NCBI GenBank assembly: GCA_001872725.1
Contig: MNWR01000015.1
Span: 3,257-67,256, forward strand
Direction of reading: 5' to 3'
DNA from: Proteobacteria bacterium CG1_02_64_396
GTDB lineage: Bacteria > Pseudomonadota > MNWR01 > CG1-02-64-396
DNA length: 64,000 bases
The first letter of the stretch is position 1, and every line of letters begins with the position of its first letter. Under the pieces are notes generated by a model. It saw only the letters and a list, made by a program, of their open reading frames with translations, ran no database searches and was not told where the DNA came from. Both the position numbers and the translations under genes were made by a program. This document shows positions 1-64,000 of this stretch, piece by piece.

Positions 1-754
1 GATCCCGCGCCTGGGCGGTGTGCTTCACATCGTCGAGCAGTACGGTCAGTCGGTCGGCGCCGCCGGGCAGGTCGTAGAGGGTCCGGGCCAGCTCGATGGG
101 CATGAACATCATCTTGTCGTTGGTCCCGGCGTTGCCGGTGTCGAAGATCCCCCCCACGCTGAAATCGAGGGCGTTGGCCTGCCCCCCCACCGTGTTGACC
201 AGCACCACCCCGATGTCGCCGCGTTTCAAATCGAGCAATCCGGCCAGATCGCGCCCCAGGGTCACCCCATCGGGCCTGGCCGCATCGAGCCCCTCGACCG
301 CCAGTTGCTCAGGAATCCCACTGTCCTCAAGCCCCAGGGAATCGCGCAGCGCCGCCGCCGGGGCCTGAATCCGCCAGCCGTCGTCGGGATCGATCCCCTC
401 GGCGATGAAGATGGTGCTCACCCGGCCGTTGGCGGCGATGCCGCTCAGGGCCAGCCGGGGGGTGACCAGGGTGACCTGGGGGTCTGCTTCGAGCAGTGCC
501 TCGATCTTGGCGATGTCGTCCTCGTGCAGCAGGTACCGCTCGGGATCGAACCGCCCCTCTTTGTCGAGCCCCCGCAGGCTGAGGGTCAGGTGGCCGAGCA
601 GCTCGCCATGGATCGACTGAGCCGCCAGCCCACCGAAGATGTTGTGGATGTAGCCGGCAAACAGGGTGACGGCGGCAAAGCCGACCGCGATGGCGCTCAG
701 GGTGGTCAGGCTGCGGCGGCGGTTGCGGGTCAGGCCGCGCAGGGCGAGTGGGAG
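1..754 (-). CDS. ABC transporter permease, FtsX/LolC/MacB-like. N-terminus at 754; C-terminus runs off the window edge.
   Basis: Minus-strand translation from the ATG at 754: MNMLPLALRGLTRNRRRSLTTLSAIAVGFAAVTLFAGYIHNIF, followed by a periplasmic domain. This is typical of FtsX-family permeases. It sits immediately downstream of the ATPase gene. The plus-strand ORF 20..1114 is an antisense artefact. Confidence 0.7.
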
Positions 755-759
755 CATGT

Positions 760-1458
760 TCATACGGCCCCCCTTTCGTCGGTCTCGATCAACCCATCGC
801 GCAGGTGCACTTTGCGGTCGACGTGCTCCAGCAACCGGGGATCGTGGGTGGTGAAAAGAAAGGTCACCCCGAGGCGGCGGTTCAGGTCGTGCATCAGCTC
901 GACCACCATGGCGCTGTTGCCCGAATCGAGGTTGGCGGTCGGCTCGTCGGCGATCACCAGCTTGGGACCAACCACCAGGGCGCGGGCGATGGCAACCCGC
1001 TGCCGCTGTCCGCCGCTGAGTTTGTCGGGTCGGGCCGGGGCATGGTCGGCCAAACCCACATCGCCGAGCGCTCCCTGCGCCCGCTGCCGAGCCGCAACCT
1101 TGTCGACCCCCTGAATCTGCAAGGGGAGCATGACGTTCTCCAGCGCCGAGAGGACCGGCACCAGGTTGAAGCTCTGGAAGACAAAGCCGATGTGCTGCCC
1201 CCGAAAGGTGGTGATGGCGTCGTCGCTTAAGGTGTGCACGTCGTGGCCGTCGATCTCGACCTTGCCCGAAGTGGGGGCGTCGATCAGGCCGACCATGTTC
1301 ATCAGGGTCGATTTGCCGCTGCCCGAGGGGCCCCAGACCGCCAGGAATTCCCCGGCGTGAATCGTTAAATCGACCCCGCGCAGCGCTTGCACCGGGGTTT
1401 GTCCCAACATGAAGGTGCGGTGGAGGTTTTTGAGTCGTACCAGGGGCTGATGGCTCAC
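760..1458 (-). CDS. ABC transporter ATP-binding protein, LolD/MacB-like.
   Basis: Walker A GPSGSGKST, ABC signature LSGGQRQRVAIARAL, Walker B LVIADEPT. GTG start at 1458 is preceded by AGGAGG. The listed ORF extends further upstream, but that extension is not supported. Confidence 0.85.
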   Translation of the reverse strand: MSHQPLVRLKNLHRTFMLGQTPVQALRGVDLTIHAGEFLAVWGPSGSGKSTLMNMVGLIDAPTSGKVEIDGHDVHTLSDDAITTFRGQHIGFVFQSFNLVPVLSALENVMLPLQIQGVDKVAARQRAQGALGDVGLADHAPARPDKLSGGQRQRVAIARALVVGPKLVIADEPTANLDSGNSAMVVELMHDLNRRLGVTFLFTTHDPRLLEHVDRKVHLRDGLIETDERGAV

Positions 1459-1471
1459 GGACCGCCTCCTT

Positions 1472-1900
1472 TCAACGCAAATGGATGGTCTGAATTGCCC
1501 CCTGGGGGGGCAGATCGAAAACGGCGGCCTCAAAATCGGGGGGGCCAAAGCGGCCCCGAGCATCGCGACTGAAGCCGTAGGGTTCGGTGGGGATGCCGAG
1601 CAGGCCGGTGTCGAGGGTTTGGTTGCCGTTGATGTCGGCAAAACTGGAGACCGCATAACGACCCGGCGTCAGATTTTGCAGAGTAACGGTCGCTGCGTTG
1701 CCTTCAGCCGGAATGAGGCGCTTGGCCACGGCCCGCTCAACGTTCATGAAGGTGTCGGGGGTGGCGTAGAGCGCCAGCAGGATGCGGCTCCCCTTGAGCC
1801 CTTTGCCTTGAAAGTCGAGGGTGAGGTCGGCGGCATGGGTCGCCGGGGGGGCGAACAGCAAGGGGGTCGATAGGGCGGCGATCAGCAGCGGTCGGTTCAC
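1472..1900 (-). CDS. Secreted DUF2141-family protein.
   Basis: Signal peptide MNRPLLIAALSTPLLFAPPATHA. ~140-aa size and sequence features match the DUF2141 family. Probably the first gene of an operon with the downstream ABC transporter. Confidence 0.65.
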   Translation of the reverse strand: MNRPLLIAALSTPLLFAPPATHAADLTLDFQGKGLKGSRILLALYATPDTFMNVERAVAKRLIPAEGNAATVTLQNLTPGRYAVSSFADINGNQTLDTGLLGIPTEPYGFSRDARGRFGPPDFEAAVFDLPPQGAIQTIHLR

Positions 1901-2040
1901 GGCAATTCCCTCCGAGGTTGGACGATGGAGGGAATCTAAAGGCGGGGGCGGAGAGGAGACGAGACGTGTGCGATGGGTGGGAGATAGGGCCGACGAACTG
2001 CCGATCTAGGTCTTATCGGACGTATGAGACCTATAAGGCC

Positions 2041-2200
2041 TAGGGAAGCGCTGATTGAATAGCGCTTCCGAGCGGTCCACGGATGGGCCGCCAAAATCAG
2101 GAACGTCAGTAGGAGGCGACCTAAGTCGCCGAAGCTCTGCTTTTGGTTTTTGCGCAGCGTGCCGCTTCAAGGCAGGAGGCCTTCAATCAGCGTTTCCCTA
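2041..2200. repeat. MITE-like interspersed repeat, copy A. Terminal inverted repeats TAGGGAAGCGCTGATTGAA ... TTCAATCAGCGTTTCCCTA.
   Basis: Internal core GGATGGGCCGCCAAAATCAGGAACGTCAG is shared with the copies at 5676, 41160, 41951 and 54841. Intergenic position. Confidence 0.7.
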
Positions 2201-2214
2201 GATTCAACCGGCCA

Positions 2215-3153
2215 TCAAATACCCGTCCCCTGCCCCAACAGATGCAACACCGCCATCCGCACCGCCACCCCGTTTTTCACCTGTTCGAGCACCAGCGATT
2301 CTGGGCCGTCGGCGGCGTCGGAGGCCAGCTCCACCCCGCGGTTGATCGGGCCGGGGTGCATCACCAGGGCGCCGGGGGCCATGCGGTGCAGGCGGTCGCG
2401 GTTGATCCCGTACATGTTGAAATACTCGTTGATCGAGGGGATGAAACTGCCTTGCATCCGCTCGCGTTGCAGCCGTAGCACCATCACCACGTCGGCCCCG
2501 GCAATCCCCCGTTCCAGGTCGTAATGGACCTCGCACCCGTAGTTCTGTACGTCGCGGGGCAGCAGGGTGGGGGGGGCGACGACGCGGGTGTGGGCCCCCA
2601 GGGTTTTGAGGGCGATCAAATTGGAGCGGGCGACCCGGGAGTGGGTGACGTCGCCGACGATGGCAATCGTTTTGTCTGCCCAATCGCCGATGTGGTCGTG
2701 CATGGTCAGCAGGTCGAGCAGCGCCTGGGTCGGGTGCTCGTGCCGTCCGTCGCCCGCGTTGACGATGCTGCATTCCAGATGGCGGGTGAGGAATTCGCAG
2801 GCCCCCCCCTGAGCATGCCGCACCACCACCACGTCGGGGACCATCGCCTGCAGGTTGGCCGCCGTGTCGAGCAGGGTTTCACCCTTGGTGGTCGATGAGC
2901 CGGAGGCCGAGATGTTGATGACGTCGGCCGAAAGTCGCTTGCCGGCGATCTCAAAGCTGGAACGGGTCCGGGTCGAGTTTTCGAAAAACAGGTTGATGAC
3001 GGTGCGACCGCGCAGCGAGGGGCTTTTTTTGATGTCGCGCTCGTTGAGCTCCCGGAAGGAGCGGGCCACCGCGAGGATTGCCTCGATCTCGTCGCGGCTT
3101 AAGCCCTCCATGGTGATGAGATGGCGCTGATGGAAGGCGAGCGACTCAGCCAT
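2215..3153 (-). CDS. pyrB: Aspartate carbamoyltransferase catalytic subunit.
   Basis: 312 aa with STRTR and HPxQ-type ATCase motifs (ENSTRTRSSFE, HPTQALLD). Confidence 0.9.
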   Translation of the reverse strand: MAESLAFHQRHLITMEGLSRDEIEAILAVARSFRELNERDIKKSPSLRGRTVINLFFENSTRTRSSFEIAGKRLSADVINISASGSSTTKGETLLDTAANLQAMVPDVVVVRHAQGGACEFLTRHLECSIVNAGDGRHEHPTQALLDLLTMHDHIGDWADKTIAIVGDVTHSRVARSNLIALKTLGAHTRVVAPPTLLPRDVQNYGCEVHYDLERGIAGADVVMVLRLQRERMQGSFIPSINEYFNMYGINRDRLHRMAPGALVMHPGPINRGVELASDAADGPESLVLEQVKNGVAVRMAVLHLLGQGTGI

Positions 3154-3668
3154 GGAGAACCTCCTTGCGGGTCACGATCATCTGCCCGTCGTCGCGGGCG
3201 ACCAGCTTGACCAGCCAATGGGTGGGAATGTCGAGGGGGTAGGCGGTGAGGTCAGGTTGGATCGGCAGCTCCCGTTCCCCCCGGTCGATCAACACCGCCA
3301 GGATGATGCGGGCAGGGCGACCGAATTCGAACAGCGCCTCCATCGCCGAACGGATCGTCCGTCCGCTGCGAATCACCTCGTCGACTAGAATCACGGTGCG
3401 GTCGTTGATGTCGGGCAGGATCGTCTCGTGCACCAACGGGTGGTGGCCGATGCGTGAAAGGTCGTCGCGGTAGAAGGTAATGTCGATCATCCCGACTTCG
3501 TCGATGCCGGTTTTGGCCGCCAGCGCCTCGGCGAGCAGGTCGCCCCCAGAGGGGATGCCAACCATGACCGCCCCTGCGGCCATGCGCCGGTCGAGGATCG
3601 CCTCGGCCAGACGGTCGATCCCCTCGGCAACCTCTTCGGCACTCAGAAGGATTTGGGTGGTTTGCATG
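3146..3668 (-). CDS. pyrR: Bifunctional pyrimidine operon regulator / uracil phosphoribosyltransferase PyrR.
   Basis: 173-aa PRTase fold (VILVDEVIRSGRTIRSA). Overlaps the pyrB start by 8 nt. The 554-aa ORF 3146..4810 is a read-through artefact. Confidence 0.9.
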
Positions 3669-3832
3669 AAAAATCCAGGGCAGGAAACGTCCTCGTTTGG
3701 ACAGAAACGAGGCGCTTTGGAAGGATTACCGGATAGAACGTATGGTGTTGTCGTATCATCGCCGCAACGAAATCGAAGCGCTTTCTTACGCTGCTTGTCG
3801 CAGCTTTCAAATTCTGCCGGAGGGCATCTGTA

Positions 3833-5179
3833 ATGGGAATCTTCAAAGCGTACGACATCCGGGGGATCGTCCCTAGCCAGCTCGACACCGATACCGCCCA
3901 GCGGATCGGCATCGCGCTGGGGGAGCTGCTCGGCCAGGGACCGGTGGTGGTCACCCGCGACATGCGCGATTCCAGCCCCGGTATGTCGCAGGCGCTGATT
4001 GCCGGAATCACCCAGGCCGGGGTCGATGTGATCGACTGCGGCATGGGGGCGACCCCGATGAATTACTTCGCCAATGTGCATTTGAAGGGTGAGGCCTCGG
4101 TTTCGATCACCGCCTCCCACAACCCCGGTCAGTACAACGGCTTCAAGATTTCGCTGCGCGACGCCAAACCGATGAGCTACGAGACCGGCATCGACAAGAT
4201 CGAGGCGAGGGTTGCCGAACTGGCCGCTGGGGCCGCCCCCCGTGCGGTGGAGCGCCCCGGCACCGTCACGCAAGCCGACGTCTTCACCCCCTTCCTCGAC
4301 CACAACTTGGCGGTTCTCTCGGAAGCGACCCCCCCCTTTAAGATGGCCATCGACGGCGGCAACGGCATCGCGGGGCATTTTCTGCCCGCTTTGTTCGAGC
4401 GGCTGCCCCAGTTCGACCCCATCGCGATGTACTGGGAGCCCGACGGCAACTTCCCCAACCACGAGGCCAATCCCCTTGACCTTGAAACCCTGCGCGACTT
4501 GCAGGCCAAGGTAAAAGAGGTGGGGTGCGACTTCGGCATCGCCTTCGACGGCGACGCCGACCGCTGCGCCTTCGTCGACGAGCACGGGCAGATCATCCCC
4601 TCCGATCTGCTCACCGCCTTGATCGCCGAGGAGGTGCTGCGCCGCCATCCCGGCGCCACCATCCTCTACGATCTGCGCTCTTCTCGGGTGGTCCCCGAGG
4701 TGGTCGAGGCGGCGGGGGGCAAGGCGATCCGCTGCCGGGTCGGCCACGCCTACATCAAGGCGCAGATGCGGCAGGATGGGGCGACCTTCGCGGGCGAGCT
4801 TTCGGGCCACTACTACTTCGCCGACAACTTCACCACCGACTCGGGCCTCTATGCCATGCTCTACGTCTTGAGTCTGTTGGGGCGCAGCGACGCGCCGATC
4901 TCGGCCCGGATTGCCCCGCTACGCAAATACGCCCAGAGCGGCGAGATCAACTTCCGGGTCGGCGACCCCGACGCGGTGCTGGCCAACCTCGAAAAGCGCT
5001 ACGCCGAGGCCAAGACCGACCACCTCGATGGATTAACCCTGACTTTTGAGTGGGGATGGGCCAACATCCGTAAGTCCAACACCGAGCCGCTGCTGCGGCT
5101 GAACGTCGAAACCTTCGACAAGGGGCTGATCGATGAGAAGTTGGCCGAGATTCGCGGCGCCATCGAGGCGGGGGGGTGA
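3833..5179 (+). CDS. Phosphomannomutase/phosphoglucomutase, AlgC/ManB family.
   Basis: Active-site motif TASHNPGQYNGFK and Mg-binding FDGDADR. Confidence 0.85.
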   Translation: MGIFKAYDIRGIVPSQLDTDTAQRIGIALGELLGQGPVVVTRDMRDSSPGMSQALIAGITQAGVDVIDCGMGATPMNYFANVHLKGEASVSITASHNPGQYNGFKISLRDAKPMSYETGIDKIEARVAELAAGAAPRAVERPGTVTQADVFTPFLDHNLAVLSEATPPFKMAIDGGNGIAGHFLPALFERLPQFDPIAMYWEPDGNFPNHEANPLDLETLRDLQAKVKEVGCDFGIAFDGDADRCAFVDEHGQIIPSDLLTALIAEEVLRRHPGATILYDLRSSRVVPEVVEAAGGKAIRCRVGHAYIKAQMRQDGATFAGELSGHYYFADNFTTDSGLYAMLYVLSLLGRSDAPISARIAPLRKYAQSGEINFRVGDPDAVLANLEKRYAEAKTDHLDGLTLTFEWGWANIRKSNTEPLLRLNVETFDKGLIDEKLAEIRGAIEAGG

Positions 5180-5678
5180 GCCTCGATGGGTAAAACGACG
5201 GCGTTGGCTCCAATGGGGGGCGGCATTGCTGCCCCTGCTGCTGACGGGCTGCGGCTACACGATGATCGGTTCGGGAGGCCCCGATCTGACCGGGATCTCA
5301 AGGGTGGTGGTCGAGGTGCAGGGGGAGGGAGACCTGCGCGGTGCCCTGGCCCGTCACCTGCAAACCCAGGGGGTCGAGGTGGTCGACCGCAACGGCGACA
5401 TCCCCCGGCTGTGGATCGAGGTCGAGAAACCCTGGATCGTCGCCCTGTCGCGGGACCTGCGCGGGGTGGTGACCGAGGGGGAGGTGGTGGTGGCGGCCAA
5501 GGGGGTGTGGTATCCCAAGCCCGACGTGCGCCAGCCCATCGCACGGGTCGAAGTGCGGCTGCCGGTTGCGATGACCGGCGATCCCACCGTCGACGACGCC
5601 CGAGTTCGGCAGGGGCAACGTCAGGCGGCTCAGGCGTTGGCCGATGAGGTATGGTCGGCCTGGGGCAGCAGGTTCTAG
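5133..5678 (+). CDS. Lipoprotein, LptE-like (LPS-assembly lipoprotein). Start is uncertain.
   Basis: Lipobox LLLTGC. Size and position are typical of lptE-like genes. Its stop codon TAG coincides with the first bases of MITE copy B. Confidence 0.45.
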   Translation: MRSWPRFAAPSRRGGEPRWVKRRRWLQWGAALLPLLLTGCGYTMIGSGGPDLTGISRVVVEVQGEGDLRGALARHLQTQGVEVVDRNGDIPRLWIEVEKPWIVALSRDLRGVVTEGEVVVAAKGVWYPKPDVRQPIARVEVRLPVAMTGDPTVDDARVRQGQRQAAQALADEVWSAWGSRF

Positions 5679-5833
5679 GGAAGCGCTGATTCAAGCGGCG
5701 CTTCCGAGCAGCCCGGGATGGGCCGCCAAAATCAGGAACGTCAGCGACTGATTTTGCAAGCGAAGCAAAAACCACGTTTTTTGCGAAACGCCACTTGAAA
5801 AAAGGCCCGGAGCCTTTTTTCAGTGTTTCCCTA
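5676..5833. repeat. MITE-like repeat, copy B. Its right terminal inverted repeat has diverged.
   Basis: Begins TAGGGAAGCGCTGATTCAAG and ends ...CAGTGTTTCCCTA. Shares the GGATGGGCCGCCAAAATCAGGAACGTCAG core. Confidence 0.65.
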
Positions 5834-5884
5834 GATATGCCCTTAGCCCTGACAGACATTCAACCGTTGTAAGGAGCTCCCATC

Positions 5885-6946
5885 GTGGAATTTCTCCGCT
5901 TGCCCAAAGCCCGGCTTGCGGGTTGGTTGGAGGCGGTTGAGCGGCAGGTTCCGGTCATCATTCCGGTACGTGTGCCCGCTCCCGCCGGAGCCTTGCCCGA
6001 GGCCCGTCCCCTCTACCGATTTGCCCCCATGAGCGAAACCGGGGTCGGGGCACTGGCACTGGAATACCTGCGCACTCAACTGCCCCCCAAACAGTATTTC
6101 TTCCCCCCAAAAGAGCCGCTCTACCGGTTCGACCGCGAAGGGCAATTCGAGCCCATCGCCCCCCCGAAACAGCCCCAGGTGATCTTTGGTCTGCACCCCT
6201 GCGACCTGCACGGTCTGGCGGTGACCGACGCCTTTTTCACCCGCTCCTACCCCGACCGCACCTACCACGCCCGCCGCAGTGAGGCGCTCTTGATCGGCCT
6301 GGGCTGCTTGCCCGACGAACGGTGCTTTTGCCGCAGTCAGGGGACCGATCAGATCGACGACGGTTACGACCTGTTTTTGTGGGATCTGGGCGACCGCTTC
6401 TTCGTGCGCATCCGCACCGAGCAGGGACACGACCTGATCCACCTGGCGCGGGAGCTCTTCGAGCCGATCGACGAGGCCGACAAAACCGACTATCTGGCGC
6501 TGCTCGAACGGCGGTTGGGGATGTTCACCCTGGAGGTCGACACCAAAACCCTGCCCCAGGTGCTTGACATGGCCTGCGACACCCCCGCCTGGGAGGCGCT
6601 CGGCGCCGCCTGTTTCGCCTGCGCCGCTTGCACCTTCGTCTGCCCCACCTGCACCTGTTACCGCTTCACTGAGCAGCTCAATCTCGACGATTCGGGGGAG
6701 CGTTGCCGGGAGTGGGACTCCTGCCTGCTGCGCGATTTCGACCGGGTGGCGGGGGATCACCACCTGCGTCCCGAGCGGGCCGATCGGGTGAAAAACCGCT
6801 ACTACCACAAGGAGCACGGCTACGTGCAGGAATTCGGCATGCCCTCGTGTGTGGGCTGCGGTCGCTGCATCGACGCCTGCATGGCGGGGATCAACATCGT
6901 CGACGTCTTTGCCAAGGTGCGGTCCAGTTGCGGAGTGAACCCATGA
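5885..6946 (+). CDS. Fe-S oxidoreductase subunit, sulfhydrogenase beta / AsrA-like (HydB-like).
   Basis: Cys clusters CFACAACTFVCPTCTCY and CVGCGRCIDAC. GTG start with an AAGGAG RBS 8 nt upstream. Confidence 0.7.
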   Translation: MEFLRLPKARLAGWLEAVERQVPVIIPVRVPAPAGALPEARPLYRFAPMSETGVGALALEYLRTQLPPKQYFFPPKEPLYRFDREGQFEPIAPPKQPQVIFGLHPCDLHGLAVTDAFFTRSYPDRTYHARRSEALLIGLGCLPDERCFCRSQGTDQIDDGYDLFLWDLGDRFFVRIRTEQGHDLIHLARELFEPIDEADKTDYLALLERRLGMFTLEVDTKTLPQVLDMACDTPAWEALGAACFACAACTFVCPTCTCYRFTEQLNLDDSGERCREWDSCLLRDFDRVAGDHHLRPERADRVKNRYYHKEHGYVQEFGMPSCVGCGRCIDACMAGINIVDVFAKVRSSCGVNP

Positions 6947-7842
6947 TCCGCTTTGGCTCCGAAATGCCCGCTTCCCCCAAGGTCCAGGCGCCCGATCCTC
7001 TGTTTCCCTATCCGGCTCGTTTGGTCGAGCGGATCGACATGGGGCCCGATCAGGCGATGTTCACCTTCGCCCCCGAAGAGCCGGGTTTCCCTTGCCCCGA
7101 TGGGCGCAACCACGAGCCGGGGCAGTTCTTGATGCTCTCGGTTCCCCCTGCCGGTGAGGCCCCGTTCACCATCTGCGCCGCTCCCCGTCGTGGTGCGCCG
7201 GGGGTGCAAACCACCATCCGCCGGGTTGGACGGGTCACCCGCCGTCTGTTCGAGCTTCCGGTCGGGGCGCGGGTCGGGCTGCGCGGCCCTTTTGGTCGCC
7301 CCTATCCGGTGGCCAAGATGGCGGGACTCGATCTGGTCTTCGTCGCCGGGGGGTTGGGAATTGCCCCGCTGCGCGGGTTGATCGAACACACTTTGGGCGA
7401 TCCCGCATCATACGGGCGGCAACACCTGATCTACGGCATGCGCGAGGGGGGGCAACTGCTCTATGGGGATCAATGGCGGGCGGCGCGGGATGCCGAAACC
7501 TTGAGTCTCGACCTGCGCGCCGATGAAAACCTGCCGGGCGATTTCAATTCTGGGGGGGTACTTGACGCCATCGAGGCGTGGGACTGGCAGCCCGAGCGCA
7601 CCGCTGTGGCGGTCTGCGGCCCTCCGGTGATGTACCCCCCGGTGCTGCAACGCCTGCAAGCGCTCAAAGTGTGGCCGCAGCGGATCTTCGTCACCCTGGA
7701 GCGCCGCATGGTGTGTGGCATCGGCCAGTGCGGCCACTGCGCCATCGGCTATCGCTACACCTGCACCGACGGGCCGGTCTTCTCGGCCTGGGAGGCGCGG
7801 GGCTTGCGCGAAGCCTGGGAAGAGCCCAAGGAGCGGCCATGA
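6942..7842 (+). CDS. FAD/NAD(P)-binding oxidoreductase subunit with a C-terminal 2Fe-2S cluster (sulfhydrogenase gamma / AsrB / PyrK-like).
   Basis: The ATGA start overlaps the upstream stop. C-terminal motif CGIGQCGHCAIGYRYTCTDGPVF is PyrK-type. Confidence 0.75.
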
Positions 7843-9149
7843 GTGGCTCCCTCGCCCTGGCCTCCCTGCTCGGCCATCCCCCGGGTCCCCCCCCCCGGAT
7901 TTTGCTCCTGGAGTCGAGCCACGCCCTGGCGGGATTGGTTCGCGGTCGCATCGAACAGGAGCTCGGGTTCGAGGTGGTGCAGGCCTTCACCCTGGACGAG
8001 GCGGCCGAGGCGGTGGGCTTGAGCGAAACCCCCTTCTTCGTCGCCCTGGCCTCTTTGGCGTTGCCCGACGGTGAAGGGGTCGAGGTGATCGAGGCGCTCA
8101 ATGCCCTCGATGTGCCGGTCATCGCCTTTACAGGGGTGGACGACGAAAAAACCCGTAAGGCGATTCTGGGGGCCGAGGCACTCGATTACGTCCTCAAAAG
8201 CGGCGAGGCGAGCCTGACCTACCTGGTCTGGTTGCTGGGGCGACTGTCGCGCAACCGCTTCATCAAGGTGCTGGTGGTCGACGACGCCCCCTTCATGCGC
8301 GAGATCATCGGCGAGCTGCTCATCAACCACTGTTACCAAGTGGTCGAGGCGGGCAATGGTCTGGAGGCGCTGGAACAACTGGCAGCCCACCCTGATATCA
8401 AGCTGGTGGTGACCGACTACCTGATGCCCAGCATGGATGGTATCGAGTTGCTGGCCCGCATTCGCGAGCGCCACCCTCGTGAGGAGCTGGCGGTCATCGG
8501 TATTTCGGGGGACGAGAGTCGGCACCTTAATACCGACTTTCTCAAGTTGGGGGCCAGCGACTACATCCCCAAGCCGTTCCGCAACGAGGAGTTCTATTGC
8601 CGGGTCTCCCAGGTGGTCGAAACCATCGAGTATGTGGCGGCCATTAAAGAGGCGGCCAATCGCGACTACCTGACCAATCTTTCGAACCGGCGCCATTTTT
8701 TCGCCCGCGCCAGTGAAGTGCTCGCAAGCGGGATCACCCCCATCGCCGCCGCCCTGCTCGATCTCGACCATTTTAAGGCGATCAACGACCTATACGGCCA
8801 CGAGGCGGGCGACGTGGTGCTCAAGGTTTTCGCCGATCTGCTGCGCCCCCTTGAGGAGGAGGGGGCGGTGGTGGCGCGTCTGGGGGGGGAGGAATTCGGA
8901 CTGCTACTGCCCGGTTGGGAGCGAGACCGTGTCAGGCAGCGGCTGGAACAACTGCGGGAGGAGACCGCCCGTCAGGTGCGGATCCTGGGGGGTAAGGCGG
9001 TGCGGTTTACGACCTCGATCGGCATCGCCTTTGGCGTCGAAGAGGGGCTCGACGATCTACTGCGCCGGGCCGATCAACAGCTTTTTCGGGCCAAAGAGAC
9101 GGGGCGCAATCGGGTGGCGTTGGAGCTACAGATCGGAAAAGAGGCCTAG
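7839..9149 (+). CDS. PleD-like response regulator diguanylate cyclase (pseudo-REC, REC, GGDEF).
   Basis: The ATGA start overlaps the upstream stop. The first receiver lacks the phospho-Asp (LASLALP). The second has TDYLMPSMDG. GGEEF motif RLGGEEFGLL is present. Confidence 0.8.
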   Translation: MSGSLALASLLGHPPGPPPRILLLESSHALAGLVRGRIEQELGFEVVQAFTLDEAAEAVGLSETPFFVALASLALPDGEGVEVIEALNALDVPVIAFTGVDDEKTRKAILGAEALDYVLKSGEASLTYLVWLLGRLSRNRFIKVLVVDDAPFMREIIGELLINHCYQVVEAGNGLEALEQLAAHPDIKLVVTDYLMPSMDGIELLARIRERHPREELAVIGISGDESRHLNTDFLKLGASDYIPKPFRNEEFYCRVSQVVETIEYVAAIKEAANRDYLTNLSNRRHFFARASEVLASGITPIAAALLDLDHFKAINDLYGHEAGDVVLKVFADLLRPLEEEGAVVARLGGEEFGLLLPGWERDRVRQRLEQLREETARQVRILGGKAVRFTTSIGIAFGVEEGLDDLLRRADQQLFRAKETGRNRVALELQIGKEA

Positions 9150-9311
9150 GAGCCTGTCGGGCTTGAGCGTACGTAGCGAGCCGAGTGGGGAATCGAGGCC
9201 AAATTTTCACGGTTTTGAGGATCATAGTGGTGGCTATGTGACGAAAAACCGGGGGAATTTGGACCGATTACCCGCCGGCGCAGTAGGACGATCTCAAGTC
9301 CGACAGACTCC
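9143..9311. repeat. Small element bounded by 22-bp imperfect inverted repeats (CTAGGAGCCTGTCGGGCTTGAG ... CTCAAGTCCGACAGACTCCTAG).
   Basis: The inverted repeats were found by eye. The element sits in the gap between two convergent genes. It is unrelated to the main MITE family. Confidence 0.5.
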
Positions 9312-9317
9312 TAGCCG

Positions 9318-9884
9318 TCAGCGAATGGGGCCGATCAGGCGAACCAAGCCCCGACCCTCTGCCCGTTCGATCCACTCAGGGTTCCGCCCCGCCGCTTCCC
9401 GTTCCGCCATCTCCTCGTTCAACCGTCCTCCTTTGGCCTTCAACGCAATCAACACCCCCCCAGGTTGCAACAGCGGTTGGGCCCAGGCATCGAGTTGGGC
9501 CAGGGTGTCGACCGCCTGGGCGGTGACGGCGGCGGCGCTGCCAAGCAATTCGACGGGGGGATGATTCAGGTTGGCGCGCAGCGCCCGCACGTGGGTCAAC
9601 CCCAACTGACGGATGACGTGTTTGAGAAAGGCGACCTTTTTGGCGTTGAGATCGAGCAGGGTGACTTGCCCTTCGCGGTGTAGCGCCCAGATCAAAGCAG
9701 GTAACCCCTGCCCCGAACCCATGTCGATCAATATCCCAGGGGGGAGATGGGGCAGTACCTCATGGGCTTGATGGATCTTCTCTTGAACCTCCCGCAGCCC
9801 CCAACGTTTGCTGACCAGCGCCAGCTTTTGGTTCCAGCGCAGCAGCTCCTCGGCAAACCAGGCCTCTTGTTCGGTGGGCGTCAT
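9318..9884 (-). CDS. rsmG: 16S rRNA (guanine527-N7)-methyltransferase.
   Basis: SAM motif DMGSGQGLP. Located downstream of mnmG, the classic gidA-gidB arrangement. Confidence 0.9.
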
Positions 9885-11608
9885 TCCCGCTCCAGTCGTC
9901 CCTGACGGCGCAGGTTCAGATGCAGGGTGAGCGCCTCGATGGCGGCCACGGTTACCCCCCGCACTTGGCGGGCATGGGCCATGGTCTCGGGGGCGGCCTG
10001 GCTCAGACGGTGGCGCATCTCAATCGACAGCCCCATCACCTGCCCGAAATCGACCCCTTCCAGGCTGAAGTCATCCATGGCGGCAATACGGTGGCGTTCG
10101 CGTCGTTTGCGGGCGATGTACCCGGCGTATTTGGCCTCGGCCTCCAGGGTGCGTCGGTCGCGCCCGGTCATTGCAGGGTCCCGCAAATCCCCCTTTTCAA
10201 GCCGTTCCAGCCGGGCGGAAAACCATTTTTTTTGGTCGTTTTGGACCAGCCCTAATGCAACCCCTACCGGGGTCAGGCGCAGGTCGGCGTTGTCCTCGCG
10301 CAGACTCAGACGGTGTTCGGCCCGGCTGGTGAAGACCCGGTAGGGCTCGTCGACCCCGTGAAGGGTAAGGTCGCGCACCAGCACCCCGGCATAGCTGCTT
10401 TCGGCTGCAGGCTGCCAGTCCGGTAGGTCGAGTGCCCAGGCTGCCGCGTTGGTCCCCCCCACCAACCCTTGAGCCGCCGCCTCCTCGTAGCCGGTGGTGC
10501 CGTTGATCTGCCCTGCCAAAAAGAGGCCGCCAACCTGGCTTGAGGCCAGCGTCATCTTGAGTTTGCGCGGATCAACGGCGTCGTACTCGATGGCATAGCC
10601 GGGGCGCAGGATGCGCACCTGCTCCAGCGCCGGAATCGAGCGTACCACCTCAAGCTGGGTCGCCAACGATAGTCCGGTCGAGATGCCGTTGGGGTAGATC
10701 TCGGAGCTGTCGTGCCCTTCGGGTTCGAGGAAAACGTGGTGGCGCTCCCGGCCCGCGAAACGGACGACTTTGTCTTCAATTGAGGGGCAGTAGCGCGGCC
10801 CGGTACCGGTGATGGCGCCCCGGTAGACCGCCGATTCTCCCAGGTGGGCGCGGACGATGTCGTGGGTTTCGGGGGTGGTCCAGGTGATGCCGCAATCCAT
10901 GGGGGGGAGCCCCGGCGCGGAGGAGCCCCAATGCAACAGCGACGGGGGTTGATCCCCCGGCTGAGCCTCGACCCGGCTCCAGTCGATGGTGGCGCGGTCG
11001 AGGCGGGGTGGGGTGCCGGTTTTCAAACGAAAGGAGGGGTGGCCGAGCCGCTCCAGGGCGGCGGTGAGCCCCATGGCCGGGGCGTCGCCCAGCCGCCCCC
11101 CCGACATCGTTTGGATGCCGATGTGGATCACCCCACGCAAAAAAGTGCCGCAGGTGACCACGGCGGCGCGGCAGGCGATGCGACCGAAAACCCTGCCGAT
11201 CACGGCGCCGATGCGCCCCCCCTCGGTTTCAAGGTCGACGATTTCGTCCTGGATTTGGCTCAGATTGGGGTGATCGGCCAAAAAGCCTTGAATCCACAGG
11301 CGATAACGGCGCCGATCATTTTGCACTCGTGTCGCCTGCACCGCCGGACCCTTGCGGGTGTTGAGCCGCCGAAAGTGCAGCCCTGTAGCGTCGGCCGCCC
11401 GCGCCATGACCCCTCCCATAGCGTCGATTTCGGCGACCAAATGCCCCTTGCCGATGCCGCCGATGGCGGGGTTGCAGGACATCTGGCCAACGGTGTCGAG
11501 GTTGAGGGAGACCAACAGGGTGCGGGCGCCGCGCCGCGCCGAGGCGGCCGCCGCCTCGACACCGGCGTGGCCGCCACCAATGACGACAACGTCGAAGGAT
11601 TCGCTCAT
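9881..11608 (-). CDS. mnmG: tRNA uridine 5-carboxymethylaminomethyl modification enzyme MnmG (GidA).
   Basis: N-terminal FAD motif [14 protein letters not shown]. Full-length similarity pattern to GidA. Confidence 0.9.
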
Positions 11609-11623
11609 AAAATTATTTCTGTC

Positions 11624-12958
11624 TTAGCCCTCGATGGCGTCGAGCGCATCGAGGGCGATGGAGGTCATGCGGGTCAAGGTCGCCTTGTCGGCCACCAGTG
11701 GGGGCACAAGATAGGCGGCCGAGCCCAAGGGGCGGGCATAGAGCCCCATCTGTTGGCAGGCGGCAGCCCACTGCGGTCCCGCGTCGCCCAAATAAGAGGT
11801 GGTGCCCGGCGGATCGAGATCGAAGGCGATCATCGCCCCCACTTGGCGAGGACGGTGGGCTTTGGGGTGCTGGGCGATGGCGGCCAGCCCTTGGGTCAGG
11901 GTGGGGACGGTCACCTTTTGCACATGGGCCATCACCCGCTCCTCCTCGAAGACCTTCAAGGTTTCAAGGGCGACGGCGGTCCCCAGCGGGTTGCCGTAGA
12001 AGGAGTGGCCGTAATAGAGGGCACGGCCCGAGCCGTGATTCCCCAGGAACCCGGCAAAAACCTCTTCGGTGGCCAGGGTTGCGGCGATGGGGAGCATCCC
12101 ACCTGCGAACCCCTTGCCGGTGGTGAGCAGATCGGGGGCGATCCCGGCGCCGTCGCAGGCCCAGAAGGTGCCGGTGCGGCCATAACCGACAAACACCTCA
12201 TCGGCGATGAGCAAGCAGCCCGCTTTGTCGCAGGCGGCACGCAGGCGGCGCAGGTATTCGGGGGGGTGAACCCACATTCCCACCGCCCCTTGAATCAAGG
12301 GTTCGATCACCACCGCCGCGATGTGCTCGCCGTGTTCGGACAGATGCCGCTCCATCGCTTGGGCCGCCTGCTCCCAGTCGCCGTCCGGCTCGCCGGGGGA
12401 GGGGAGGCGGTCGCAGGTAAAAAGCAGGGGGGCGAAGCGTTGATGGAACACCGCCACCCCACCCAACGATACCGCGCCGATGGTTTCGCCGTGGAAGGAG
12501 CCGGTGAAGGCGACAAAGCGGTTGCGCCGCGGCTGGCCGTTTTGCTGGAAGAACTGAAAGGCGATCTTCAGCGCCACCTCGACGGCGGTGGAGCCGTCGT
12601 CGGAATAGAAGACCCGGTTGAGTTTGCCGGGGGCGATGTCGATCAGCCGTTCGGCCAGTTCGGCGGCGGGGCCATGGGTGGTGTTGCCCGCCATGACGAT
12701 GTGGGGCAACACCCCGGCTTGCCGGGTTAGCGCCGCCACCAAACGGGGGTGGCGGTGCCCCAGGGCGGCAACCCACCAAGAGGCGGTACCGTCGAGCAAG
12801 GTTTGCCCAGCGCTGGTGGTGAAGCTGCACCCCTGTGCCCCGGTTACCACCAGGGGATCGGGACGATCCTGCATCTGGGTGTAGGGGTGCCAGAGGTGGT
12901 TGCGATCAGCCTGAAGAATCGACTCAAAGGCTGGGTTTACCAACGGAAGATCACCCAC
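11624..12958 (-). CDS. bioA: Adenosylmethionine-8-amino-7-oxononanoate aminotransferase (class III aminotransferase).
   Basis: HLWHPYTQM N-terminus and LIADEVFVGYGRTG PLP-lysine region. Confidence 0.85.
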   Translation of the reverse strand: MGDLPLVNPAFESILQADRNHLWHPYTQMQDRPDPLVVTGAQGCSFTTSAGQTLLDGTASWWVAALGHRHPRLVAALTRQAGVLPHIVMAGNTTHGPAAELAERLIDIAPGKLNRVFYSDDGSTAVEVALKIAFQFFQQNGQPRRNRFVAFTGSFHGETIGAVSLGGVAVFHQRFAPLLFTCDRLPSPGEPDGDWEQAAQAMERHLSEHGEHIAAVVIEPLIQGAVGMWVHPPEYLRRLRAACDKAGCLLIADEVFVGYGRTGTFWACDGAGIAPDLLTTGKGFAGGMLPIAATLATEEVFAGFLGNHGSGRALYYGHSFYGNPLGTAVALETLKVFEEERVMAHVQKVTVPTLTQGLAAIAQHPKAHRPRQVGAMIAFDLDPPGTTSYLGDAGPQWAAACQQMGLYARPLGSAAYLVPPLVADKATLTRMTSIALDALDAIEG

Positions 12959-13326
12959 TGCGGCACCGAGATGCGGTTGGGCTCCGAGGCCGGATGGCGC
13001 GGCGCCAGGGTGCCGCCTCCGGTTTCGTCGACGAAGAAGAAGGGGGGGGCGCCGTTCTTGGGGATCACCTCGATCATGTAGGTGGTCCCCTTGACCCGAT
13101 ACTCCCGGACCTCTTGGGTGTTCTCTTTGTAGATGCGCACCTCGGTCTCTTTGCCTTCGATGTCGGGGGAGAGATCATGCATCTCGACGGCAGAGGGTTT
13201 TTGCCCCGACAGATCGGGGAGGCTGGGCTCGGGATCGCTCCCCTGACCCCAGGCGTTTGCGGTAAGTCCCGCCCCGCCGAGAAGCAGGGCCAGCCCCAAT
13301 AGGGTGGTGCGTGCAGTAGGATTCAT
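12937..13326 (-). CDS. Periplasmic DUF2782-like protein.
   Basis: Signal peptide MNPTARTTLLGLALLLGGAGLTANA. Motif EVREYRVKGTTYMIEV is typical of DUF2782. Confidence 0.5.
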   Translation of the reverse strand: MNPTARTTLLGLALLLGGAGLTANAWGQGSDPEPSLPDLSGQKPSAVEMHDLSPDIEGKETEVRIYKENTQEVREYRVKGTTYMIEVIPKNGAPPFFFVDETGGGTLAPRHPASEPNRISVPQWVIFRW

Positions 13327-13640
13327 AGAGAAAAACCCATCAGTTAGAGGGATCAAACTGTAGGAAAACGGGGCGAAAAAGGGTTGCGGACAGGTCGGTC
13401 CCTTAAGGTATGCTTGTCAACCTCGGCTATTTCTTCAACCAACCTGGCCGAGCAGCGACGGAACAATCCCCCTAGGAGCTGGATCGTATCTTGGCCCTTT
13501 CCTGCGGTGTCCTCAACCGAAGGAAAACCGGCTCGAACCACGGTTCGAGAGGGAATGTTGCGGGCGCGGCTTGCCGTGCCGCCTGCTCCTTGGCAGGCTG
13601 GCGTCCATTCTAGATCACTCGTTCGACAGGAGCGCTGCCG

Positions 13641-14186
13641 ATGGCACGGGTCCAAATTTATAAGACCCCCGAAGTCGACCTGAATCAGGTCCGGGAAATC
13701 TTGACGCGCTATATCCCCAGCAAAAGCAACGTGATGGGGGTGCTTCAAGATGTGCAGGCCCATTACGGCTATGTTCCTGAGGAGGCATGCGACCTGATTG
13801 CCAAAACCCTTCGGGTGCCGATGTCCCAGATTTTCGGGGTGCTCACCTTCTACGGTTTTTTCCGTCTCAAGCCCCGCGGTAAATACACCGTCCGGGTTTG
13901 TGTCGGTACCGCCTGCCATGTGAAGGGGGCCGAGATCGTTGGTATGGCCATCCAGCGCGAGGTGGGGTTGAGCAACGGGGAGGACACCACCGACGACGGG
14001 ATGTTCACCTACGAAGAGGTCGCTTGCATCGGCGCCTGTGGGCTTGCGCCGCTGGTGTTGGTCGACGAGGAATCGTTCGCCGAGCTGAATCCCGCTCAGG
14101 TGCCGAGCATGATCAACAAGGTTCGTGACCGGGAGGCCGCCGCGGTGGCGGCGCAGGGCGAGGCCACGGAGGCCGCAGCATCTTAA
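13641..14186 (+). CDS. NuoE-like 2Fe-2S subunit (24-kDa type; FdsG/HoxE-like).
   Basis: Cysteine pattern CVGTACHVKG...CIGACGLAP. Confidence 0.8.
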   Translation: MARVQIYKTPEVDLNQVREILTRYIPSKSNVMGVLQDVQAHYGYVPEEACDLIAKTLRVPMSQIFGVLTFYGFFRLKPRGKYTVRVCVGTACHVKGAEIVGMAIQREVGLSNGEDTTDDGMFTYEEVACIGACGLAPLVLVDEESFAELNPAQVPSMINKVRDREAAAVAAQGEATEAAAS

Positions 14187-14271
14187 GGTTGGAGCCAATC
14201 GGCTTCGACCCGGTGTCCCCCTTTTTACCATAGGGCCCATCGACCGATGGTGCCTCGGAGGATAGATCGCC

Positions 14272-16113
14272 ATGACGACTGAACCCACGACGGCTGCCGG
14301 TAACGCCGCCGGACCTATTCGCTTCGTGATCGGCATGGGCACCTGCGGACTCTCCGCCGGCGCCCAGGAGATCTACGACACGGTTGCCGGACTCATCAAG
14401 GAGGAGGGTCTCGACGCCGTTATCGAAAGCACAGCATGTATTGGTTGTTGCTCCCGCGAACCCTTGATGGATGTGGTGATGCCGGGTATGGCTCGGCTGT
14501 CGTACGAGAAGATGACCCCCAAGAAGGTTAAGCAGATCTTCGACAAACACGTCAAAGAGGGGGAGCCGGTCAAGCGTAGCGTCCTCGGGCAGTTTCCTGC
14601 CGAGGAGGGGCAAAAGCCCTACGAGAAGATTCAGCTGATCGACGAACACCCTTACTACAAACGGCAGACCAAGATCGTCCTGGAGAACGTCGGTCTGATC
14701 GATCCCGAATCGATTGACGATTACATCCGGGTCGGCCAGGGGTATCAGGGGCTACGCAAGGCGCTGGCTCAATCGCCCCAGGATGTGGTCGACATGATTA
14801 AGAAATCGGGGCTGCGCGGTCGCGGGGGCGGGGGCTTCCCCACCGGTTTGAAGTGGCAGTTTTGCCGCGACGCCCAGGGGACCCAGAAATACAACATCGC
14901 CAACGCCGACGAGGGGGATCCGGGCGCCTTTATGGACCGCTCGGTGCTGGAGGGCGACCCCCATGCCATGCTCGAAGGGATGGCCATCGGTGCCTACGCC
15001 ATCGGTGCCAGCGAGGGGTACATCTACATCCGCGCCGAGTACCCGTTGGCGATCAAACGGCTGCAAAAGGCGATTGCCCAAGCCAAGGAGCGAGGCTTCT
15101 TGGGTAAGAACATCCTGGGCAGCGACTTCAACTACGACATCAAGATCAAGAAGGGCTCCGGCGCCTTCGTCTGCGGCGAGGAAACCGCCCTGATCGCCTC
15201 TATTGAGGGCGAGCGTGGCACCCCCCGTCCCCGTCCCCCCTATCCGGCGATCTCCGGTTTGTGGGGCAAACCGACCAACATCAACAACGTCGAAACCTGG
15301 GCTAACGTCCCCAAGATCCTGCGCAAGGGGGCCGAGTGGTATGCCTCCTTCGGGGTGGAGCGCAACACCGGCACCAAGGTTTTCGCGCTGACCGGCGCCC
15401 TGAAGAACACCGGCTTGGCCGAGGTTCCAATGGGGATCACCCTGCGTGAGGTGGTCGAAGAGGTGGGCGGCGGCGTCCCCTACAAGGCCCGCGCCTTCAA
15501 GGGTGCCCAAATGGGCGGCCCCTCGGGGGGAATCATCCCCGCCGATCATGCCGACGTGGCCATCACCTACGAGTCGTTGCTCGAAAAAGGGGCGATGATG
15601 GGCTCCGGCGGGGTGGTAGTGATCGACGAATCGACCTGCGTCGTTGAGCTCGCCCGCTTCTTCATGAAGTTCACCGAAGACGAGTCTTGCGGCCACTGCA
15701 CCCCCTGCCGCGACGGTACCAAGCGAATGCTTGAAATCGTCACGCGCATTGCCGACGGCGAGGGGCGCGAGGGCGACCTTGAGCTGATGGAAAACCTGGG
15801 CGAGGCGATTAAGTCCTCCTCCCAGTGCGGTTTGGGTATGACGGCGCCCAATCCGGTGCTGTCGACCATGCGCTGGTTCCGGCACGAGTACGAAGAGCAC
15901 ATCCACGACAAGACCTGCCGGGCCCACCAATGCTCAAAGCTGCTTAAGTTTTGGGTGATCCCCGATTTGTGTACCTCGTGCTCGATTTGTGCGGTCAATT
16001 GCCCTGACAACGCCATCGAGTGGGAGAAGGGGAAGGTTGCCTTCATCGATCAGGACAAGTGCACGATGTGCCGCAACTGCTACATCGACTGCAAGTTCAT
16101 GGCGATCGAATAA
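14272..16113 (+). CDS. NuoF-like flavoprotein with an N-terminal thioredoxin-like 2Fe-2S domain and a C-terminal 2x[4Fe-4S] ferredoxin domain (FdsB/HoxF/HydB type).
   Basis: FMN/NADH motifs GRGGGGFPTG. 4Fe-4S site ESCGHCTPCRDG. C-terminal CTSCSICAVNCP and CTMCRNCYIDC. Confidence 0.85.
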   Translation: MTTEPTTAAGNAAGPIRFVIGMGTCGLSAGAQEIYDTVAGLIKEEGLDAVIESTACIGCCSREPLMDVVMPGMARLSYEKMTPKKVKQIFDKHVKEGEPVKRSVLGQFPAEEGQKPYEKIQLIDEHPYYKRQTKIVLENVGLIDPESIDDYIRVGQGYQGLRKALAQSPQDVVDMIKKSGLRGRGGGGFPTGLKWQFCRDAQGTQKYNIANADEGDPGAFMDRSVLEGDPHAMLEGMAIGAYAIGASEGYIYIRAEYPLAIKRLQKAIAQAKERGFLGKNILGSDFNYDIKIKKGSGAFVCGEETALIASIEGERGTPRPRPPYPAISGLWGKPTNINNVETWANVPKILRKGAEWYASFGVERNTGTKVFALTGALKNTGLAEVPMGITLREVVEEVGGGVPYKARAFKGAQMGGPSGGIIPADHADVAITYESLLEKGAMMGSGGVVVIDESTCVVELARFFMKFTEDESCGHCTPCRDGTKRMLEIVTRIADGEGREGDLELMENLGEAIKSSSQCGLGMTAPNPVLSTMRWFRHEYEEHIHDKTCRAHQCSKLLKFWVIPDLCTSCSICAVNCPDNAIEWEKGKVAFIDQDKCTMCRNCYIDCKFMAIE

Positions 16114-16191
16114 TCCGGATCGAATCCACGAGTTCTTCTGATCTTCCCGAAGCCGTGGGCCGCCCGGCGGTCCGCCGAGGAGTTTCTGAAT

Positions 16192-18720
16192 ATGTCTGAT
16201 TTGGTGAAAGTCACCATCGATGGCAAGACGGTCGAGGTTCCCCGCGACCACACCATTTTGCAGGCGGCCGAGGTCGCCGGTGTCGACATCCCGACGATGT
16301 GCTTTGATCCTCGTATCAAGCCGTTCGGCGCCTGCCGCATGTGCCTGGTTCAGGTCGAGGGGGGGCGCGGATTGGCGACTGCCTGCACCCACCCGGTGAT
16401 GCCCGACATGGTGGTGACCACCCAGACCGAGCAGATCGCGGCCAACCGCAAGACCCTGCTGGAGCTGCTCCTCACCTACCACCCCTTGGATTGCCCGACC
16501 TGCGACAAGGGGGGTGAGTGCACCCTGCAGAACCTTTCGTTTGCCCACGGCCCGCAGACCTCCCGCCTAGAGGCCCCCAAGCATCATTACACCGTCGACG
16601 ACCGCTCGCCCCTGATTCAGATCGACAACAACCTCTGCGTACTCTGCGAAAAATGCGTGCGCATGTGCGACGAGGTGATCGATGTGGCGGCGCTGGCGAT
16701 GTCGTATCGCGGCTATCACACCAAGGTGGTCCCGAGCTTCGGCAAGGTGCTCGACTGCGAGTACTGCGGCGCCTGCGTCTCGGTCTGTCCGGTCGGCGCC
16801 TTGGGCGACAAGCTCTACAAGTACCGCTCCCGCCCCTGGGATCAGGCGAAGAAAGAGTCGATCTGCACTTACTGCGGCGTCGGTTGCCACTTGAAGTACG
16901 GGGTCGCCAACGACGAGGTGTTGCGGGTGACCACCTCCCCCGATCTGGGTCACAACCAGGGGTTGCTCTGCACCCGTGGGAGCTACGGTTGGGGCTACAT
17001 CGAATCGGAACAGCGGATCCGTCAGCCCCTCATCAAGAAAAACGGCACGTTCCAAACCGCGACCTGGTCCGAGGCGCTCGATTGGGTGGCCGAGAAGCTT
17101 CAGCGGGTTAAGTCGGATCATGGGGCCAATGCCGTGGCAGCGGTGGGCAGCGGCGGCATGACGATGGAAGAGGCCTTCCTGCTGCGCAAAGCAGTGCGGG
17201 AGGGGCTCGGTTCGGCGCACCTTGATTGCATCGGCGGCAGCCAAAGCGCTGCCGCACTCGATGGCATCGAGGCGGTGATCGGGGTGCGCAGCAACGCTAC
17301 GATCCGTGGCGCCGCCGCCATCGAGCAGGCCGATTTGGTCTTCATCGCCCGCGCCGTGATCTCCGAAACCCAGCCGGTCGCCGGTTATGTGGTCTCCCAC
17401 CTGGTTCACCGCAACGAGGGTAGCAACCTGGTGTTGGTCGATGGTCGGGAAGAGAAATTTTCCCGTTACTCCACCCCCCATGCCCGGGTCCGTCCCGGCA
17501 CCGAAACGGCCTTTGTTTACGGGGTTATCAACGCCCTGATTCAGGGAGGCTTGGTCGATTGTGAGGCGGCGGCGGAGCGTGGAGAGGGCTTTGAGGCGCT
17601 GGCCGGATCGGTTGCCCGTTTCACGCCCGAGCATGTTGCTCAGGTTTGCGGCATCCCCGCCGAACAGGTGGGTGAGGCGGCGGCCAAGGTGGCCGGTGCG
17701 AACAACGCAGTCTTCATCACCGCCGTTGAATCGGCGGTGGGTGGGCAGAATCGCGAAATCGCCGAGGCGCTGGCGCTGCTGGCGTTGGTTAGCGGCCATT
17801 TCAAAGAGGGATCCGGTCTTCTGGTGATGCAGGAGCGGGCCAATTCGGTCGGAGTGCTCGCTGCCGGTCTGCGTCCTGCTGTAGAGGGTCTCGACGCTGC
17901 GGGCATCGCTGCTCATCTGGGGAGCCAAATCAAGGGGCTGTTGGTGGTCGGGGAAGACCTGACCGTGACCTTACCGGCAGGCGGCAAGGTGGCGGCGGCC
18001 CTGAACGATCTTGACTTCTTGGTTGTGTGCGATCACTTCATGACGGCGACCGCCCAGGCAGCCGACGTGGTGTTGCCTCTGGCTTCGACCGCTGAGAGCG
18101 ATGGCACCTTCATCAATCAAGGCGGTTTGGTGCAGTCGTTCCAAGCGGCGATCAGCCCCAAAGAGGCGGCCAAACCGGGTTGGCAAATCCTTTACAACCT
18201 GGCCCGCCGCCTGGGTGGGATTGGCGAGATTGGCGGCTTTGCCGAGCTGCAATCCCAGGTTAAGGCTGCGGTTCCCGCCATGGCGGGGCGTGCCACCAAC
18301 CTCTTTGCCGAAGCGGCCCCCAAGGGCAGCTATCGGGCGGTTGCATTCGACGCGGCCCCCCCCTCTTCCGGGCTGGTGCTAACCACCGGATCGATCCGTC
18401 AACACAACGGCACGTTGTCGACCCATGCCGAGGGGCCGATGCGGCTGGTCAGGCACGGTTTTGTCGAGGTGCATCCCGACGATGCTCTGCGCCTTGAGCT
18501 CGACAACGGCGACCGCATCCAGGTGCGCACCACCCACGGCGTGTTTGAGGCTGAGGTTGAGGTGAATGATCGCGGTGTGGCCGGGTACCTGTTTGTCCCC
18601 CGCCACTTTGTCGACACCCCGGTCTTGCAGGCGATGCCTGCCGACGGCAGCCTGCCCGCCGCCGAGTTGGTGGTGGTGGCCCGTGCCCAGAGCGCTGAGC
18701 CGGTCGCCGTCGATGCCTGA
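16192..18720 (+). CDS. NuoG-like / formate-dehydrogenase-alpha-like molybdopterin oxidoreductase catalytic subunit.
   Basis: N-terminal 2Fe-2S (CRMCLVQVEGG) and 4Fe-4S clusters. CTYCGVGCH molybdopterin-oxidoreductase Fe4S4 motif, followed by a large molybdopterin-binding domain. Confidence 0.8.
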   Translation: MSDLVKVTIDGKTVEVPRDHTILQAAEVAGVDIPTMCFDPRIKPFGACRMCLVQVEGGRGLATACTHPVMPDMVVTTQTEQIAANRKTLLELLLTYHPLDCPTCDKGGECTLQNLSFAHGPQTSRLEAPKHHYTVDDRSPLIQIDNNLCVLCEKCVRMCDEVIDVAALAMSYRGYHTKVVPSFGKVLDCEYCGACVSVCPVGALGDKLYKYRSRPWDQAKKESICTYCGVGCHLKYGVANDEVLRVTTSPDLGHNQGLLCTRGSYGWGYIESEQRIRQPLIKKNGTFQTATWSEALDWVAEKLQRVKSDHGANAVAAVGSGGMTMEEAFLLRKAVREGLGSAHLDCIGGSQSAAALDGIEAVIGVRSNATIRGAAAIEQADLVFIARAVISETQPVAGYVVSHLVHRNEGSNLVLVDGREEKFSRYSTPHARVRPGTETAFVYGVINALIQGGLVDCEAAAERGEGFEALAGSVARFTPEHVAQVCGIPAEQVGEAAAKVAGANNAVFITAVESAVGGQNREIAEALALLALVSGHFKEGSGLLVMQERANSVGVLAAGLRPAVEGLDAAGIAAHLGSQIKGLLVVGEDLTVTLPAGGKVAAALNDLDFLVVCDHFMTATAQAADVVLPLASTAESDGTFINQGGLVQSFQAAISPKEAAKPGWQILYNLARRLGGIGEIGGFAELQSQVKAAVPAMAGRATNLFAEAAPKGSYRAVAFDAAPPSSGLVLTTGSIRQHNGTLSTHAEGPMRLVRHGFVEVHPDDALRLELDNGDRIQVRTTHGVFEAEVEVNDRGVAGYLFVPRHFVDTPVLQAMPADGSLPAAELVVVARAQSAEPVAVDA

Positions 18721-19105
18721 AGAGGGGGCGCGGCAACGGCAGATTGCCGAAAGTTTGATCGGCAAGGGGTGGCGCAGGCTCGAACACAACCGCTCCGGCG
18801 AGCTGCTGATGCTCAAGGACGACGAAATCCGCTGGTGGAAGGTGCGCGACGAGGCGACCGGACGCTGGGAGGTCGAGGCGGCCATGCAGCTCGACTCGGT
18901 GTTGCTCGCCAAGAAGTGGGAGGAGGGGCGTTACCGCCTGCCCCCCACCATCAACCATCCACTCGGTTTGTTCGTCGACGCCGCCATGATGGCCAACATC
19001 CGCCGCCAACTTGACCGCCCCGCCCTCGACAGGGGCGCCGAACAGGTCGCCCCCTTCGATCCCGGCATCCCCCTGTGTATTCCGATTGTTCCTGCCAAAG
19101 ATTGA
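18713..19105 (+). CDS. Hypothetical 130-aa protein, translationally coupled to the preceding gene.
   Basis: ATG overlaps the upstream TGA. No recognisable motifs. Possibly an accessory subunit. Confidence 0.45.
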   Translation: MPEEGARQRQIAESLIGKGWRRLEHNRSGELLMLKDDEIRWWKVRDEATGRWEVEAAMQLDSVLLAKKWEEGRYRLPPTINHPLGLFVDAAMMANIRRQLDRPALDRGAEQVAPFDPGIPLCIPIVPAKD

Positions 19106-19106
19106 C

Positions 19107-19130
19107 CCCTCCCCGGAGGGGCTCGATTTT
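19107..19130 (+). terminator. Weak candidate intrinsic terminator after the NuoEFG-like operon.
   Basis: CCCCTC-CCCG-GAGGGG hairpin followed 4 nt later by TTTT. Confidence 0.3.
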
Positions 19131-19156
19131 CAGCCCGATACCCAAGAGAAACCGAC

Positions 19157-19372
19157 ATGATTAAGGCCACCGTCACCAGCTACGACGTCAAAAAGGGTTT
19201 TGGTTACGCAAGCGACGATCAAGGCAGGGCGATCTTCGTCCACTACTCGGCCATTGAACGTGGCGAGGGTGAGGAGGGGGATGTGACGCTGGAGGAGGGG
19301 CAGACTCTTCAGATTGAGGTGAAGGACAACAACCTCAAGATGCCGGTGGCGTTAAAAGCCAAGCTTACCTAA
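19157..19372 (+). CDS. Cold-shock-domain protein.
   Basis: 71 aa. KGFGYASDDQGRAIFVHYSAI resembles the RNP1/RNP2 motifs of the CspA family. Confidence 0.7.
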   Translation: MIKATVTSYDVKKGFGYASDDQGRAIFVHYSAIERGEGEEGDVTLEEGQTLQIEVKDNNLKMPVALKAKLT

Positions 19373-19465
19373 GCAGTACCCTCATCGTGATTGGTGGCAC
19401 TGCGCCATTGGGGGCATAGCCCTCACCGTGTGCAACCCATCCACCCCACCAGGGGACAGCCCTCC

Positions 19466-20371
19466 ATGAGCTTTCTGATTCAATCGCGTTCGCTGCTTTT
19501 GCAGCCGGTGAGTACCGCCAAGGAGTCGCGGTTCACCGAGCGGCTCAAGCGGTGCCCGCTGTTGATTTCCCTGCCCCGAGAGGAATGGCGGGACTGGTTG
19601 GCGGGCTGCAAATTGCAGATTTTGCGCGACGACGAACCGCTATGGGAGGAGGGCTCCCTGGGTCGTTCGGTCATGGTGCTACTCGACGGCGAGGTCTCGG
19701 TGGAATACCAGGGAACGGTCTTGGGCCACCTCAAGGCGGGCGCCATGCTGGGGCTCAATGCCACCCTGGGGCGCTGGCGGCGCGAATCGGGGATTCGGGC
19801 CCACGCCGGCGACGCCCTTGTCCTTGAAATCCCCTGGTCGCTGACCAAATCGACGCTCAAACGCAATCCCGGCATCACCGGCGCCTTGCAGGTGATCGGG
19901 CGTAGTTTCGAAGCGCTCAAACTGCTGGCGGGTCATCCCCTGTTGCAACATCTCGACGAAGATTCCCGAGGCAAGGTCGCCGCTGCGGCGCAGTGGCTTG
20001 ATATGCCCCCCGGTCACATCTTTATCCGCCAGGGTGCCCATGACCGTGACGCCTACATCGTGGTCTCGGGATCGGTCGAGGTGGTCCGGCACGAGGGGCC
20101 GCGTGACATCGTGTTGGCTCAACTTGGCCACGGCAAGGTGATTGGCGAGCTGGCTCTGCTCGATGGCCGTCCCCGTACCGCCTCGGTCCGCACCGTCGAG
20201 CCGACCCGCTTACTCCACCTTCCGGCCAACGCGTTTGAGGATGCTGTCGAATCGCCCACCGCCTTTCGCGAATCACTGCGGCGTTGGCGCCGCAAGTTGG
20301 GGATGCACACGGTCCAGGATTGGATGGTGACGGGGGCAGCGACCGCCGAGAGCATCCCGGCCAAAGGTTGA
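19466..20371 (+). CDS. Protein with tandem cyclic-nucleotide-binding (CAP-effector) domains and no obvious output domain.
   Basis: GELALLDGRPRTASVRTVEPTRLLHL is a typical cNMP-binding signature. Start chosen at MSFLIQ. Confidence 0.7.
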   Translation: MSFLIQSRSLLLQPVSTAKESRFTERLKRCPLLISLPREEWRDWLAGCKLQILRDDEPLWEEGSLGRSVMVLLDGEVSVEYQGTVLGHLKAGAMLGLNATLGRWRRESGIRAHAGDALVLEIPWSLTKSTLKRNPGITGALQVIGRSFEALKLLAGHPLLQHLDEDSRGKVAAAAQWLDMPPGHIFIRQGAHDRDAYIVVSGSVEVVRHEGPRDIVLAQLGHGKVIGELALLDGRPRTASVRTVEPTRLLHLPANAFEDAVESPTAFRESLRRWRRKLGMHTVQDWMVTGAATAESIPAKG

Positions 20372-20406
20372 ATCCCCTCGGTTTGCATCCCCCCCTGGAA
20401 ACCCCG

Positions 20407-22731
20407 ATGGACCAAGATCCCACCCGCGCCGCCCCCTCCGGTTGGATCGAAGTGGTTGTGGATCGCCCCCTTCCCCCCTTGACCTACCGCTGGCCCGACG
20501 ATCTGGATTGCCCCCCCAAGGTGGGGCGCGAGGTCGAGGTGCCCTTGGGGCGGGGCCGCGCCCGGGGCTGGATCGTTGCTCTGCATGCCGCACCCCCCGA
20601 CGACGTGGCGGTTGGTCGCATCAAACCGATCATCGACCTGCCCGCTGCCGCTCCTGTCCCCCAGCCCATCTGGCAGACCCTGTGTTGGGCCGCCGATTAC
20701 TACGGCTATCCCCTCGGCCCCTACTTGGCTGCCCTGCTGCCCAAGGAGGACCCCCCCGGTAAGGTTCGGCTGCTTGCCGGGTGGCAAGAGCATCCAGCGG
20801 GCAAAACCCTGCCGATCCGCACCCTGCTTGCGGGGCTTACGCCCCACCCGTTTGCCCGGTTTTGGATGGGGTGGCTGCAAGGGCATTGGGGGACGGTCGA
20901 CCGAGAGGGGCGAATGCTGGTGCTCAGCGCGCAGGGGCGGGCCGTCACCATTGCACCGCGTGCCCATCGACAGCTGGCGCTGCACAACGCTCTGCTCAGT
21001 CACCCTCTTGAAGAGGCCGACGCGGTGGCTCAATTCGGCCGCGACGCGGTGCGCAGTCTTGAAGCCAAAGGTTGGGTGGTGGGGCACAAGCGGGGGCGGG
21101 AGGGAATGCTCCCCATGGGGCCGCAGCTCAACCCCGATCAAGCTGCCGCAGTGGCCCGCCTGACCGAGATGCTGACCGCGCCCGAGCGCCCAGCTTTGCT
21201 CTTCGGTACAACCGGATCGGGCAAAACCGAGGTGTACCTGCGGATCGCCCGCACAGTGGTGGAGCGGGGGGGGCAGGTGTTGGTGGTGGTCCCCGAGATC
21301 GCCCTGACCCCGCAAACCGCCGCCCGTTTTGAAGATCGCTTCCCTGGGCGGGTGGGTGTTTGGCATTCGGCACAAGGGGCGACCGACCGGGGTGACCTGG
21401 CAAGGCGGGTGCGGGCGGGACAGGTCCAGGTGTTGGTCGGGACCCGCTCGGCCCTCTTCCTGCCTTGGTTGAATCTCAAGCTTATGGTGGTCGACGAAGA
21501 GCACGACAACGCCCTGTCGCAAGAGGAGGGGATGCGCTACCACGGCCGCGATTTGGCGGTGGTGTTGGCCAAGAATGCGGGGGCGCTATGCCTGCTTGGT
21601 ACCGCTACCCCCTCGGTTGAAAGTTGGCGCAATGCCGAGATGGGGCGGTACGAGCGGATCGATCTACCAGGAAGAGCAGGGGCGGGAAGAATGCCCGAGG
21701 TACGGCTGATCGACCTGCGCCAGGGGCGGGACGAGACCGACCGTCACCCCTTCGACCGTCCGCTGATCGCCGCGCCCTTGCGGCAGGCATTGGAAGAGGG
21801 TCTAGCCAAGGGGGAGCAGGCGATCCTGCTGCTCAACCGGCGCGGCTACGCCCCTTTTTTACGCTGCATCGGTTGCGGCGCCGAGTTCGCCTGCGAGCAC
21901 TGCGCCGTCCCCCTGACCTACCACCACCACCCTCGCCGCCTGCTTTGCCACTACTGCGGTCATACCAAGCCGGTCCCCGATTTGTGCCCCACCTGCCAAC
22001 AGATGCTCCTCACGCCCATCGGGGTCGGAATTCAGCAGGTTGAGGGGTGGCTAAACCAAATTCTGCCCAAGGCCAAGGTACTGCGGCTCGACCGAGACAC
22101 CGCCCGGCTTAAGGGGATCGGGACGATTTTGGAGGCCTTCCGGCAAGGGGAGGGGGACATCCTGCTCGGCACCCAGATGCTGGCCAAGGGGCATGATTTT
22201 CCCAAGGTGACGACGGTAGGGGTGGTGTTGGCCGATCAGGGGCTGTCGCTGCCCGACTTCCGCGCCCAGGAGAGGCTCTTCCAAACCCTGGTGCAAACCT
22301 CGGGACGGGCAGGGCGAGCCGAGCTGCCGGGACAGGTGTTTATTCAGACCTTCGAGCCGGAGCACCCGTTGTTCGGGCAGATTCAGCGGGGTGAAGTCGC
22401 CCAATTTTTGGATGAGGAGCTGGCACTGCGCCGGATGCTCGGTTATCCGCCCGATCAGCCGATGCTGCGGGTGCTCGCACGGGGTAAGGGCAAACGGGTG
22501 GTGGGGCAGGCGTTGGAGGGGGTGGCGCGGACGCTGGCCAAACTGCCCGGTTTGATCCTACTCGGCCCCGCCCCCGCCCCGATTGAGCGAATTCAAGGGA
22601 TCGACCGCCACCACCTGTTGCTACGCGGCCCCCGCCCAGCGCTACGCAGCGCCCTACGGCTGCTGCAACAGTGGCCGGAAGAACAAGGGGTGAACCTGCG
22701 TTGGGAGGTTGATCCGGTGCAGATGATGTAG
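20407..22731 (+). CDS. priA: Primosomal protein N' (replication restart helicase).
   Basis: Walker A GTTGSGKTEVY. DEEH box VVDEEHD. Cys4 zinc-binding region CIGCGAEFACEHCAVPLTYHH...CHYCGH. Confidence 0.9.
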   Translation: MDQDPTRAAPSGWIEVVVDRPLPPLTYRWPDDLDCPPKVGREVEVPLGRGRARGWIVALHAAPPDDVAVGRIKPIIDLPAAAPVPQPIWQTLCWAADYYGYPLGPYLAALLPKEDPPGKVRLLAGWQEHPAGKTLPIRTLLAGLTPHPFARFWMGWLQGHWGTVDREGRMLVLSAQGRAVTIAPRAHRQLALHNALLSHPLEEADAVAQFGRDAVRSLEAKGWVVGHKRGREGMLPMGPQLNPDQAAAVARLTEMLTAPERPALLFGTTGSGKTEVYLRIARTVVERGGQVLVVVPEIALTPQTAARFEDRFPGRVGVWHSAQGATDRGDLARRVRAGQVQVLVGTRSALFLPWLNLKLMVVDEEHDNALSQEEGMRYHGRDLAVVLAKNAGALCLLGTATPSVESWRNAEMGRYERIDLPGRAGAGRMPEVRLIDLRQGRDETDRHPFDRPLIAAPLRQALEEGLAKGEQAILLLNRRGYAPFLRCIGCGAEFACEHCAVPLTYHHHPRRLLCHYCGHTKPVPDLCPTCQQMLLTPIGVGIQQVEGWLNQILPKAKVLRLDRDTARLKGIGTILEAFRQGEGDILLGTQMLAKGHDFPKVTTVGVVLADQGLSLPDFRAQERLFQTLVQTSGRAGRAELPGQVFIQTFEPEHPLFGQIQRGEVAQFLDEELALRRMLGYPPDQPMLRVLARGKGKRVVGQALEGVARTLAKLPGLILLGPAPAPIERIQGIDRHHLLLRGPRPALRSALRLLQQWPEEQGVNLRWEVDPVQMM

Positions 22732-22734
22732 GGG

Positions 22735-23196
22735 TTAAACCCCGCCAAGTTGATGCCAAGCGGTATAGAGCCCCACCGCCGCCGCCGAAGAAAGGTTCAA
22801 CGAGCGCACGTCATCCACCATTGGGATGCGAAAGGCGGAGTCGGCACCTTCGATTTGCTCGGGCGGCAGCCCCCGGCTTTCGGGGCCGAAGAGCAGTCCG
22901 TCCCCCGGCTGAAACCGAACTTCGAACAGGGAGCGCTCGGTCTTGGTTGTCGCCGCCAGCACCCGCCCATTGAACGCCCTATGAAACTCCTGCCAGTCGT
23001 CATGGTGATGAATCGCCACCTCCCGCCAGTAGTCGAGCCCCGCCCGCTTGAGCTGCTTGTCGTCCCAAGAAAACCCCAGCGGATGGATCAGATGCAGGGT
23101 GGCGCCGGTGACCCGGCACAGCCGCACGATATTGCCGGTGTTGGGGGGGATCTCGGGTTGGTAGAGGATGATGTGGAGGGGGCAGGGGGCGGGCAC
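22735..23196 (-). CDS. trmL: tRNA (cytidine/uridine-2'-O)-methyltransferase, SpoU/TrmL family.
   Basis: IILYQPEIPPNTGNIVRLC is the TrmL N-terminal signature. 153 aa. Confidence 0.85.
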   Translation of the reverse strand: MPAPCPLHIILYQPEIPPNTGNIVRLCRVTGATLHLIHPLGFSWDDKQLKRAGLDYWREVAIHHHDDWQEFHRAFNGRVLAATTKTERSLFEVRFQPGDGLLFGPESRGLPPEQIEGADSAFRIPMVDDVRSLNLSSAAAVGLYTAWHQLGGV

Positions 23197-23360
23197 GGGG
23201 ACTCCGGCAAGCGTGATGGGGAAAAGGGCGGGGGTTGATCGGCCCCGTGTGCAACAGGCTCAAGCTGTGCGGATCGATGGTATCGGAAGCATCATCGGCA
23301 ATCCGCCCATCGTCTCTTCCCGAGGGGGGAAGGGTGCTCCGGCGAACGCGAATCCAAGCA

Positions 23361-23394
23361 ATAAAAAGGGGACGGTGGTTGCTCCACCGTCCCC
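23361..23394 (-). terminator. Rho-independent terminator downstream of the bacterioferritin-like gene.
   Basis: 11-bp stem GGGGACGGTGG/CCACCGTCCCC with loop TTGCT, followed on the minus strand by TTTTTAT. Confidence 0.5.
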
Positions 23395-23493
23395 ATGATT
23401 GATCAAAACCGAAGCAATGCAGACACAGCGTTAAACCGGTTCACGGGTGGATTCCGGGTTTATCGATGGCGCCCCGGAATGACGCCCCACCCT

Positions 23494-23967
23494 TTACCCC
23501 AGCGCGTCGAGGATGTCCCGTTCGTGTTCCTGCTCTTGGGTCAGGATGTCCTCCAAGACCCGTTTGAGGGCGTATTCCCCCAGCGCCTCGGCCTGTTTCA
23601 TCCGCTCTTTATAGCGGGTGATGGCAACCTTTTCGCCGACCAAATCCTGCTGGAGCATGGCGACCTGATCTTCAGAGGTCACGACATGCCGAACATCGAC
23701 GGCGGGGGTACCCCCCAGGTAGTCGATCTCGTTGGCTAGAAGCAGGGCGTGTTGGTGCTCCTCGGCGGCGTGGACCACCAATTCTTGCTGAATGCTGCGG
23801 TACTGCGCCCCCTTCATCACCGCCGAATGCTGGATGTACTGGATCATCGCGGTGTATTCCAGGCGCAGGTCTTCATTGAGTAGCTCGATCAACGCCTCTC
23901 GGGTTAGCACCCCTTCGATTGCCGAGGGGGGCTCGATCATTTCCTCTTTTTTCTTCTTCTTGGGCAT
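23494..23967 (-). CDS. Bacterioferritin-like ferritin-family di-iron protein.
   Basis: Ferritin-like helices carry di-iron ligands LEY...EEHQH...EQEHE. AAGGAGG RBS 9 nt before the ATG at 23967. Confidence 0.7.
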   Translation of the reverse strand: MPKKKKKEEMIEPPSAIEGVLTREALIELLNEDLRLEYTAMIQYIQHSAVMKGAQYRSIQQELVVHAAEEHQHALLLANEIDYLGGTPAVDVRHVVTSEDQVAMLQQDLVGEKVAITRYKERMKQAEALGEYALKRVLEDILTQEQEHERDILDALG

Positions 23968-24043
23968 GGCGTGCAACCTCCTTGAAAGATGGGAACGGAA
24001 TCAACCGGCCCCTTACCCGAACGGTAAAATCGCGCTTAGTTCG

Positions 24044-24310
24044 TCACCCTTTCTCAAACCCCAACTCCCCCCCATCCACAATCACCCGAACGGTGTCGCC
24101 ATCGCGGAAGCTGCCCTCCAGCAACGCAATGGCCAGGGGGTTTTGGATCGCCTGTTGGATCAAACGCTTCAAAGGTCGGGCGCCGAAGGCGGAATCAAAA
24201 CCGTGTTCGGCCAGCCATCCCACCGCCTCGTCGCTCAATTCGAGGGTGATCTTGCGATCGAGCAAAATCTTGCGTAGCCGGGCCAGCTGAATCTCGACGA
24301 TTTTGGCCAT
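24044..24310 (-). pseudogene. clpB: Truncated 3' fragment of clpB (C-terminal 88 codons), duplicated from the intact gene at 35261.
   Basis: Translation [88 protein letters not shown] matches the ClpB C-terminus at 35261..35527 with one amino-acid difference. Confidence 0.8.
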
Positions 24311-24332
24311 ATGGCCCCGCGCCAGCCGGTGG
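24044..24332. repeat. Left copy of a ~289-bp direct repeat (island boundary, attL-like).
   Basis: Near-identical to 35261..35549, with about 5 mismatches. It begins exactly at the clpB stop codon. Confidence 0.8.
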
Positions 24333-24730
24333 GCTCAACGGGACGACCTTTTCCCCGTAGCGGCCCCACCCCACCCTCCACCGTCGCCCCCGCGCCCGCT
24401 GGATCCCCGCCTGCGCGGGGATGACGCCGGGATGGGCGGGGGATGGGGGGCTTCGGGTCAGGCTTGGCACATGGGGATGCGAAAGCCCCAACCGGGCCGG
24501 GAGTTGGAGGCACAGCCCGAAGCCACCCAACAACGGCACTCTTTTCCAGGAGTCTGCCGGTCTTTCGTTGTCGTGGGGTAGAAGGAATAACGACAGCCCT
24601 TTCGCTGATGAGGGGCAAGAAAGACAACCTCTCGCTGAGGGATAGGATTCAGGTAGACGCATTCGGGTCGACAGGTACCCTTCTCCCCTTCGGTAAGCCC
24701 TACCCCATTTTGGCTGAGGTCTCCTGCGGA

Positions 24731-27700
24731 ATGGATCCGTTCTTCGAGCAACCCATCCTCAACTCCCCCTACGAGTCTCCCTCCCGGCATTGGGAGTTGG
24801 ATGAGCACGGCCAACCAACCCAGCGGACCATTGAGCAACGGCGGAGTGCAGAATTCGTCACCCCCATTCCCAAACCCAAAAAGCGCAAAGGGGGGGAGGG
24901 AAATTACCTGGCGTTGGATGAAGGATTTGGGCTGTCCACCCAGGACCAGCGTTACGAACACACCGGTTTGATCAACGCCCTGCGTGAAGAGGTGGCGCAG
25001 TGGCGGCAATTGCCCCCGGCCCACTGGCGAGTGACCCCCGAAACAGCCCGATTGCTCCAGCATTGGCGACACCACCCGTTTGGGGGTGTGCGCCCATTCT
25101 TTTGCCAGGTAGAGGCGGCGGAAACCGCCATTTGGCTGACCGAAGTTGCCCCCCAAAGTGGAAAAACCGGGGAACGGTTTTTGCGCCATCTGGAAGAGTC
25201 CAGCCAAGCAGCCAATCCCGATTTACTGCGTTTGGCCCTCAAGCTGGCCACCGGTGCAGGCAAAACCACCGTGATGGCCATGCTCATCGCTTGGCAAACC
25301 CTCAATGCCGTCCGACGCCCCAACAGCCGCAAATTCACCCGTGGGTTTTTGATCGTTACCCCCGGCATCACCATCAAGGACCGCCTGCGCGTCCTTCAGC
25401 CCAACGACCCGGACAGCTACTACAAGAGCCGCGAGCTGGTGCCCGGCGACATGATGGGCGACCTGGAACGGGCCAAGATCGTCATCACCAACTATCACGC
25501 CTTCAAACTGCGCGAACGTATGCCCCTGTCCAAGGGCGGTAGGCTGCTGCTGCAAGGCCGTGGCGGCGAAGCACTCGATACGTTGGAATCCGAAGGCCAG
25601 ATGATCCAGAGGGTCATGCCGGAGTTGATGGGCATGAAGAACATCCTGGTCATCAACGACGAGGCTCATCACTGCTACCGGGAGAAACCCAACCACGACG
25701 ACGAAAAGCTGAAAGGGGACGAGAAAAGGGAGGCGGAAGAAAACAACGAAGCAGCCCGTCTGTGGATTTCCGGTTTGGAGGCCGTCAACCGCAAGCTGGG
25801 CCTTAGCCGGGTGATCGACCTATCCGCCACCCCCTTCTTTCTGCGTGGTTCCGGTTATGCCGAGGGCACCCTGTTCCCCTGGACCCTCAGCGATTTCTCG
25901 CTGATGGACGCCATCGAATGCGGCATCGTCAAACTGCCGCGTGTGCCGGTGGCCGACAACATCCCCGGCGCCGAAGTGCCGGTGTTCCGCAACCTGTGGG
26001 AACACATCCGCAAAGACATGCCCAAGAAGGGGCGCGGCAAGGCCGAAGGACTCGACCCGCTTAAGTTGCCGACCCGCCTGCAAACCGCCCTCGAAGCCCT
26101 CTACGGCCATTACAAGAAAACCTACGATTTGTGGGAGCAGGCTGGAATCCAAGTGCCGCCCTGCTTCATCGTGGTTTGCAACAACACCTCGACCTCCAAG
26201 CTGGTGTACGACTACATCTCTGGCTTCCAGCGGCTAAACGACGATGGCAGCAGCAAGCTGGAGAACGGTCGGCTCCCACTGTTCCGCAACTTTGATGAAC
26301 ACGGCAATCCACTCGGCCGCCCCAAAACCCTGCTCATCGACAGCGAACAACTGGAATCCGGCGAGGCTTTGGATAACAGCTTCCGGGGCATAGCCGCTGA
26401 CGAAATCGAGCGCTTCCGCCGCGAGATCATCGAACGCACCGGCGACCCGCGTGCGGCCGACACCATCACCGACGCGGCCTTGCTGCGCGAGGTCATGAAC
26501 ACCGTCGGCAAGGCTGGCCGACTGGGCGACTCCATTCGCTGCGTGGTTTCGGTCTCCATGCTGACCGAAGGCTGGGACGCCAGCACCGTCACCCACGTCC
26601 TGGGCGTGCGCGCCTTCGGCACCCAGTTGCTGTGCGAACAGGTCATTGGCCGCGCCTTGCGCCGCCAGTCTTACGAACTCAACGAGGCAGGGCTGTTCAA
26701 CGTCGAATACGCCGACGTTCTCGGCATTCCCTTCGACTTCACCGCCAAACCGGTGGTCGCGCCGCCGCAACCGCCGCGCGAAACCATCCAGGTCAGGGCC
26801 ATCCGTCCCGACCGCGACGCTCTTGAAATCCGCTTCCCCCGCGTCCAGGGCTACCGGGTGGAACTCCCGGAAGAACGCCTCACCGCCGGGTTCAACGCCG
26901 ACTCCGTGCTGGAACTGACCCCCGATCTGGTTGGCCCCTCCATCACCCGCAACGCTGGCATCATCGGCCAGGATGTGGACCTGAACCTGGTCCACACCGG
27001 CGACATGCGCCATTCCACGCTGCTGTTTCACCTCACCCAGCGCCTGATCTACACCCGGTGGCGCGACCCCGGCGAGGAACCCAAGCTCTACCTGTTCGGC
27101 CAACTCAAACGCATCGCCAAACAATGGCTGGACACCTGTTTGGTTTGCAAAGGCGGCACCTACCCGGCCCAGCTCATGTATCAGGCCCTGGCCGACGTGG
27201 CTTGCGAACGCATCACCGCTGGCATCACCCGAGCGCTGATTGGTGAGCGCCCCATCAAAGCCGTGCTTGATCCGTACAACCCCACCGGCACCACCGCCCA
27301 CGTTAACTTCAGCACTGCGAAGAAAGACCGCTGGCAGACCGACGCCCGCCGCTGCCACCTCAACTGGGTCATTCTCGATAGCGGTTGGGAAGGCGAGTTT
27401 TGCCGCGTCGCCGAAGCCCATCCGCAGGTACGCGCCTATGTGAAGAACCACAACCTGGGGCTGGAGGTGCCGTACCGCTATGGCTCCGAAATGCGCACCT
27501 ACCTGCCCGACTTCGTCGTTCTTGTAGACGACGGCCATGGCGAGGATGACCTGCTGCACCTTGTGGTCGAGGTCAAAGGCTACCGGCGCGAAGACGCCAA
27601 GGAGAAGAAAGCCACGATGGAAACCTACTGGGTGCCGGGGGTGAACAACCTCAAGCAATACGGCCGCTGGGCCTTCGCCGAGTTCACCGAGGTCTGGCAG

Positions 27701-27775
27701 ATGCAGGACGACTTCGCCGCGAAGGTGGAGGCCGAATTCAGCAAGATGATCGGGCGGGTGGTGGATGGAAGCTGA
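24731..27775 (+). CDS. res: Type III restriction endonuclease Res subunit (SF2 DEAH helicase plus C-terminal PD-(D/E)xK nuclease). Start is uncertain; alternatives are 24443 and 24608.
   Basis: Motif I TGAGKTTVMA. Motif II ILVINDEAHHC. Motif VI QVIGRALRR. C-terminal nuclease motif PDFVVLVDD...LHLVVEVKG. Confidence 0.8.
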   Translation: MDPFFEQPILNSPYESPSRHWELDEHGQPTQRTIEQRRSAEFVTPIPKPKKRKGGEGNYLALDEGFGLSTQDQRYEHTGLINALREEVAQWRQLPPAHWRVTPETARLLQHWRHHPFGGVRPFFCQVEAAETAIWLTEVAPQSGKTGERFLRHLEESSQAANPDLLRLALKLATGAGKTTVMAMLIAWQTLNAVRRPNSRKFTRGFLIVTPGITIKDRLRVLQPNDPDSYYKSRELVPGDMMGDLERAKIVITNYHAFKLRERMPLSKGGRLLLQGRGGEALDTLESEGQMIQRVMPELMGMKNILVINDEAHHCYREKPNHDDEKLKGDEKREAEENNEAARLWISGLEAVNRKLGLSRVIDLSATPFFLRGSGYAEGTLFPWTLSDFSLMDAIECGIVKLPRVPVADNIPGAEVPVFRNLWEHIRKDMPKKGRGKAEGLDPLKLPTRLQTALEALYGHYKKTYDLWEQAGIQVPPCFIVVCNNTSTSKLVYDYISGFQRLNDDGSSKLENGRLPLFRNFDEHGNPLGRPKTLLIDSEQLESGEALDNSFRGIAADEIERFRREIIERTGDPRAADTITDAALLREVMNTVGKAGRLGDSIRCVVSVSMLTEGWDASTVTHVLGVRAFGTQLLCEQVIGRALRRQSYELNEAGLFNVEYADVLGIPFDFTAKPVVAPPQPPRETIQVRAIRPDRDALEIRFPRVQGYRVELPEERLTAGFNADSVLELTPDLVGPSITRNAGIIGQDVDLNLVHTGDMRHSTLLFHLTQRLIYTRWRDPGEEPKLYLFGQLKRIAKQWLDTCLVCKGGTYPAQLMYQALADVACERITAGITRALIGERPIKAVLDPYNPTGTTAHVNFSTAKKDRWQTDARRCHLNWVILDSGWEGEFCRVAEAHPQVRAYVKNHNLGLEVPYRYGSEMRTYLPDFVVLVDDGHGEDDLLHLVVEVKGYRREDAKEKKATMETYWVPGVNNLKQYGRWAFAEFTEVWQMQDDFAAKVEAEFSKMIGRVVDGS

Positions 27776-27782
27776 AACTGCA

Positions 27783-27872
27783 TTCAGGAGCATTTTCTTG
27801 GCGTCAGGAAAATGCTCCCTAGGTGGCGATGCGCACCATTTTGTTGGCGCCAACAAAATGGTTCGACAAGAG
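27783..27872. promoter_or_regulatory. Two adjacent palindromes in the res-dinD intergenic region.
   Basis: GGAGCATTTTC-N10-GAAAATGCTCC and a perfect 28-bp palindrome ACCATTTTGTTGGCGCCAACAAAATGGT. Confidence 0.3.
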
Positions 27873-27898
27873 GCCGGGCAGAAACGGGAGAAGAAGTC

Positions 27899-28747
27899 AT
27901 GAGCAACATCAAGTTGTTCGAGTCCAAGCACATCCGTTCGGCCTGGGACGAAGCCACCCAACGCTGGTACTTTGCCATTGTCGATGTCGTCGCAGCCTTG
28001 AGCGAAAGCGAGAACCCGCAGGTCTACTGGCGGGTGCTCAAGAAGCGCCTGCTGGCCGAGGGCAATGAAACCGTTACAGCTTGTAACGCCTTGAAGATGA
28101 CCGCAGCCGATGGCAAGCAGCGTCTGACCGACGTGGCGGATACCGAGCAATTGCTTCGGCTCATTCAGTCCATCCCCTCCCCCAAAGCCGAGCCGTTCAA
28201 ACGCTGGCTGGCCCAGGTGGGCTACGAGCGGCTGGAAGAAATCGAAAACCCCGAACTGGCCGCCGCACGTATGCGCGAGTTGTACAAAGCCAAGGGCTAC
28301 AGCGACGAATGGATCGAAAAGCGGGTGCGCGGCATCGCCATCCGCGACGAACTGACCCACGAATGGCAGAAGCGCGGCGTCAAGGAGCAGCGCGAATACG
28401 CCATCCTTACCGCCGAAATCAGCCGCGCCACCTTTGGCATGACCCCCGCCGAATACAAAACCTTCAAGAGTCTCGACAAGCCCGCCGACAACCTGCGCGA
28501 CCACATGAACGATCTGGAACTGATCTTCACCATGCTGGGCGAAGCCTCCACCACCGAGATTGCTCGTAATAAAGACGCGCAAGGCTACGGCGAGAACCGC
28601 GAAGCGGCCGTGGCGGGCGGCGCGGTGGCCGGACGGGCACGCCGCGACCTGGAGAAAAAATCCGGCAAGCGCGTCGCCAGCCCGGAAAACTACAAAGCCT
28701 TGCCCGAAGCCGTGGCACGCAAAAAGCTGAAGAAGAAGGAAGCCTGA
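27899..28747 (+). CDS. Bro-N / DinD-like (DNA-damage-inducible protein D family) protein.
   Basis: N-terminal Bro-N-like IRSAWDEATQRWYFAIVDVVAAL. C-terminal region resembles E. coli DinD. Lies between res and mod. Confidence 0.65.
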   Translation: MSNIKLFESKHIRSAWDEATQRWYFAIVDVVAALSESENPQVYWRVLKKRLLAEGNETVTACNALKMTAADGKQRLTDVADTEQLLRLIQSIPSPKAEPFKRWLAQVGYERLEEIENPELAAARMRELYKAKGYSDEWIEKRVRGIAIRDELTHEWQKRGVKEQREYAILTAEISRATFGMTPAEYKTFKSLDKPADNLRDHMNDLELIFTMLGEASTTEIARNKDAQGYGENREAAVAGGAVAGRARRDLEKKSGKRVASPENYKALPEAVARKKLKKKEA

Positions 28748-28749
28748 GC

Positions 28750-31605
28750 ATGGCCAAAGCACCGAAAAGAAAACTTAGCGTCGAAACCCTTACCCACGAC
28801 GCCACCCGCAAAAACATCCCCACCGCCGAATACCAATCGGTGATGCAGAAGGAAGAGCAGACGCCGGTTCGCGTGGCCTACCCTCGCAATGCTGCCGGGC
28901 AGGAGGAAGAAAAGCAGCGCCGCAACCGCGACCTGGACCCGCAACTGGTCTGGCGCGGCAAGGATGAACAAGACTGGTCCGACCTCGTCGTTCACGCCCC
29001 GCCGGTTTACATCCAGGAAAAGGTCCACCCCAAGGTGTTGATTGATGACCTGCGCCAGCAAAGCCAGGAGCAACAGGCAGCGGCGGGGCGTCAGGCGGGG
29101 AAATTACGGCAAGTCGACCTCTTCGCCGACTTCAACGGCCTGCCCGATAACAACGCCAAAACCGAGTTCTACCAGCACGACGGCCACTGGCAGAACCGCA
29201 TGATTTTGGGCGACAGCCTGCAAGTGATGGCCTCCCTGGCCGAGCGCGAAGGGCTGCGCGGTCAGGTGCAGTGCATCTATTTCGATCCGCCCTACGGCAT
29301 CAAATTCAACAGCAACTTCCAGTGGTCCACCACCAGCCGGGACGTGAAAGACGGCAACACCGACCACATCACCCGCGAGCCGGAACAGGTCAAGGCCTTC
29401 CGCGACACCTGGCGCGACGGCATCCACTCCTACCTCACTTACCTGCGCGACCGGCTGACTGTGGCGCGGGATTTGTTGACGGATTCCGGGTCGATCTTTG
29501 TGCAGATTGGGGATGAGAACGTGCACCGGGTACGGGCGGTGATGGATGAGGTGTTTGGGGATGGGAACTTCATTTCACAGATCGGATTTGCCAAGACTTC
29601 TGGCTCGACCGATGACTATCTTGGACAAACAACCGACTACCTGCTCTGGTATGCAAGAGATCGCCAGCAGGTGAAGTATCGAGCCGCACTCAAACGTAAA
29701 CGCCCAGGTGAAGCAGGTGGCACGAATTACAACAGGCTTAGAGATATCCTCGGCAATAGCCGGTCTATCAAGACTTCCGAGGATTTGTCGTCTCAGATTG
29801 AGACTGGCGAGCTACGCATTTATTCACTGGATAATCTGACTTCCCAGAGCGCGGGTCGTGATAAGGGCGAAGGGGCAGCTTCTTGGTTCGGCGTCGAGTT
29901 GGATGGACGCATACATAAGCCATCGCTATCCGTTCGTTGGAAAACAAACGAGAGCGGTATGGCACGGCTCAAAGCAGCTGGGCGCTTGGAAGCCACGGAG
30001 AAACGACTTGGATACGTTCGCTACCTCGATGATTTTCCCGCTGTACAAATAAATAACCGCTGGGAGGATGTGGCTGCAAGTTTCATGGCGGACAAGATGT
30101 ATGTTGTTCAGACATCACCGACCGTCATTCAACGCTGCCTCCTGATGACTACCGACCCCGGCGACTTGGTTCTCGACCCCACCTGCGGTTCCGGCACCAC
30201 CGCCTACGTCGCCGAACAATGGGGCCGCCGCTGGATCACCCTTGATACCTCCCGCGTCGCCCTGGCCCTGGCCCGAGCCCGCATCATGGGTGCCCGCTAC
30301 CCCTACTACCTGCTGGCCGACAGTCGCGAGGGGCAGATCAAGGAGGCCGAAGTCACCCGCACCGCGCCTTCCAGCCAACCCACACGCGGCAACATCCGCC
30401 ACGGCTTCGTCTACGAGCGCGTCCCCCACATCACCCTGAAATCCATCGCCAACAACAGCGAGATCGACGTCATCTGGAGCAATTGGCAGGCGAAGCTGGA
30501 ACCGCTGCGCGAGCAACTCAACCAGGCGCTGGGCAAACATTGGCAGGAATGGGAAATCCCCCGCGACGCCGAGGCCCAATGGCCCGATGCGGCGAAGAAA
30601 CTCCACGCCGACTGGTGGCAAGCCCGCATCACCCGCCAGAAGGAGATCGACGCCTCCATCGCCGCCAAGGCCGAGTTCGAATACCTCTACGACAAGCCCT
30701 TTGATGACAAGAAGAAGGTCCGCGTCGCCGGTCCCTTCACCGTGGAAAGCCTGTCGCCCCACCGCGTCCTGGCCGTCGATGAAAACGACGAACTGATCAA
30801 CAAGGTGGCCGAGCTGGAGCCCGGCTACGGCGAGGAACGCAGCTTTGTCCAGATGATCCTGGAAAACCTGAAGACCGCTGGCGTTCAGCAGGCCCACAAG
30901 GAAGACAAGATCAACTTCACCGCCCTGACCCCCTGGCCGGGCAACCTGGTTTGCGCCGAGGGCCGATACGAAGATGCCGGCGGTGAAAAACGCGCCGCCA
31001 TCTTCATCGGCCCCGAGTTCGGCACCGTCTCCCGCCCCGACCTGGTGGAGGCCGCCCGCGAGGCGGGCGACGCCGCTTTCGACGTGCTCATCGCCTGCGC
31101 CTTCAACTACGACGCCCATTCCTCCGAGTTCGACAAACTCGGCCGCATCCCCGTGCTCAAGGCCCGCATGAACGCCGACCTGCACATGGCCGAAGACCTG
31201 AAGAACACCGGCAAGGGCAACCTGTTCGTGATCTTCGGCGAGCCCGACATCGACATCCTCGACGCCGAAGATGGTCAGGTGCGGGTCAAGGTCAACGGCG
31301 TGGACGTGTTCCACCCCAACACCGGCGAAGTCCGCAGCGACGGCAGCGACGGCATCGCCTGCTGGTTCATCGACACCGACTACAACATGGAATCCTTCTT
31401 CGTCCGCCACGCCTACTTCCTGGGCGCCAACGACCCCTACAAAGCATTGAAGACAACCCTCAAAGCCGAAATCGACGAGGAGGCCTGGGCTACCCTGAAC
31501 AGCGATACCTCACGCCCCTTCGACAAACCCAAGTCCGGCCGCATCGCAGTGAAGGTGATCAATCACCTGGGGGATGAGGTGATGAAGGTGTTCAGGGTGG
31601 AGTGA
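28750..31605 (+). CDS. mod: Beta-class N6-adenine DNA methyltransferase (Type III Mod-like), 951 aa, with a ~330-aa C-terminal extension.
   Basis: Motif IV FDPPYG comes before motif I LDPTCGSGTT, which is the beta-class order. The start overlaps the upstream stop region. Confidence 0.8.
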   Translation: MAKAPKRKLSVETLTHDATRKNIPTAEYQSVMQKEEQTPVRVAYPRNAAGQEEEKQRRNRDLDPQLVWRGKDEQDWSDLVVHAPPVYIQEKVHPKVLIDDLRQQSQEQQAAAGRQAGKLRQVDLFADFNGLPDNNAKTEFYQHDGHWQNRMILGDSLQVMASLAEREGLRGQVQCIYFDPPYGIKFNSNFQWSTTSRDVKDGNTDHITREPEQVKAFRDTWRDGIHSYLTYLRDRLTVARDLLTDSGSIFVQIGDENVHRVRAVMDEVFGDGNFISQIGFAKTSGSTDDYLGQTTDYLLWYARDRQQVKYRAALKRKRPGEAGGTNYNRLRDILGNSRSIKTSEDLSSQIETGELRIYSLDNLTSQSAGRDKGEGAASWFGVELDGRIHKPSLSVRWKTNESGMARLKAAGRLEATEKRLGYVRYLDDFPAVQINNRWEDVAASFMADKMYVVQTSPTVIQRCLLMTTDPGDLVLDPTCGSGTTAYVAEQWGRRWITLDTSRVALALARARIMGARYPYYLLADSREGQIKEAEVTRTAPSSQPTRGNIRHGFVYERVPHITLKSIANNSEIDVIWSNWQAKLEPLREQLNQALGKHWQEWEIPRDAEAQWPDAAKKLHADWWQARITRQKEIDASIAAKAEFEYLYDKPFDDKKKVRVAGPFTVESLSPHRVLAVDENDELINKVAELEPGYGEERSFVQMILENLKTAGVQQAHKEDKINFTALTPWPGNLVCAEGRYEDAGGEKRAAIFIGPEFGTVSRPDLVEAAREAGDAAFDVLIACAFNYDAHSSEFDKLGRIPVLKARMNADLHMAEDLKNTGKGNLFVIFGEPDIDILDAEDGQVRVKVNGVDVFHPNTGEVRSDGSDGIACWFIDTDYNMESFFVRHAYFLGANDPYKALKTTLKAEIDEEAWATLNSDTSRPFDKPKSGRIAVKVINHLGDEVMKVFRVE

Positions 31606-31818
31606 TGGCCGACCGCCACCAATTCCTCATCTACCAAGCGTTTCGAATCGGATTTCGACCGCACGGTGAAGCAGTGGGCGGTGAAGACGGGGCTTGGTGG
31701 ATCGTGGGGAAGGTCGTCAATGAGCGGGGTGATCAAGTTGCCCCGGGAATATCTAACAACATCTAAATATGTCTAACTGTTTTTAGATAGAACCACCTAG
31801 AACTGGCTAGAGGCACCT

Positions 31819-33006
31819 ATGGACCCGATCAAAAATCCCTTTTCTCCCGGTGAGGGTGCGCCACCGCCCGAATTGGTCGGGCGCGACCCACTGATCGAGC
31901 AAGCACGTATTCTGCTGGGGCGGGTGAAGCAGAAACGTCCGGAAAAGAGTCTGCTACTGACTGGCTTGCGTGGTGTGGGCAAGACCGTGCTGCTGAACGA
32001 AATCGAGCGGATGGCGAGGGCCGTTGGCTATCAGACGATTTTGCTGGAAGCGCAGGAGGAAAAGCCGCTGGGCGAGCTCATCTACCCCGCGCTGCGAGGA
32101 CTGCTTTACGAGCTGGATCGGGTGGCTGGAGGGGGCGACAAGGTCAAACGCGGGCTGGCGGTGCTGCGCAGTTTTATCGGCAGCATCAAGCTGACGGTGG
32201 GCGATGTGGCGCTGGGGTTGGACATCGAGCCGGCCAAAGGCACGGCCGATAGCGGCGATCTGGAAATCGATCTGCCGAATCTGTTTGTGGCCATCGCCGA
32301 GGCGGCGCAAGAGCGCCAGAGCGCCGTGGCCATCCTGGTGGATGAAATCCAGTACCTGAGCCAGAAGGAACTGGGGGCTCTCATCATGGCGATGCACAAG
32401 ATGCAGCAGAAGCAGTTGCCGCTGGTGCTGCTCGCCGCCGGTTTGCCGGTACTTCCCGGTATGGCAGGGGAATCGAAGTCGTATGCCGAACGGTTGTTCA
32501 ATTTCCCGGACATCGGGGCGCTGTCGGCAGCGGACGCGGCCAAGGCATTACGCGATCCAGCCCATGAAGCGGGTGTCGAATTCCAGGAGGATGCGCTGCA
32601 AGAGGTGTTCTACCTGACGCACGGTTACCCCTACTTCATTCAGGAATGGGGTTACCAATCCTGGAATATCGCGGCGGCGAGTCCAATTACCTTGCAGACC
32701 GTGCAGGCCGCTACGCCAGAGGTGATCCGTCGGCTCGACAAGAATTTTTTCCGGGTGCGCTTTGATCGACTGACACCGGGGGAGAAGAACTTTTTGCGTG
32801 CGATGGCCCATCTTGGCCCCGAACACCATCGCACCGGCGACATCGCCACCGTGTTGGGCATGTCGGTCAAAGGGATAGGTCCGGCTCGCTCCAAGCTGAT
32901 CAAGAAGGGAATGATCTACAGCCCGGCGCACGGCGACATGGCATTCACTGTGCCGCTGTTCGATGAGTTCATGATTCGCGCCATCCCCGAATTTATTCCC
33001 GGTTGA
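31819..33006 (+). CDS. P-loop NTPase of the Orc1/Cdc6 or Arch_ATPase (AAA_16-like) type with a C-terminal winged-helix-like region.
   Basis: FSPGEG...LVGRDPLIEQ precedes Walker A GLRGVGKT. Walker B ILVDEIQY. 395 aa. AT-rich upstream region. Confidence 0.7.
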   Translation: MDPIKNPFSPGEGAPPPELVGRDPLIEQARILLGRVKQKRPEKSLLLTGLRGVGKTVLLNEIERMARAVGYQTILLEAQEEKPLGELIYPALRGLLYELDRVAGGGDKVKRGLAVLRSFIGSIKLTVGDVALGLDIEPAKGTADSGDLEIDLPNLFVAIAEAAQERQSAVAILVDEIQYLSQKELGALIMAMHKMQQKQLPLVLLAAGLPVLPGMAGESKSYAERLFNFPDIGALSAADAAKALRDPAHEAGVEFQEDALQEVFYLTHGYPYFIQEWGYQSWNIAAASPITLQTVQAATPEVIRRLDKNFFRVRFDRLTPGEKNFLRAMAHLGPEHHRTGDIATVLGMSVKGIGPARSKLIKKGMIYSPAHGDMAFTVPLFDEFMIRAIPEFIPG

Positions 33007-33014
33007 AACCGCCC

Positions 33015-35147
33015 ATGGACTTGCGCATTGCCGATACCTTCACCGACAGCCTTGCCCGTCTGACCGGCGAGGAGCAGAAGGCCGTCAAGACGACCGCCTT
33101 CGACCTGCAACTGAACCCGGCCAATCCGGGCATGAGTTTCCACAAGCTGGACAAGGCGCGGGACAAGAACTTCTGGTCGGTGCGGGTTAGCAGCGATATT
33201 CGGCTGATCGTGCATCGCACCGAAGCCAGCTTGTTGCTGTGCTATGTGGATCACCACGACAAGGCCTATGACTGGGCCAGTCGCCGCAAACTGGAAACCC
33301 ATCCCAAAACCGGGGCGGCCCAGTGGGTGGAAATCCGCGAACGGGTGGAGGAGGTGCGGGGGCCCTATCGGGCCGAGGTGGAAACCTCCATCCCTGTGGC
33401 TGCATCCAGCCACGCAAAACCGCCGCTGTTTTCAGGCCGGACTGACGATGAATTGCTGGGTTATGGCGTTCCCGTGGAATGGCTGGCCGATGTACGTCAG
33501 GCCGACGAGGACAGCCTTCTGGAGCTGGCCGACCATCTACCAGCCGAGGCGGCCGAGGCCCTGTTGGAACTTGCCACCGGCGGCAAGCCGCAAGTGACAC
33601 CCCCGACGGCGGGGGTTGATCCCTTCAGCCATCCCGACGCGCAGCGCCGCTTCCGGGTCATGAACGATGTGGAAGAACTGGAACGTGCCCTGGCGTTTCC
33701 TTGGGAAAAGTGGACGGTTTTCCTGCACCCGGCCCAACGGCAGTGGGTGGAGCGCGACTACAGCGGACCTGTGCGGATTGCCGGTTCGGCCGGTACGGGC
33801 AAGACCATCGTCGCGCTGCATCGCGCTGTTTTTCTGGCACGCAGTCAGCCCGAAGCCCGCGTGTTGCTGGCTACCTTCTCGGAAACCCTGGCCAATGCCT
33901 TGCGTGCCAAGCTCCGGCGATTGATCAGCAACGAACCCCGTTTGGCGGAGCGGCTGGAAGTGCATGCCATGAATGCCATTGGCGAACGGCTCTATGAACA
34001 GCAATTCGGGCGGCCACATATTGCCGCGCGGGAGGTGATCAAGCGCTTCATGACAGAAGCCGTTAACCAGTTGATGGCAAAGGAAAACCCGGGCCTTAAA
34101 TTCAGCGTCAACTTTCTGCTGACGGAATGGGAAGACCTGGTCGATGCCTGGCAACTGGATGGCTGGGAGGCCTATCGCGATGTGAAGCGCTTGGGCAGAA
34201 AAACCCGCCTGCCGGAGCAGCAACGTGCCGTGTTTTGGTCGGTCTTCGATGCGGTTCGCACGCGTCTGAAGGCGGATGGCCTGCTCACCCATGCATCCAT
34301 GTTCAGCAAACTGGCCACCCATTTGGCGCAGCGCAAACATCCCCCCTTCGACTACGTCGTGGTCGATGAGGTGCAGGACGTCAGCGTCGCGCAGTTGCGT
34401 TTCCTGGCCGCCATGGGCGCAACGATGGGCCTGGGTCGACCGAACAGCCTTTTTTTTGCTGGCGACCTGGGGCAGCGGATTTTTCAGCAGCCGTTTTCTT
34501 GGAAGTCGCTGGGCGTGGATGTACGCGGGCGTTCGCGCACCCTGCACATCAATTACCGCACTTCGCACCAGATCAGGGTGCAGGCCGACCAGCTCCTGGG
34601 GCCGGAAATTTCTGATGTGGATGGCAACAAGGAAGAACGGCGCGGGACGGTTTCCGTATTCAACGGGCCGTCGCCGGTTGTTGCCACGTTCGAGAGTGAA
34701 GAGGCAGAAATTGAGGCAGTCGGCATTTGGCTGGCATCACGCAGCAAAGAGGGCGTGGCCTCCCATGAAATCGGCGTATTCGTGCGCTCGGATGCCGAAC
34801 TGGAACGCGCCCGTGCCGCAGTCGACAAGGCTGGGCTGCCGTTCAGGGTGCTTGATGAGCATGTTGAAACGGTCAGCGGCCAGGCCTCCATCAGCACCAT
34901 GCACCTGGCCAAAGGTCTGGAGTTCCGGGCCGTTGTGGTGATGGCCTGCGATGATGAAGTGATCCCGCTGCAAACACGGATTGAAGCGGTGGCCGACGAT
35001 GCCGATTTGGAGGAGGTCTACAACACCGAGCGCCATCTGCTTTATGTGGCGTGTACCCGTGCCAGGGATCAGTTGCTGGTGAGTGGGGTGCGGCCTGTCT
35101 CGGAGTTTCTGGACGACTTGGGCATTACAACGGGGAGGTTTTTGTAA
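33015..35147 (+). CDS. UvrD/Rep-type SF1 helicase with an N-terminal RelE/ParE-toxin-like domain. Alternative start is a TTG at 33003 overlapping the upstream stop.
   Basis: N-terminus SFHKLDKARDKNFWSVRVSSDIRLIVHRTEASLLLCYVDHHDKAY is RelE/ParE-like. Helicase motifs GSAGTGKT, VVVDEVQD, FAGDLGQRI, STMHLAKGLEF, YVACTRAR. Confidence 0.75.
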   Translation: MDLRIADTFTDSLARLTGEEQKAVKTTAFDLQLNPANPGMSFHKLDKARDKNFWSVRVSSDIRLIVHRTEASLLLCYVDHHDKAYDWASRRKLETHPKTGAAQWVEIRERVEEVRGPYRAEVETSIPVAASSHAKPPLFSGRTDDELLGYGVPVEWLADVRQADEDSLLELADHLPAEAAEALLELATGGKPQVTPPTAGVDPFSHPDAQRRFRVMNDVEELERALAFPWEKWTVFLHPAQRQWVERDYSGPVRIAGSAGTGKTIVALHRAVFLARSQPEARVLLATFSETLANALRAKLRRLISNEPRLAERLEVHAMNAIGERLYEQQFGRPHIAAREVIKRFMTEAVNQLMAKENPGLKFSVNFLLTEWEDLVDAWQLDGWEAYRDVKRLGRKTRLPEQQRAVFWSVFDAVRTRLKADGLLTHASMFSKLATHLAQRKHPPFDYVVVDEVQDVSVAQLRFLAAMGATMGLGRPNSLFFAGDLGQRIFQQPFSWKSLGVDVRGRSRTLHINYRTSHQIRVQADQLLGPEISDVDGNKEERRGTVSVFNGPSPVVATFESEEAEIEAVGIWLASRSKEGVASHEIGVFVRSDAELERARAAVDKAGLPFRVLDEHVETVSGQASISTMHLAKGLEFRAVVVMACDDEVIPLQTRIEAVADDADLEEVYNTERHLLYVACTRARDQLLVSGVRPVSEFLDDLGITTGRFL

Positions 35148-35209
35148 TTTTCGGCGGTCTGCGTTGTAACCAACACATGGCGCGGTCGAGTGCCCTTTTT
35201 TGCAACAGG

Positions 35210-35254
35210 CAAACGAAGAGCCATGACCGACTTTGGTCAGTGGCTCTTCGTTTG
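35210..35254. other. Strong hairpin (14-bp stem CAAACGAAGAGCCA/TGGCTCTTCGTTTG with a palindromic loop) between the helicase gene and the clpB stop.
   Basis: Seen directly in the sequence. There is no clean U-tract on either strand. Could act as a clpB or island terminator. Confidence 0.3.
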
Positions 35255-35260
35255 CTCCCC

Positions 35261-37828
<2,568 letters not shown>

Positions 37829-37889
37829 ACGGGCTCCTTGGTGGGGTCGTTCGGGACGTCCCCTCCATCTAGGGCCTGGGGTGGGGGCG

Positions 37890-40800
37890 TCAATCCCCGC
37901 AGAGTGGGGGCAGCCCCCCCCTGGCGCGCAATAGGGAGGTGATCTCAAGATCCGATAGGGGAGGGTGGAAATGGTTGCCCTGCATGGCGTCGCAGCCCAG
38001 CGAACACAGGAATGCCGCCTGCTCTGCCGTCTCGACCCCCTCGGCCACCACCGTCAGTTTCAGGGAGTGGGCCATGGCGACGATGGCAGTGACGATGGCG
38101 GAATCTTCAGGGTCGTGGTCGACGTCGCGCACGAACGATTGGTCGATCTTGAGAATGTCGAGGGGGAAGCGTTTGAGGTAACTCAATGAGGAATACCCGG
38201 TGCCGAAATCGTCGACCGACAACGTCAGCCCCATCCCCTTGAGGGTTTCGAGCATGTGCTGGGTCGACTCGGCCTGCTGCATCAACGTCCCCTCGGTGAT
38301 CTCAAGATCGAGGTAGTGGGCCGGGATTTCGAAGGCATCCAGCGCCTCGGCAATGATCGTTTTTAGCCCTTGGTCTCGGAATTGCCGGGCCGAGAGGTTG
38401 ACCGAAACCTTGGGGCAGTCGAGCCCCTCGTCGAGCCAGGCCCGGATTTGGGCACAGGCGGTATGCAGCACCCAGCGACCGATGGGGATGATCAGCCCCG
38501 CCTCCTCGGCCATGGGAATAAAATGGGCGGGAGGGATGGGGCCGCGCTCGGGGTGGTTCCATCGGGCCAGCGCCTCGATCCCGACCAACGTGGCGTCGAG
38601 CCCCGACACCTGGGGTTGATACACCAAGGAGAGCTCTCCGCCGCGTAGTGCTTTGCGCAGGGCGTTTTCAAGGGTCAGTCGGTCGTAGGCGGTGCCGTGC
38701 CGGTCGGGGGAATAGAAATGGTAGGTATTGCGCCCCGCCTCTTTGGCTTGGTACATGGCGGCGTCGGCCTTACGCAGCAGGGTTTGGCCATCCTGACCGT
38801 CGTCGGGGTAGAGGCTGATGCCGATGCTGGTGCTGGCGAAGACCTCTTGCCCCTCGACCAGAAAACGGTCGGCGAAGATGTTCAGCACCTTGGCGGCGAC
38901 GGCGGCGGTAGCTTGGGTGTCGATAACCTCCTCAACCAGGATCACGAACTCATCCCCCCCCAACCGGGCCACGGTGTCCTCTTCGCGGATGATGCGACGC
39001 AGCCTCTGCCCCGCCTCCAGCAGCAACATGTCGCCCAGGGCGTGGCCCAGGGTGTCGTTGATGACTTTGAAGCGATCCAAATCGAGGAACATCACCGCAA
39101 GCCAGTGCCCGTGGCGGCGTGCGTGAGCGATGGCGTGATCGAGCCGGTCGAGGAAGAAGGTGCGGTTGGGCAGTCGGGTCAGGGTGTCGTGGTTGGCCAG
39201 ATAATTGAGGCGGATTTCGCTCTCTTTGCGGGCGGTGATGTCGGTGAACATCCCCACATAGTGGGTGATCGCTCCGCTGTCATCGCGCACCACGGTGACG
39301 ACCAGCCATTCGGGGTAGATCTCCCCCGATTTGCGTCGATGCCAGATCTCCCCCTGCCAAGAGCCCTGTTCCAGCAGCTGCTGGTTCATTGCCTGATAAA
39401 AGGATTCGTCGTGGTGGCCGGAATGGAGCAATGCCGAGGTTTGCCCGATGGCCTCTTGGGCGGTGTAGCCGGTGATGTCGGTGAAGGCGTTGTTGACCAC
39501 GACGATCCTTTGATCGGCGTCGGAAATCATGATCCCCTCCAGGCTGTACTCGAACACCCTGGCGGCCAGTTGCAGCTCTTGTTCCTTGGCCCGTAGCTCG
39601 GTTAGATCGGTGATGAAGGCAAACGAGCGGGGATCCTCCGGCCCCGGTGCGGTCAGGGTGGTGGCGTTGATGCGCACGAACAGCGGTCGACCATCTTTGG
39701 TTTGTAAGGTGGTTTCGTAGGTACGGTGCTGGGTTTGGCTGGCCTCGTCGAGTTGGTTTTGGATCTCACGCGACCCCTCCTGGGTGGCAAAAAGGGTGGC
39801 GTGGCGTCCGATGATCTCATCGGGGTGGTAGCCCAACATGGAGCACAGCGCCTGATTCACCCCGACGGTCACCCCTTTTTCGTCTCCGGCCCAAAATCCT
39901 TCGGAGGAGGTATCGATGATTGAGCGGTAGCGCCGTTCGCTGGTGCGGATCCGCTCCTCGGCCCGCACCCGGTCGGTGACGTTGCGGCCGATGATGACCA
40001 GCCCCTTGCGGCTGCCGTCGGGGTGAAAAAGGGGGATCTTAATGACGTCGAAAATCCCCATGGTTCCGTCGCTCTGCGGAACCTGCTCCTCGACCTGGGA
40101 GGTTGTTCCCACTTGCCAGGCCTTCTCGTCGGAGGCGACACAGGCCAAAAAGGCTTCGCGAGATTCGGGATAAAGCTCGGCGAAGTCGCGATCCCCCTTG
40201 CCCAGATAATCGGTTCCCTCCATCCCCATGGTGGCCAGCCCCGCTTGGTTAATCAGCAACCAGTGCCCCTCGCCGTTCTTGAAAAAGATGGCGTCGGGGG
40301 TCGCTTCAACCAGGGTGGTGAGCTGCTCCTCGCGCAGTTCTAAGGCGCGTTTGGCTCGGGTGCGTTCGGTGACGTCGTGGATGAGCGAAAACAGCAGGGT
40401 ACGGCTACCTAGGGCAATGGGGTCTGAGTAAACCTCAACATCGCGGATCTCCCCCGAAGACAAGCGATGACGAAAACTGAAGTAGGTCTTCTCCTTGTTT
40501 TTGGCCCGCTGCATTTCGGCTGCGACCGCTGTGGGGGGCAGGGTGTTGATGTCTGAAATGTTCAGTTGCAGCAGGCGGTCGCGGGGATAGCCGTAATAGG
40601 CGCTGGCCGCCTCGTTGGCATCGACGATGGTGCCGTCGCTGGGGTCGATCAGCAGCTTAATCACTTGGTTATTGCGGAACATCCGGTGGTACAGCGCGTG
40701 GTTTTCTTGCAACTGTTCGAGGGTGTCCCGCTGATCGTCGATGTCCTGGGCAGTCAGGATCATGCCGCGCAGGTGGCCCCCCTTGCCGAGCAACGGTTCG

Positions 40801-41084
40801 CCCCGCTCTTCAATCCAACGGAACTGGTTGTCGTGGCGACGCAGGCGGTAGCGGCGGCTGAAGGGGGCTGGGTCGTGCAGCGCTTGGCGTAACTGCTCTT
40901 CGGCCTGGGGGCGGTCCTCGGGGTGGATCGCCGTAGCCGCCAGCGCCAGCTCCTGGGTGGCGGTGGTGCCCCGAAAGGCGAGCCAGGCGGGATTGAACCG
41001 TACCCAGCACCCCTGTGCGTCGAGGGCCGCGATCATCGAGGGGATGTGCCGAGCCAGATCGGCCAAGGTAATGGAACGGGGCAT
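37890..41084 (-). CDS. Multi-PAS (about 4 PAS/PAC) GGDEF-EAL signalling protein.
   Basis: Repeated PAS cores. RLGGDEF motif. EAL-domain motifs EITEG and QGNHF. Confidence 0.85.
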
Positions 41085-41159
41085 GGTCAGTCCTTGGGGC
41101 GCGAAATCCAGCTTTCCCGGCGAGGGAAGGGAAGCGGTGGTTGATGCGGCGTTTCTGTG

Positions 41160-41258
41160 CGGCCCAGGGATGGGCCGCCAAAATCAGGAACGTAGGAGGC
41201 GACTCCGTCGCCGAAGCTCTGCTGAAAAAGGCAGGAGCCTTGAATCAGCGTTTCCCTA
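41160..41258. repeat. MITE-like repeat, copy C, truncated at the left end.
   Basis: GGGATGGGCCGCCAAAATCAGGAACGT ... TTGAATCAGCGTTTCCCTA. Ends 5 bp before the radC stop. Confidence 0.6.
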
Positions 41259-41262
41259 AAGG

Positions 41263-41940
41263 CTACATCAAGCCACGGCGAGCCAACGAGGTCCAGCCCT
41301 GCCGGGTGACAATCAGATGATCGAGAACCCTGATTTCGAGCCCTTCGGCCAGGGTGACCACGCGGTGGGTGAGGGCCAGGTCTTGGGGCGAGGGATCTTG
41401 GGAGCCCCCTGGATGGTTGTGAACCAAGATCAAGGCGGGACTACCGGCTCGGAAGGCGGCGGCAAAGATGCGTTGTGGGGTGACCGGGGCCGAGGCCATC
41501 CCCCCCAGAGCGATGGTTTCGATCCCTAAAACCCGGTGGGCCTGGGTGAGCAAAAGAACGGCAAATCGCTCTTCGGACAGCCCCCCCAGATGCAGGTTGA
41601 GGTAGGCGACCACCGCCTCGGGGGTTTCGATCGGGTCGCTGCCCAGCGCTTGTTCAAAGAGGATCCGCTCGGCGGCGGCACGCACAATTTTGAGCGCCGT
41701 GGCCCCCGCCTCCCCCAAGCCAGGCGTCTGCGCCAGTTCCCCCCAGGGGGCGTCGCACACCCCGCGCAGCGAGCCGAAACGGGCGACGAGATCCTTGGCC
41801 AGCGGCTTAACGTCGCGCCGGGGGATCGCCTGGGTCAGCAGCAGCTCGACCGCCTCGTAGTCGTGAAAACCGTCGAGCCCCCCCTGCACAAAGCGGGTGC
41901 GCAGCCGTTGGCGGTGTCCTTGGTGGGTATCCGTGCCCAT
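41263..41940 (-). CDS. radC: RadC-family JAB/MPN-domain protein.
   Basis: JAMM motif HNHPGGS. N-terminal HhH region. 225 aa. Confidence 0.85.
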   Translation of the reverse strand: MGTDTHQGHRQRLRTRFVQGGLDGFHDYEAVELLLTQAIPRRDVKPLAKDLVARFGSLRGVCDAPWGELAQTPGLGEAGATALKIVRAAAERILFEQALGSDPIETPEAVVAYLNLHLGGLSEERFAVLLLTQAHRVLGIETIALGGMASAPVTPQRIFAAAFRAGSPALILVHNHPGGSQDPSPQDLALTHRVVTLAEGLEIRVLDHLIVTRQGWTSLARRGLM

Positions 41941-41950
41941 GGGGGCTCCT

Positions 41951-42051
41951 TAGGGAAACGCTGATTCAAGGCTCCTGCCTTGAGTCAGCACGCTACGCAA
42001 AAACCGAAGCCCTGCTGAAAAAGGCAGGAGCCTTGAATCGGCGCTTCCTTA
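41951..42051. repeat. MITE-like repeat, copy D, a short variant.
   Basis: TAGGGAAACGCTGATTCAAGG ... TTGAATCGGCGCTTCCTTA. Starts 11 bp upstream of the radC start. Confidence 0.6.
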
Positions 42052-42142
42052 GTGGGTTTTTCGCCCAATGAATCGGCGTCAGGGACGCCACGAACAGATA
42101 CGGTCTCTACAAAGGGGGAGGACGCGGTTCGGCGGGACCGTC

Positions 42143-43537
42143 TTACCCCTTACGCCAGGTGGTGCCCCCCGGGCCGTCCTCTAAAACCACCCCTTCGTCG
42201 GCGAGCAATTTGCGGATTTCGTCGGCGCGCCCCCAGTTGCGCTCTTGGCGGGCCTGGTTGCGCTCTTGAATAAGCCCCTCGATCCAAGTCGCCTCGTCGG
42301 CATCGGCGTCGCCACGCAGGTACGATTCCGGGTCGCTCTGAAGCAGACCCAGAATCGATCCCAGACGGCGCAGCGCCTCAACCTCGGCGGTGGGGCTTTG
42401 ACCCGCATCGAGCTGTTTGTTGATCTCGTGGGCCAGCCCGTGCAACACCGCCATCGCCTCGGCGGTGTTCAGGTCGCCATCGAGCGCCGCCTTAAAACGG
42501 GCGGTCCAGGCGTCGTTGGTTCTATAGGGGTCGGGGTTGGCTGCCGCCGCCCCTACCACCCCGGTCCGGCGCAGGGTGGCATAGAGCCGCTCCATCCCTG
42601 CCGCTGCTTGTGCCATGTGCCCCTCGGAGTAATCGAGCGGCCCGTGGTAGTGGGCCGAGAGCAGCAGCAGCCGCAGCGCCTCGGCGGGGTAGTGGGCCAG
42701 CACCTCGCGGATGGTGAAGAAGTTGCCGAGCGACTTGCTCATCTTCTCTTCGTTGATACGCAAAAAGCCGACGTGCATCCAATGGTTGGCCAGGTGTTGG
42801 TGGCCGCTGGCGCCGCAGCTTTGGGCGATCTCGTTTTCGTGGTGGGGGAAGATCAGGTCCATCCCGCCGCCGTGTAAATCGAAGACCTCACCCAGGTAGC
42901 GCATCGACATGGCCGAGCACTCCAGATGCCAGCCAGGCCGTCCCGCCCCCCAAGGGGAGTCCCACTGTGGCTCCCCCGGTTTGGCCGATTTCCACAGAAC
43001 GAAGTCGAGCGGATCCTCTTTATGGGGATTGACCTCAATCCGCTCCCCGGCTTGCAGATCGTCCAGCGATTTACCTGAGAGCGAGCCATAACCCTGAAAC
43101 TTGCGCACCCGGAAGAAAACATCCCCCCCGCCGACGTAGGCCAGTCCTCGGGTTTCAAGCCGCTGCACCAAGGCGATCATCTCGTCGATGTGGCCGGTCG
43201 CGGTCGGTTCCACGTCGGGGGGCAGGCAGCCGATGGCGGCCATGTCCTGCTGAAAGTAGGCGGTGGTCTCCTCGGTCAGCGCCTGGCAGCCAATCCCCCG
43301 CTCGGCCGCCCGCTTGATGATCTTGTCGTCGATGTCGGTGATGTTGCGGACGTAGGTCACCCGTGTGCCCGAGGCGCGCAGGTGGCGAGTTAGGGTGTCG
43401 AACACCGCCATCACCCTGGCGTGGCCGACATGGGACAGGTCGTAGACCGTCACCCCGCAGACGTAGAGCTTGAGGTGATCGGGCTCCAGGGTTTGCAGGG
43501 GCTCAAGCGAGCGGGTCAGGGTGTTGAAAAGCAGCAT
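42143..43537 (-). CDS. cysS: Cysteinyl-tRNA synthetase.
   Basis: HIGH motif CGVTVYDLSHVGHAR. KMSKS motif KMSKSLGN. The upstream 98-codon extension in the listed ORF is not supported. Confidence 0.9.
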   Translation of the reverse strand: MLLFNTLTRSLEPLQTLEPDHLKLYVCGVTVYDLSHVGHARVMAVFDTLTRHLRASGTRVTYVRNITDIDDKIIKRAAERGIGCQALTEETTAYFQQDMAAIGCLPPDVEPTATGHIDEMIALVQRLETRGLAYVGGGDVFFRVRKFQGYGSLSGKSLDDLQAGERIEVNPHKEDPLDFVLWKSAKPGEPQWDSPWGAGRPGWHLECSAMSMRYLGEVFDLHGGGMDLIFPHHENEIAQSCGASGHQHLANHWMHVGFLRINEEKMSKSLGNFFTIREVLAHYPAEALRLLLLSAHYHGPLDYSEGHMAQAAAGMERLYATLRRTGVVGAAAANPDPYRTNDAWTARFKAALDGDLNTAEAMAVLHGLAHEINKQLDAGQSPTAEVEALRRLGSILGLLQSDPESYLRGDADADEATWIEGLIQERNQARQERNWGRADEIRKLLADEGVVLEDGPGGTTWRKG

Positions 43538-43548
43538 AGGGACCGATT

Positions 43549-43728
43549 TCAGGCGAAAAGGCCGCGCACCGACATCCACAACCACAGGATGGTCAGCACG
43601 GCGAAGAAGATGGCGCCGAACCACTGCCAACCGCTGCGGGGTTCGGTGTTGTAGGACTGCCAACCAAAGTAGCCGCACATGACGGCAAGAAAGCCGTAGG
43701 TGATGAAGCCTTTGATGAGATCGATCAC
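43549..43728 (-). CDS. Small (59-aa) predicted membrane protein.
   Basis: GTG start preceded by AGGAG. Two hydrophobic segments: FITYGFLAVMCGYFGW and WFGAIFFAVLTILWLWM. Confidence 0.35.
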   Translation of the reverse strand: MIDLIKGFITYGFLAVMCGYFGWQSYNTEPRSGWQWFGAIFFAVLTILWLWMSVRGLFA

Positions 43729-43835
43729 GGGGGCTCCTGGGATTAGGGATCGACAAGGGGCGAAGTGAAATGGGGCTGATCCTAAGTTTCGAGGGGGTCG
43801 GGGGATGTTGCAAGGGCAAGGGGCCGACCACGCGG

Positions 43836-45053
43836 TTAGATGAACCAGGCCATGGCGATGGTACAGGTGAGGAGGGTCAGCGGTGCCCCCACACGAAAAA
43901 AGGGCCAGAACCCCAGGATCACCCCCTGTTTGCGAGCCGCTTCGGCGACGATCAAAGCCGCCATTGAGCCGGTCAGGGCGAGGTTGCCCGCCAAGGTCGA
44001 GATCGCTGCCAGCACCCGCCAAGCGGCCTGGGGGTCGGCAAAGGGGGGGATCCACGGCGCAGCCAGCATGACGAAGGGTACGTTCGAAACCAGGTTCGAG
44101 CCGATCAGGGTTGTTAGACCCAGGACGATCAAGGGACGGGCCCCCTCTCCCCCCATCCAGGGGGCCATCGTCTGCCAAAGCGACTCGGGGGCGCCGCTGC
44201 GCACCACCCCCTCCATCACCACAAAAAGACCAGCAAACATTAGAAGCAGCGGCCAATCGATCCGGGCCAGCATGCGGTCGGGGGAGGCGCCGCCCAACAG
44301 CAGTAGCAGAGCGGCGGCGGTAAGGACCGCCAGGGTCATGTCGGCTCCAGCCAACAGCGCCCCAAGGAGCCCGAGGGCGATGAGCGGCACGAGCCGGTTG
44401 GGTCGCCCTGGCGCGTCGGGCTCAAGCTCGGGATTGCAGGCAGGGATGGGGTCGCTTCGGTGCAGGGGAAGCAGCCACAACACCAAGGCGGTCGCCCCCA
44501 GCAGCAGCCCCCCCAAGGGGGCCAGGGCGGCGGCGTAGCCGTTGAAAGTCATGGGGGCTTGCAGGGCGATGAAGGCCTGCTGCGGGTTGCCCAGAGGGAG
44601 CATCAAACTGCCGACATTGCTGCCCAGAATCAGGGCGATCAGGGGGCGAATCGGGGCGATCCCGGTCCGCAGACAGACCCGGGTCAGCAGGGGGGTCAGA
44701 GCCAAGCAAACGGTATCGTTCATCAGCAGCGCCGACAGCATCCCCGCTGCCAGCGCCACCGTGGGGGCCAGCGTGCGGGGGGCGTGGATCGCACACCGCG
44801 ACAATCCCCCCTCCAGCCCCCGCAACCATCCCCCCTCCTCCAGGTAGCGGGCCACAATCATCAACCCCAACAGCAGCGCCAGGGTCGGTAGGTGGACGGC
44901 GGCGCTGGCCTGTTCCAGGGTCAGATCGGTCGCCAGCAACATCAGTACCGCTCCGGTTAGCGCTCCGGCGGGGCGGTTGATTTGCACCCCCGGCAGCCGC
45001 TGTACGGCGATCAGGATCATGGTGAGGGTCAGGACGAGCAGGGGGGCGGTCAT
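43836..45053 (-). CDS. Anion permease of the ArsB/NhaD (CitMHS-like) superfamily.
   Basis: 405 aa, polytopic, with a duplicated hydrophobic-repeat architecture typical of this superfamily. Confidence 0.65.
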   Translation of the reverse strand: MTAPLLVLTLTMILIAVQRLPGVQINRPAGALTGAVLMLLATDLTLEQASAAVHLPTLALLLGLMIVARYLEEGGWLRGLEGGLSRCAIHAPRTLAPTVALAAGMLSALLMNDTVCLALTPLLTRVCLRTGIAPIRPLIALILGSNVGSLMLPLGNPQQAFIALQAPMTFNGYAAALAPLGGLLLGATALVLWLLPLHRSDPIPACNPELEPDAPGRPNRLVPLIALGLLGALLAGADMTLAVLTAAALLLLLGGASPDRMLARIDWPLLLMFAGLFVVMEGVVRSGAPESLWQTMAPWMGGEGARPLIVLGLTTLIGSNLVSNVPFVMLAAPWIPPFADPQAAWRVLAAISTLAGNLALTGSMAALIVAEAARKQGVILGFWPFFRVGAPLTLLTCTIAMAWFI

Positions 45054-45179
45054 GCGGGCCTCGGTCGTGGGGCAGGGGGGGGATCATGGCACGGTGACGG
45101 TTCGGCGGCGATGGTGCCGCCGGGCGCCGGATCTGGCAGTCTTGCGGCTCTTGGCAATGGGCGCGGATGGGAGGCAACG

Positions 45180-46124
45180 ATGGCGGGAACCGACAACGGG
45201 GTTGTGACGTTGGAGGCGGGGCAGGTACTGGCGGCTCGGTGGTCCGACGGCGCCCCCATGACATGGGAGGAGGTACTGCAAGGGGAGGCGGGAATCATCC
45301 AAGCCGCCGTCCCCGCCGATGCTTTGCTCCGGGGATTGAAGGAGCGGTTCGATTTAGACGAGCTGCATGTCGCCGATCTGCTCAACCCCGATCACCCCCC
45401 CCAGTGGGAGCGGCACGGTACGGGACGGCACCTGATCCTACGTATCGCCTCGCAAGAGGGGGTGGCCGCCTACGTGCGCCCCTTTTCGCTGTTCTTTGAC
45501 GACCAGATGGCGGCGCTGGTTTGGCCCGAGCCCTGCACCGAGCCCTACGACCTGAGAAAGCTGCATGAAGAAAACCCGATCGATGCGGTGGTGCGCATTC
45601 TTCATAGCCTGCTTGACCGCCACCTGCGCCGGGTAGTGGTGTTGATCGACGAAAGTGAAGATATCGAGGACGAGGCGCTGGGCAACGCCGAAAAGGCCGA
45701 CCTGCCCGCCCTGCTCGAAAAACGGCGCGAGTTGACCCGTTTAGCCCGGGCGGCCCGTAACAACCTGTTGGTGTTGGAGCATCTACTGCGCGATGGGCGG
45801 TTCGCCGAGCATGTGCGTCTGAGCGATGCCCAGGAGCACATGAGGCGGGCCATGAATCTGGCCGAGGCACGGGCCGAACACCTGATTGGGGTGGTGATGG
45901 CGGTGCAGTCGATCTTGGGACAGCGGCTCAACGAGGTGATGAAATTCCTCGCCGCCGTCACGGTGATCCTTACCCCCCTGGCCGTGATTACCGGGGTGTT
46001 TGGGATGAACTTCGAGCACATGGGCATCTTGGAGACCGACTGGGGCTTCCCCGCCTCCTTGATCGGCATGGCGATACTGGCGGCGCTCTTGGGGGCCTAT
46101 TTTCGCTGGCGGAGGTGGTTGTGA
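45180..46124 (+). CDS. corA: CorA-family magnesium/cobalt transporter.
   Basis: C-terminal GMNFEHMG (GMN motif) followed by two TM helices. GGGAGG RBS before the ATG at 45180. Confidence 0.8.
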   Translation: MAGTDNGVVTLEAGQVLAARWSDGAPMTWEEVLQGEAGIIQAAVPADALLRGLKERFDLDELHVADLLNPDHPPQWERHGTGRHLILRIASQEGVAAYVRPFSLFFDDQMAALVWPEPCTEPYDLRKLHEENPIDAVVRILHSLLDRHLRRVVVLIDESEDIEDEALGNAEKADLPALLEKRRELTRLARAARNNLLVLEHLLRDGRFAEHVRLSDAQEHMRRAMNLAEARAEHLIGVVMAVQSILGQRLNEVMKFLAAVTVILTPLAVITGVFGMNFEHMGILETDWGFPASLIGMAILAALLGAYFRWRRWL

Positions 46125-47032
46125 TCGATGCTTCCTGGGGGCATTGGCTCGGTCTACTCAAGGCCCCCCTGTTTCACATCGGCGGCAGTCCGGTCGACAG
46201 CATCGGGCTGATCTCTTCCGGGGTGATGATGCTGGTCGGCATCGCCCTGGCCCGGCGTGCCCGACGGCTGTTTCTCGAATCGGTCGCCCCCCGGTTTCAC
46301 CTGCACACCGCCACCGCCCACACCGTGGCGACGCTGCTCTTTTACGGGCTGCTGGTGGTTACGGCCCTGATCTTTTTGAGCATCCTGGGGATCACCCTGA
46401 CCAATCTGGCGGTGGTGGCTGGGGCGATGTCGGTCGGGATCGGCTTCGGGCTGCAAAACATCGCCAACAACTTCGTCTCGGGGCTGATTTTGCTCTTCGA
46501 CCGGGCGATCAAGGTGGGCGATTTCGTCGAGCTCGAAAGCGGTTTGAAGGGGCGGATCACTCAGATCAAGGTGCGCTCGACCGTCATCCTGACCAATGAC
46601 GGGGTCGAGGTGATCGTCCCCAACAGCCATCTCATCAGCAATCAGGTGGTGAACTGGACCTTGTCGGATGAGATGCGCCGTTTGTTGGTCCCCTTTTCGG
46701 TCGCCTACGGCAGCGACATTCACCGTCTGCGTCGGATCATGCTGGAGCAGGTGCCGGTCCGGCTGCCCATCGTGGTTCAGGACGACCCCGAGCGGCCTCC
46801 CCGGCTGTGGTTTTCCGCCATGGGCGATTCATCCCTCGATTTCACCCTGGTGCTCTGGATCAAGGCCGAGGCGGCCACCCGAATGGGGGGCTCGTTGAGC
46901 GAGTGTCTCTTTGTTGTGCACGACCTCTTGATTGAACACGGCTTCGAGATCCCCTTTCCGCAGCAGGATCTGCACATCCGCACCCTCCCAGCCGGGGTGG
47001 TTCTGGCCCCCGAGGGGGTTGGCGGTGGGTGA
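46115..47032 (+). CDS. Small-conductance mechanosensitive channel, MscS family.
   Basis: TM3 pore helix [38 protein letters not shown]. Start overlaps the corA stop. An alternative GTG start lies at 46121. Confidence 0.8.
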
Positions 47033-47510
47033 AGCGCCACGACTGATTTTGGGTTGGCGCGAATGGGTCGCCTTCCCCGAGCTCGACATCGCCCGGATCA
47101 AGGCCAAGGTCGACACCGGCGCTCGCACCTCGGCGCTGCACACCCACCTGATCGAACCCTTCCGGCAGGGGGGGCAACGGTGGGTGCGGTTCGGTATCCA
47201 CCCTTTGCAACGCAGCCACGCCGAAAGTCGGATCTGCGTCGCCGAGGTGGTCGATCAGCGGGTGGTCAGCGACTCGGGGGGGCACAAAGAAAAGCGGTGG
47301 GTGATCGAAACCCCGTTGCTGCTGGGGGGGGAGAGCTGGCCCATCGAGATCACCCTGACCAAACGCAACAACATGCTCTTTCGGCTGCTGCTGGGCCGCA
47401 CCGCCATTCGGGGGCGGGCCATGGTGGATCCGGGGCGCTCCTACCTCACCGGACGCAAACCCAAACCCATTCCGGCCACTGTAAAGGCCTTATCAAACGG
47501 CCCTTCATAA
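47024..47510 (+). CDS. RimK-associated retropepsin-like putative protease (DUF785, ATP-dependent zinc protease family).
   Basis: Motif [14 protein letters not shown]. Conserved position immediately upstream of rimK. Confidence 0.7.
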
Positions 47511-47650
47511 GCGCAAAAGCCAAAGCGAGGGGGTCTCCCCCTCCCCCTCGTTGGGGATAGACCCTGTAGGAGCGCCGTCCCGGCGCAAGGGCTCAATGAA
47601 GAGACAGACCGCAATCCCCCCTTACCTGAGTCATACCACCGGAGTTCCCG

Positions 47651-48556
47651 ATGAAATTCGCCATCCTCAGCCGCAACCCGAAGCTCTACTCGACCCGCCG
47701 TCTGGTCGAGGCGGGGCAGGTGCGTGGGCACGAGGTGAAGGTTGTCGATCCCCTGCGTTGCTACATGAACATCACCGCGCACCATCCCTCGATTCACTAC
47801 CGGGGTGAAAGGCTCGAAGGGTTCGATGCGGTGATCCCCCGTATCGGCGCCTCGATCACCTTTTATGGCACCGCTGTGGTGCGCCAATTCGAGATGATGG
47901 GGGTTTTCTCGGCCAACGAGTCGGTGGCAATTGCCCGCGCCCGCGACAAACTGCGCTCGTTGCAGTTGCTCTCCCGGGCCGGGATCGGCCTGCCGGTCAC
48001 CGGGTTTGCCCACTCCCCCGACGACATCGAAGATCTTATGGCCATGGTCGGCGGGGCGCCGGTGGTGATTAAGCTGCTGGAGGGGACCCAGGGGATCGGG
48101 GTCGTGCTGGCCGAATCGAAACAAGCGGGCGAAAGCGTCATTCAGGCCTTCATGGGGTTGAAGGCCAACATCTTGGTGCAGGAGTACATCAAAGAGGCGG
48201 GGGGGGCCGACATCCGCTGCTTCGTGATTGGCGAAAAGGTGGTGGCCACCATGATGCGTCAGGGCAAAGAGGGGGACTTTCGCTCCAATCTGCACCGGGG
48301 GGGCAAGGCGCAGCTGATTCGCATCACCCCCGAGGAGCGCTCGACTGCGGTACGGGCCGCCAAAACCATGGGTCTGAACGTCTGCGGGGTCGATCTGCTG
48401 CGCTCCAACCACGGTCCGGTGGTAATGGAGGTGAATTCCTCGCCGGGGTTGGAGGGAATAGAGGCGGCCACCGGCAAAGACATCGCCGGGCTCATCATCG
48501 AATTCCTCGAAAAAAATGCCCGCCCCAATCGCACCCGCACCCGGGGGCAGGGCTGA
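47651..48556 (+). CDS. rimK: Ribosomal protein S6 L-glutamate ligase, ATP-grasp.
   Basis: [19 protein letters not shown]-terminus. ATP-grasp motifs. Confidence 0.9.
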
Positions 48557-48558
48557 CC

Positions 48559-49608
48559 ATGGCCAAGGGCGATCTGGTCATCGGCGGGGTGGCGGTTCCG
48601 CGTGGCGGGCGGGCCACCATCGATTTGGTCTTACCGGCCCTCTATACCCACGCCGCTCTGAACATGCCGGTCCAGGTGGTGCGGGGCAAACGACCTGGAT
48701 CGACCCTCTTCGTGACCGGGGTGCTGCACGGTGAGGAGATCAACGGGGTTGAGGTCATTCGCCGCCTACTGCGCCACTCGGCCCTGAAACGGCTGCGCGG
48801 CAGTCTGATTGCGGTGCCGGTGGTCAACGTCTACGGCTTCATCCAGCACTCCCGTTACCTGCCCGACCGGCGCGACCTCAACCGCTCCTTCCCCGGCTCC
48901 GAGTCGGGCTCAATGGCGTCTCGGGTGGCGGCGATCTTAATGCAAGAGGTGGTCGCCAACGCCACCCACGGCATCGACATCCACACCGGCGCTGGCCCCC
49001 GGATCAACCTGCCCCAGGTCCGCGCCTGCCTCGAAGACCCCGAAACCGAACGGCTGGCCCGCATCTTCGGGGCGCCGGTCATCATCGATTCGGATGTGCG
49101 CGACGGCTCCCTGCGCAGCGCAGTGCGCGATCAGGGGCTGCCGATGCTGCTCTACGAAGGGGGGGAGGCGCTGCGCTTTGATGAGACCTCGATCCGCATT
49201 GGGGTACGGGGGATTCTCAACGTTATGCGCGCCTTGGGGATGTTGCCCGACGAGGTGCGCCGCGATCCGAAGCACACCCCCCACGTGGCGACCGCCTCGA
49301 CCTGGGTGCGCGCACCGATGAGCGGGGTGATGCGGGCGCCACTCCCCCTGGGGGTTCGGGTGCATAAGGGACAGGTGCTGGCCATGGTGAGCGACCCCTT
49401 CGGCGAACGGGAGCAGCCGGTCGTTGCCAGCGTCGACGGCATCGTCATCGGACGGGTGCAAGTTCCCCTGGTTTACGAGGGGGAGGCGCTTTTTCATGTC
49501 GCCCGTTTCGACCGCCCAACTCAGGCCGCCGCCGTGGTGGAGGCGGTACAGGCCGAGGCGATGAATGAGGTTTCAGGGGGGTTCGAACCCCCGAGCGACA
49601 CGGCATAA
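48559..49608 (+). CDS. Succinylglutamate desuccinylase / aspartoacylase-family zinc hydrolase.
   Basis: HGEEINGVEV zinc-binding motif. Typical third gene of the rimK cluster. Confidence 0.8.
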   Translation: MAKGDLVIGGVAVPRGGRATIDLVLPALYTHAALNMPVQVVRGKRPGSTLFVTGVLHGEEINGVEVIRRLLRHSALKRLRGSLIAVPVVNVYGFIQHSRYLPDRRDLNRSFPGSESGSMASRVAAILMQEVVANATHGIDIHTGAGPRINLPQVRACLEDPETERLARIFGAPVIIDSDVRDGSLRSAVRDQGLPMLLYEGGEALRFDETSIRIGVRGILNVMRALGMLPDEVRRDPKHTPHVATASTWVRAPMSGVMRAPLPLGVRVHKGQVLAMVSDPFGEREQPVVASVDGIVIGRVQVPLVYEGEALFHVARFDRPTQAAAVVEAVQAEAMNEVSGGFEPPSDTA

Positions 49609-49648
49609 GCCCCATGTGCCGTTTTTGATGCGATTTTAGAGGTAGGTT

Positions 49649-50365
49649 ATGGATTCGTTGTTCGGTATTCACCCCATCACCGCCGCCCTGGAAGAGGGGC
49701 AGCTTGATCGACTCTGGGTGCGCGAGGGCAAACGCCATCCCCGTTTACAGGAGCTGGTGGCCGCCGCCCGCAAACAGGGGGTGGGGGTCAAAGAGGTGCC
49801 GCTCAAAGAGCTCGACCGCCTCGCCGAGGGGGGGGTGCACCAGGGGATCGTCGCCACCTTGCGTCAGGCGCCGCCCCCGCTTGAGCTCGAAGACTGGCTC
49901 GAAACCCTGCCGGTCGACCCATTGGTGGTGCTGCTCGACGGGGTGACCGATCCCCATAATCTGGGAGCGATCATCCGCAGTGTGGCGGCGGCGGGGGGGC
50001 ATGGGGTGATCGTCCCCAAGGATCGCCGCGCCCCGCTGTCGGCCATCGCGGTGAAGGCCAGCGCCGGGACCGCCATGCGGATGCCGCTGGTTCAGGTGAC
50101 CAATCTGGCCCGGACGGTGGAGCAGTTGCAGCAAGAGGGATTCATGGTCTGGGCCGCCGCTGGGGATGGGGCCGCCCCCTGGGACCGGGTCGATCTAAAG
50201 GGCAAAACCGCGCTGGTGTTGGGGGCCGAGGGGGAGGGGGTGCGCCCTTTGGTGCGTAAGCGCTGCGATGGGGCGGTTGCGATCCCCATGGCGGGGGCCG
50301 AGTCGCTCAATGTTTCGGTGGCGGCGGGGGTGTTGCTCTTTGAGGCGGTGCGGCAGAGAAGGTAA
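49649..50365 (+). CDS. rlmB: 23S rRNA (guanosine-2'-O)-methyltransferase, SpoU family.
   Basis: SpoU motifs LVLDGVTDPHNLGAIIRS and LVLGAEGEGV. 238 aa. Confidence 0.8.
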   Translation: MDSLFGIHPITAALEEGQLDRLWVREGKRHPRLQELVAAARKQGVGVKEVPLKELDRLAEGGVHQGIVATLRQAPPPLELEDWLETLPVDPLVVLLDGVTDPHNLGAIIRSVAAAGGHGVIVPKDRRAPLSAIAVKASAGTAMRMPLVQVTNLARTVEQLQQEGFMVWAAAGDGAAPWDRVDLKGKTALVLGAEGEGVRPLVRKRCDGAVAIPMAGAESLNVSVAAGVLLFEAVRQRR

Positions 50366-50387
50366 CGGGTTTGGGGGAAGAGACGGC

Positions 50388-50427
50388 AAAGGGGCCGGTC
50401 CCGGGAGGGACCGGCCCCTTTGCGTTG
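50388..50427. other. Perfect 16-bp-stem hairpin between convergent genes (CAAAGGGGCCGGTCCC-GGGA-GGGACCGGCCCCTTTG).
   Basis: Seen directly in the sequence. It lacks a U-tract, so it is a possible bidirectional terminator or structural element. Confidence 0.3.
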
Positions 50428-50434
50428 GGGCCGT

Positions 50435-52729
50435 TTAGGGGAATGGGGCCGTCATGATGATCGACTCGCCGTTGCAGTCGAGCCCGGCGATCAACATGCC
50501 CGAGGCGTCTTCGGATAGCCCCGTCAGGGCGCATGTGGAGGGTACTTCGAGCGGCAAGTTCATCGGGGCGACGCTCCAATGAGCGCCGTCGTTCGATAGG
50601 GCAAGGGTCGAAAAGGTGTAGAAATATCCCTGGCTTATAGAACCAACCCCAGCGAAACGACGCCCGGTCGACATGACATAGCCCATGGTGGCCGTGGTCG
50701 CCTGGGTCCAGGTTTGGCCGTCCGTGGTGGACCAAATCCCGGTTGTGGCTGAACTCCCCAATGTCGTTCCGGAGAGGGTGGCGGTTGAACCAATTCCAAG
50801 ACTTTGGACGACGGGATCCAGACTCCAATTGACCCCGTTGGGTGAGGTCAAGAGAGAGCGGGCACGCCATTGTGTCCCCTCCCAGATGGGGTCGTTGTAT
50901 CCCATAAAGGATTGGACTGTTCCCGACGGTGTGGCCTGCCAGCTCAGACCATCGCTGGAGGTGAGGACTTGAGTGGTGTGGCTAAAAATGTCCATCTGCA
51001 GAGCCAACCACTCTACGCCGTTCCATCCAATGGCCATCAACCGGGTCAAGGGTAAGGACGGGGTGCCCAACTGCCATACCGAGCCATCGATGCTTTGCAG
51101 CAGCGAGGTTCCGTTGGCGCTGTCGGCACTGGCCACCCAATACGAGCCGTTGTAGTTCAGGCCGCCATTGGGGGTGAATCCGAGGGGGAATGTTCCGGGT
51201 TGCCATTGCATCCCGTCGCTGGAGGCCAGTAGCCCACTGGTGTCGACGGCCATCCAACCTTGACCACCCTGTTTGAGGGTTTTGATGCCGCCCCCGATGG
51301 CGGTCCATGCCAGCCCATCGGCGGAGGTGTACCCCGAACCGTTGATGGCTGCGACCCAGAGTCCTCCGCCAAAGGCTAGATCGCTGGGGGTTCCCCTTTT
51401 GGGGGTCGCTCCTTGAGCCGTCCAAACGGCGCCGTTGTTGGAGGTGAGCCATACATTGCTGGCGCTGTCCCAGCCGCTGGCGATCCACAGGCCGTTGCCA
51501 TAGGTAATTTGGCTGTTCATCCCAACCAAGCCTGCGGGGAGGGTGGCGAGGGTCCAGGAGAGGCCGTCGGGCGACGTGAAGATCCCGGCTTGTCCCAGCG
51601 CATCGATGCCCTGCGCAACCCAGAGTCCGCCGCCATTGGTCAGGCTATTGAACGACAGGACTTGGGCAACGGCATGAGGGGTCCAGGCGACGCCGTCGGA
51701 GGAGGTCCAGCTCACTGCTGCTCCTAAAGCCGAACCGACGGCCAGCCATGTCGCGCCATCGAAGACGGCGGTACTGACCGACGCCGGGTTGTTGTTTGCA
51801 TCCACTGGTGCAGAGGAGATCCAGTTCAGGCCGTCGCTTGAATTCAGAAATTTGGACGCGCCGTTTATAAAGGCCGTCATAACCCACCGGGTCGTACCGT
51901 AATCGAGCGATTGGATTGTGGGGGAGGAGAACAAGGATAAAGAGGACACGCCGTCGATATTGATAAACGTTGGATTACTCCAGTTTTGCCCATTTTGGGA
52001 GAGTGTGGAGGAGATCGCTCCGTTGTTCACAATGCCCAGCCACTGATTGGCTCCCCAAGAGACGAGTTGAGTGGTATTGCAGTTCGTAGTCAGAAGAGAG
52101 CTGTTCCAACGGTGGCCGTCTTGGCTGGTTGCTGCGGTGTGTTGGCCGGTCTGATTGCCACATCCCATATACAACCACTGACTACCGTTGTGGCGTAGTG
52201 TCGCGTAGTTCATCGACGGCATTCCGGCTCGATACCGCACCGTCCATTGCGGCGCGGTACCGGTATTGACCAGGGTCGATGGGGTAAGCAAGGCGATGCC
52301 CGTTCCCCATCCGGTTGCCCCCTTGGGGCCGTAGAAGGTTGCGTTGGCGGTATCGAGATACAGGTCGCCGAGAGCGCCCAGCGACGGGCTAGGCGCACCG
52401 ACCCCGTTTAGAATGGTGTTGCCGTTGACACCGGTCGGCCCCTGCAGGGAGACCCCGCCTCCCCACCCGGCGGCGGTTTTGGGTCCGTACAGCAGGGCGG
52501 TGGCGGTATCGAGGTAGAAGTCGCCCTCAACGCCCAAAGTGTTGGAGGGTGCGCCGGTGCCGCTGAGGATGGTGTTGCCGTTGACGCCGGCGGGGCCTTG
52601 AGGTCCGGTCGGGCCCTGGGTCATGGTGTTGGCAGAGGGGGTCGTGGTGCTGGCCTGATTGCCGCCGATGCAGCTGCTCAGGAGCAACGCGACGCAAGCC
52701 AGCAGCGCTGCGTGACGAGAAAGGTTCAT
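50435..52729 (-). CDS. Secreted (possibly lipo-) protein with N-terminal collagen-like G-x-y repeats and multiple BNR/Asp-box repeats (sialidase-like beta-propeller).
   Basis: Signal/lipobox LLLSSCIGG. Two GPTGPQGPAGVNGNTIL repeats. More than 10 SxDGxxW motifs, for example SSDGVAWT, SPDGLSWT and SADGLAWT. Confidence 0.7.
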   Translation of the reverse strand: MNLSRHAALLACVALLLSSCIGGNQASTTTPSANTMTQGPTGPQGPAGVNGNTILSGTGAPSNTLGVEGDFYLDTATALLYGPKTAAGWGGGVSLQGPTGVNGNTILNGVGAPSPSLGALGDLYLDTANATFYGPKGATGWGTGIALLTPSTLVNTGTAPQWTVRYRAGMPSMNYATLRHNGSQWLYMGCGNQTGQHTAATSQDGHRWNSSLLTTNCNTTQLVSWGANQWLGIVNNGAISSTLSQNGQNWSNPTFINIDGVSSLSLFSSPTIQSLDYGTTRWVMTAFINGASKFLNSSDGLNWISSAPVDANNNPASVSTAVFDGATWLAVGSALGAAVSWTSSDGVAWTPHAVAQVLSFNSLTNGGGLWVAQGIDALGQAGIFTSPDGLSWTLATLPAGLVGMNSQITYGNGLWIASGWDSASNVWLTSNNGAVWTAQGATPKRGTPSDLAFGGGLWVAAINGSGYTSADGLAWTAIGGGIKTLKQGGQGWMAVDTSGLLASSDGMQWQPGTFPLGFTPNGGLNYNGSYWVASADSANGTSLLQSIDGSVWQLGTPSLPLTRLMAIGWNGVEWLALQMDIFSHTTQVLTSSDGLSWQATPSGTVQSFMGYNDPIWEGTQWRARSLLTSPNGVNWSLDPVVQSLGIGSTATLSGTTLGSSATTGIWSTTDGQTWTQATTATMGYVMSTGRRFAGVGSISQGYFYTFSTLALSNDGAHWSVAPMNLPLEVPSTCALTGLSEDASGMLIAGLDCNGESIIMTAPFP

Positions 52730-52785
52730 GTCCACTCCGTGTGTCCTTGAAAATGGGGTACGGCGGGGTTGTGTCGGGTCGGTGG

Positions 52786-52813
52786 GGAAGGGATGAAAAA
52801 AAAGCCCCCCTCG
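52786..52813 (-). terminator. Rho-independent terminator downstream of the PEGA-domain gene.
   Basis: GCCCCCC-TCGAAA-GGGGGGC hairpin followed on the minus strand by an 8-T run. Confidence 0.6.
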
Positions 52814-52840
52814 AAAGGGGGGCCTGTTGCATGGCTGGAC

Positions 52841-54589
52841 TTATTTATCGGGAATCAACTTCACCCGCATGCTGACATCGGCACCGCAAACCCGGATCCA
52901 CTGCCGCCAGGTTTGGTACCCTTCGGCGCTGACCTCCACGTCGTAACGACCGCACGACAAAGCGATGCCGGGGACGTAGCGGGGGACGATGTTCATCACC
53001 CGGATTTTGGCCTCGACGGGCTCGGGATAGAGGGTCAGGCGACCTTTGGCCATGGCGGCGTTGTCGGCGACCAAGGGGTCGTCAATCGCGCTGCCGACCG
53101 ACTCGTCCCCTTTGGGCATCAAGGCGGGGGGGGGCGGCGGGAGGTTCGGACGGGAACGGTCCTCTTTCACCCGGAAGGCGACCCGGATGGTCACCCCGTC
53201 GCCGTCGTTCATCAGCGACAACATCCGCAGACTGGTGACGTTGAGGTCGGGCAGTTGGGTCGGACGGCCATCATCTTTGCCGCTCTGGGCGTACATGCGC
53301 AGCGCCTCTTGTTGCACCCATTTGCTGCCGTCGAGCACCGAGCGCAGCGCCGCCTGATAGGGGCTGGTTAAGCCATCGAGCTCGCCGTGAAAGGCCCGCA
53401 CCACAACCCCCTCCCAGCTGGGGTCGATCTTGGTCATCCGGGCCTCCTCCTTCTCGTACTGCTCCTGAATCCCCCGGAATTCCAGCGCGGCGGCCTGCCG
53501 TGCCTGCTCGAAGGTGGCCAGCTTCTCTTTCTGGGTTTTGAGCAGCCCGGTCAACAGCTCTTTCTCGTTCTCAGCGGCCCGGATGGAGCGCTTGAGGTCT
53601 TCGATGAAGTGGTTGTGGGAATCCAGGGTGTCGCCCAGCGCCTTGGGTTGTAGGGCGTTGAACGACTCGGTGGCGTCGATGGCGGCGCGAGAGGCCGATA
53701 GATCGAGAACCCCCGATTGATAACCGGCATCGCTCAGCAGGGCGTCGAGATCACCCATCGAGCGGATCAGCTGCACCTTAACCCGGTCGGAGGGGCGTCC
53801 CTTCCTGGTGTTGCCGTCGTCGGCCCGGAAGGGGAAGTAGGCAAATCGCTTCAAACGCAGGAAGGTGGTCCCTTTGGTCCCGGCGTCGATTTGAATGCGT
53901 AGCGGCTGCTCTCCGGTCCAAAGCATCGCGCCATCGCCCAGGTTGCCGAGATAATCGGCCCCCATCTGTTGGTTGACCCGGTCGCGGGCGTTGCCGCCCA
54001 GGCTGGTCTTGGCTTGCATCAGGGGAATTTCGGCGGCGTCGTCGGCGAAGGTGTTCAACGAGCGATCGGTGTCGAACAGGCCACGGGTGTAGACCGAGGC
54101 GACCAAGATGTCGCCCCAATGGAACTCTTTGAGGTAGGCCTGGAGTTCAGCCTGACGGGCGGCGATGTCTTTGTGGAATTGCTCGATCCGCTTGCCGACC
54201 TGGTCAATGGCGGTCGAGGTGGCATCGACCCGGCGGGCCAGGTTGTCGCGGTTGTCGATGGCGGTTTGCAGTCGCTGGGCCAGAGTGTCGTAGCGGGACT
54301 GCACCGCCTGGAAGGCCTCGTACTGGCTCATGCGCTGCCGGTATTCGGCGTTGAGCTGATCGGCCTCTTTGCCCAGGGCCTTGAGCGCCTCCTGATCGTC
54401 GCCTGGTGAAGAGAAGGTCTGCACCTTTTGCAACGACAAGCGCAGCGATTGTTCCAGTCCTGCGCGGGTATCCTGCTTCACGGGGATCCAATCCGACCCC
54501 TCAGCCTGTCCAACGCCAAAGGCGATGGGGAGGAACAGAGAAAGGGCGGCGGCAAGCGAACGTCGAAGTTCGGCCATGGACGGCTCCAA
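52841..54589 (-). CDS. Periplasmic coiled-coil protein with a C-terminal PEGA-like domain.
   Basis: Signal peptide. Long heptad-rich central region. C-terminus KIRVMNIVPRYVPGIALSCGRYDVEVSAEGYQTWRQWIRV is PEGA-like. Confidence 0.55.
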   Translation of the reverse strand: MEPSMAELRRSLAAALSLFLPIAFGVGQAEGSDWIPVKQDTRAGLEQSLRLSLQKVQTFSSPGDDQEALKALGKEADQLNAEYRQRMSQYEAFQAVQSRYDTLAQRLQTAIDNRDNLARRVDATSTAIDQVGKRIEQFHKDIAARQAELQAYLKEFHWGDILVASVYTRGLFDTDRSLNTFADDAAEIPLMQAKTSLGGNARDRVNQQMGADYLGNLGDGAMLWTGEQPLRIQIDAGTKGTTFLRLKRFAYFPFRADDGNTRKGRPSDRVKVQLIRSMGDLDALLSDAGYQSGVLDLSASRAAIDATESFNALQPKALGDTLDSHNHFIEDLKRSIRAAENEKELLTGLLKTQKEKLATFEQARQAAALEFRGIQEQYEKEEARMTKIDPSWEGVVVRAFHGELDGLTSPYQAALRSVLDGSKWVQQEALRMYAQSGKDDGRPTQLPDLNVTSLRMLSLMNDGDGVTIRVAFRVKEDRSRPNLPPPPPALMPKGDESVGSAIDDPLVADNAAMAKGRLTLYPEPVEAKIRVMNIVPRYVPGIALSCGRYDVEVSAEGYQTWRQWIRVCGADVSMRVKLIPDK

Positions 54590-54840
54590 GCAGGAAAAAT
54601 CGGGAAATTACCACAGGGCTTCAAGGCCGATTATCCCAATTTTTTCTTATCCCGAAAGAGCATTACCGCCATTCATCCAAACTGATCCCTGCAATACCGA
54701 TATTTGGGGGGCGATGAGGGGGCGATAGCCCCCAACAATCCCGGTTCAGGTGTTGTGGGGATACGCCGATGAGCTCGACCCGAACGCCTCCCGTGAGCGT
54801 CCCCCCCTAGTTGAAGGGGGGACAGGTGGGATTTACAGGC

Positions 54841-55038
54841 GCTTCAATGACGGAGTTTTGCCTTGAATCAGCACGCCTGGCAAAAACCAAAAGTAGGCGC
54901 CCTGAAGCGGCGATGGTTTTTGCTTCGCTTGCAAAATCAGCAGAGCTTCGGGACGGGGTCGCCTCCTACTGACGTTCCTGATTTTGGCGGCCCATCCGTG
55001 GGCTGCTCGGAAGCGCTGAATCAATCAGCGCTCCCTTA
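54841..55038. repeat. MITE-like repeat, copy E, in the opposite orientation to the others.
   Basis: Contains the reverse complement of the core (CTGACGTTCCTGATTTTGGCGGCCCATCC). Ends ...AGCGCTGAATCAATCAGCGCTCCCTTAG. Confidence 0.6.
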
Positions 55039-56490
55039 GTGGGTGTGGAGCGGGTCGAAGTTTGGGGGGGCCGCCATCGCCTTGGCGAAGGCGAGGGCTA
55101 GAATATCGAGATCGGGCTGCTCTTCGATGGAGGACCAAGGCTCCCCTTTGCGGTAGAGCAGCAGGGCCGGTAGGTGGAAAACCTCCCATTCGGCGGTGAG
55201 CTGGCTGGCGTTGCCCCCCTCGACGGTGGCCAACAGCATGTCGTTGGGCATCCGCGCCCCCAAGCGGGGCCAGAGCGCCTCATAGGCTTTGCAACTGCCG
55301 CAGCCGGGGCTGGTGACCAACACCGCAGCCCAGGTGGCCTTTTGAATCAGCGGTTGCAGCTGGTATTCGTCTTTGGCGCAGGTGACGCCAGTGGGGATTT
55401 GGGCGCTGAGCGCCACCACCGCTCCGACAAAGAGCCCACTGTCGCCCCCCTCCAGCACGGTGAGCTGCGCGCTGTCGCCTCGCACCGCGTCGAGCCGAGC
55501 CCGGCGGGGGGGCAGCCCCGGCAGCATCAGGGTGAGCGCTCCGGTGTTGGCGGGGAGCTCGCCGCGCAGGGTCAACCGCACCTTGGGTCCCTCGTTCGAT
55601 CCGGCGGTGGCGTCGATTTCGGCCATGACGGCGTCGGTGGGCAGGTTGGTGGCACCCCGCACCGAGACCGTCATGTGGGAGCGGGGGAAGGTGCGGCACA
55701 GCAGGGTGATGTTGTCGGCTTTCTCTTCAGCGCTCAGGGCCCAGGGGAGCAGCCCCACCGTCTCGTAACGCCCCGCCAACACCTTGGTTTTGCACTGGCC
55801 GCACGATCCCGAGGCGCAATCGGCGGGAATCTCGATCCCCCCTTTTTGGGCGGCGTCGAGCAGGGTTTGGTCGCTGCCGCAGTTGAACGACCTGCCGGAG
55901 GGAGACAGGGTGATGCCGTAGGTGACCGGGATGTCGCCCCTGATGACCTGTATCCCCGCCTCTAGGGGGTCTTCCGGGCGATGGAACAGCTCCTTGACCC
56001 CGCTGAGCGATGTCCCCTCCAGCTTGGCCGATGAAAAATCGGTGCGGCTCAGGTCGGCCCGGTCGAGTTTGGCGTGAGAAAAATCGGTCCCGAGCAGGGT
56101 CGCCCCCGATAGGGAGGCAAAGGTAAGGTCGGCCCCCCTGAACACCGCGTTGGTCAAGTTGGCATCGCGCAGGTCGGCGCACGACAAATCGGCATCGGGG
56201 GCGCGGGCACCACGTAGATCGGCGTTGCGTAGGTTGGCATCTTCAAAATTGGCATCCTCAAGATTGGCCCAGACCAGCTTGGTGTGGCTCAGATTGGCGC
56301 CGCGCAGGTCACAGCCGCTCAGAATTGCGCCCTGTAAATCGAGGTTCGAAAGATCCAAACCGCTCAGATCGCGGTCGCTTAAATTCAGAGGAGCCTCCCC
56401 TTCGCGGGGTTGGTTCAGTAAGGTCTCCAGCTCTTGGCGGGTCAGGCTCATGTTGATGTCCTTGGCGATGTCGCGACTGGTGCTGGGCAC
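55036..56490 (-). CDS. Fusion protein: pentapeptide repeats, plant/adrenodoxin-type 2Fe-2S ferredoxin domain, and thioredoxin-like CxxC domain.
   Basis: About 35 A(D/N)LxG pentapeptide repeats. Ferredoxin cysteine pattern CASGSCGQC...LLC. C-terminal SPGCGSCKAYEALWP thioredoxin-like motif. Confidence 0.7.
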   Translation of the reverse strand: MPSTSRDIAKDINMSLTRQELETLLNQPREGEAPLNLSDRDLSGLDLSNLDLQGAILSGCDLRGANLSHTKLVWANLEDANFEDANLRNADLRGARAPDADLSCADLRDANLTNAVFRGADLTFASLSGATLLGTDFSHAKLDRADLSRTDFSSAKLEGTSLSGVKELFHRPEDPLEAGIQVIRGDIPVTYGITLSPSGRSFNCGSDQTLLDAAQKGGIEIPADCASGSCGQCKTKVLAGRYETVGLLPWALSAEEKADNITLLCRTFPRSHMTVSVRGATNLPTDAVMAEIDATAGSNEGPKVRLTLRGELPANTGALTLMLPGLPPRRARLDAVRGDSAQLTVLEGGDSGLFVGAVVALSAQIPTGVTCAKDEYQLQPLIQKATWAAVLVTSPGCGSCKAYEALWPRLGARMPNDMLLATVEGGNASQLTAEWEVFHLPALLLYRKGEPWSSIEEQPDLDILALAFAKAMAAPPNFDPLHTH

Positions 56491-56561
56491 AAGTTCAACG
56501 CGCAGCCCCTAGAATAGTAGAGTGAAATCATTGGGTATTGATCGGGGTGGACGGTCAAGCG

Positions 56562-57884
56562 ATGAATCGGTTCCAGCAAAAAATTGAGCTGCGCGATGGC
56601 GAGGCCCTGTTTCAGGTGGGTGGCTCGGTGCGTGATCGTTTGCTGGGGCGAACGCCAGCCGATGTGGATGGGGTGCTACTCACCCCCGACCCCGAGGGGG
56701 CGGGGGGGCGTCTGACCCAGGCGGGACTCGCGCCGGTGGTGGGACGCAACGGCGGTCGGGCTTGGCGGGGAAGGGGGATCGATCTGACCGTCTGGCCCCG
56801 AGAACCGGGGCAACCGGTCGAGGAGGCGCTGCGGCATGAGGCGTTGCAGCGCGATTTCACCCTCAACGCCCTCTACAGCCGCTGGGGTATTGAGGAGGTG
56901 ATCGACCCGCTTGGGGGTCAAGCCGATCTGCGCCGGGGGATCGTGCGGGCTACGGGGGCGGGGGCGTTGGTCCGCGATCCGGTCCGGGTGCTGCGTCTGG
57001 CCCGCTTGGCCTCAGGGTTGGATTTTCAGGTCGATCCGGCCACCTTGGCCTGGGCGCGGGCGGTCGATCCGGGTTTGGCGGCAGGGGAGCGCGTCGGGCG
57101 CGAGGTGCTTGCTTGGCTGACCCAGTCGGCGGCGCCGGGTAAGGGGTTGGATCTTTGGGCGGACAGCGGCGCCATCCGTGCGATTCCCGAGGTGGCGGCG
57201 CTGCAAGGGGTGGCGCAGCGGGCCGATTATCACCCCGAGGGGGATGTCTGGATCCACACCGGTCAGGTGCTGGACCGGGCGGCTCAGCTTGGCCAAGGGC
57301 TTGAGAGGGGAGCCCTTGGAGTGCTGATGCTCTCAGCCCTATTTCACGATGTGGGCAAGGCGATCACCACCCGCTGGGAGTTGGGGCGCTGGCGGGCGCA
57401 CGGTCACGAGGCGGTTTCCCGGGATTTAACTCAAAGTCGACTGAAGGGGTGGGGATTGGGCAACCGGGTGGTGGGGTGGACGGTCCGTTTGGTCGCCGAC
57501 CATGGCCGCCCGATGGCGTTGGCCCGCGATGGGGCCAGTTTGACCGGGTGGTGGCGGCTGCTCGATGGCCACCCTTGCCCCGAACTGCTCTTTCTGCTGG
57601 CCCAGGCCGACAGCCAGGGTCGGGTTGCTGCGGGGGAGGGGGAGCCATCTCCGCCCCTTTTCACGGCGGGGATGCCCTTTCGCGCCGCCCTCGACCGTTG
57701 GGGGCAGATCCCGATGTTGTCGGGAGGGCATTTGCTGGCCGCAGGTGTCCGACCGGGACCGGCGGTGGGACGGGGGCTGACCCTGCTGCGCCGCGCCGCG
57801 TTTCTAGGGCGTTGGCGCGAGGGCGAACCCATTGCCCCTTTGCTGCGTCAGGCAGGTTTGCTGGCGGGGCGCGCCAAAGGATGA
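56562..57884 (+). CDS. cca: CCA-adding tRNA nucleotidyltransferase with HD domain.
   Basis: GGSVRDRLLG...DVD polymerase-beta motif. HD motif LFHDVGK. An alternative TTG start lies at 56538. Confidence 0.8.
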   Translation: MNRFQQKIELRDGEALFQVGGSVRDRLLGRTPADVDGVLLTPDPEGAGGRLTQAGLAPVVGRNGGRAWRGRGIDLTVWPREPGQPVEEALRHEALQRDFTLNALYSRWGIEEVIDPLGGQADLRRGIVRATGAGALVRDPVRVLRLARLASGLDFQVDPATLAWARAVDPGLAAGERVGREVLAWLTQSAAPGKGLDLWADSGAIRAIPEVAALQGVAQRADYHPEGDVWIHTGQVLDRAAQLGQGLERGALGVLMLSALFHDVGKAITTRWELGRWRAHGHEAVSRDLTQSRLKGWGLGNRVVGWTVRLVADHGRPMALARDGASLTGWWRLLDGHPCPELLFLLAQADSQGRVAAGEGEPSPPLFTAGMPFRAALDRWGQIPMLSGGHLLAAGVRPGPAVGRGLTLLRRAAFLGRWREGEPIAPLLRQAGLLAGRAKG

Positions 57885-57907
57885 CCTCCACCCGTTGTTA
57901 CCCGATG

Positions 57908-58603
57908 TTACGAGACGGTCGTCGACCGCTTGTAGCGCAGATCGAAGATCTCCCTCCCCGCCCGTTTGCCCTTGCGCTCGAACCGGGTTTCGATTCGGTC
58001 GTCGTAGTGATTGCCCCAGAATTGTCCGCGTCCAGCCTGGTTTTCGAGCAGCGCCACCTCGTCGAGTACCTCAAGCATGTGCTGGGCGTATTCCTCCCAG
58101 TCGGTGGCCAAAATCAGCAAGCCCCCAGGCGCCAGCGCCGAGCCGATCGCCTGCATGAAGGGTGTTTGCACGATCCGCCGCTTGTGATGGCGCGCCTTGG
58201 GCCAGGGGTCGGCAAAGAGGATCGAAACCCGGTGCAGCTGCCCCTTGGGCAGGAGGGGCAAAAGATCTTGGGCCGCCCCCTGATAGAGCTTCAGCCGCCC
58301 CTCAACCCCCGCCGCGACCGCTTGATCGATCATCTGCGCAAGGCCCCGCTGGTAGATTTCGACCCCGATGTGCAGGTGATCGGGAAAACGCAGCAGATTG
58401 GCCAGTAGGTTTTCCCCCCCGCCGAAACCGATCTCCAGCACGATGGGCCGTTTGTCCTCAAGGCCTGTTTCGGGGACCAGGTAGTCGGGCAGGGTCTGTG
58501 CGATCAACCCCTTTTTGCGGGCCGAAAGATGCCCCCCTTTGCGACCGTAGGTTTTGGTGGTGGCGGGGGGCGCGGCGGTGTCGATGTCGGTCATGGGGAT
58601 CAA
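57908..58603 (-). CDS. trmB: tRNA (guanine46-N7)-methyltransferase.
   Basis: SAM-binding LEIGFGGGE. TrmB-specific C-terminal region. 231 aa. Confidence 0.9.
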   Translation of the reverse strand: MIPMTDIDTAAPPATTKTYGRKGGHLSARKKGLIAQTLPDYLVPETGLEDKRPIVLEIGFGGGENLLANLLRFPDHLHIGVEIYQRGLAQMIDQAVAAGVEGRLKLYQGAAQDLLPLLPKGQLHRVSILFADPWPKARHHKRRIVQTPFMQAIGSALAPGGLLILATDWEEYAQHMLEVLDEVALLENQAGRGQFWGNHYDDRIETRFERKGKRAGREIFDLRYKRSTTVS

Positions 58604-58605
58604 GG

Positions 58606-59976
58606 CTATGGGGTGGAGGGGGCGACCGTGCCGCCGACGGTGATGGCGACAATTTGATCGGGATGGAAATGCTTGCGCGCCACTGCCCGAACCTGATCTA
58701 GGGTCAGGGCGCGGATTTGCTCCAAAAAGCGCCAGGGACCGTCGGCACCCAGTCCCTGGAATTGGTCGACGGCAATCCGGTCGGCCACTTTTGATAGGGT
58801 GTCCATTTGTACCGGGAAGGAGCCGGTCAGGTAGCGGATGGCGGCGTCGAACTCCTCTTGGCTGGGGCCGTCGGCCGCCATGCGCACGATCTCGCGGCGG
58901 AGCAGGGCAGTCGCTTCGTCGCGGGTGGCGTTTTTGGTTTGCGCACCGGCGATGAAGGCGCCTCCGGCGTTGCCGCCGGTGAGGTAGCTGTAGGCCGAGT
59001 AGGCCAGCCCCCGTTTTTCGCGGATTTCATGCAGGATGCGGCTGGTGAAGCCCCCCCCCCCCAGGATGTAGTTGGCCACATAAAGGGCGGGGTAGTCGGG
59101 GTCGCCCCGGTCGATGGTCAAAAAGCCCATGAGGATGGTCGATTGCGACAAATCCCGGGTCGCCGTCTGCGCCTGGGGTTTGCTCCAGTTGGGCAGGCGG
59201 GGGATTGGGGCGACGAGCGGCCCTTTCCAGCCGTCCAGGGGGGCGAGCCATTGATCCAGGGTGGGGCGGTCGACATCGCCCGCCACCACCAGCACCGCCC
59301 CCTGGGGGGTGTAGAAGCGGTTGTGGAAGGCGACGATCTCGTCGCGGCTGCGGGCGGCGATTCCCTCCACGGTGCCATCGGGGTCATGGGCGTAGGGGTG
59401 ACCGGCAAAAAGCTGCGCCCTAAAAAGCATCGCCGCCTCGGTGTCGGGATCTTCAAGCGATTTGCGCCGCGCCGCCCCCAGGTCTCCCTTGATGCGGTCG
59501 ACATCGGCGGGGTCGAAGTTGGGGGTGCCCACCGTTTCGGCCAGTAGCGCCATGGCTTGGCCCCCCTCGCGGGACAGGGCGGTGACCGACACGGTGGTGG
59601 TGTCGCGCCCGACCCCGCCGTTGGCCCGAATCCCCAGCGATTCAAAGGCCTGCATCAGCTCAAGCCCCGGATGATCGTGGCTCCCCTCCCAAAGCAGCGC
59701 CTCGGTTAATGCCGCCAGCCCCGCTTGCCCCTCGGGCTCCCGCGAGGCGCCAGCCGGTAGGAGCAGCCGCACCGCGACCATCGGGTTGGCATGGTTTTCC
59801 ATCAAAACCACGGTCATGCCGTTGTCCAGCCCCCACGCCACAGGGCGGTTGCTCGGCGCGGTGGGAAGCGACGGAGTGACGGCGTCGGCAGGGGTGGTTT
59901 CGTCGGCTTGGGCCAGGGGGACCAGGGGCAGCAGCGTAGCCAGAAGCAGTCCGACAAGCGGGAAGCGGCGGATCAT
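58606..59976 (-). CDS. M16-family peptidase-like subunit, non-catalytic (no HxxEH motif).
   Basis: Insulinase fold with signal peptide. Partner of the upstream active subunit. Confidence 0.8.
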   Translation of the reverse strand: MIRRFPLVGLLLATLLPLVPLAQADETTPADAVTPSLPTAPSNRPVAWGLDNGMTVVLMENHANPMVAVRLLLPAGASREPEGQAGLAALTEALLWEGSHDHPGLELMQAFESLGIRANGGVGRDTTTVSVTALSREGGQAMALLAETVGTPNFDPADVDRIKGDLGAARRKSLEDPDTEAAMLFRAQLFAGHPYAHDPDGTVEGIAARSRDEIVAFHNRFYTPQGAVLVVAGDVDRPTLDQWLAPLDGWKGPLVAPIPRLPNWSKPQAQTATRDLSQSTILMGFLTIDRGDPDYPALYVANYILGGGGFTSRILHEIREKRGLAYSAYSYLTGGNAGGAFIAGAQTKNATRDEATALLRREIVRMAADGPSQEEFDAAIRYLTGSFPVQMDTLSKVADRIAVDQFQGLGADGPWRFLEQIRALTLDQVRAVARKHFHPDQIVAITVGGTVAPSTP

Positions 59977-61385
59977 GGTTGGGCCTCCCCGGCGGTGGGC
60001 ATTTCGGGAATCAGGGTGGCGGTGATCGCCTTCTGAGGGTCTAAGTAGCGGCGGACCACCCGCTGCACGTCCTGCTTGGTGACGGCGCGGATGCCGGAGA
60101 GCATACGGTCAAGCTCCGACAGGGGCTGGCCGATACTGACGACCTGACCGATTTTCATGGCTTGGTAGAAGACTGAATCGCGAGAAAACACCTCGTCGGC
60201 CTCCACCGCGATGCGGGCCTTGGCCAGCTCCTCCTCGTTCGGCCCCTCCCGACCGAGCTTGGCGATTTCAGCTTGGGCCTGCGCCAAAAAGGTGGTGGGA
60301 TCGACCTCGGGGCGTAGCCCTCCCGACAGGGTGACGAGGTCACGCCCCCGGGTTAGGGGGGAGATGCCGATGCCAACGCCGAAGGCCAGCTCCTGCTCAC
60401 GAGAAAGTTTTTTAACCAAGCGGGCGGTTTCCCCCCCGGCCAGGATGTGGCAGGCGACCATCATGGCGTCGATGTCGCCCCGCGCACTCGGCTCCGGCCC
60501 CAGCCAACCCCGGTAGACGGTTCCCAGTTGAGCGGGGCGGTGCAGGGTGATATCGCGCGGTCCCATGGGGTCGGGTTCGCTGCGCAGGGGGCGCTGCGCC
60601 AAGGGGGGGACGTCGCGGCGGTGGGCGACCGCGCCGAAGGTTTTGCGGGCCAGCGCAATGGTTTGGGCCGGATCGACATCGCCAACCACCACAACCGTGG
60701 CGTTGGCCGGGTCGTAAAAGCGTTGATACCAGTCGACCAACTGTTCGTGGCTCCAGCCGGTGATGTCGCCGGGCCAACCGATCACCGGGTGGTGGTAGGG
60801 GTAGACCTGATAGGCGGCGGCCTGGAGTTGTTCGTAGAGCAGGCTGTCGGGGTTGTCGTCGGTGCGCATGTGCCGCTCTTCGGCGACCACCATCCGCTCT
60901 TTGGCAAACTCCTCGGCATCGAGCAACAGGTTGGCCATGCGGTCGGCTTCGAGCGCCATGACCACCGGCAAACGATCGGAGGCAACCTTGGCAAAGTAGG
61001 CGGTGGCATCGGCGGTAGTGAAGGCGTTTTCGCTCCCCCCCTCGCCGGCGATGATCCGAGAGTACTGCCCCGCACCGTGCTTCTGGGTCCCCTTGAACAT
61101 CATGTGTTCGAGCATGTGGCTGATCCCGGTCCAGCCGGTCGGTTCGTCGACCGCGCCGACCCGGTACCACACCTGCACCACCGCCACCGGCGCCTTATGG
61201 TCCTCTTGAATCAATAAATCCAAGCCGTTGGCAAAGTGCTCGTGGACGATGTTGCCCCCGGTCAGATCGCTGGCCTGAATCTCGGGCATCGCCGGTTCGG
61301 CCCAGGCAGCGGCAGACAGCAGGCAGCCCGCCAGCAGGGCCAACGGGGCAAAGGAGGACGGCGGCGGAGTTGGAGTCATACGCAC
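59973..61385 (-). CDS. M16-family zinc peptidase, active subunit.
   Basis: HxxEH motif GISHMLEHMMF. Signal peptide. Overlaps the downstream gene by 4 nt. Confidence 0.85.
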   Translation of the reverse strand: MRMTPTPPPSSFAPLALLAGCLLSAAAWAEPAMPEIQASDLTGGNIVHEHFANGLDLLIQEDHKAPVAVVQVWYRVGAVDEPTGWTGISHMLEHMMFKGTQKHGAGQYSRIIAGEGGSENAFTTADATAYFAKVASDRLPVVMALEADRMANLLLDAEEFAKERMVVAEERHMRTDDNPDSLLYEQLQAAAYQVYPYHHPVIGWPGDITGWSHEQLVDWYQRFYDPANATVVVVGDVDPAQTIALARKTFGAVAHRRDVPPLAQRPLRSEPDPMGPRDITLHRPAQLGTVYRGWLGPEPSARGDIDAMMVACHILAGGETARLVKKLSREQELAFGVGIGISPLTRGRDLVTLSGGLRPEVDPTTFLAQAQAEIAKLGREGPNEEELAKARIAVEADEVFSRDSVFYQAMKIGQVVSIGQPLSELDRMLSGIRAVTKQDVQRVVRRYLDPQKAITATLIPEMPTAGEAQP

Positions 61386-61429
61386 GTGGTACTCCTGTGG
61401 GTAGGGTGGAAGAGGTCCACGAACGGCGG

Positions 61430-61837
61430 TCAGGGGGGCGGAGGGTTCCCTGCCGGGGCGGGAAGCCAGCTTTCAAGCCGGAGCAACGCCTGGGCGGCGT
61501 TCGAGCGTACCGGCAGCAGCCCGAGGAGGACTCCGAGTGAATCGGCCCCCCAGTCGGCCCATTCAAAGCTGCGATAGTCGGTCAGACCTTGCAGACACTC
61601 GATCCCCAAGCCCATCGCGATGAAGCCCAGGGCGTAGCGGCGAAGCAGCGTGGGATCGAGCAGGATTAGGGCGAACCAGCCCATCAACAGGGCATAGGCC
61701 GACAGGTGCTCCAGCTTGTCGGACCAATGGAAGTTCAGGGAGGGGGATGCCAACGGAATCAGGCAAAACACAACGATGGTCAGTGCGTAGCTCCAACCCA
61801 GAATCAACCAAAGCGGCAGCCAGCGCAGAGGTCGCAT
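61430..61837 (-). CDS. VanZ-like membrane protein.
   Basis: Three to four TM helices with a DKLEH motif. Confidence 0.55.
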   Translation of the reverse strand: MRPLRWLPLWLILGWSYALTIVVFCLIPLASPSLNFHWSDKLEHLSAYALLMGWFALILLDPTLLRRYALGFIAMGLGIECLQGLTDYRSFEWADWGADSLGVLLGLLPVRSNAAQALLRLESWLPAPAGNPPPP

Positions 61838-61844
61838 GGGTGGG

Positions 61845-62492
61845 TCAGTTCCCGGAGGCGACGGTCGGGGAGGGGTGTTTTAAGTCATGCCTGGCCAGCA
61901 GGCGCAACATCGGCTCGATGTCGATCGAGGAGACCTTGGTGTTGATCCATGGAGCGCCGACTGCATGGCGGCCTTGGGTGAAAGCGACGACGCGGATTAC
62001 GCTGCCGTTGGGGGATGCCTCCAGGAAGAGTGCGTAACGCGCACGGCGTTGTGCCGTGCTCCCCGCAGTGACGCCGAAGGCTCCTTGGGGATTCTTGATC
62101 GCGAGCCAGTCGGTACCGATGGCTGCAGCCTTCGCGTCGAGAACCAAAACCTGCATGTCGAATGCGGCATCGACCAACACCGGCCAGACCTGGTCGAACG
62201 GGCGGGGATCGGGAATCAGGACCGTCCAACGGCGACCGGAGGCGCTGGCGCCCTCAACGTCGGCGCGTTCCATCGCGCCGTCGTTTTCGGGAGTTGCCGC
62301 CCCGGAGGGGGACGGTTCGTAGAGGTTGTCGTCCAGAGAGGGGGGGGCAGACAGATTTTTTGGGGTGGGGACCGTCTCACCCGAGCCCTCGTCGATGCCC
62401 CAGAACAATTTTGGGCTTCCCGGACCGCACCCCCCCAGCATCAGGAGGATCAAGGATAAAGGAAGCCAGACCATACGGTTCGATCGAAACAT
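61845..62492 (-). CDS. Lipoprotein of unknown function (possibly BamC-like).
   Basis: Lipobox LLMLGGC. 215 aa. Confidence 0.5.
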   Translation of the reverse strand: MFRSNRMVWLPLSLILLMLGGCGPGSPKLFWGIDEGSGETVPTPKNLSAPPSLDDNLYEPSPSGAATPENDGAMERADVEGASASGRRWTVLIPDPRPFDQVWPVLVDAAFDMQVLVLDAKAAAIGTDWLAIKNPQGAFGVTAGSTAQRRARYALFLEASPNGSVIRVVAFTQGRHAVGAPWINTKVSSIDIEPMLRLLARHDLKHPSPTVASGN

Positions 62493-62495
62493 CGC

Positions 62496-63293
62496 TTAGA
62501 ACTCCACCGCGAGTTTAACGGTGGTCAGGCTTTTGGAGCCGACCTTGGCCACCTCGCCGGTCAGGGTCAGCAGGGGAATGGCGGTGATTTTGACACCAAT
62601 CGTGGTGGTGGTGACGGTTTTGCTGTACTCGCTCAAGGCAACCAGACCTGAGGTCAAGGCGCCGCTCGGGGTCGAGGTCGCCTTCATCTGGCCGACCTCG
62701 GCATAGGGTTTCACGAAGGGGAGATCGAGCCCCACCATCAACGCCACCCCTTGATCGGTCAGGGTGTAATCGGTAATACCGGTCAGTTTGCTCTGATAGG
62801 CGCGGATGTTGGCCTCAAGCATGGGTACCGGGATGAACTGACCAATCGAGAAACGGCCCTCGAAGCCAGTGACCTTCACGTTCGAGTTGGGGATCTGAAC
62901 GATCATGATTCCGGCGTCGATGCCGAAGGGGATCCCAGCCGAGGCACGCAGCTTGGGGGCCGGGACGTAGGCCGGGACGGTGAGTCCGGGGCTGGCGGCG
63001 GTCAATGCGGCCCAATGCGAGGCGTTGTTGTCGACCTTGAGCATGCTGAGCTCGGCCCCGACCGAGAAGCCTACTGGGATGATCCCGTCGGAGTGGGGTT
63101 CTGCCGAGTTGGAGGGGTTCATCCAAATTGCGGCGGCCAGATCGTCGGAGAGCCCTTCGAAGTTGGCCTGGGCGGTCGCTTGGGCGGCGGCCAATAGATC
63201 TTGGGGGTTGATGTTGAAATTACCGGCGTGGGCGGGGGCCGAGAAGGCAAGTCCGGCCATAGAGGCCAGTGCGGCGGTGCGAACGATCTTCAT
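62496..63293 (-). CDS. Outer-membrane beta-barrel protein.
   Basis: Signal peptide MKIVRTAALASMAGLAFSAPAHA. Alternating beta-strands. C-terminal Phe. AGGAGG RBS. Confidence 0.55.
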   Translation of the reverse strand: MKIVRTAALASMAGLAFSAPAHAGNFNINPQDLLAAAQATAQANFEGLSDDLAAAIWMNPSNSAEPHSDGIIPVGFSVGAELSMLKVDNNASHWAALTAASPGLTVPAYVPAPKLRASAGIPFGIDAGIMIVQIPNSNVKVTGFEGRFSIGQFIPVPMLEANIRAYQSKLTGITDYTLTDQGVALMVGLDLPFVKPYAEVGQMKATSTPSGALTSGLVALSEYSKTVTTTTIGVKITAIPLLTLTGEVAKVGSKSLTTVKLAVEF

Positions 63294-63352
63294 GTTTCTC
63301 CTCCTGGGCCTTAGGGAGCCCACTTAAATGGGATTACCTGGGGTCGGTAGCT

Positions 63353-63793
63353 TCAGTTGGAACAAAGCCGTGCCGCAATCGATGTCATCACATCAAGATC
63401 GGCGGGGGGAACAAGGTAGCTTGAAAACGCTTCCGGATGAACCCATTGCACATCGTCGTGTACGTGCAGTTGGATCGGCATGTCGGGATTGAGGTTGTCG
63501 ATCCAAAACAAAAGCAGCACCACATGCCGATCATCGTATCGATGCTCTACGAATCGCCAAGCCTGGGTCGAATCGATGGCCAGGTTCAGCTCCAACTCCT
63601 CGATCAGTTCCCTCTGCAAGGCCTGGGCCACGCTTTCGCCCAAAGCCACCTTCCCCCCCGGTAATTCGTAGTGGCCCGGCAGATGCCCCCCTTCAGGGCG
63701 CCGGGCCAGCAAAACCCGTCCGCGGGTGTCGACCAACACCGCAGCGGCAACCCATAACGTGGGGAAAGCCGCATCAGGAGCGGTAATCGGCAT
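63353..63793 (-). CDS. NUDIX hydrolase (MutT-like).
   Basis: Nudix box GHYELPGGKVALGESVAQALQRELIEELEL. Confidence 0.8.
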   Translation of the reverse strand: MPITAPDAAFPTLWVAAAVLVDTRGRVLLARRPEGGHLPGHYELPGGKVALGESVAQALQRELIEELELNLAIDSTQAWRFVEHRYDDRHVVLLLFWIDNLNPDMPIQLHVHDDVQWVHPEAFSSYLVPPADLDVMTSIAARLCSN

Positions 63794-64000
63794 TGATCTT
63801 GATGTAGTCGTAACTCAGATCGGTGCTGCGCTTGAGAGCACGACCGCGGCCAACCCCAAGATCGATGGCGATGTCGACCTCCTGCGCTTTAAACACCTCG
63901 GCCCCTTGCTCCTCACGGTAGTCGGGATGGCGTTGCCCTTCGACCACTACCGGATAGGGGCCCAGATAAATCGAGACCCGTTCCCATTCAAGCTCGGGAT
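63774..64000 (-). CDS. argJ: Glutamate N-acetyltransferase / ornithine acetyltransferase ArgJ, C-terminal part. The gene continues beyond the window.
   Basis: C-terminus ...IDLGVGRGRALKRSTDLSYDYIKINADYRS* matches the ArgJ ...YVKINAxYRS terminus. Overlaps the NUDIX start by 20 nt. Confidence 0.6.
   Translation of the reverse strand, partial: PELEWERVSIYLGPYPVVVEGQRHPDYREEQGAEVFKAQEVDIAIDLGVGRGRALKRSTDLSYDYIKINADYRS

Follow-up and report, generated by a model that had tools for sequence, protein, structure and literature searches.

Five intergenic MITE-like repeats with ISBmu2-type termini in a 64-kb window from an uncultured zetaproteobacterial lineage

Correia elements (NEMIS/CREE) of Neisseria are about 100–155 bp in length, possess terminal inverted repeats (TIRs) and deletion size classes, occur about once per 10 kb, and lie between genes or at gene ends, as do the repeats described here. 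However, their 26-bp TIRs are of unrelated sequence, they duplicate TA, and functional effects have been documented (promoters, IHF sites, and RNase III processing), whereas none has been shown for the present family. The Tourist/mPing MITEs of the PIF/Harbinger group, distant relatives of IS5, are likewise non-autonomous, being mobilized by an IS5-related DDE transposase, with TAA/TTA-containing targets, but are eukaryotic, have a 3-bp target-site duplication (TSD), and are unrelated in sequence. REP/BIME and ERIC sequences are also abundant palindromic intergenic repeats; REPs, however, are imperfect palindromes of 20–40 nt with RAYT (Y1) transposases and no TSD, unlike the present family in both sequence and TSD pattern.

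MITEs derived from the IS5 family include BrickBuilt, MITE293, and MITE700 of Porphyromonas gingivalis and ATR of Neisseria (PMC4596501). Like the present repeats, these are short, non-coding, multicopy, and mostly intergenic, with TIRs that are those of IS5-family elements (PMC4596501), but the TIRs themselves differ (e.g., GAGACCTTCGCA), as does the IS5 subgroup, and the TSDs are variable. In P. gingivalis, moreover, the parent IS is co-resident in the genome, whereas no parent of the present family was found in the loci searched. The closest match at the ends is provided by ISBmu2 and ISBmu23 (IS5 family, IS5 group; Burkholderia multivorans ATCC 17616 and phage KS5), which are 1210 bp long, with 16-bp inverted repeats (IRs) and CTAA as the preferred integration target (PMC3091744). 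The first 13 nt of their TIR, GGAA[A/G]CGCTGATT, are the same as in the present repeats, and CTAA/CTAG-type targets and a 4-bp duplication are shared as well; the difference is that ISBmu2 encodes a 330-aa DDE transposase within its 1210 bp, whereas the repeats, of 95–200 bp, encode nothing and have an unrelated interior.

The repeats are located in the window analyzed here—that is, a stretch of 64 kb—and, judging from their sequence, are very probably non-autonomous IS5-type MITEs, moved in trans by an ISBmu2-like transposase. Elements of this kind are well known, and the family adds a new example; with it, an uncultured zetaproteobacterial lineage joins the hosts of IS5-group MITEs. Five intergenic repeats are now accounted for in the annotation, and a clean consensus with its subfamily structure is provided.

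Boundaries and context of the five copies

When 16 copies were combined in a profile HMM, the search detected five related loci in the 64-kb window, and no others. The preliminary description of five related MITE-like copies with TIRs is borne out by this search and by counts against shuffled sequence: the core GGATGGGCCGCCAAAATCAGGAACGT, 26 nt in length, occurs exactly four times in the window, with none expected (100 shuffles), and the TIR as first given has six matches at three or fewer mismatches, with 0.01 expected by chance. That TIR had been drawn to begin with TAG, but these bases are part of the 4-bp TSD and lie outside the element. The elements, 95–200 bp long and non-coding, end in GGAARCGCTGATT…AATCAGCGYTTCC and are flanked by a 4-bp YTAR duplication (CTAG, TTAG, or CTAA; once AAAG), with the TIR proper being GGAA[A/G]CGCTGATT[C/G]AA, 16–17 bp. 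GGAARCGCTGATTSAA is found at both ends of copies A, B, and D and of most metagenome copies; the TIRs, first taken to be common to all five, are intact at both ends of A, B, and D, but C and E each have one degenerate end. The core, also described as common, is present in four copies but missing from D. All five copies are intergenic, as first described, and their density is indeed high, though precedent exists among bacterial MITEs.

Copy A (2040–2201, plus strand) consists of a 154-bp element (2044–2197) between CTAG duplications at 2040–2043 and 2198–2201, and represents a deletion subtype lacking the TTTTGCAAGCGAAGCAAAA module. It is flanked by pyrB (stop at 2215–2217, minus strand) and a DUF2141 gene, with identical intergenic spacing in 10 strain-variant contigs. 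Copy B (5675–5834, plus strand) consists of a 152-bp element (5679–5830) between CTAG duplications at 5675–5678 and 5831–5834, and belongs to a subtype from which the GGCGAC…GTCGCC module and one middle segment are missing; short metagenome contigs end within it. Its left TSD includes the TAG stop of an upstream 150/181-aa gene, for which homologues were found only in the organism's own strains; the gene, which ends at 5678, has no Pfam or NCBIfam match, and the name "LptE-like" once applied to it is not upheld.

Copy E (54836–55039, minus strand) is of the full-length type, about 200 bp, extending from 55035 to about 54836, with the TSD CTAA (minus strand) at 55039–55036. This TSD includes the TAA stop (55036–55038) of a 484-aa pentapeptide/Fer2/thioredoxin gene, a case absent from the preliminary description. 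The stops touching B and E both lie in a duplicated target, and the two genes therefore had their stops before insertion; copy B does not supply the stop at 5676–5678, as had been proposed, since this stop lies within the duplicated CTAG. Both apparently element-supplied stops are thus merely duplicated YTAR targets. In place of a canonical right TIR, copy E has the divergent end CATTGAAGCGCCTG (about 54836–54849), and this end and about 70 nt beyond it are shared only with locus L143. The adjoining sequence (54764–54835, minus strand), which also lies next to a MITE in L143 and contains the hairpin CCCCCCTTCAACTAGGGGGG, is probably a second small repeat outside the MITE family proper.

Copy C (41130–41259, plus strand) starts not at 41160, as first placed, but at 41130, where its left TIR is degenerate (GGAAGCGGTGGTTGATG); the element spans 126 bp (41130–41255), with the right TSD CTAA at 41256–41259 and no match on the left. 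It is enclosed by two minus-strand genes, radC (stop at 41263) and a PAS-GGDEF-EAL gene (start at 41084), and was found in all six strain variants (L121–L126). Copy D (41950–42052, no strand assigned) is a near-palindrome composed of two right-end modules in inverted orientation, with a 95-bp element (41954–42048) between TTAG duplications at 41950–41953 and 42049–42052. It is flanked by cysS and radC, and its left TSD directly adjoins the AGGAG that precedes the radC ATG (41940). A composite transposon of radC with C and D was considered and rejected: C and D are separate elements with their outer ends toward radC, D carries its own TTAG/TTAG duplication, and nothing supports a composite.

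Base composition predicts 543 YTAR tetramers in the window, where only 125 occur, a depletion of about four-fold. YTAR holds TAA or TAG, and if such tetramers are similarly depleted, about four-fold, across this 63% G+C genome, harmless targets would be concentrated at gene ends; the depletion would thus account for copies lying directly after or on stops, with the stops left intact.

Target-site duplications and identity of the ends with ISBmu2-type elements

Perfect 4/4 TSDs were observed for 9 of the 18 distinct copies that are complete (CTAA in four, TTAG in two, CTAG in two, and the non-canonical AAAG/AAAG in one), a tenth (L137) being added if an offset of 1 nt is allowed; copy D adds one more perfect duplication, TTAG/TTAG. 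The TSD is missing or imperfect in copy C, L145, and L147, and a few further copies match at three of four positions. Bases one and four of the TSD co-vary across the two flanks. A duplication of 3 bp (YTA) or 2 bp (TA) was rejected because the fourth base co-varies and the AAAG/AAAG case exists.

Ends matching those of the MITE, GGAAGCGCTGATTGAAT and GGAAACGCTGATTCAAG, are found on two transposase-bearing elements—that is, ISBmu2 (L128), which reads CTAG|GGAAACGCTGATTTAT…ATTGATCAGCGTTTCC|CTAG over 1210 bp with one 330-aa ORF, and a 1208-bp IS5-family element of Cupriavidus (L127). All 13 terminal bases are common to the MITE, both IRL and IRR of ISBmu2, and the Cupriavidus element, and CTAG flanks both IS copies examined. 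Both transposases match NF033581, "IS5 family transposase," at 350–359 bits. The ISBmu2 protein shows 54% identity to the IS5 transposase of E. coli. The remaining IS5-group IRs share only the initial GGAA with the MITE TIR and diverge thereafter, so that the match singles out the ISBmu2 clade. The same TIR was also observed in a Desulfovibrio MAG (L003), 46 nt from an IS5 transposase fragment. Thus the repeats are short, non-coding elements with TIRs and 4-bp TSDs, occurring in many unrelated contexts, and their ends are those of a transposase-bearing IS; the original reading of them as MITEs stands.

The search for a TIR-matching transposase, proposed at the outset, succeeded in other bacteria, whereas the 64-kb window and about 141 kb of related metagenome loci yielded no ISBmu2-like transposase gene. 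A partner element in this genome is therefore putative, and the family could be a fossil. Outside the TIRs, nothing in the interior resembles ISBmu2-type elements, so that a derivation from such an IS by direct deletion is only conceivable; tblastn of IS5 transposases gave no match inside the elements, and when a full-length copy was compared with plasmids by BLAST, its interior had no meaningful counterpart. When the TIR was searched for in the literature, the only matches were unrelated PCR primers. In the proposed mechanism, an ISBmu2-like DDE transposase supplied in trans would bind both ends and excise or copy the element, insertion would occur at YTAR via a 4-bp staggered cut, and repair of that cut would generate the 4-bp duplication. 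We infer mobilization in trans by an IS5-group transposase from these features, and likewise that the insertions are selectively neutral.

Subfamilies, persistence, and alternative explanations

Groundwater metagenomes contain 15 further distinct copies with the exact core and, on related contigs, about seven more without it. The master element, roughly 200 bp, is modular, with several small hairpin modules, and deletion boundaries are identical among copies at different loci. Internal deletions of the master element gave rise to subtypes of about 150 and about 175 bp, each of which was in turn mobilized to several loci. Copies A, C, D, and E were found in every strain variant sampled, and are fixed to that extent; no empty site was seen among these variants, so the case for mobility is made from the TSDs and the multiplicity of contexts. 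Median copy-to-copy identity is 82%. With an identity of about 82%, A, C, D, and E in all sampled strains, and no cognate transposase nearby, the family seems to be old and, at present, quiet. Copies of this kind are sites at which metagenome contigs of the organism break or become chimeric, and a role in recombination, suggested previously, is hinted at only by two chimeric metagenome contigs that are possibly assembly artifacts.

Persistence at gene ends might instead reflect selection, the host having taken over the elements as functional RNA or DNA modules such as intrinsic terminators, mRNA-stabilizing hairpins, small RNAs, or protein-binding sites. Several observations are in keeping with this: the predicted transcripts are strongly structured (z-scores of −2.8 to −4.0 against shuffles), three local hairpins are kept across 19 copies, with one stem pair showing a compensatory G-C to A-T change in two copies, and the 26-nt core is identical in the four core-bearing window copies, the rest of which are 70–82% identical. 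In addition, co-directional genes flank all copies, the four tested occur in every sampled strain, and some subtypes carry AAAAAAGGC…GCCTTTTTT. However, hairpins and intergenic location are generic MITE properties, modules are freely lost between subtypes, and some elements are antisense to transcription (A and C) while others are sense (B and E). RNAalifold on the 19 copies yielded local hairpins and only one covarying pair among 17 consensus pairs, with an unfavorable covariation term (+0.72). Terminator and promoter scans of all five copies gave nothing above shuffle level, and terminator-like signals in or at the elements were likewise not in excess, so the terminator or mRNA-stability role first suggested finds no support in simple scans; Rfam gave no match at the gathering threshold in the window, and none at E ≤ 1 in L133, which contains a full-length copy, and a role as an RNA gene is likewise unsupported. 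Such co-option is improbable; nothing shows a special cellular function, and the current picture of MITE function is unchanged.

Insertion at TA, often within CTAG, and with duplication of TA only, is typical of IS630/Tc1-mariner-type MITEs. All intact ends of the present repeats read TA|GGGAA…TTCCC|TA, and the flank pattern Y-TA…TA-R superficially fits this type of insertion; IS630 targets CTAG and duplicates TA. The bases outside TA, however, co-vary between the flanks (CTAA/CTAA in four copies, TTAG/TTAG, and CTAG/CTAG), one copy is flanked by AAAG/AAAG without any TA, IS5-group elements with NF033581-matching transposases have the identical TIR, and no IS630-like gene was seen; an IS630-type origin is thus very unlikely. 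It is also very unlikely that the copies are debris of a longer IS (solo ends and internally collapsed copies) and not a self-standing miniature family, since, although one end is damaged in each of C and E and the TIR beside a truncated IS5 transposase fragment in L003 demonstrates that IS collapse does happen in the superfamily, most copies have both ends within 95–200 bp, about 170 bp of interior is held in common without coding potential or likeness to IS5 transposase genes, and deletion subtypes at several loci mean that the short form itself must have been mobilized.

The ISBmu2-type terminus in other bacteria

The IS5-type MITE reading preferred here draws support from other hosts as well: short non-coding elements from at least six phyla, in MAGs as well as isolates, carry the ISBmu2-type terminus TAGGGAARCGCTGATTSAA at their boundaries, and this terminus is a mark of MITE-like elements in many phyla. 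Hosts among the matches listed include Negativicutes (such as Dialister), Clostridia, Actinomycetota, Gammaproteobacteria, Verrucomicrobiota, Bacteroidota, and others, with one element of 159–161 bp being very abundant in Dialister among these matches. At least 66 distinct short elements in other phyla are bounded by this terminus, and their interiors are unrelated. The ORFs at about 30 matches among 120 genome loci listed proved to be ordinary host genes, with no transposase beside the TIR; neighboring genes there include those for an ABC transporter, LysR, XseA, and a macro domain protein, among others. Apparent "elements" of 1.1–3.5 kb were discarded as pairs of adjacent MITEs.

Sizes near 150–165 bp recur, as do "bare TIR" palindromes of 27–35 bp, and two different deletion routes in the Crystal Geyser family both end at about 147–154 bp. 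Tentatively, these elements might constitute an undescribed pan-bacterial MITE superfamily, in which the convergent size of about 150–160 bp would reflect the length at which IS5-group transposases can physically pair the ends best. In 71% of the 66 elements listed, the two flanks agree in the base preceding TA; shuffles give 45 ± 6%.

The repeat family and its IS5-group relatives

Direct reading of the five intervals proposed in the preliminary description showed clearly related sequences, and the existence of a five-copy family was confirmed by counts of its internal core and its terminus and by a profile HMM, with corrected boundaries: 2040–2201 (copy A), 5675–5834 (B), 41130–41259 (C), 41950–42052 (D), and 54836–55039 (E). 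The 26-nt core GGATGGGCCGCCAAAATCAGGAACGT occurs exactly at 2081, 5716, and 41168 on the plus strand and at 54972 on the minus strand, with no occurrence in shuffled sequences. The originally proposed 19-nt terminus was found six times in the window at ≤3 mismatches (0.01 expected), and the profile HMM, built from 16 copies, matched all five loci, with no further hit in the window. A repeat finder recovered the same relationships, as direct and inverted repeats. The core, first described as common to all copies, is present in A, B, C, and E and missing from D; the terminal inverted repeats (TIRs) are shared in general, except at the right end of E, which is not canonical, and at the left end of C, which is degenerate; the left limit of C had been misplaced, the copy reaching 41130.

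GGAA marks the start of the element proper and TTCC its end, and the four bases outside are direct repeats—that is, target-site duplications (TSDs)—with CTAG on both sides of A and of B and TTAG on both sides of D. Perfect 4/4 TSDs were observed in 9 of the 18 distinct complete copies obtained by profile search (CTAA in four, TTAG and CTAG in two each, and AAAG/AAAG in one); the TSD of L137, a related metagenome locus, also matches, given a 1-nt offset. Because the first and fourth bases co-vary and an AAAG/AAAG case exists, the bases outside GGAA…TTCC belong to the target and not to the element, and duplication of TA only or of 3 bp is excluded on the same grounds.

PLSDB plasmids were searched with a 43-nt palindrome built from both TIRs, and the two terminus matches that were examined each fall at the ends of an annotated IS5-family element: ISBmu2 of B. 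multivorans pBMUL01 (CTAG, GGAAACGCTGATTTAT … ATTGATCAGCGTTTCC, CTAG; 1210 bp, with a 330-aa transposase) and, on a Cupriavidus pauculus plasmid, a related element of 1208 bp. The transposases of both match NF033581 (IS5 family) at about 350 bits, and that of ISBmu2 shares 54% identity with the E. coli IS5 transposase. In IS5, ISPpu21, and a Diaphorobacter element, the inverted repeats (IRs) share the initial GGAA and then diverge, so the CGCTGATT signature is specific to the ISBmu2 clade. Lynch et al. (PMC3091744) reported a length of 1210 bp and IRs of 16 bp for the IS5-like elements ISBmu2 and ISBmu23, which "preferentially integrate into CTAA"; this preference matches the TSD spectrum of the window family, TTAG being CTAA in reverse complement. 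The window repeats are a real, well-defined family of IS5-group MITEs, a kind already known, and their mechanism appears clear by analogy.

A TIR-matching transposase, the search for which had been proposed at the outset, was thus found in other bacteria, as ISBmu2 and the Cupriavidus element; tblastn with the transposases of these two gave no match in the window or related loci, so that the family looks old and its driver, as far as is visible there, is no longer alongside. A resident 1.2-kb ISBmu2-like partner would carry the terminus GGAARCGCTGATT flanked by YTAR. A Desulfovibrio MAG (L003) carries the TIR of the window family at a distance of 46 nt from a fragment of an IS5 transposase.

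Distribution and modular anatomy

CG1_02_64_396 has been assigned to the Zetaproteobacteria (Degli Esposti, PMC5714133), and exact protein matches place the window in two Crystal Geyser groundwater MAGs, this one and 'Alphaproteobacteria bacterium CG_4_10_14_0_2_um_filter_63_37'. Scanning metagenomes for the core returned 20 stretches, all from a handful of samples, which yielded 15 new distinct copies, and when these loci, 141 kb in total with some redundancy, were searched with the profile, about seven more copies without the exact core were added. The copy number in these loci is compatible with the density in the window, one per 13 kb. Identity among copies is 68–93% (median 82%). Copies A, C, D, and E show identical spacing in every strain-variant contig recovered; the copy B locus is represented by four contigs only, the two shortest of which (L151 and L152) end inside the element. 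Two short metagenome contigs carry mixed flanks, the left one belonging to one MITE copy and the right one to another: in Ga0210028_1021964 (L136) these come from copy A and from the L135/L148 copy, respectively, and Ga0210028_1050840 (L140) likewise combines two different copies. Such joins reflect either a chimeric assembly at the repeat or recombination among copies.

Alignment of the window copies with the 15 further copies gave a 208-nt consensus and revealed a modular master element of ~200 bp, in which the left TIR GGAAGCGCTGATTGAAT, pairing with a nearby GCGCTTCC, is followed in order by a hairpin, GCGGCCCA…TGGGCCGC; a conserved AAAATCAGGAACGT; a GGCGAC-CTAA-GTCGCC hairpin module; a TTTTGC…GCAAAA module; a GC-rich segment; TTTTGGTTTTTGCGAAGCG; and the right module AAGGCAGGAGGCCTTGAATCAGCGTTTCC. 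The full-length form is represented by copy E and five metagenome copies, and A, B, and C are internal-deletion forms. The deletion boundaries of A recur identically in L137, L132, L131b, and L147, and those of B in L143, L134b, and L141b, all unrelated loci, which requires that the short forms were themselves copied to new sites. A size of about 147–154 bp was reached by two separate routes of deletion within this Crystal Geyser family. Copy D consists of two right-end modules in inverted orientation.

The right end of C (41228–41259) and the left end of D (41950–41981) form a 32-nt perfect inverted repeat around radC (225 aa), the two ends of D itself being only 90% alike; judged from these sequences, gene conversion or inversion between C and D is possible. 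The radC start codon is preceded by AGGAG, which the TSD of D directly adjoins. In addition, ~80 nt adjoining copy E (54764–54850), containing CATTGAAGCGCCTGTAAATCCC and the hairpin CCCCCCTTCAACTAGGGGGG, are shared only with MITE-adjoining sequence in L143 (3712–3830), and may represent a second small repeat family or a variant MITE end.

Insertion sites and RNA structure

Copy B had been credited with supplying the stop codon of an 'LptE-like' gene. The TAG at 5676–5678 is instead duplicated target: it and the TAA at 55036–55038 (minus strand), the stop of a 484-aa gene, both lie inside a TSD, so the two genes ended at these YTAR sites before insertion, and the stops were kept intact because the target was duplicated. 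For the gene itself (5226–5678, plus strand) the label is unsupported: the product has no Pfam or NCBIfam match and no homologues outside its own strains among 5.8 billion proteins.

YTAR is scarce in the window (63% G+C), with 125 sites against 543 expected, and CTAG occurs 29 times against 216 expected. By a crude gene map, the 115 YTAR sites outside the MITEs comprise 78 coding, 31 intergenic, and 6 overlapping a stop codon; harmless sites number ~37 per 64 kb and cluster at gene ends. Target preference and purifying selection are enough to explain the MITE positions.

Folded as RNA, a kind of check suggested earlier, the MITEs are strongly structured (z = −2.8 to −4.0), a necessary consequence of carrying TIRs. 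That the host has exapted the elements, on top of their selfish origin, is improbable: the consensus structure of 19 copies contains three local hairpins only, with one compensatory pair and an unfavourable covariation term; some copies run with transcription and others against it; entire modules are dispensable; and the elements have no Rfam match. The terminator role proposed earlier is likewise not borne out, terminator-like and promoter-like scans being at or below shuffle expectation, and no evidence of unusual function was found for the window family.

Related termini elsewhere and a neighboring island

A TIR scan of the genome collection gave at least 120 loci (L001–L120). Among the matches listed, the hosts include Dialister (many), Lachnospiraceae and other Clostridia, Collinsella, Thioalkalivibrio, Chromatiaceae, Rhodocyclaceae, Lysobacterales, Verrucomicrobiota, Bacteroidota, Chloroflexota, and Planctomycetota; some bins, such as 'Fusicatenibacter' contigs with the Dialister element, look mis-binned. 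At least 66 distinct short TIR-bounded elements were delimited, with unrelated interiors. Again among the matches listed, sizes peak at 159–161 bp in four independent sequence clusters (Dialister, a Clostridia group, Lysobacterales, and an Oscillospiraceae MAG), a second size class comprises 27–35-bp bare palindromes with little beyond the two TIRs, and the base 5′ of TA matches between flanks in 71% of delimited elements versus 45% in shuffles. These observations point, as a lead only, to a widespread superfamily of ISBmu2-type MITEs that favours a certain length.

Elsewhere in the window, a 289-nt direct repeat (24044–24332 and 35261–35549, 98% identical) has as its second copy the 3′ end of clpB, and the ~11 kb between the repeats is absent from the strain variants L121 and L123. 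The segment encodes a type III restriction-modification pair, Res-like (24443–27775) and Mod (28750–31605; PADLOC MTase_III, 1619 bits), together with a Bro-N/PDC-S13 protein (27812–28747), an AAA_16 ATPase (31819–33006), and a UvrD/GajB-like helicase (33003–35147), with no integrase among the island ORFs listed (24443–35147). The insert constitutes a defence island that varies among strains and occupies a site at the end of clpB.

What the first reader, a model, noticed from the sequence alone, without database searches (positions are those of the whole stretch)
31819..35147. Candidate undescribed two-gene defence module: Arch_ATPase/Orc1-like NTPase plus UvrD-like helicase carrying an N-terminal RelE/ParE-toxin-like domain
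This is a tightly linked pair in which the helicase start overlaps or abuts the ATPase stop. The pair sits inside the island next to an R-M system. The architecture is reminiscent of Gabija (ATPase plus UvrD-like helicase), but the ATPase belongs to a different family: it is a small STAND/Arch_ATPase-like P-loop protein, not an ABC/OLD ATPase with Toprim. The helicase has a ~110-aa N-terminal RelE/ParE-fold domain (motif WSVRVSSDIRLIVHRT...LLCYVDHHDKAY) fused through a linker to a compact SF1A core. I am not aware of this combination being a named defence system. A toxin-like ribonuclease domain tethered to a helicase and gated by an NTPase suggests an abortive-infection effector.
Basis: partly seen in the sequence, partly recalled or inferred. 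Interest (0 to 1): 0.75.

Follow-up and report, generated by a model that had tools for sequence, protein, structure and literature searches.

The report
Restriction system with toxin-helicase and guests
The two genes are real and the helicase does carry a RelE-type toxin domain, but they are not a pair: the helicase is the conserved third gene of a very widespread Type III-like restriction-modification system, and the ATPase is one of many unrelated genes lodged inside that system.

Summary
Both ORFs exist as described. The ATPase is 31819-33006. The helicase runs to 35147, with its true start most likely at ATG 33015. The helicase N-terminus is a RelE/YoeB/YafQ-fold domain (AlphaFold2 model plus Foldseek) joined to an intact SF1 UvrD core.

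Only 6 of 80 helicase loci carry the ATPase. Only 7 of 67 testable ATPase loci carry the helicase. Elsewhere the ATPase is a solitary 1.26-kb cassette with its own conserved leader, set among housekeeping genes.

The helicase is instead linked to homologues of the window's upstream res gene (NCBIfam BPTD_3080 restriction endonuclease) and mod gene (about 950 aa, N6_N4 methyltransferase). This holds in 38 of 41 deep genome loci and 19 of 19 testable viral contigs. The order is fixed: res - [slot 1] - mod - [slot 2] - helicase.

Both slots hold variable defence-type cargo. In the window these are Bro-N/PDC-S13 in slot 1 and the ATPase in slot 2. A scar of a deleted RhuM gene lies at 31605-31686.

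The helicase is a full-length homologue (32% identity) of an ArmD-like helicase in an ARMADA Type II-like locus. ArmD was reported in 2025 to be essential for that system. I found no description of the res-mod-helicase trio itself.

The parts
24731..27775 (+). res: SF2 helicase-endonuclease of the BPTD_3080 family. It is the first conserved gene of the frame. The ORF can be extended upstream to 24443, but homologues and the NCBIfam profile begin at about codon 97.
   Evidence: Pfam ResIII plus RE_endonuc. NCBIfam NF046055 scores 1376 bits against a cut-off of 800, over residues 101-1094. ATG at 24731. Homologues at 64-89% identity (full-length matches) lie upstream of the helicase in 35 of 41 deep loci.
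27812..28747 (+). Slot 1 cargo: a Bro-N domain protein. It is embedded between res and mod and is not part of the conserved frame.
   Evidence: Pfam Bro-N. PADLOC candidate PDC-S13, E=1e-125. Among the 80 helicase loci it is present only in L003. Slot 1 is empty in 17 of 36 complete frames.
28750..31605 (+). mod: a 951-aa N6/N4 DNA methyltransferase. It is the second conserved gene of the frame.
   Evidence: Pfam N6_N4_Mtase. Full-length match to PADLOC MTase_III PDLC03632, 1619 bits. Found upstream of the helicase in 67 of 80 loci overall, 38 of 41 deep loci and 19 of 19 testable viral contigs.
31605..31686 (+). Scar of a deleted RhuM-family cargo gene. About 11 N-terminal codons (MADRHQFLIYQ) are joined out of frame to about 17 C-terminal codons (KRFESDFDRTVKQ).
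   Evidence: blastn and tblastn against the intact RhuM gene in slot 2 of the closest relative, L003:9001-9990. RhuM is a recurrent slot 2 cargo.
31748..31818 (+). Leader of the ATPase cassette. It holds three 10-nt direct repeats (AAYATCTAAC, 31748-31777) and an inverted copy (31778-31789). It is probably a promoter or operator.
   Evidence: the repeat finder. The leader is conserved together with the ATPase in unrelated genomic contexts. Its function is inferred.
31819..33006 (+). Slot 2 cargo: an AAA_16 P-loop ATPase with a probable C-terminal winged helix. It is a self-contained mobile single-gene cassette and not a constant partner of the helicase.
   Evidence: Pfam. More than 8000 homologues; the top 120 are 394-399 aa (nearly all 395) and 88-100% identical. 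Cassette limits 31749-33006. It occurs without the helicase in about 90% of loci.
33015..33335 (+). RelE/YoeB-fold domain of the helicase (residues 1-107). This includes a conserved C-terminal beta-hairpin extension.
   Evidence: AlphaFold2 model plus Foldseek against PDB. Invariant residues are R63, H81, D82, Y85, W87, G100 and Q103, and they are shared with ArmD-like proteins. The register against YoeB places H43, R63 and H81 on E46, R65 and H83 (weak).
33336..35147 (+). Linker and helical region, then the SF1 UvrD-type helicase core (core from about 33726). This is the third conserved gene of the frame and is an ArmD-like protein.
   Evidence: Pfam UvrD-helicase over residues 238-491 and UvrD_C. 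Motifs intact. 32% identity end to end with the fourth gene of an ARMADA II-like locus, E=4e-93.
35179..35194 (+). Terminator-like hairpin followed by a T-run, 32 nt after the helicase stop. It is the probable end of the operon.
   Evidence: Pattern scan only. Such hits are no more frequent here than in shuffled sequence, so this evidence is weak.

Best explanation
Window 24731-35147 is one composite defence locus. Its conserved frame is a three-gene, Type III-like restriction-modification system:
- res, an SF2 helicase-endonuclease of the BPTD_3080 family;
- mod, an N6/N4 methyltransferase of about 950 aa;
- a RelE-fold/UvrD SF1 helicase homologous to ArmD of ARMADA Type II.

The frame has two intergenic slots, res|mod and mod|helicase, that collect unrelated defence-type genes. 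In this window slot 1 holds a Bro-N/PDC-S13 gene. Slot 2 holds the AAA_16 ATPase, which arrived as a self-contained cassette with its own leader after a RhuM gene was deleted. The ATPase-helicase adjacency is therefore an accident of embedding, not a functional pairing.

Proposed mechanism (inferred, not shown). Mod marks host DNA. Res translocates on and cuts unmodified DNA. The ArmD-like helicase is a required third subunit. Its ATP-driven motor acts on the invading nucleic acid. Its tethered RelE/YoeB-type RNase domain appears to keep the catalytic Arg and His and is probably active. That domain would add an RNA-directed arm, cleaving transcripts or ribosome-bound mRNA at or after restriction.

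The ATPase most likely acts on its own as an autoregulated DNA-binding NTPase.
For: SHOWN: linkage of the helicase to res and mod.
- tblastn with the window's res and mod finds them upstream of the helicase, on the same strand and in the same order, in 67 of 80 loci and in 38 of 41 loci with at least 9 kb of upstream sequence.
The 80 kept span more than 10 phyla.
- Independent replicate on IMG/VR contigs: 19 of 19 testable loci have mod upstream, and none has the ATPase.
- A minimal res-mod-helicase trio with empty slots lies on a Pseudomonas avellanae plasmid, with IS elements nearby on both sides. A 50%-identical version with hypothetical genes in both slots lies on a Rhizobium plasmid.
- Pairwise identities of the helicase co-vary with mod (r=0.50, Mantel p=0.001) and with res (r=0.38, p=0.004).

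SHOWN: the slots carry variable cargo.
- Slot 2 is occupied in 60 of 67 loci (median 1.8 kb). Slot 1 is occupied in 19 of 36 complete frames.
- The ORFs that abut the helicase start include IetS/Peptidase_S8, HerA, SIR2, GmrSD, AbiJ, AAA_15/21, RloB, RhuM, AAA_14/DUF4143 and DUF6946.
- A RhuM scar lies at 31605-31686.

SHOWN: the ATPase is independent.
- Co-occurrence is 6 of 80 and 7 of 67.
- The cassette 31749-33006 is conserved as a unit in housekeeping contexts.

SHOWN: the helicase belongs to the ArmD-like family.
- 32% identity end to end (E=4e-93) with the last gene of an E. coli plasmid locus. That locus encodes an SNF2 protein, an Eco57I-type methyltransferase, a DEAD helicase with an MZB/DUF1998 domain, and the helicase.
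- Walker A K263 and Walker B D451 here correspond to K266 and D454 in ArmD (PMC12458937).
- The RelE fold is confirmed. The catalytic-site equivalents are invariant.

FROM THE LITERATURE.
- Deleting armD abolishes ARMADA II defence, as does the Walker A mutation K266A. Defence is direct rather than abortive (PMC12458937). A second study reports a weaker requirement for armD (10.1101/2025.09.22.677730).
- Embedding of defence genes inside multi-gene systems is documented for Hma, BREX, DISARM and Type I R-M (10.1101/2024.01.29.577857).
Against: - No experiment bears on this system. Restriction, methylation specificity, RNase activity and any physical res-mod-helicase complex are all inferred.
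- PADLOC gives no hit for res. Its nuclease assignment rests on NCBIfam naming and on one Pfam RE_endonuc hit barely above threshold (23.9 bits against 23.4).
- Three deep loci (L006, L021, L073) show the helicase with no mod within 10 kb. Linkage is therefore not absolute, or slot 2 can exceed 10 kb.
- res and mod identities do not co-vary significantly (r=0.15). This indicates heavy recombination inside the frame.
- The register against YoeB catalytic residues comes from a non-significant HMM alignment (E=1.3) and from my recollection of the YoeB active site.
- ARMADA data cannot be transferred automatically at 32% identity and with different partner proteins.
Confidence: 0.8

Rival explanations
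1. The ATPase and the RelE-UvrD helicase form a dedicated two-gene abortive-infection system. In it the STAND/Orc-like NTPase senses infection and releases the ribonuclease-helicase effector.
For: The genes abut with an 8-nt gap on the same strand. The same ATPase-helicase adjacency recurs in L004, L053, L054, L060 and L062 and in about ten metagenome contigs. Both proteins have intact NTPase motifs. Gabija offers an ATPase plus UvrD precedent; GajB models hit the helicase at about 1e-19.
Against: Each gene occurs without the other in about 90% of loci. In the co-occurrences that reach far enough upstream, the ATPase sits in slot 2 of the res-mod-helicase frame, and dozens of unrelated genes occupy that same position elsewhere. 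The ATPase brings its own conserved leader. It also lives next to housekeeping genes.
Confidence: 0.04
2. Guard model. The frame is a normal Type III R-M. The RelE-UvrD helicase is not part of the restriction reaction. It is a latent suicide or back-up effector, held inactive by res and mod, like the PrrC anticodon nuclease with EcoprrI. Its RNase is unleashed when a phage anti-restriction protein disables the R-M enzyme.
For: The linkage to res and mod is strict. The toxin-fold domain appears to keep its catalytic residues, and no antitoxin gene is conserved next to it. The PrrC/EcoprrI precedent for an RNase embedded in an R-M operon is from my own knowledge.
Against: ARMADA II, which has the homologous ArmD, was reported to protect directly without growth arrest. 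ArmD ATPase activity was needed for protection itself (PMC12458937). Nothing in the sequence distinguishes a guard role from a core role.
Confidence: 0.2
3. Anchor model. The helicase is an independent single-gene defence or selfish gene. It merely marks one edge of a recombination hotspot next to a mobile R-M unit. On this view it has no functional tie to res and mod.
For: Slot 2 can be long, up to at least 9.9 kb. Three deep loci lack mod within 10 kb. res and mod identities are poorly correlated, which shows frequent recombination.
Against: Gene order and strand are fixed across more than 10 phyla. A compact trio with overlapping or abutting genes exists on plasmids. The helicase co-varies with mod and res. 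The homologous ArmD is an essential subunit of another methyltransferase-based system (PMC12458937). Genes downstream of the helicase share no family, so the helicase is the end of the unit and not its middle.
Confidence: 0.1

Closest known systems
ArmD of ARMADA Type II (Bell et al. 2025 preprint, PMC12458937; also 10.1101/2025.09.22.677730)
   Same: Both have the same full-length architecture: an N-terminal RelE-like domain, a helical linker and a GajB-like UvrD SF1 core. Lengths are about 700 aa. Identity is 32% end to end with the ArmD-like protein of an ARMADA II-like plasmid locus. The Walker A and B positions match. Each is the last gene of a co-directional operon that contains a large methyltransferase and an SF2 helicase.
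   Different: The partner proteins are unrelated. ARMADA II has ArmA (Snf2/BrxHII-like), ArmB (PglX-like, about 1600 aa) and ArmC (YprA-like with DUF1998). The window has a ResIII/BPTD_3080 helicase-endonuclease and a methyltransferase of about 950 aa typed as Type III, with no YprA protein. The window's clade is 50-90% identical within itself and only 30-37% identical to the ARMADA-linked clade.
Type III restriction-modification (EcoP15I-type Res/Mod)
   Same: There is a Res protein with a ResIII SF2 motor and a C-terminal endonuclease domain, and a Mod protein of the N6_N4 methyltransferase class. PADLOC types the methyltransferase as MTase_III over its full length. NCBI names the res family a restriction endonuclease.
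   Different: The gene order is res-mod, not mod-res. Mod is about 300 aa longer. PADLOC's restriction-enzyme models do not hit res. A third conserved gene, the RelE-UvrD helicase, is present, and classical Type III systems lack it. Two slots collect embedded genes.
Hma and other 'embedding' host systems (Payne et al. 2021, PMC8565338; Payne et al. 2024 preprint, 10.1101/2024.01.29.577857)
   Same: Both are three-gene frames built from a helicase, a methylase and an ATPase/helicase. In both, unrelated defence systems and candidates are nested between the core genes, and most loci carry cargo. The window's Bro-N cargo matches one of that group's candidate families, PDC-S13.
   Different: Hma uses an m5C methyltransferase and different helicase and ATPase families. 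No Hma model hit the ATPase, the helicase or res, and none was among the methyltransferase's 25 listed matches. The embedding survey covered Hma, BREX, DISARM and Type I R-M, not this Type III-like frame.
Gabija (GajA OLD-family ATPase-Toprim nuclease plus GajB UvrD helicase)
   Same: The helicase core is GajB-like; PADLOC GajB models score about 1e-19. An ATPase gene lies directly upstream in this window.
   Different: The ATPase is of the AAA_16/Orc type, with no ABC/OLD fold and no Toprim domain. It is not a conserved partner. GajB has no RelE domain. The best PADLOC hit is a generic NERD+UvrD candidate, not GajB.
RelE/YoeB/YafQ type II toxins
   Same: The N-terminal domain has the same fold, with TM 0.68-0.77 normalised to the toxin. 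Arg and His sit at the positions of the YoeB catalytic R65 and H83.
   Different: The domain is fused to a helicase and has no adjacent antitoxin gene. It carries an extra conserved beta-hairpin (W87...HPxTGxxQ103). Sequence similarity is below significance.

Membership tests
   The ATPase is present in 6 of 80 helicase loci. The helicase is adjacent in 7 of 67 ATPase loci. None of 21 viral-contig helicase loci has the ATPase.
ArmD-like RelE-UvrD helicase family | An N-terminal RelE-like domain fused to a GajB-like UvrD helicase, homologous over the full length. | tested here: met
   Foldseek finds the RelE superfamily. Pfam finds UvrD-helicase and UvrD_C. BLASTP against the ArmD-like protein of an ARMADA II-like locus gives 32% identity over residues 5-690, E=4e-93.
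ARMADA Type II system | The operon encodes ArmA (Snf2/BrxHII-like), ArmB (PglX-like methyltransferase) and ArmC (YprA-like helicase with DUF1998/MZB) upstream of ArmD. | tested here: not met
   The window's upstream genes are a ResIII/RE_endonuc protein and an N6_N4_Mtase protein. Neither shows an SNF2, Eco57I/PglX or MZB domain. The E. coli plasmid comparator does have them.
Type III restriction-modification | A Res subunit with an SF2 ResIII motor plus an endonuclease domain. | tested here: met
   Pfam ResIII at 5.7e-9 and RE_endonuc at 3.9e-5, the latter just above threshold. NCBIfam BPTD_3080 restriction endonuclease, 1376 bits. No PADLOC restriction-enzyme model hits it.
Type III restriction-modification | A Mod subunit of the beta-class N6/N4 methyltransferases. 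| tested here: met
   Pfam N6_N4_Mtase at 8.6e-33. PADLOC MTase_III PDLC03632 matches over the full length.
Type III restriction-modification | A two-component enzyme (Res2Mod2 or Res1Mod2) that cleaves unmethylated, inversely oriented sites in an ATP-dependent way. | not testable with these tools
   This requires biochemistry. The conserved third gene argues that the system departs from the two-component definition.
Gabija | The GajA partner is an OLD-family ABC ATPase with a Toprim nuclease. | tested here: not met
   The ATPase is AAA_16/AAA_22. It has no AAA_15/AAA_21 or Toprim hit and no GajA hit in PADLOC.
Hma (PADLOC) | HmaA helicase, HmaB m5C methyltransferase and HmaC ATPase. | tested here: not met
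   The methyltransferase is of the N6_N4 class, not m5C. No Hma model hit the ATPase, the helicase or res at the thresholds used, and none was among the 25 methyltransferase matches shown. The definition is from PMC8565338.
RelE/YoeB-type ribonuclease (catalytically active) | The RelE/ParE fold. | tested here: met
   There are 21 PDB matches at E<=0.001, all RelE-superfamily toxins (RelE, YoeB, YafQ, YoeB/ParE), with ParE2 just below.
RelE/YoeB-type ribonuclease (catalytically active) | A conserved catalytic acid/base set (YoeB E46, R65, H83, Y84). | tested here: inconclusive
   R63, H81 and Y85 are invariant. H43 is replaced by E in ArmD-like sequences. The register against YoeB comes from a non-significant alignment (E=1.3). 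Activity has not been tested.
STAND / Orc1-Cdc6-like NTPase (the ATPase) | A P-loop NTPase of the AAA_16 type followed by a helical domain and a winged-helix domain. | tested here: inconclusive
   AAA_16 is above threshold. ATPase_2, nSTAND6 and Orc1/Cdc6 are below threshold. The AlphaFold2 model is too poor to use (mean pLDDT 44); only residues 310-365 reach 70-84. The PDB profile search finds only weak P-loop hits to ORC4.

The most novel reading that the evidence does not exclude
The BPTD_3080-type res-mod-(RelE-UvrD helicase) trio is an undescribed defence family. It is very widespread (at least 599 species-level loci, more than 10 phyla, plasmids and proviruses) and unusually conserved (65-90% identity across phyla). 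In it a Type III-like restriction enzyme has acquired an ArmD-like motor with a live RelE-type RNase, which couples DNA restriction to RNA or translation attack. Its two slots would be a second large 'embedding' platform, like Hma, from which new defence genes can be mined. Candidates include the solitary AAA_16 ATPase cassette and an uncharacterised family of 132-171 aa.
Probability: 0.35. Interest if true: 0.7.

Novelty: new variant of a known kind. Interest (0 to 1): 0.5.

Why it matters
The proposed two-gene system is not real, so no new ATPase-gated toxin-helicase class should be claimed.

What is there still has value for three reasons.
- It shows that the recently described ArmD-type RelE-UvrD helicase is not confined to ARMADA. 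It is the fixed third gene of a much more common Type III-like R-M family that current tools would score as a plain R-M or miss altogether.
- It suggests that a tethered toxin-fold RNase and an SF1 motor are a reusable add-on to methylation-based immunity. That makes its role testable in a simpler three-gene system.
- The two cargo slots extend the "guilt-by-embedding" principle to a new host frame. They offer a ready list of candidate defence genes.

Tried and rejected
- Sequence search of the N-terminal 142 aa against PDB found nothing. A family profile gave only non-significant RelE3 and YoeB hits.
- The exhaustive representative search with the N-terminal domain returned only close family members and fragments. 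It revealed no new architectures.
- The AlphaFold2 model of the ATPase failed (mean pLDDT 44, shallow 88-95% identical alignment). I therefore ran no fold search on it. A PDB profile search gave only P-loop-level ORC4 hits.
- PADLOC and NCBIfam gave no named system for either gene.
- Hma was considered and rejected: it uses an m5C methyltransferase, and no Hma model appeared among the listed PADLOC matches.
- MANTIS/Gao_RL was considered and rejected: its components are different.
- Gabija was rejected because there is no OLD/Toprim partner.
- No tRNA gene lies in the window to mark an integration site.
- The promoter scan found nothing useful on the + strand.
- Literature searches for the res-mod-helicase trio or for 'BPTD_3080' found no description. 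The library lacks most subscription journals and REBASE, so this absence is weak evidence.

Full report
**1. Observation**

The window has two co-directional ORFs at 31819-33006 (395 aa) and 33003-35147. The upstream-most start of the second ORF is a TTG that overlaps the ATPase stop. All homologues, however, begin M-x-F/L-R-I-A-D-T-F. That corresponds to ATG 33015, giving 710 aa and an 8-nt spacer.

The first protein matches Pfam AAA_16 (58.9 bits, above the cut-off) and AAA_22. It gives only sub-threshold hits to ATPase_2, nSTAND6 and Orc1/Cdc6.

The second protein has UvrD-helicase and UvrD_C domains. All SF1 motifs are intact, with Walker A K263 and Walker B D451. Its N-terminus gives only a weak HigB-like_toxin hit (E=0.005).

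An AlphaFold2 model of residues 1-142 has block-mean pLDDT of 74-90 over residues 1-90. Foldseek against PDB found 21 matches at E<=0.001, and all are RelE-superfamily toxins. They include YoeB 2a6r (E=4.9e-5), RelE 3bpq (TM 0.77 normalised to the target), RelBE2 and YafQ; ParE2 follows just below.

**2. Co-occurrence test**

I kept 80. They are 66-86% identical over the full length. They span Pseudomonadota, Acidobacteriota, Nitrospirota, Verrucomicrobiota, Armatimonadota, Bacillota, Ignavibacteriota, Zixibacteria, KSB1 and others.

tblastn with the ATPase found it in only 6 of those 80 loci.

In the other direction I examined 86 ATPase loci. Of the 67 with at least 600 bp downstream, only 7 have the helicase adjacent.

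In L081-L086 a 91%-identical ATPase sits 2 nt upstream of an HrpA-type DEAH helicase, among redox and LPS-transport genes. Other neighbours are MFS transporters, AdoHcy hydrolase, histidine kinases and peptidases.

The two genes are therefore not a conserved pair.

**3. What the helicase is linked to**

Nearly every helicase locus has a co-directional ORF ending at the helicase start, but these ORFs belong to dozens of unrelated families. Their Pfam and PADLOC matches are typical of defence islands. They include Type III methyltransferase, AAA_14/DUF4143, IetS/Peptidase_S8, HerA, SIR2, GmrSD, AbiJ, AAA_15/AAA_21, RloB, RhuM and DUF6946.

tblastn with the window's other genes resolved the pattern.
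- Homologues of the window's ResIII/endonuclease gene (64-89% identity for full-length matches) and of its 951-aa N6_N4 methyltransferase (mostly 64-82% for full-length matches, one at 51%) lie upstream of the helicase.
- They are on the same strand and in the order res - mod - helicase in 67 of 80 loci.
- Most of the 13 misses are contig ends. Among 41 loci with at least 9 kb upstream, 38 have mod and 35 have res.
- An independent set of 21 IMG/VR contigs gives 19 of 19 testable loci with mod upstream, and none with the ATPase.

The gap between res and mod (slot 1) is either 19-104 bp or 0.4-3.9 kb. It is occupied in 19 of 36 complete frames. The gap between mod and the helicase (slot 2) is 2-123 bp in 7 loci. 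Otherwise it is 0.5-9.9 kb, with a median of 1.8 kb, and it is occupied in 60 of 67 loci.

Annotated plasmids show both states. A Pseudomonas avellanae plasmid has the bare trio with IS elements nearby on both sides. A Rhizobium plasmid has a 50%-identical version with hypothetical genes in both slots.

Pairwise identities of the helicase co-vary with those of mod (r=0.50, Mantel p=0.001) and of res (r=0.38, p=0.004). res and mod do not co-vary significantly with each other (r=0.15), which points to frequent recombination inside the frame.

**4. Anatomy of the window locus**

- **res.** It is NCBIfam NF046055, "BPTD_3080 family restriction endonuclease" (1376 bits against a cut-off of 800). 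Its real start is probably ATG 24731, not 24443. No PADLOC model hits it.
- **mod.** It matches PADLOC MTase_III PDLC03632 over its full length.
- **Slot 1.** It holds a Bro-N protein that matches PADLOC candidate PDC-S13 at 1e-125. Among the 80 loci only the closest relative, L003, has it as well.
- **RhuM scar.** Immediately after the mod stop, 31605-31686 encodes the first 11 or so codons and the last 17 or so codons of the RhuM gene that fills slot 2 in L003. The two pieces are joined out of frame, so this is the scar of a deleted cargo gene.
- **ATPase cassette.** DNA similarity to ATPase loci in unrelated contexts starts at about 31749 and stops at the stop codon, 33006. The roughly 70-nt leader carries three 10-nt direct repeats (AAYATCTAAC) and an inverted copy. 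The repeats are conserved along with the gene.
- **End of the unit.** A terminator-like hairpin follows the helicase at 35179-35194 (weak evidence). The next gene is clpB on the opposite strand.

**5. What the helicase resembles**

A tblastn search of plasmids shows two clades. Proteins 50-64% identical to the window's helicase lie behind BPTD_3080 res and mod genes. Proteins 29-37% identical lie at the end of a different kind of operon. Those operons encode an SNF2 protein, a methyltransferase of about 1600 aa and a DEAD/DEAH helicase of about 2100 aa.

In the E. coli plasmid example, the large helicase carries the MrfA Zn-binding (DUF1998) domain and the methyltransferase is Eco57I/PglX-like. 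This is the composition described for ARMADA Type II. [quoted passage not shown]

The window's helicase aligns with that plasmid's ArmD-like protein from residue 5 to residue 690 (32% identity, E=4e-93). The Walker A and B lysine and aspartate lie within three positions of ArmD K266 and D454.

In ARMADA II all four genes were required for defence, ArmD K266A abolished it, and protection was direct rather than abortive (PMC12458937). A second preprint found a weaker requirement for armD (10.1101/2025.09.22.677730).

**6. Is the RelE domain likely to be active?**

An alignment spanning both clades keeps R63, H81, D82, Y85, W87, G100 and Q103 invariant. H43 is replaced by Glu in the ARMADA-linked sequences.

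A profile search places the domain in register with YoeB, so that H43, R63 and H81 fall on YoeB E46, R65 and H83. That match is not significant (E=1.3), and the identity of the YoeB catalytic residues rests on my own knowledge. I therefore rate this as suggestive only.

No antitoxin-like gene is conserved next to the helicase.

**7. Mechanism (inferred)**

I consider it most likely that Mod marks host DNA and Res translocates on and cleaves unmarked DNA. The ArmD-like protein would then be an obligatory third component. Its SF1 motor would act on the invading nucleic acid, and its tethered RNase would add an RNA-directed activity.

A guard role of the PrrC type is the main alternative: the RNase would fire when the R-M enzyme is inhibited.

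The ATPase most probably works on its own. Its winged-helix region (the only confidently modelled part) may bind the leader repeats. Nothing links it functionally to the helicase.

**8. Comparison with known systems, and novelty**

Nesting of defence genes inside multi-gene systems is established for Hma, BREX, DISARM and Type I R-M (10.1101/2024.01.29.577857). Hma itself differs from the window's system: it uses an m5C methyltransferase (PMC8565338), and no Hma model appeared among the listed PADLOC matches. MANTIS/Gao_RL is also different.

I found no description of a Type III-like res-mod pair with an ArmD-like third gene, nor of embedding in such a frame. The searchable library is incomplete, and REBASE and current DefenseFinder models could not be consulted.

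I therefore class what is really present as a new variant of known kinds: Type III-like R-M, plus an ArmD-type helicase, plus embedding. The finding as originally framed, a novel two-gene module, is not supported.

**9. Source of the window**

The ATPase is 100% identical to a protein that NCBI lists from [quoted passage not shown]. That suggests a groundwater metagenome-assembled genome as the source.

Noticed in passing
window 31605-31686: Scar of a deleted RhuM-family gene. Its first 11 or so codons and last 17 or so codons are joined out of frame, directly after the mod stop. The intact gene fills the same slot in the closest relative (L003:9001-9990). This is direct evidence of cargo turnover.
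   Followed up: yes
window 31748-31818: The ATPase leader has three 10-nt direct repeats (AAYATCTAAC), one helical turn apart, and an inverted copy. The leader is conserved with the ATPase gene wherever that gene occurs. It looks like an operator or iteron for the protein's own winged-helix domain.
   Followed up: partly
L081-L086 (ATPase at 10001-11188 in L081): A 91%-identical copy of the ATPase sits 2 nt upstream of an HrpA-type DEAH helicase in an otherwise housekeeping neighbourhood. Here, as in the window, the ATPase lies directly in front of a helicase gene. I did not test whether this is more than coincidence.
   Followed up: no
window 31819-33006 and homologues: The ATPase is unusually conserved for a mobile gene. 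The top 120 database clusters are 394-399 aa (nearly all 395) and 88-100% identical, across Alpha-, Beta- and other Proteobacteria. It moves as a 1.26-kb unit with no recombinase or terminal repeats that I could see. How it moves is unexplained.
   Followed up: partly
window 24443-24730: The res ORF is probably over-extended by 96 codons. Homologues and the NCBIfam profile start at about residue 97-101, where there is an ATG (24731).
   Followed up: yes
window 27812-28747: The Bro-N domain protein embedded between res and mod matches PADLOC candidate PDC-S13 (E=1e-125). The same gene occupies slot 1 in L003 (96% identity).
   Followed up: partly
L001:8337-8852, L007, L015, L027, L044, L052, L059: The commonest immediate upstream neighbour of the helicase, apart from mod itself, is an uncharacterised protein family of 132-171 aa. 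It occurs in 7 of 80 loci. The one member whose individual Pfam and PADLOC tables were returned (L001) had no hit. It is a candidate embedded defence gene or a system accessory.
   Followed up: no
window 31350-31605 (mod C-terminus) and homologues: The last 85 or so residues of the methyltransferase are 82-93% identical across loci, against roughly 70% for the whole protein. This could be a recombination anchor for slot 2 exchange or a contact surface for the helicase.
   Followed up: no
window 33270-33335 (helicase residues 86-107): The RelE fold is followed by a strongly conserved extra helix and beta-hairpin (W87, R90-R91, HPxTG, Q103). ARMADA ArmD-like proteins share it, and stand-alone RelE toxins lack it. 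It might occlude or regulate the RNase site in cis.
   Followed up: no
L006, L021, L073: Three helicase loci with 10 kb of upstream sequence lack a detectable mod gene, and L073 keeps only a res fragment. Either slot 2 can exceed 10 kb or the helicase sometimes survives alone.
   Followed up: no
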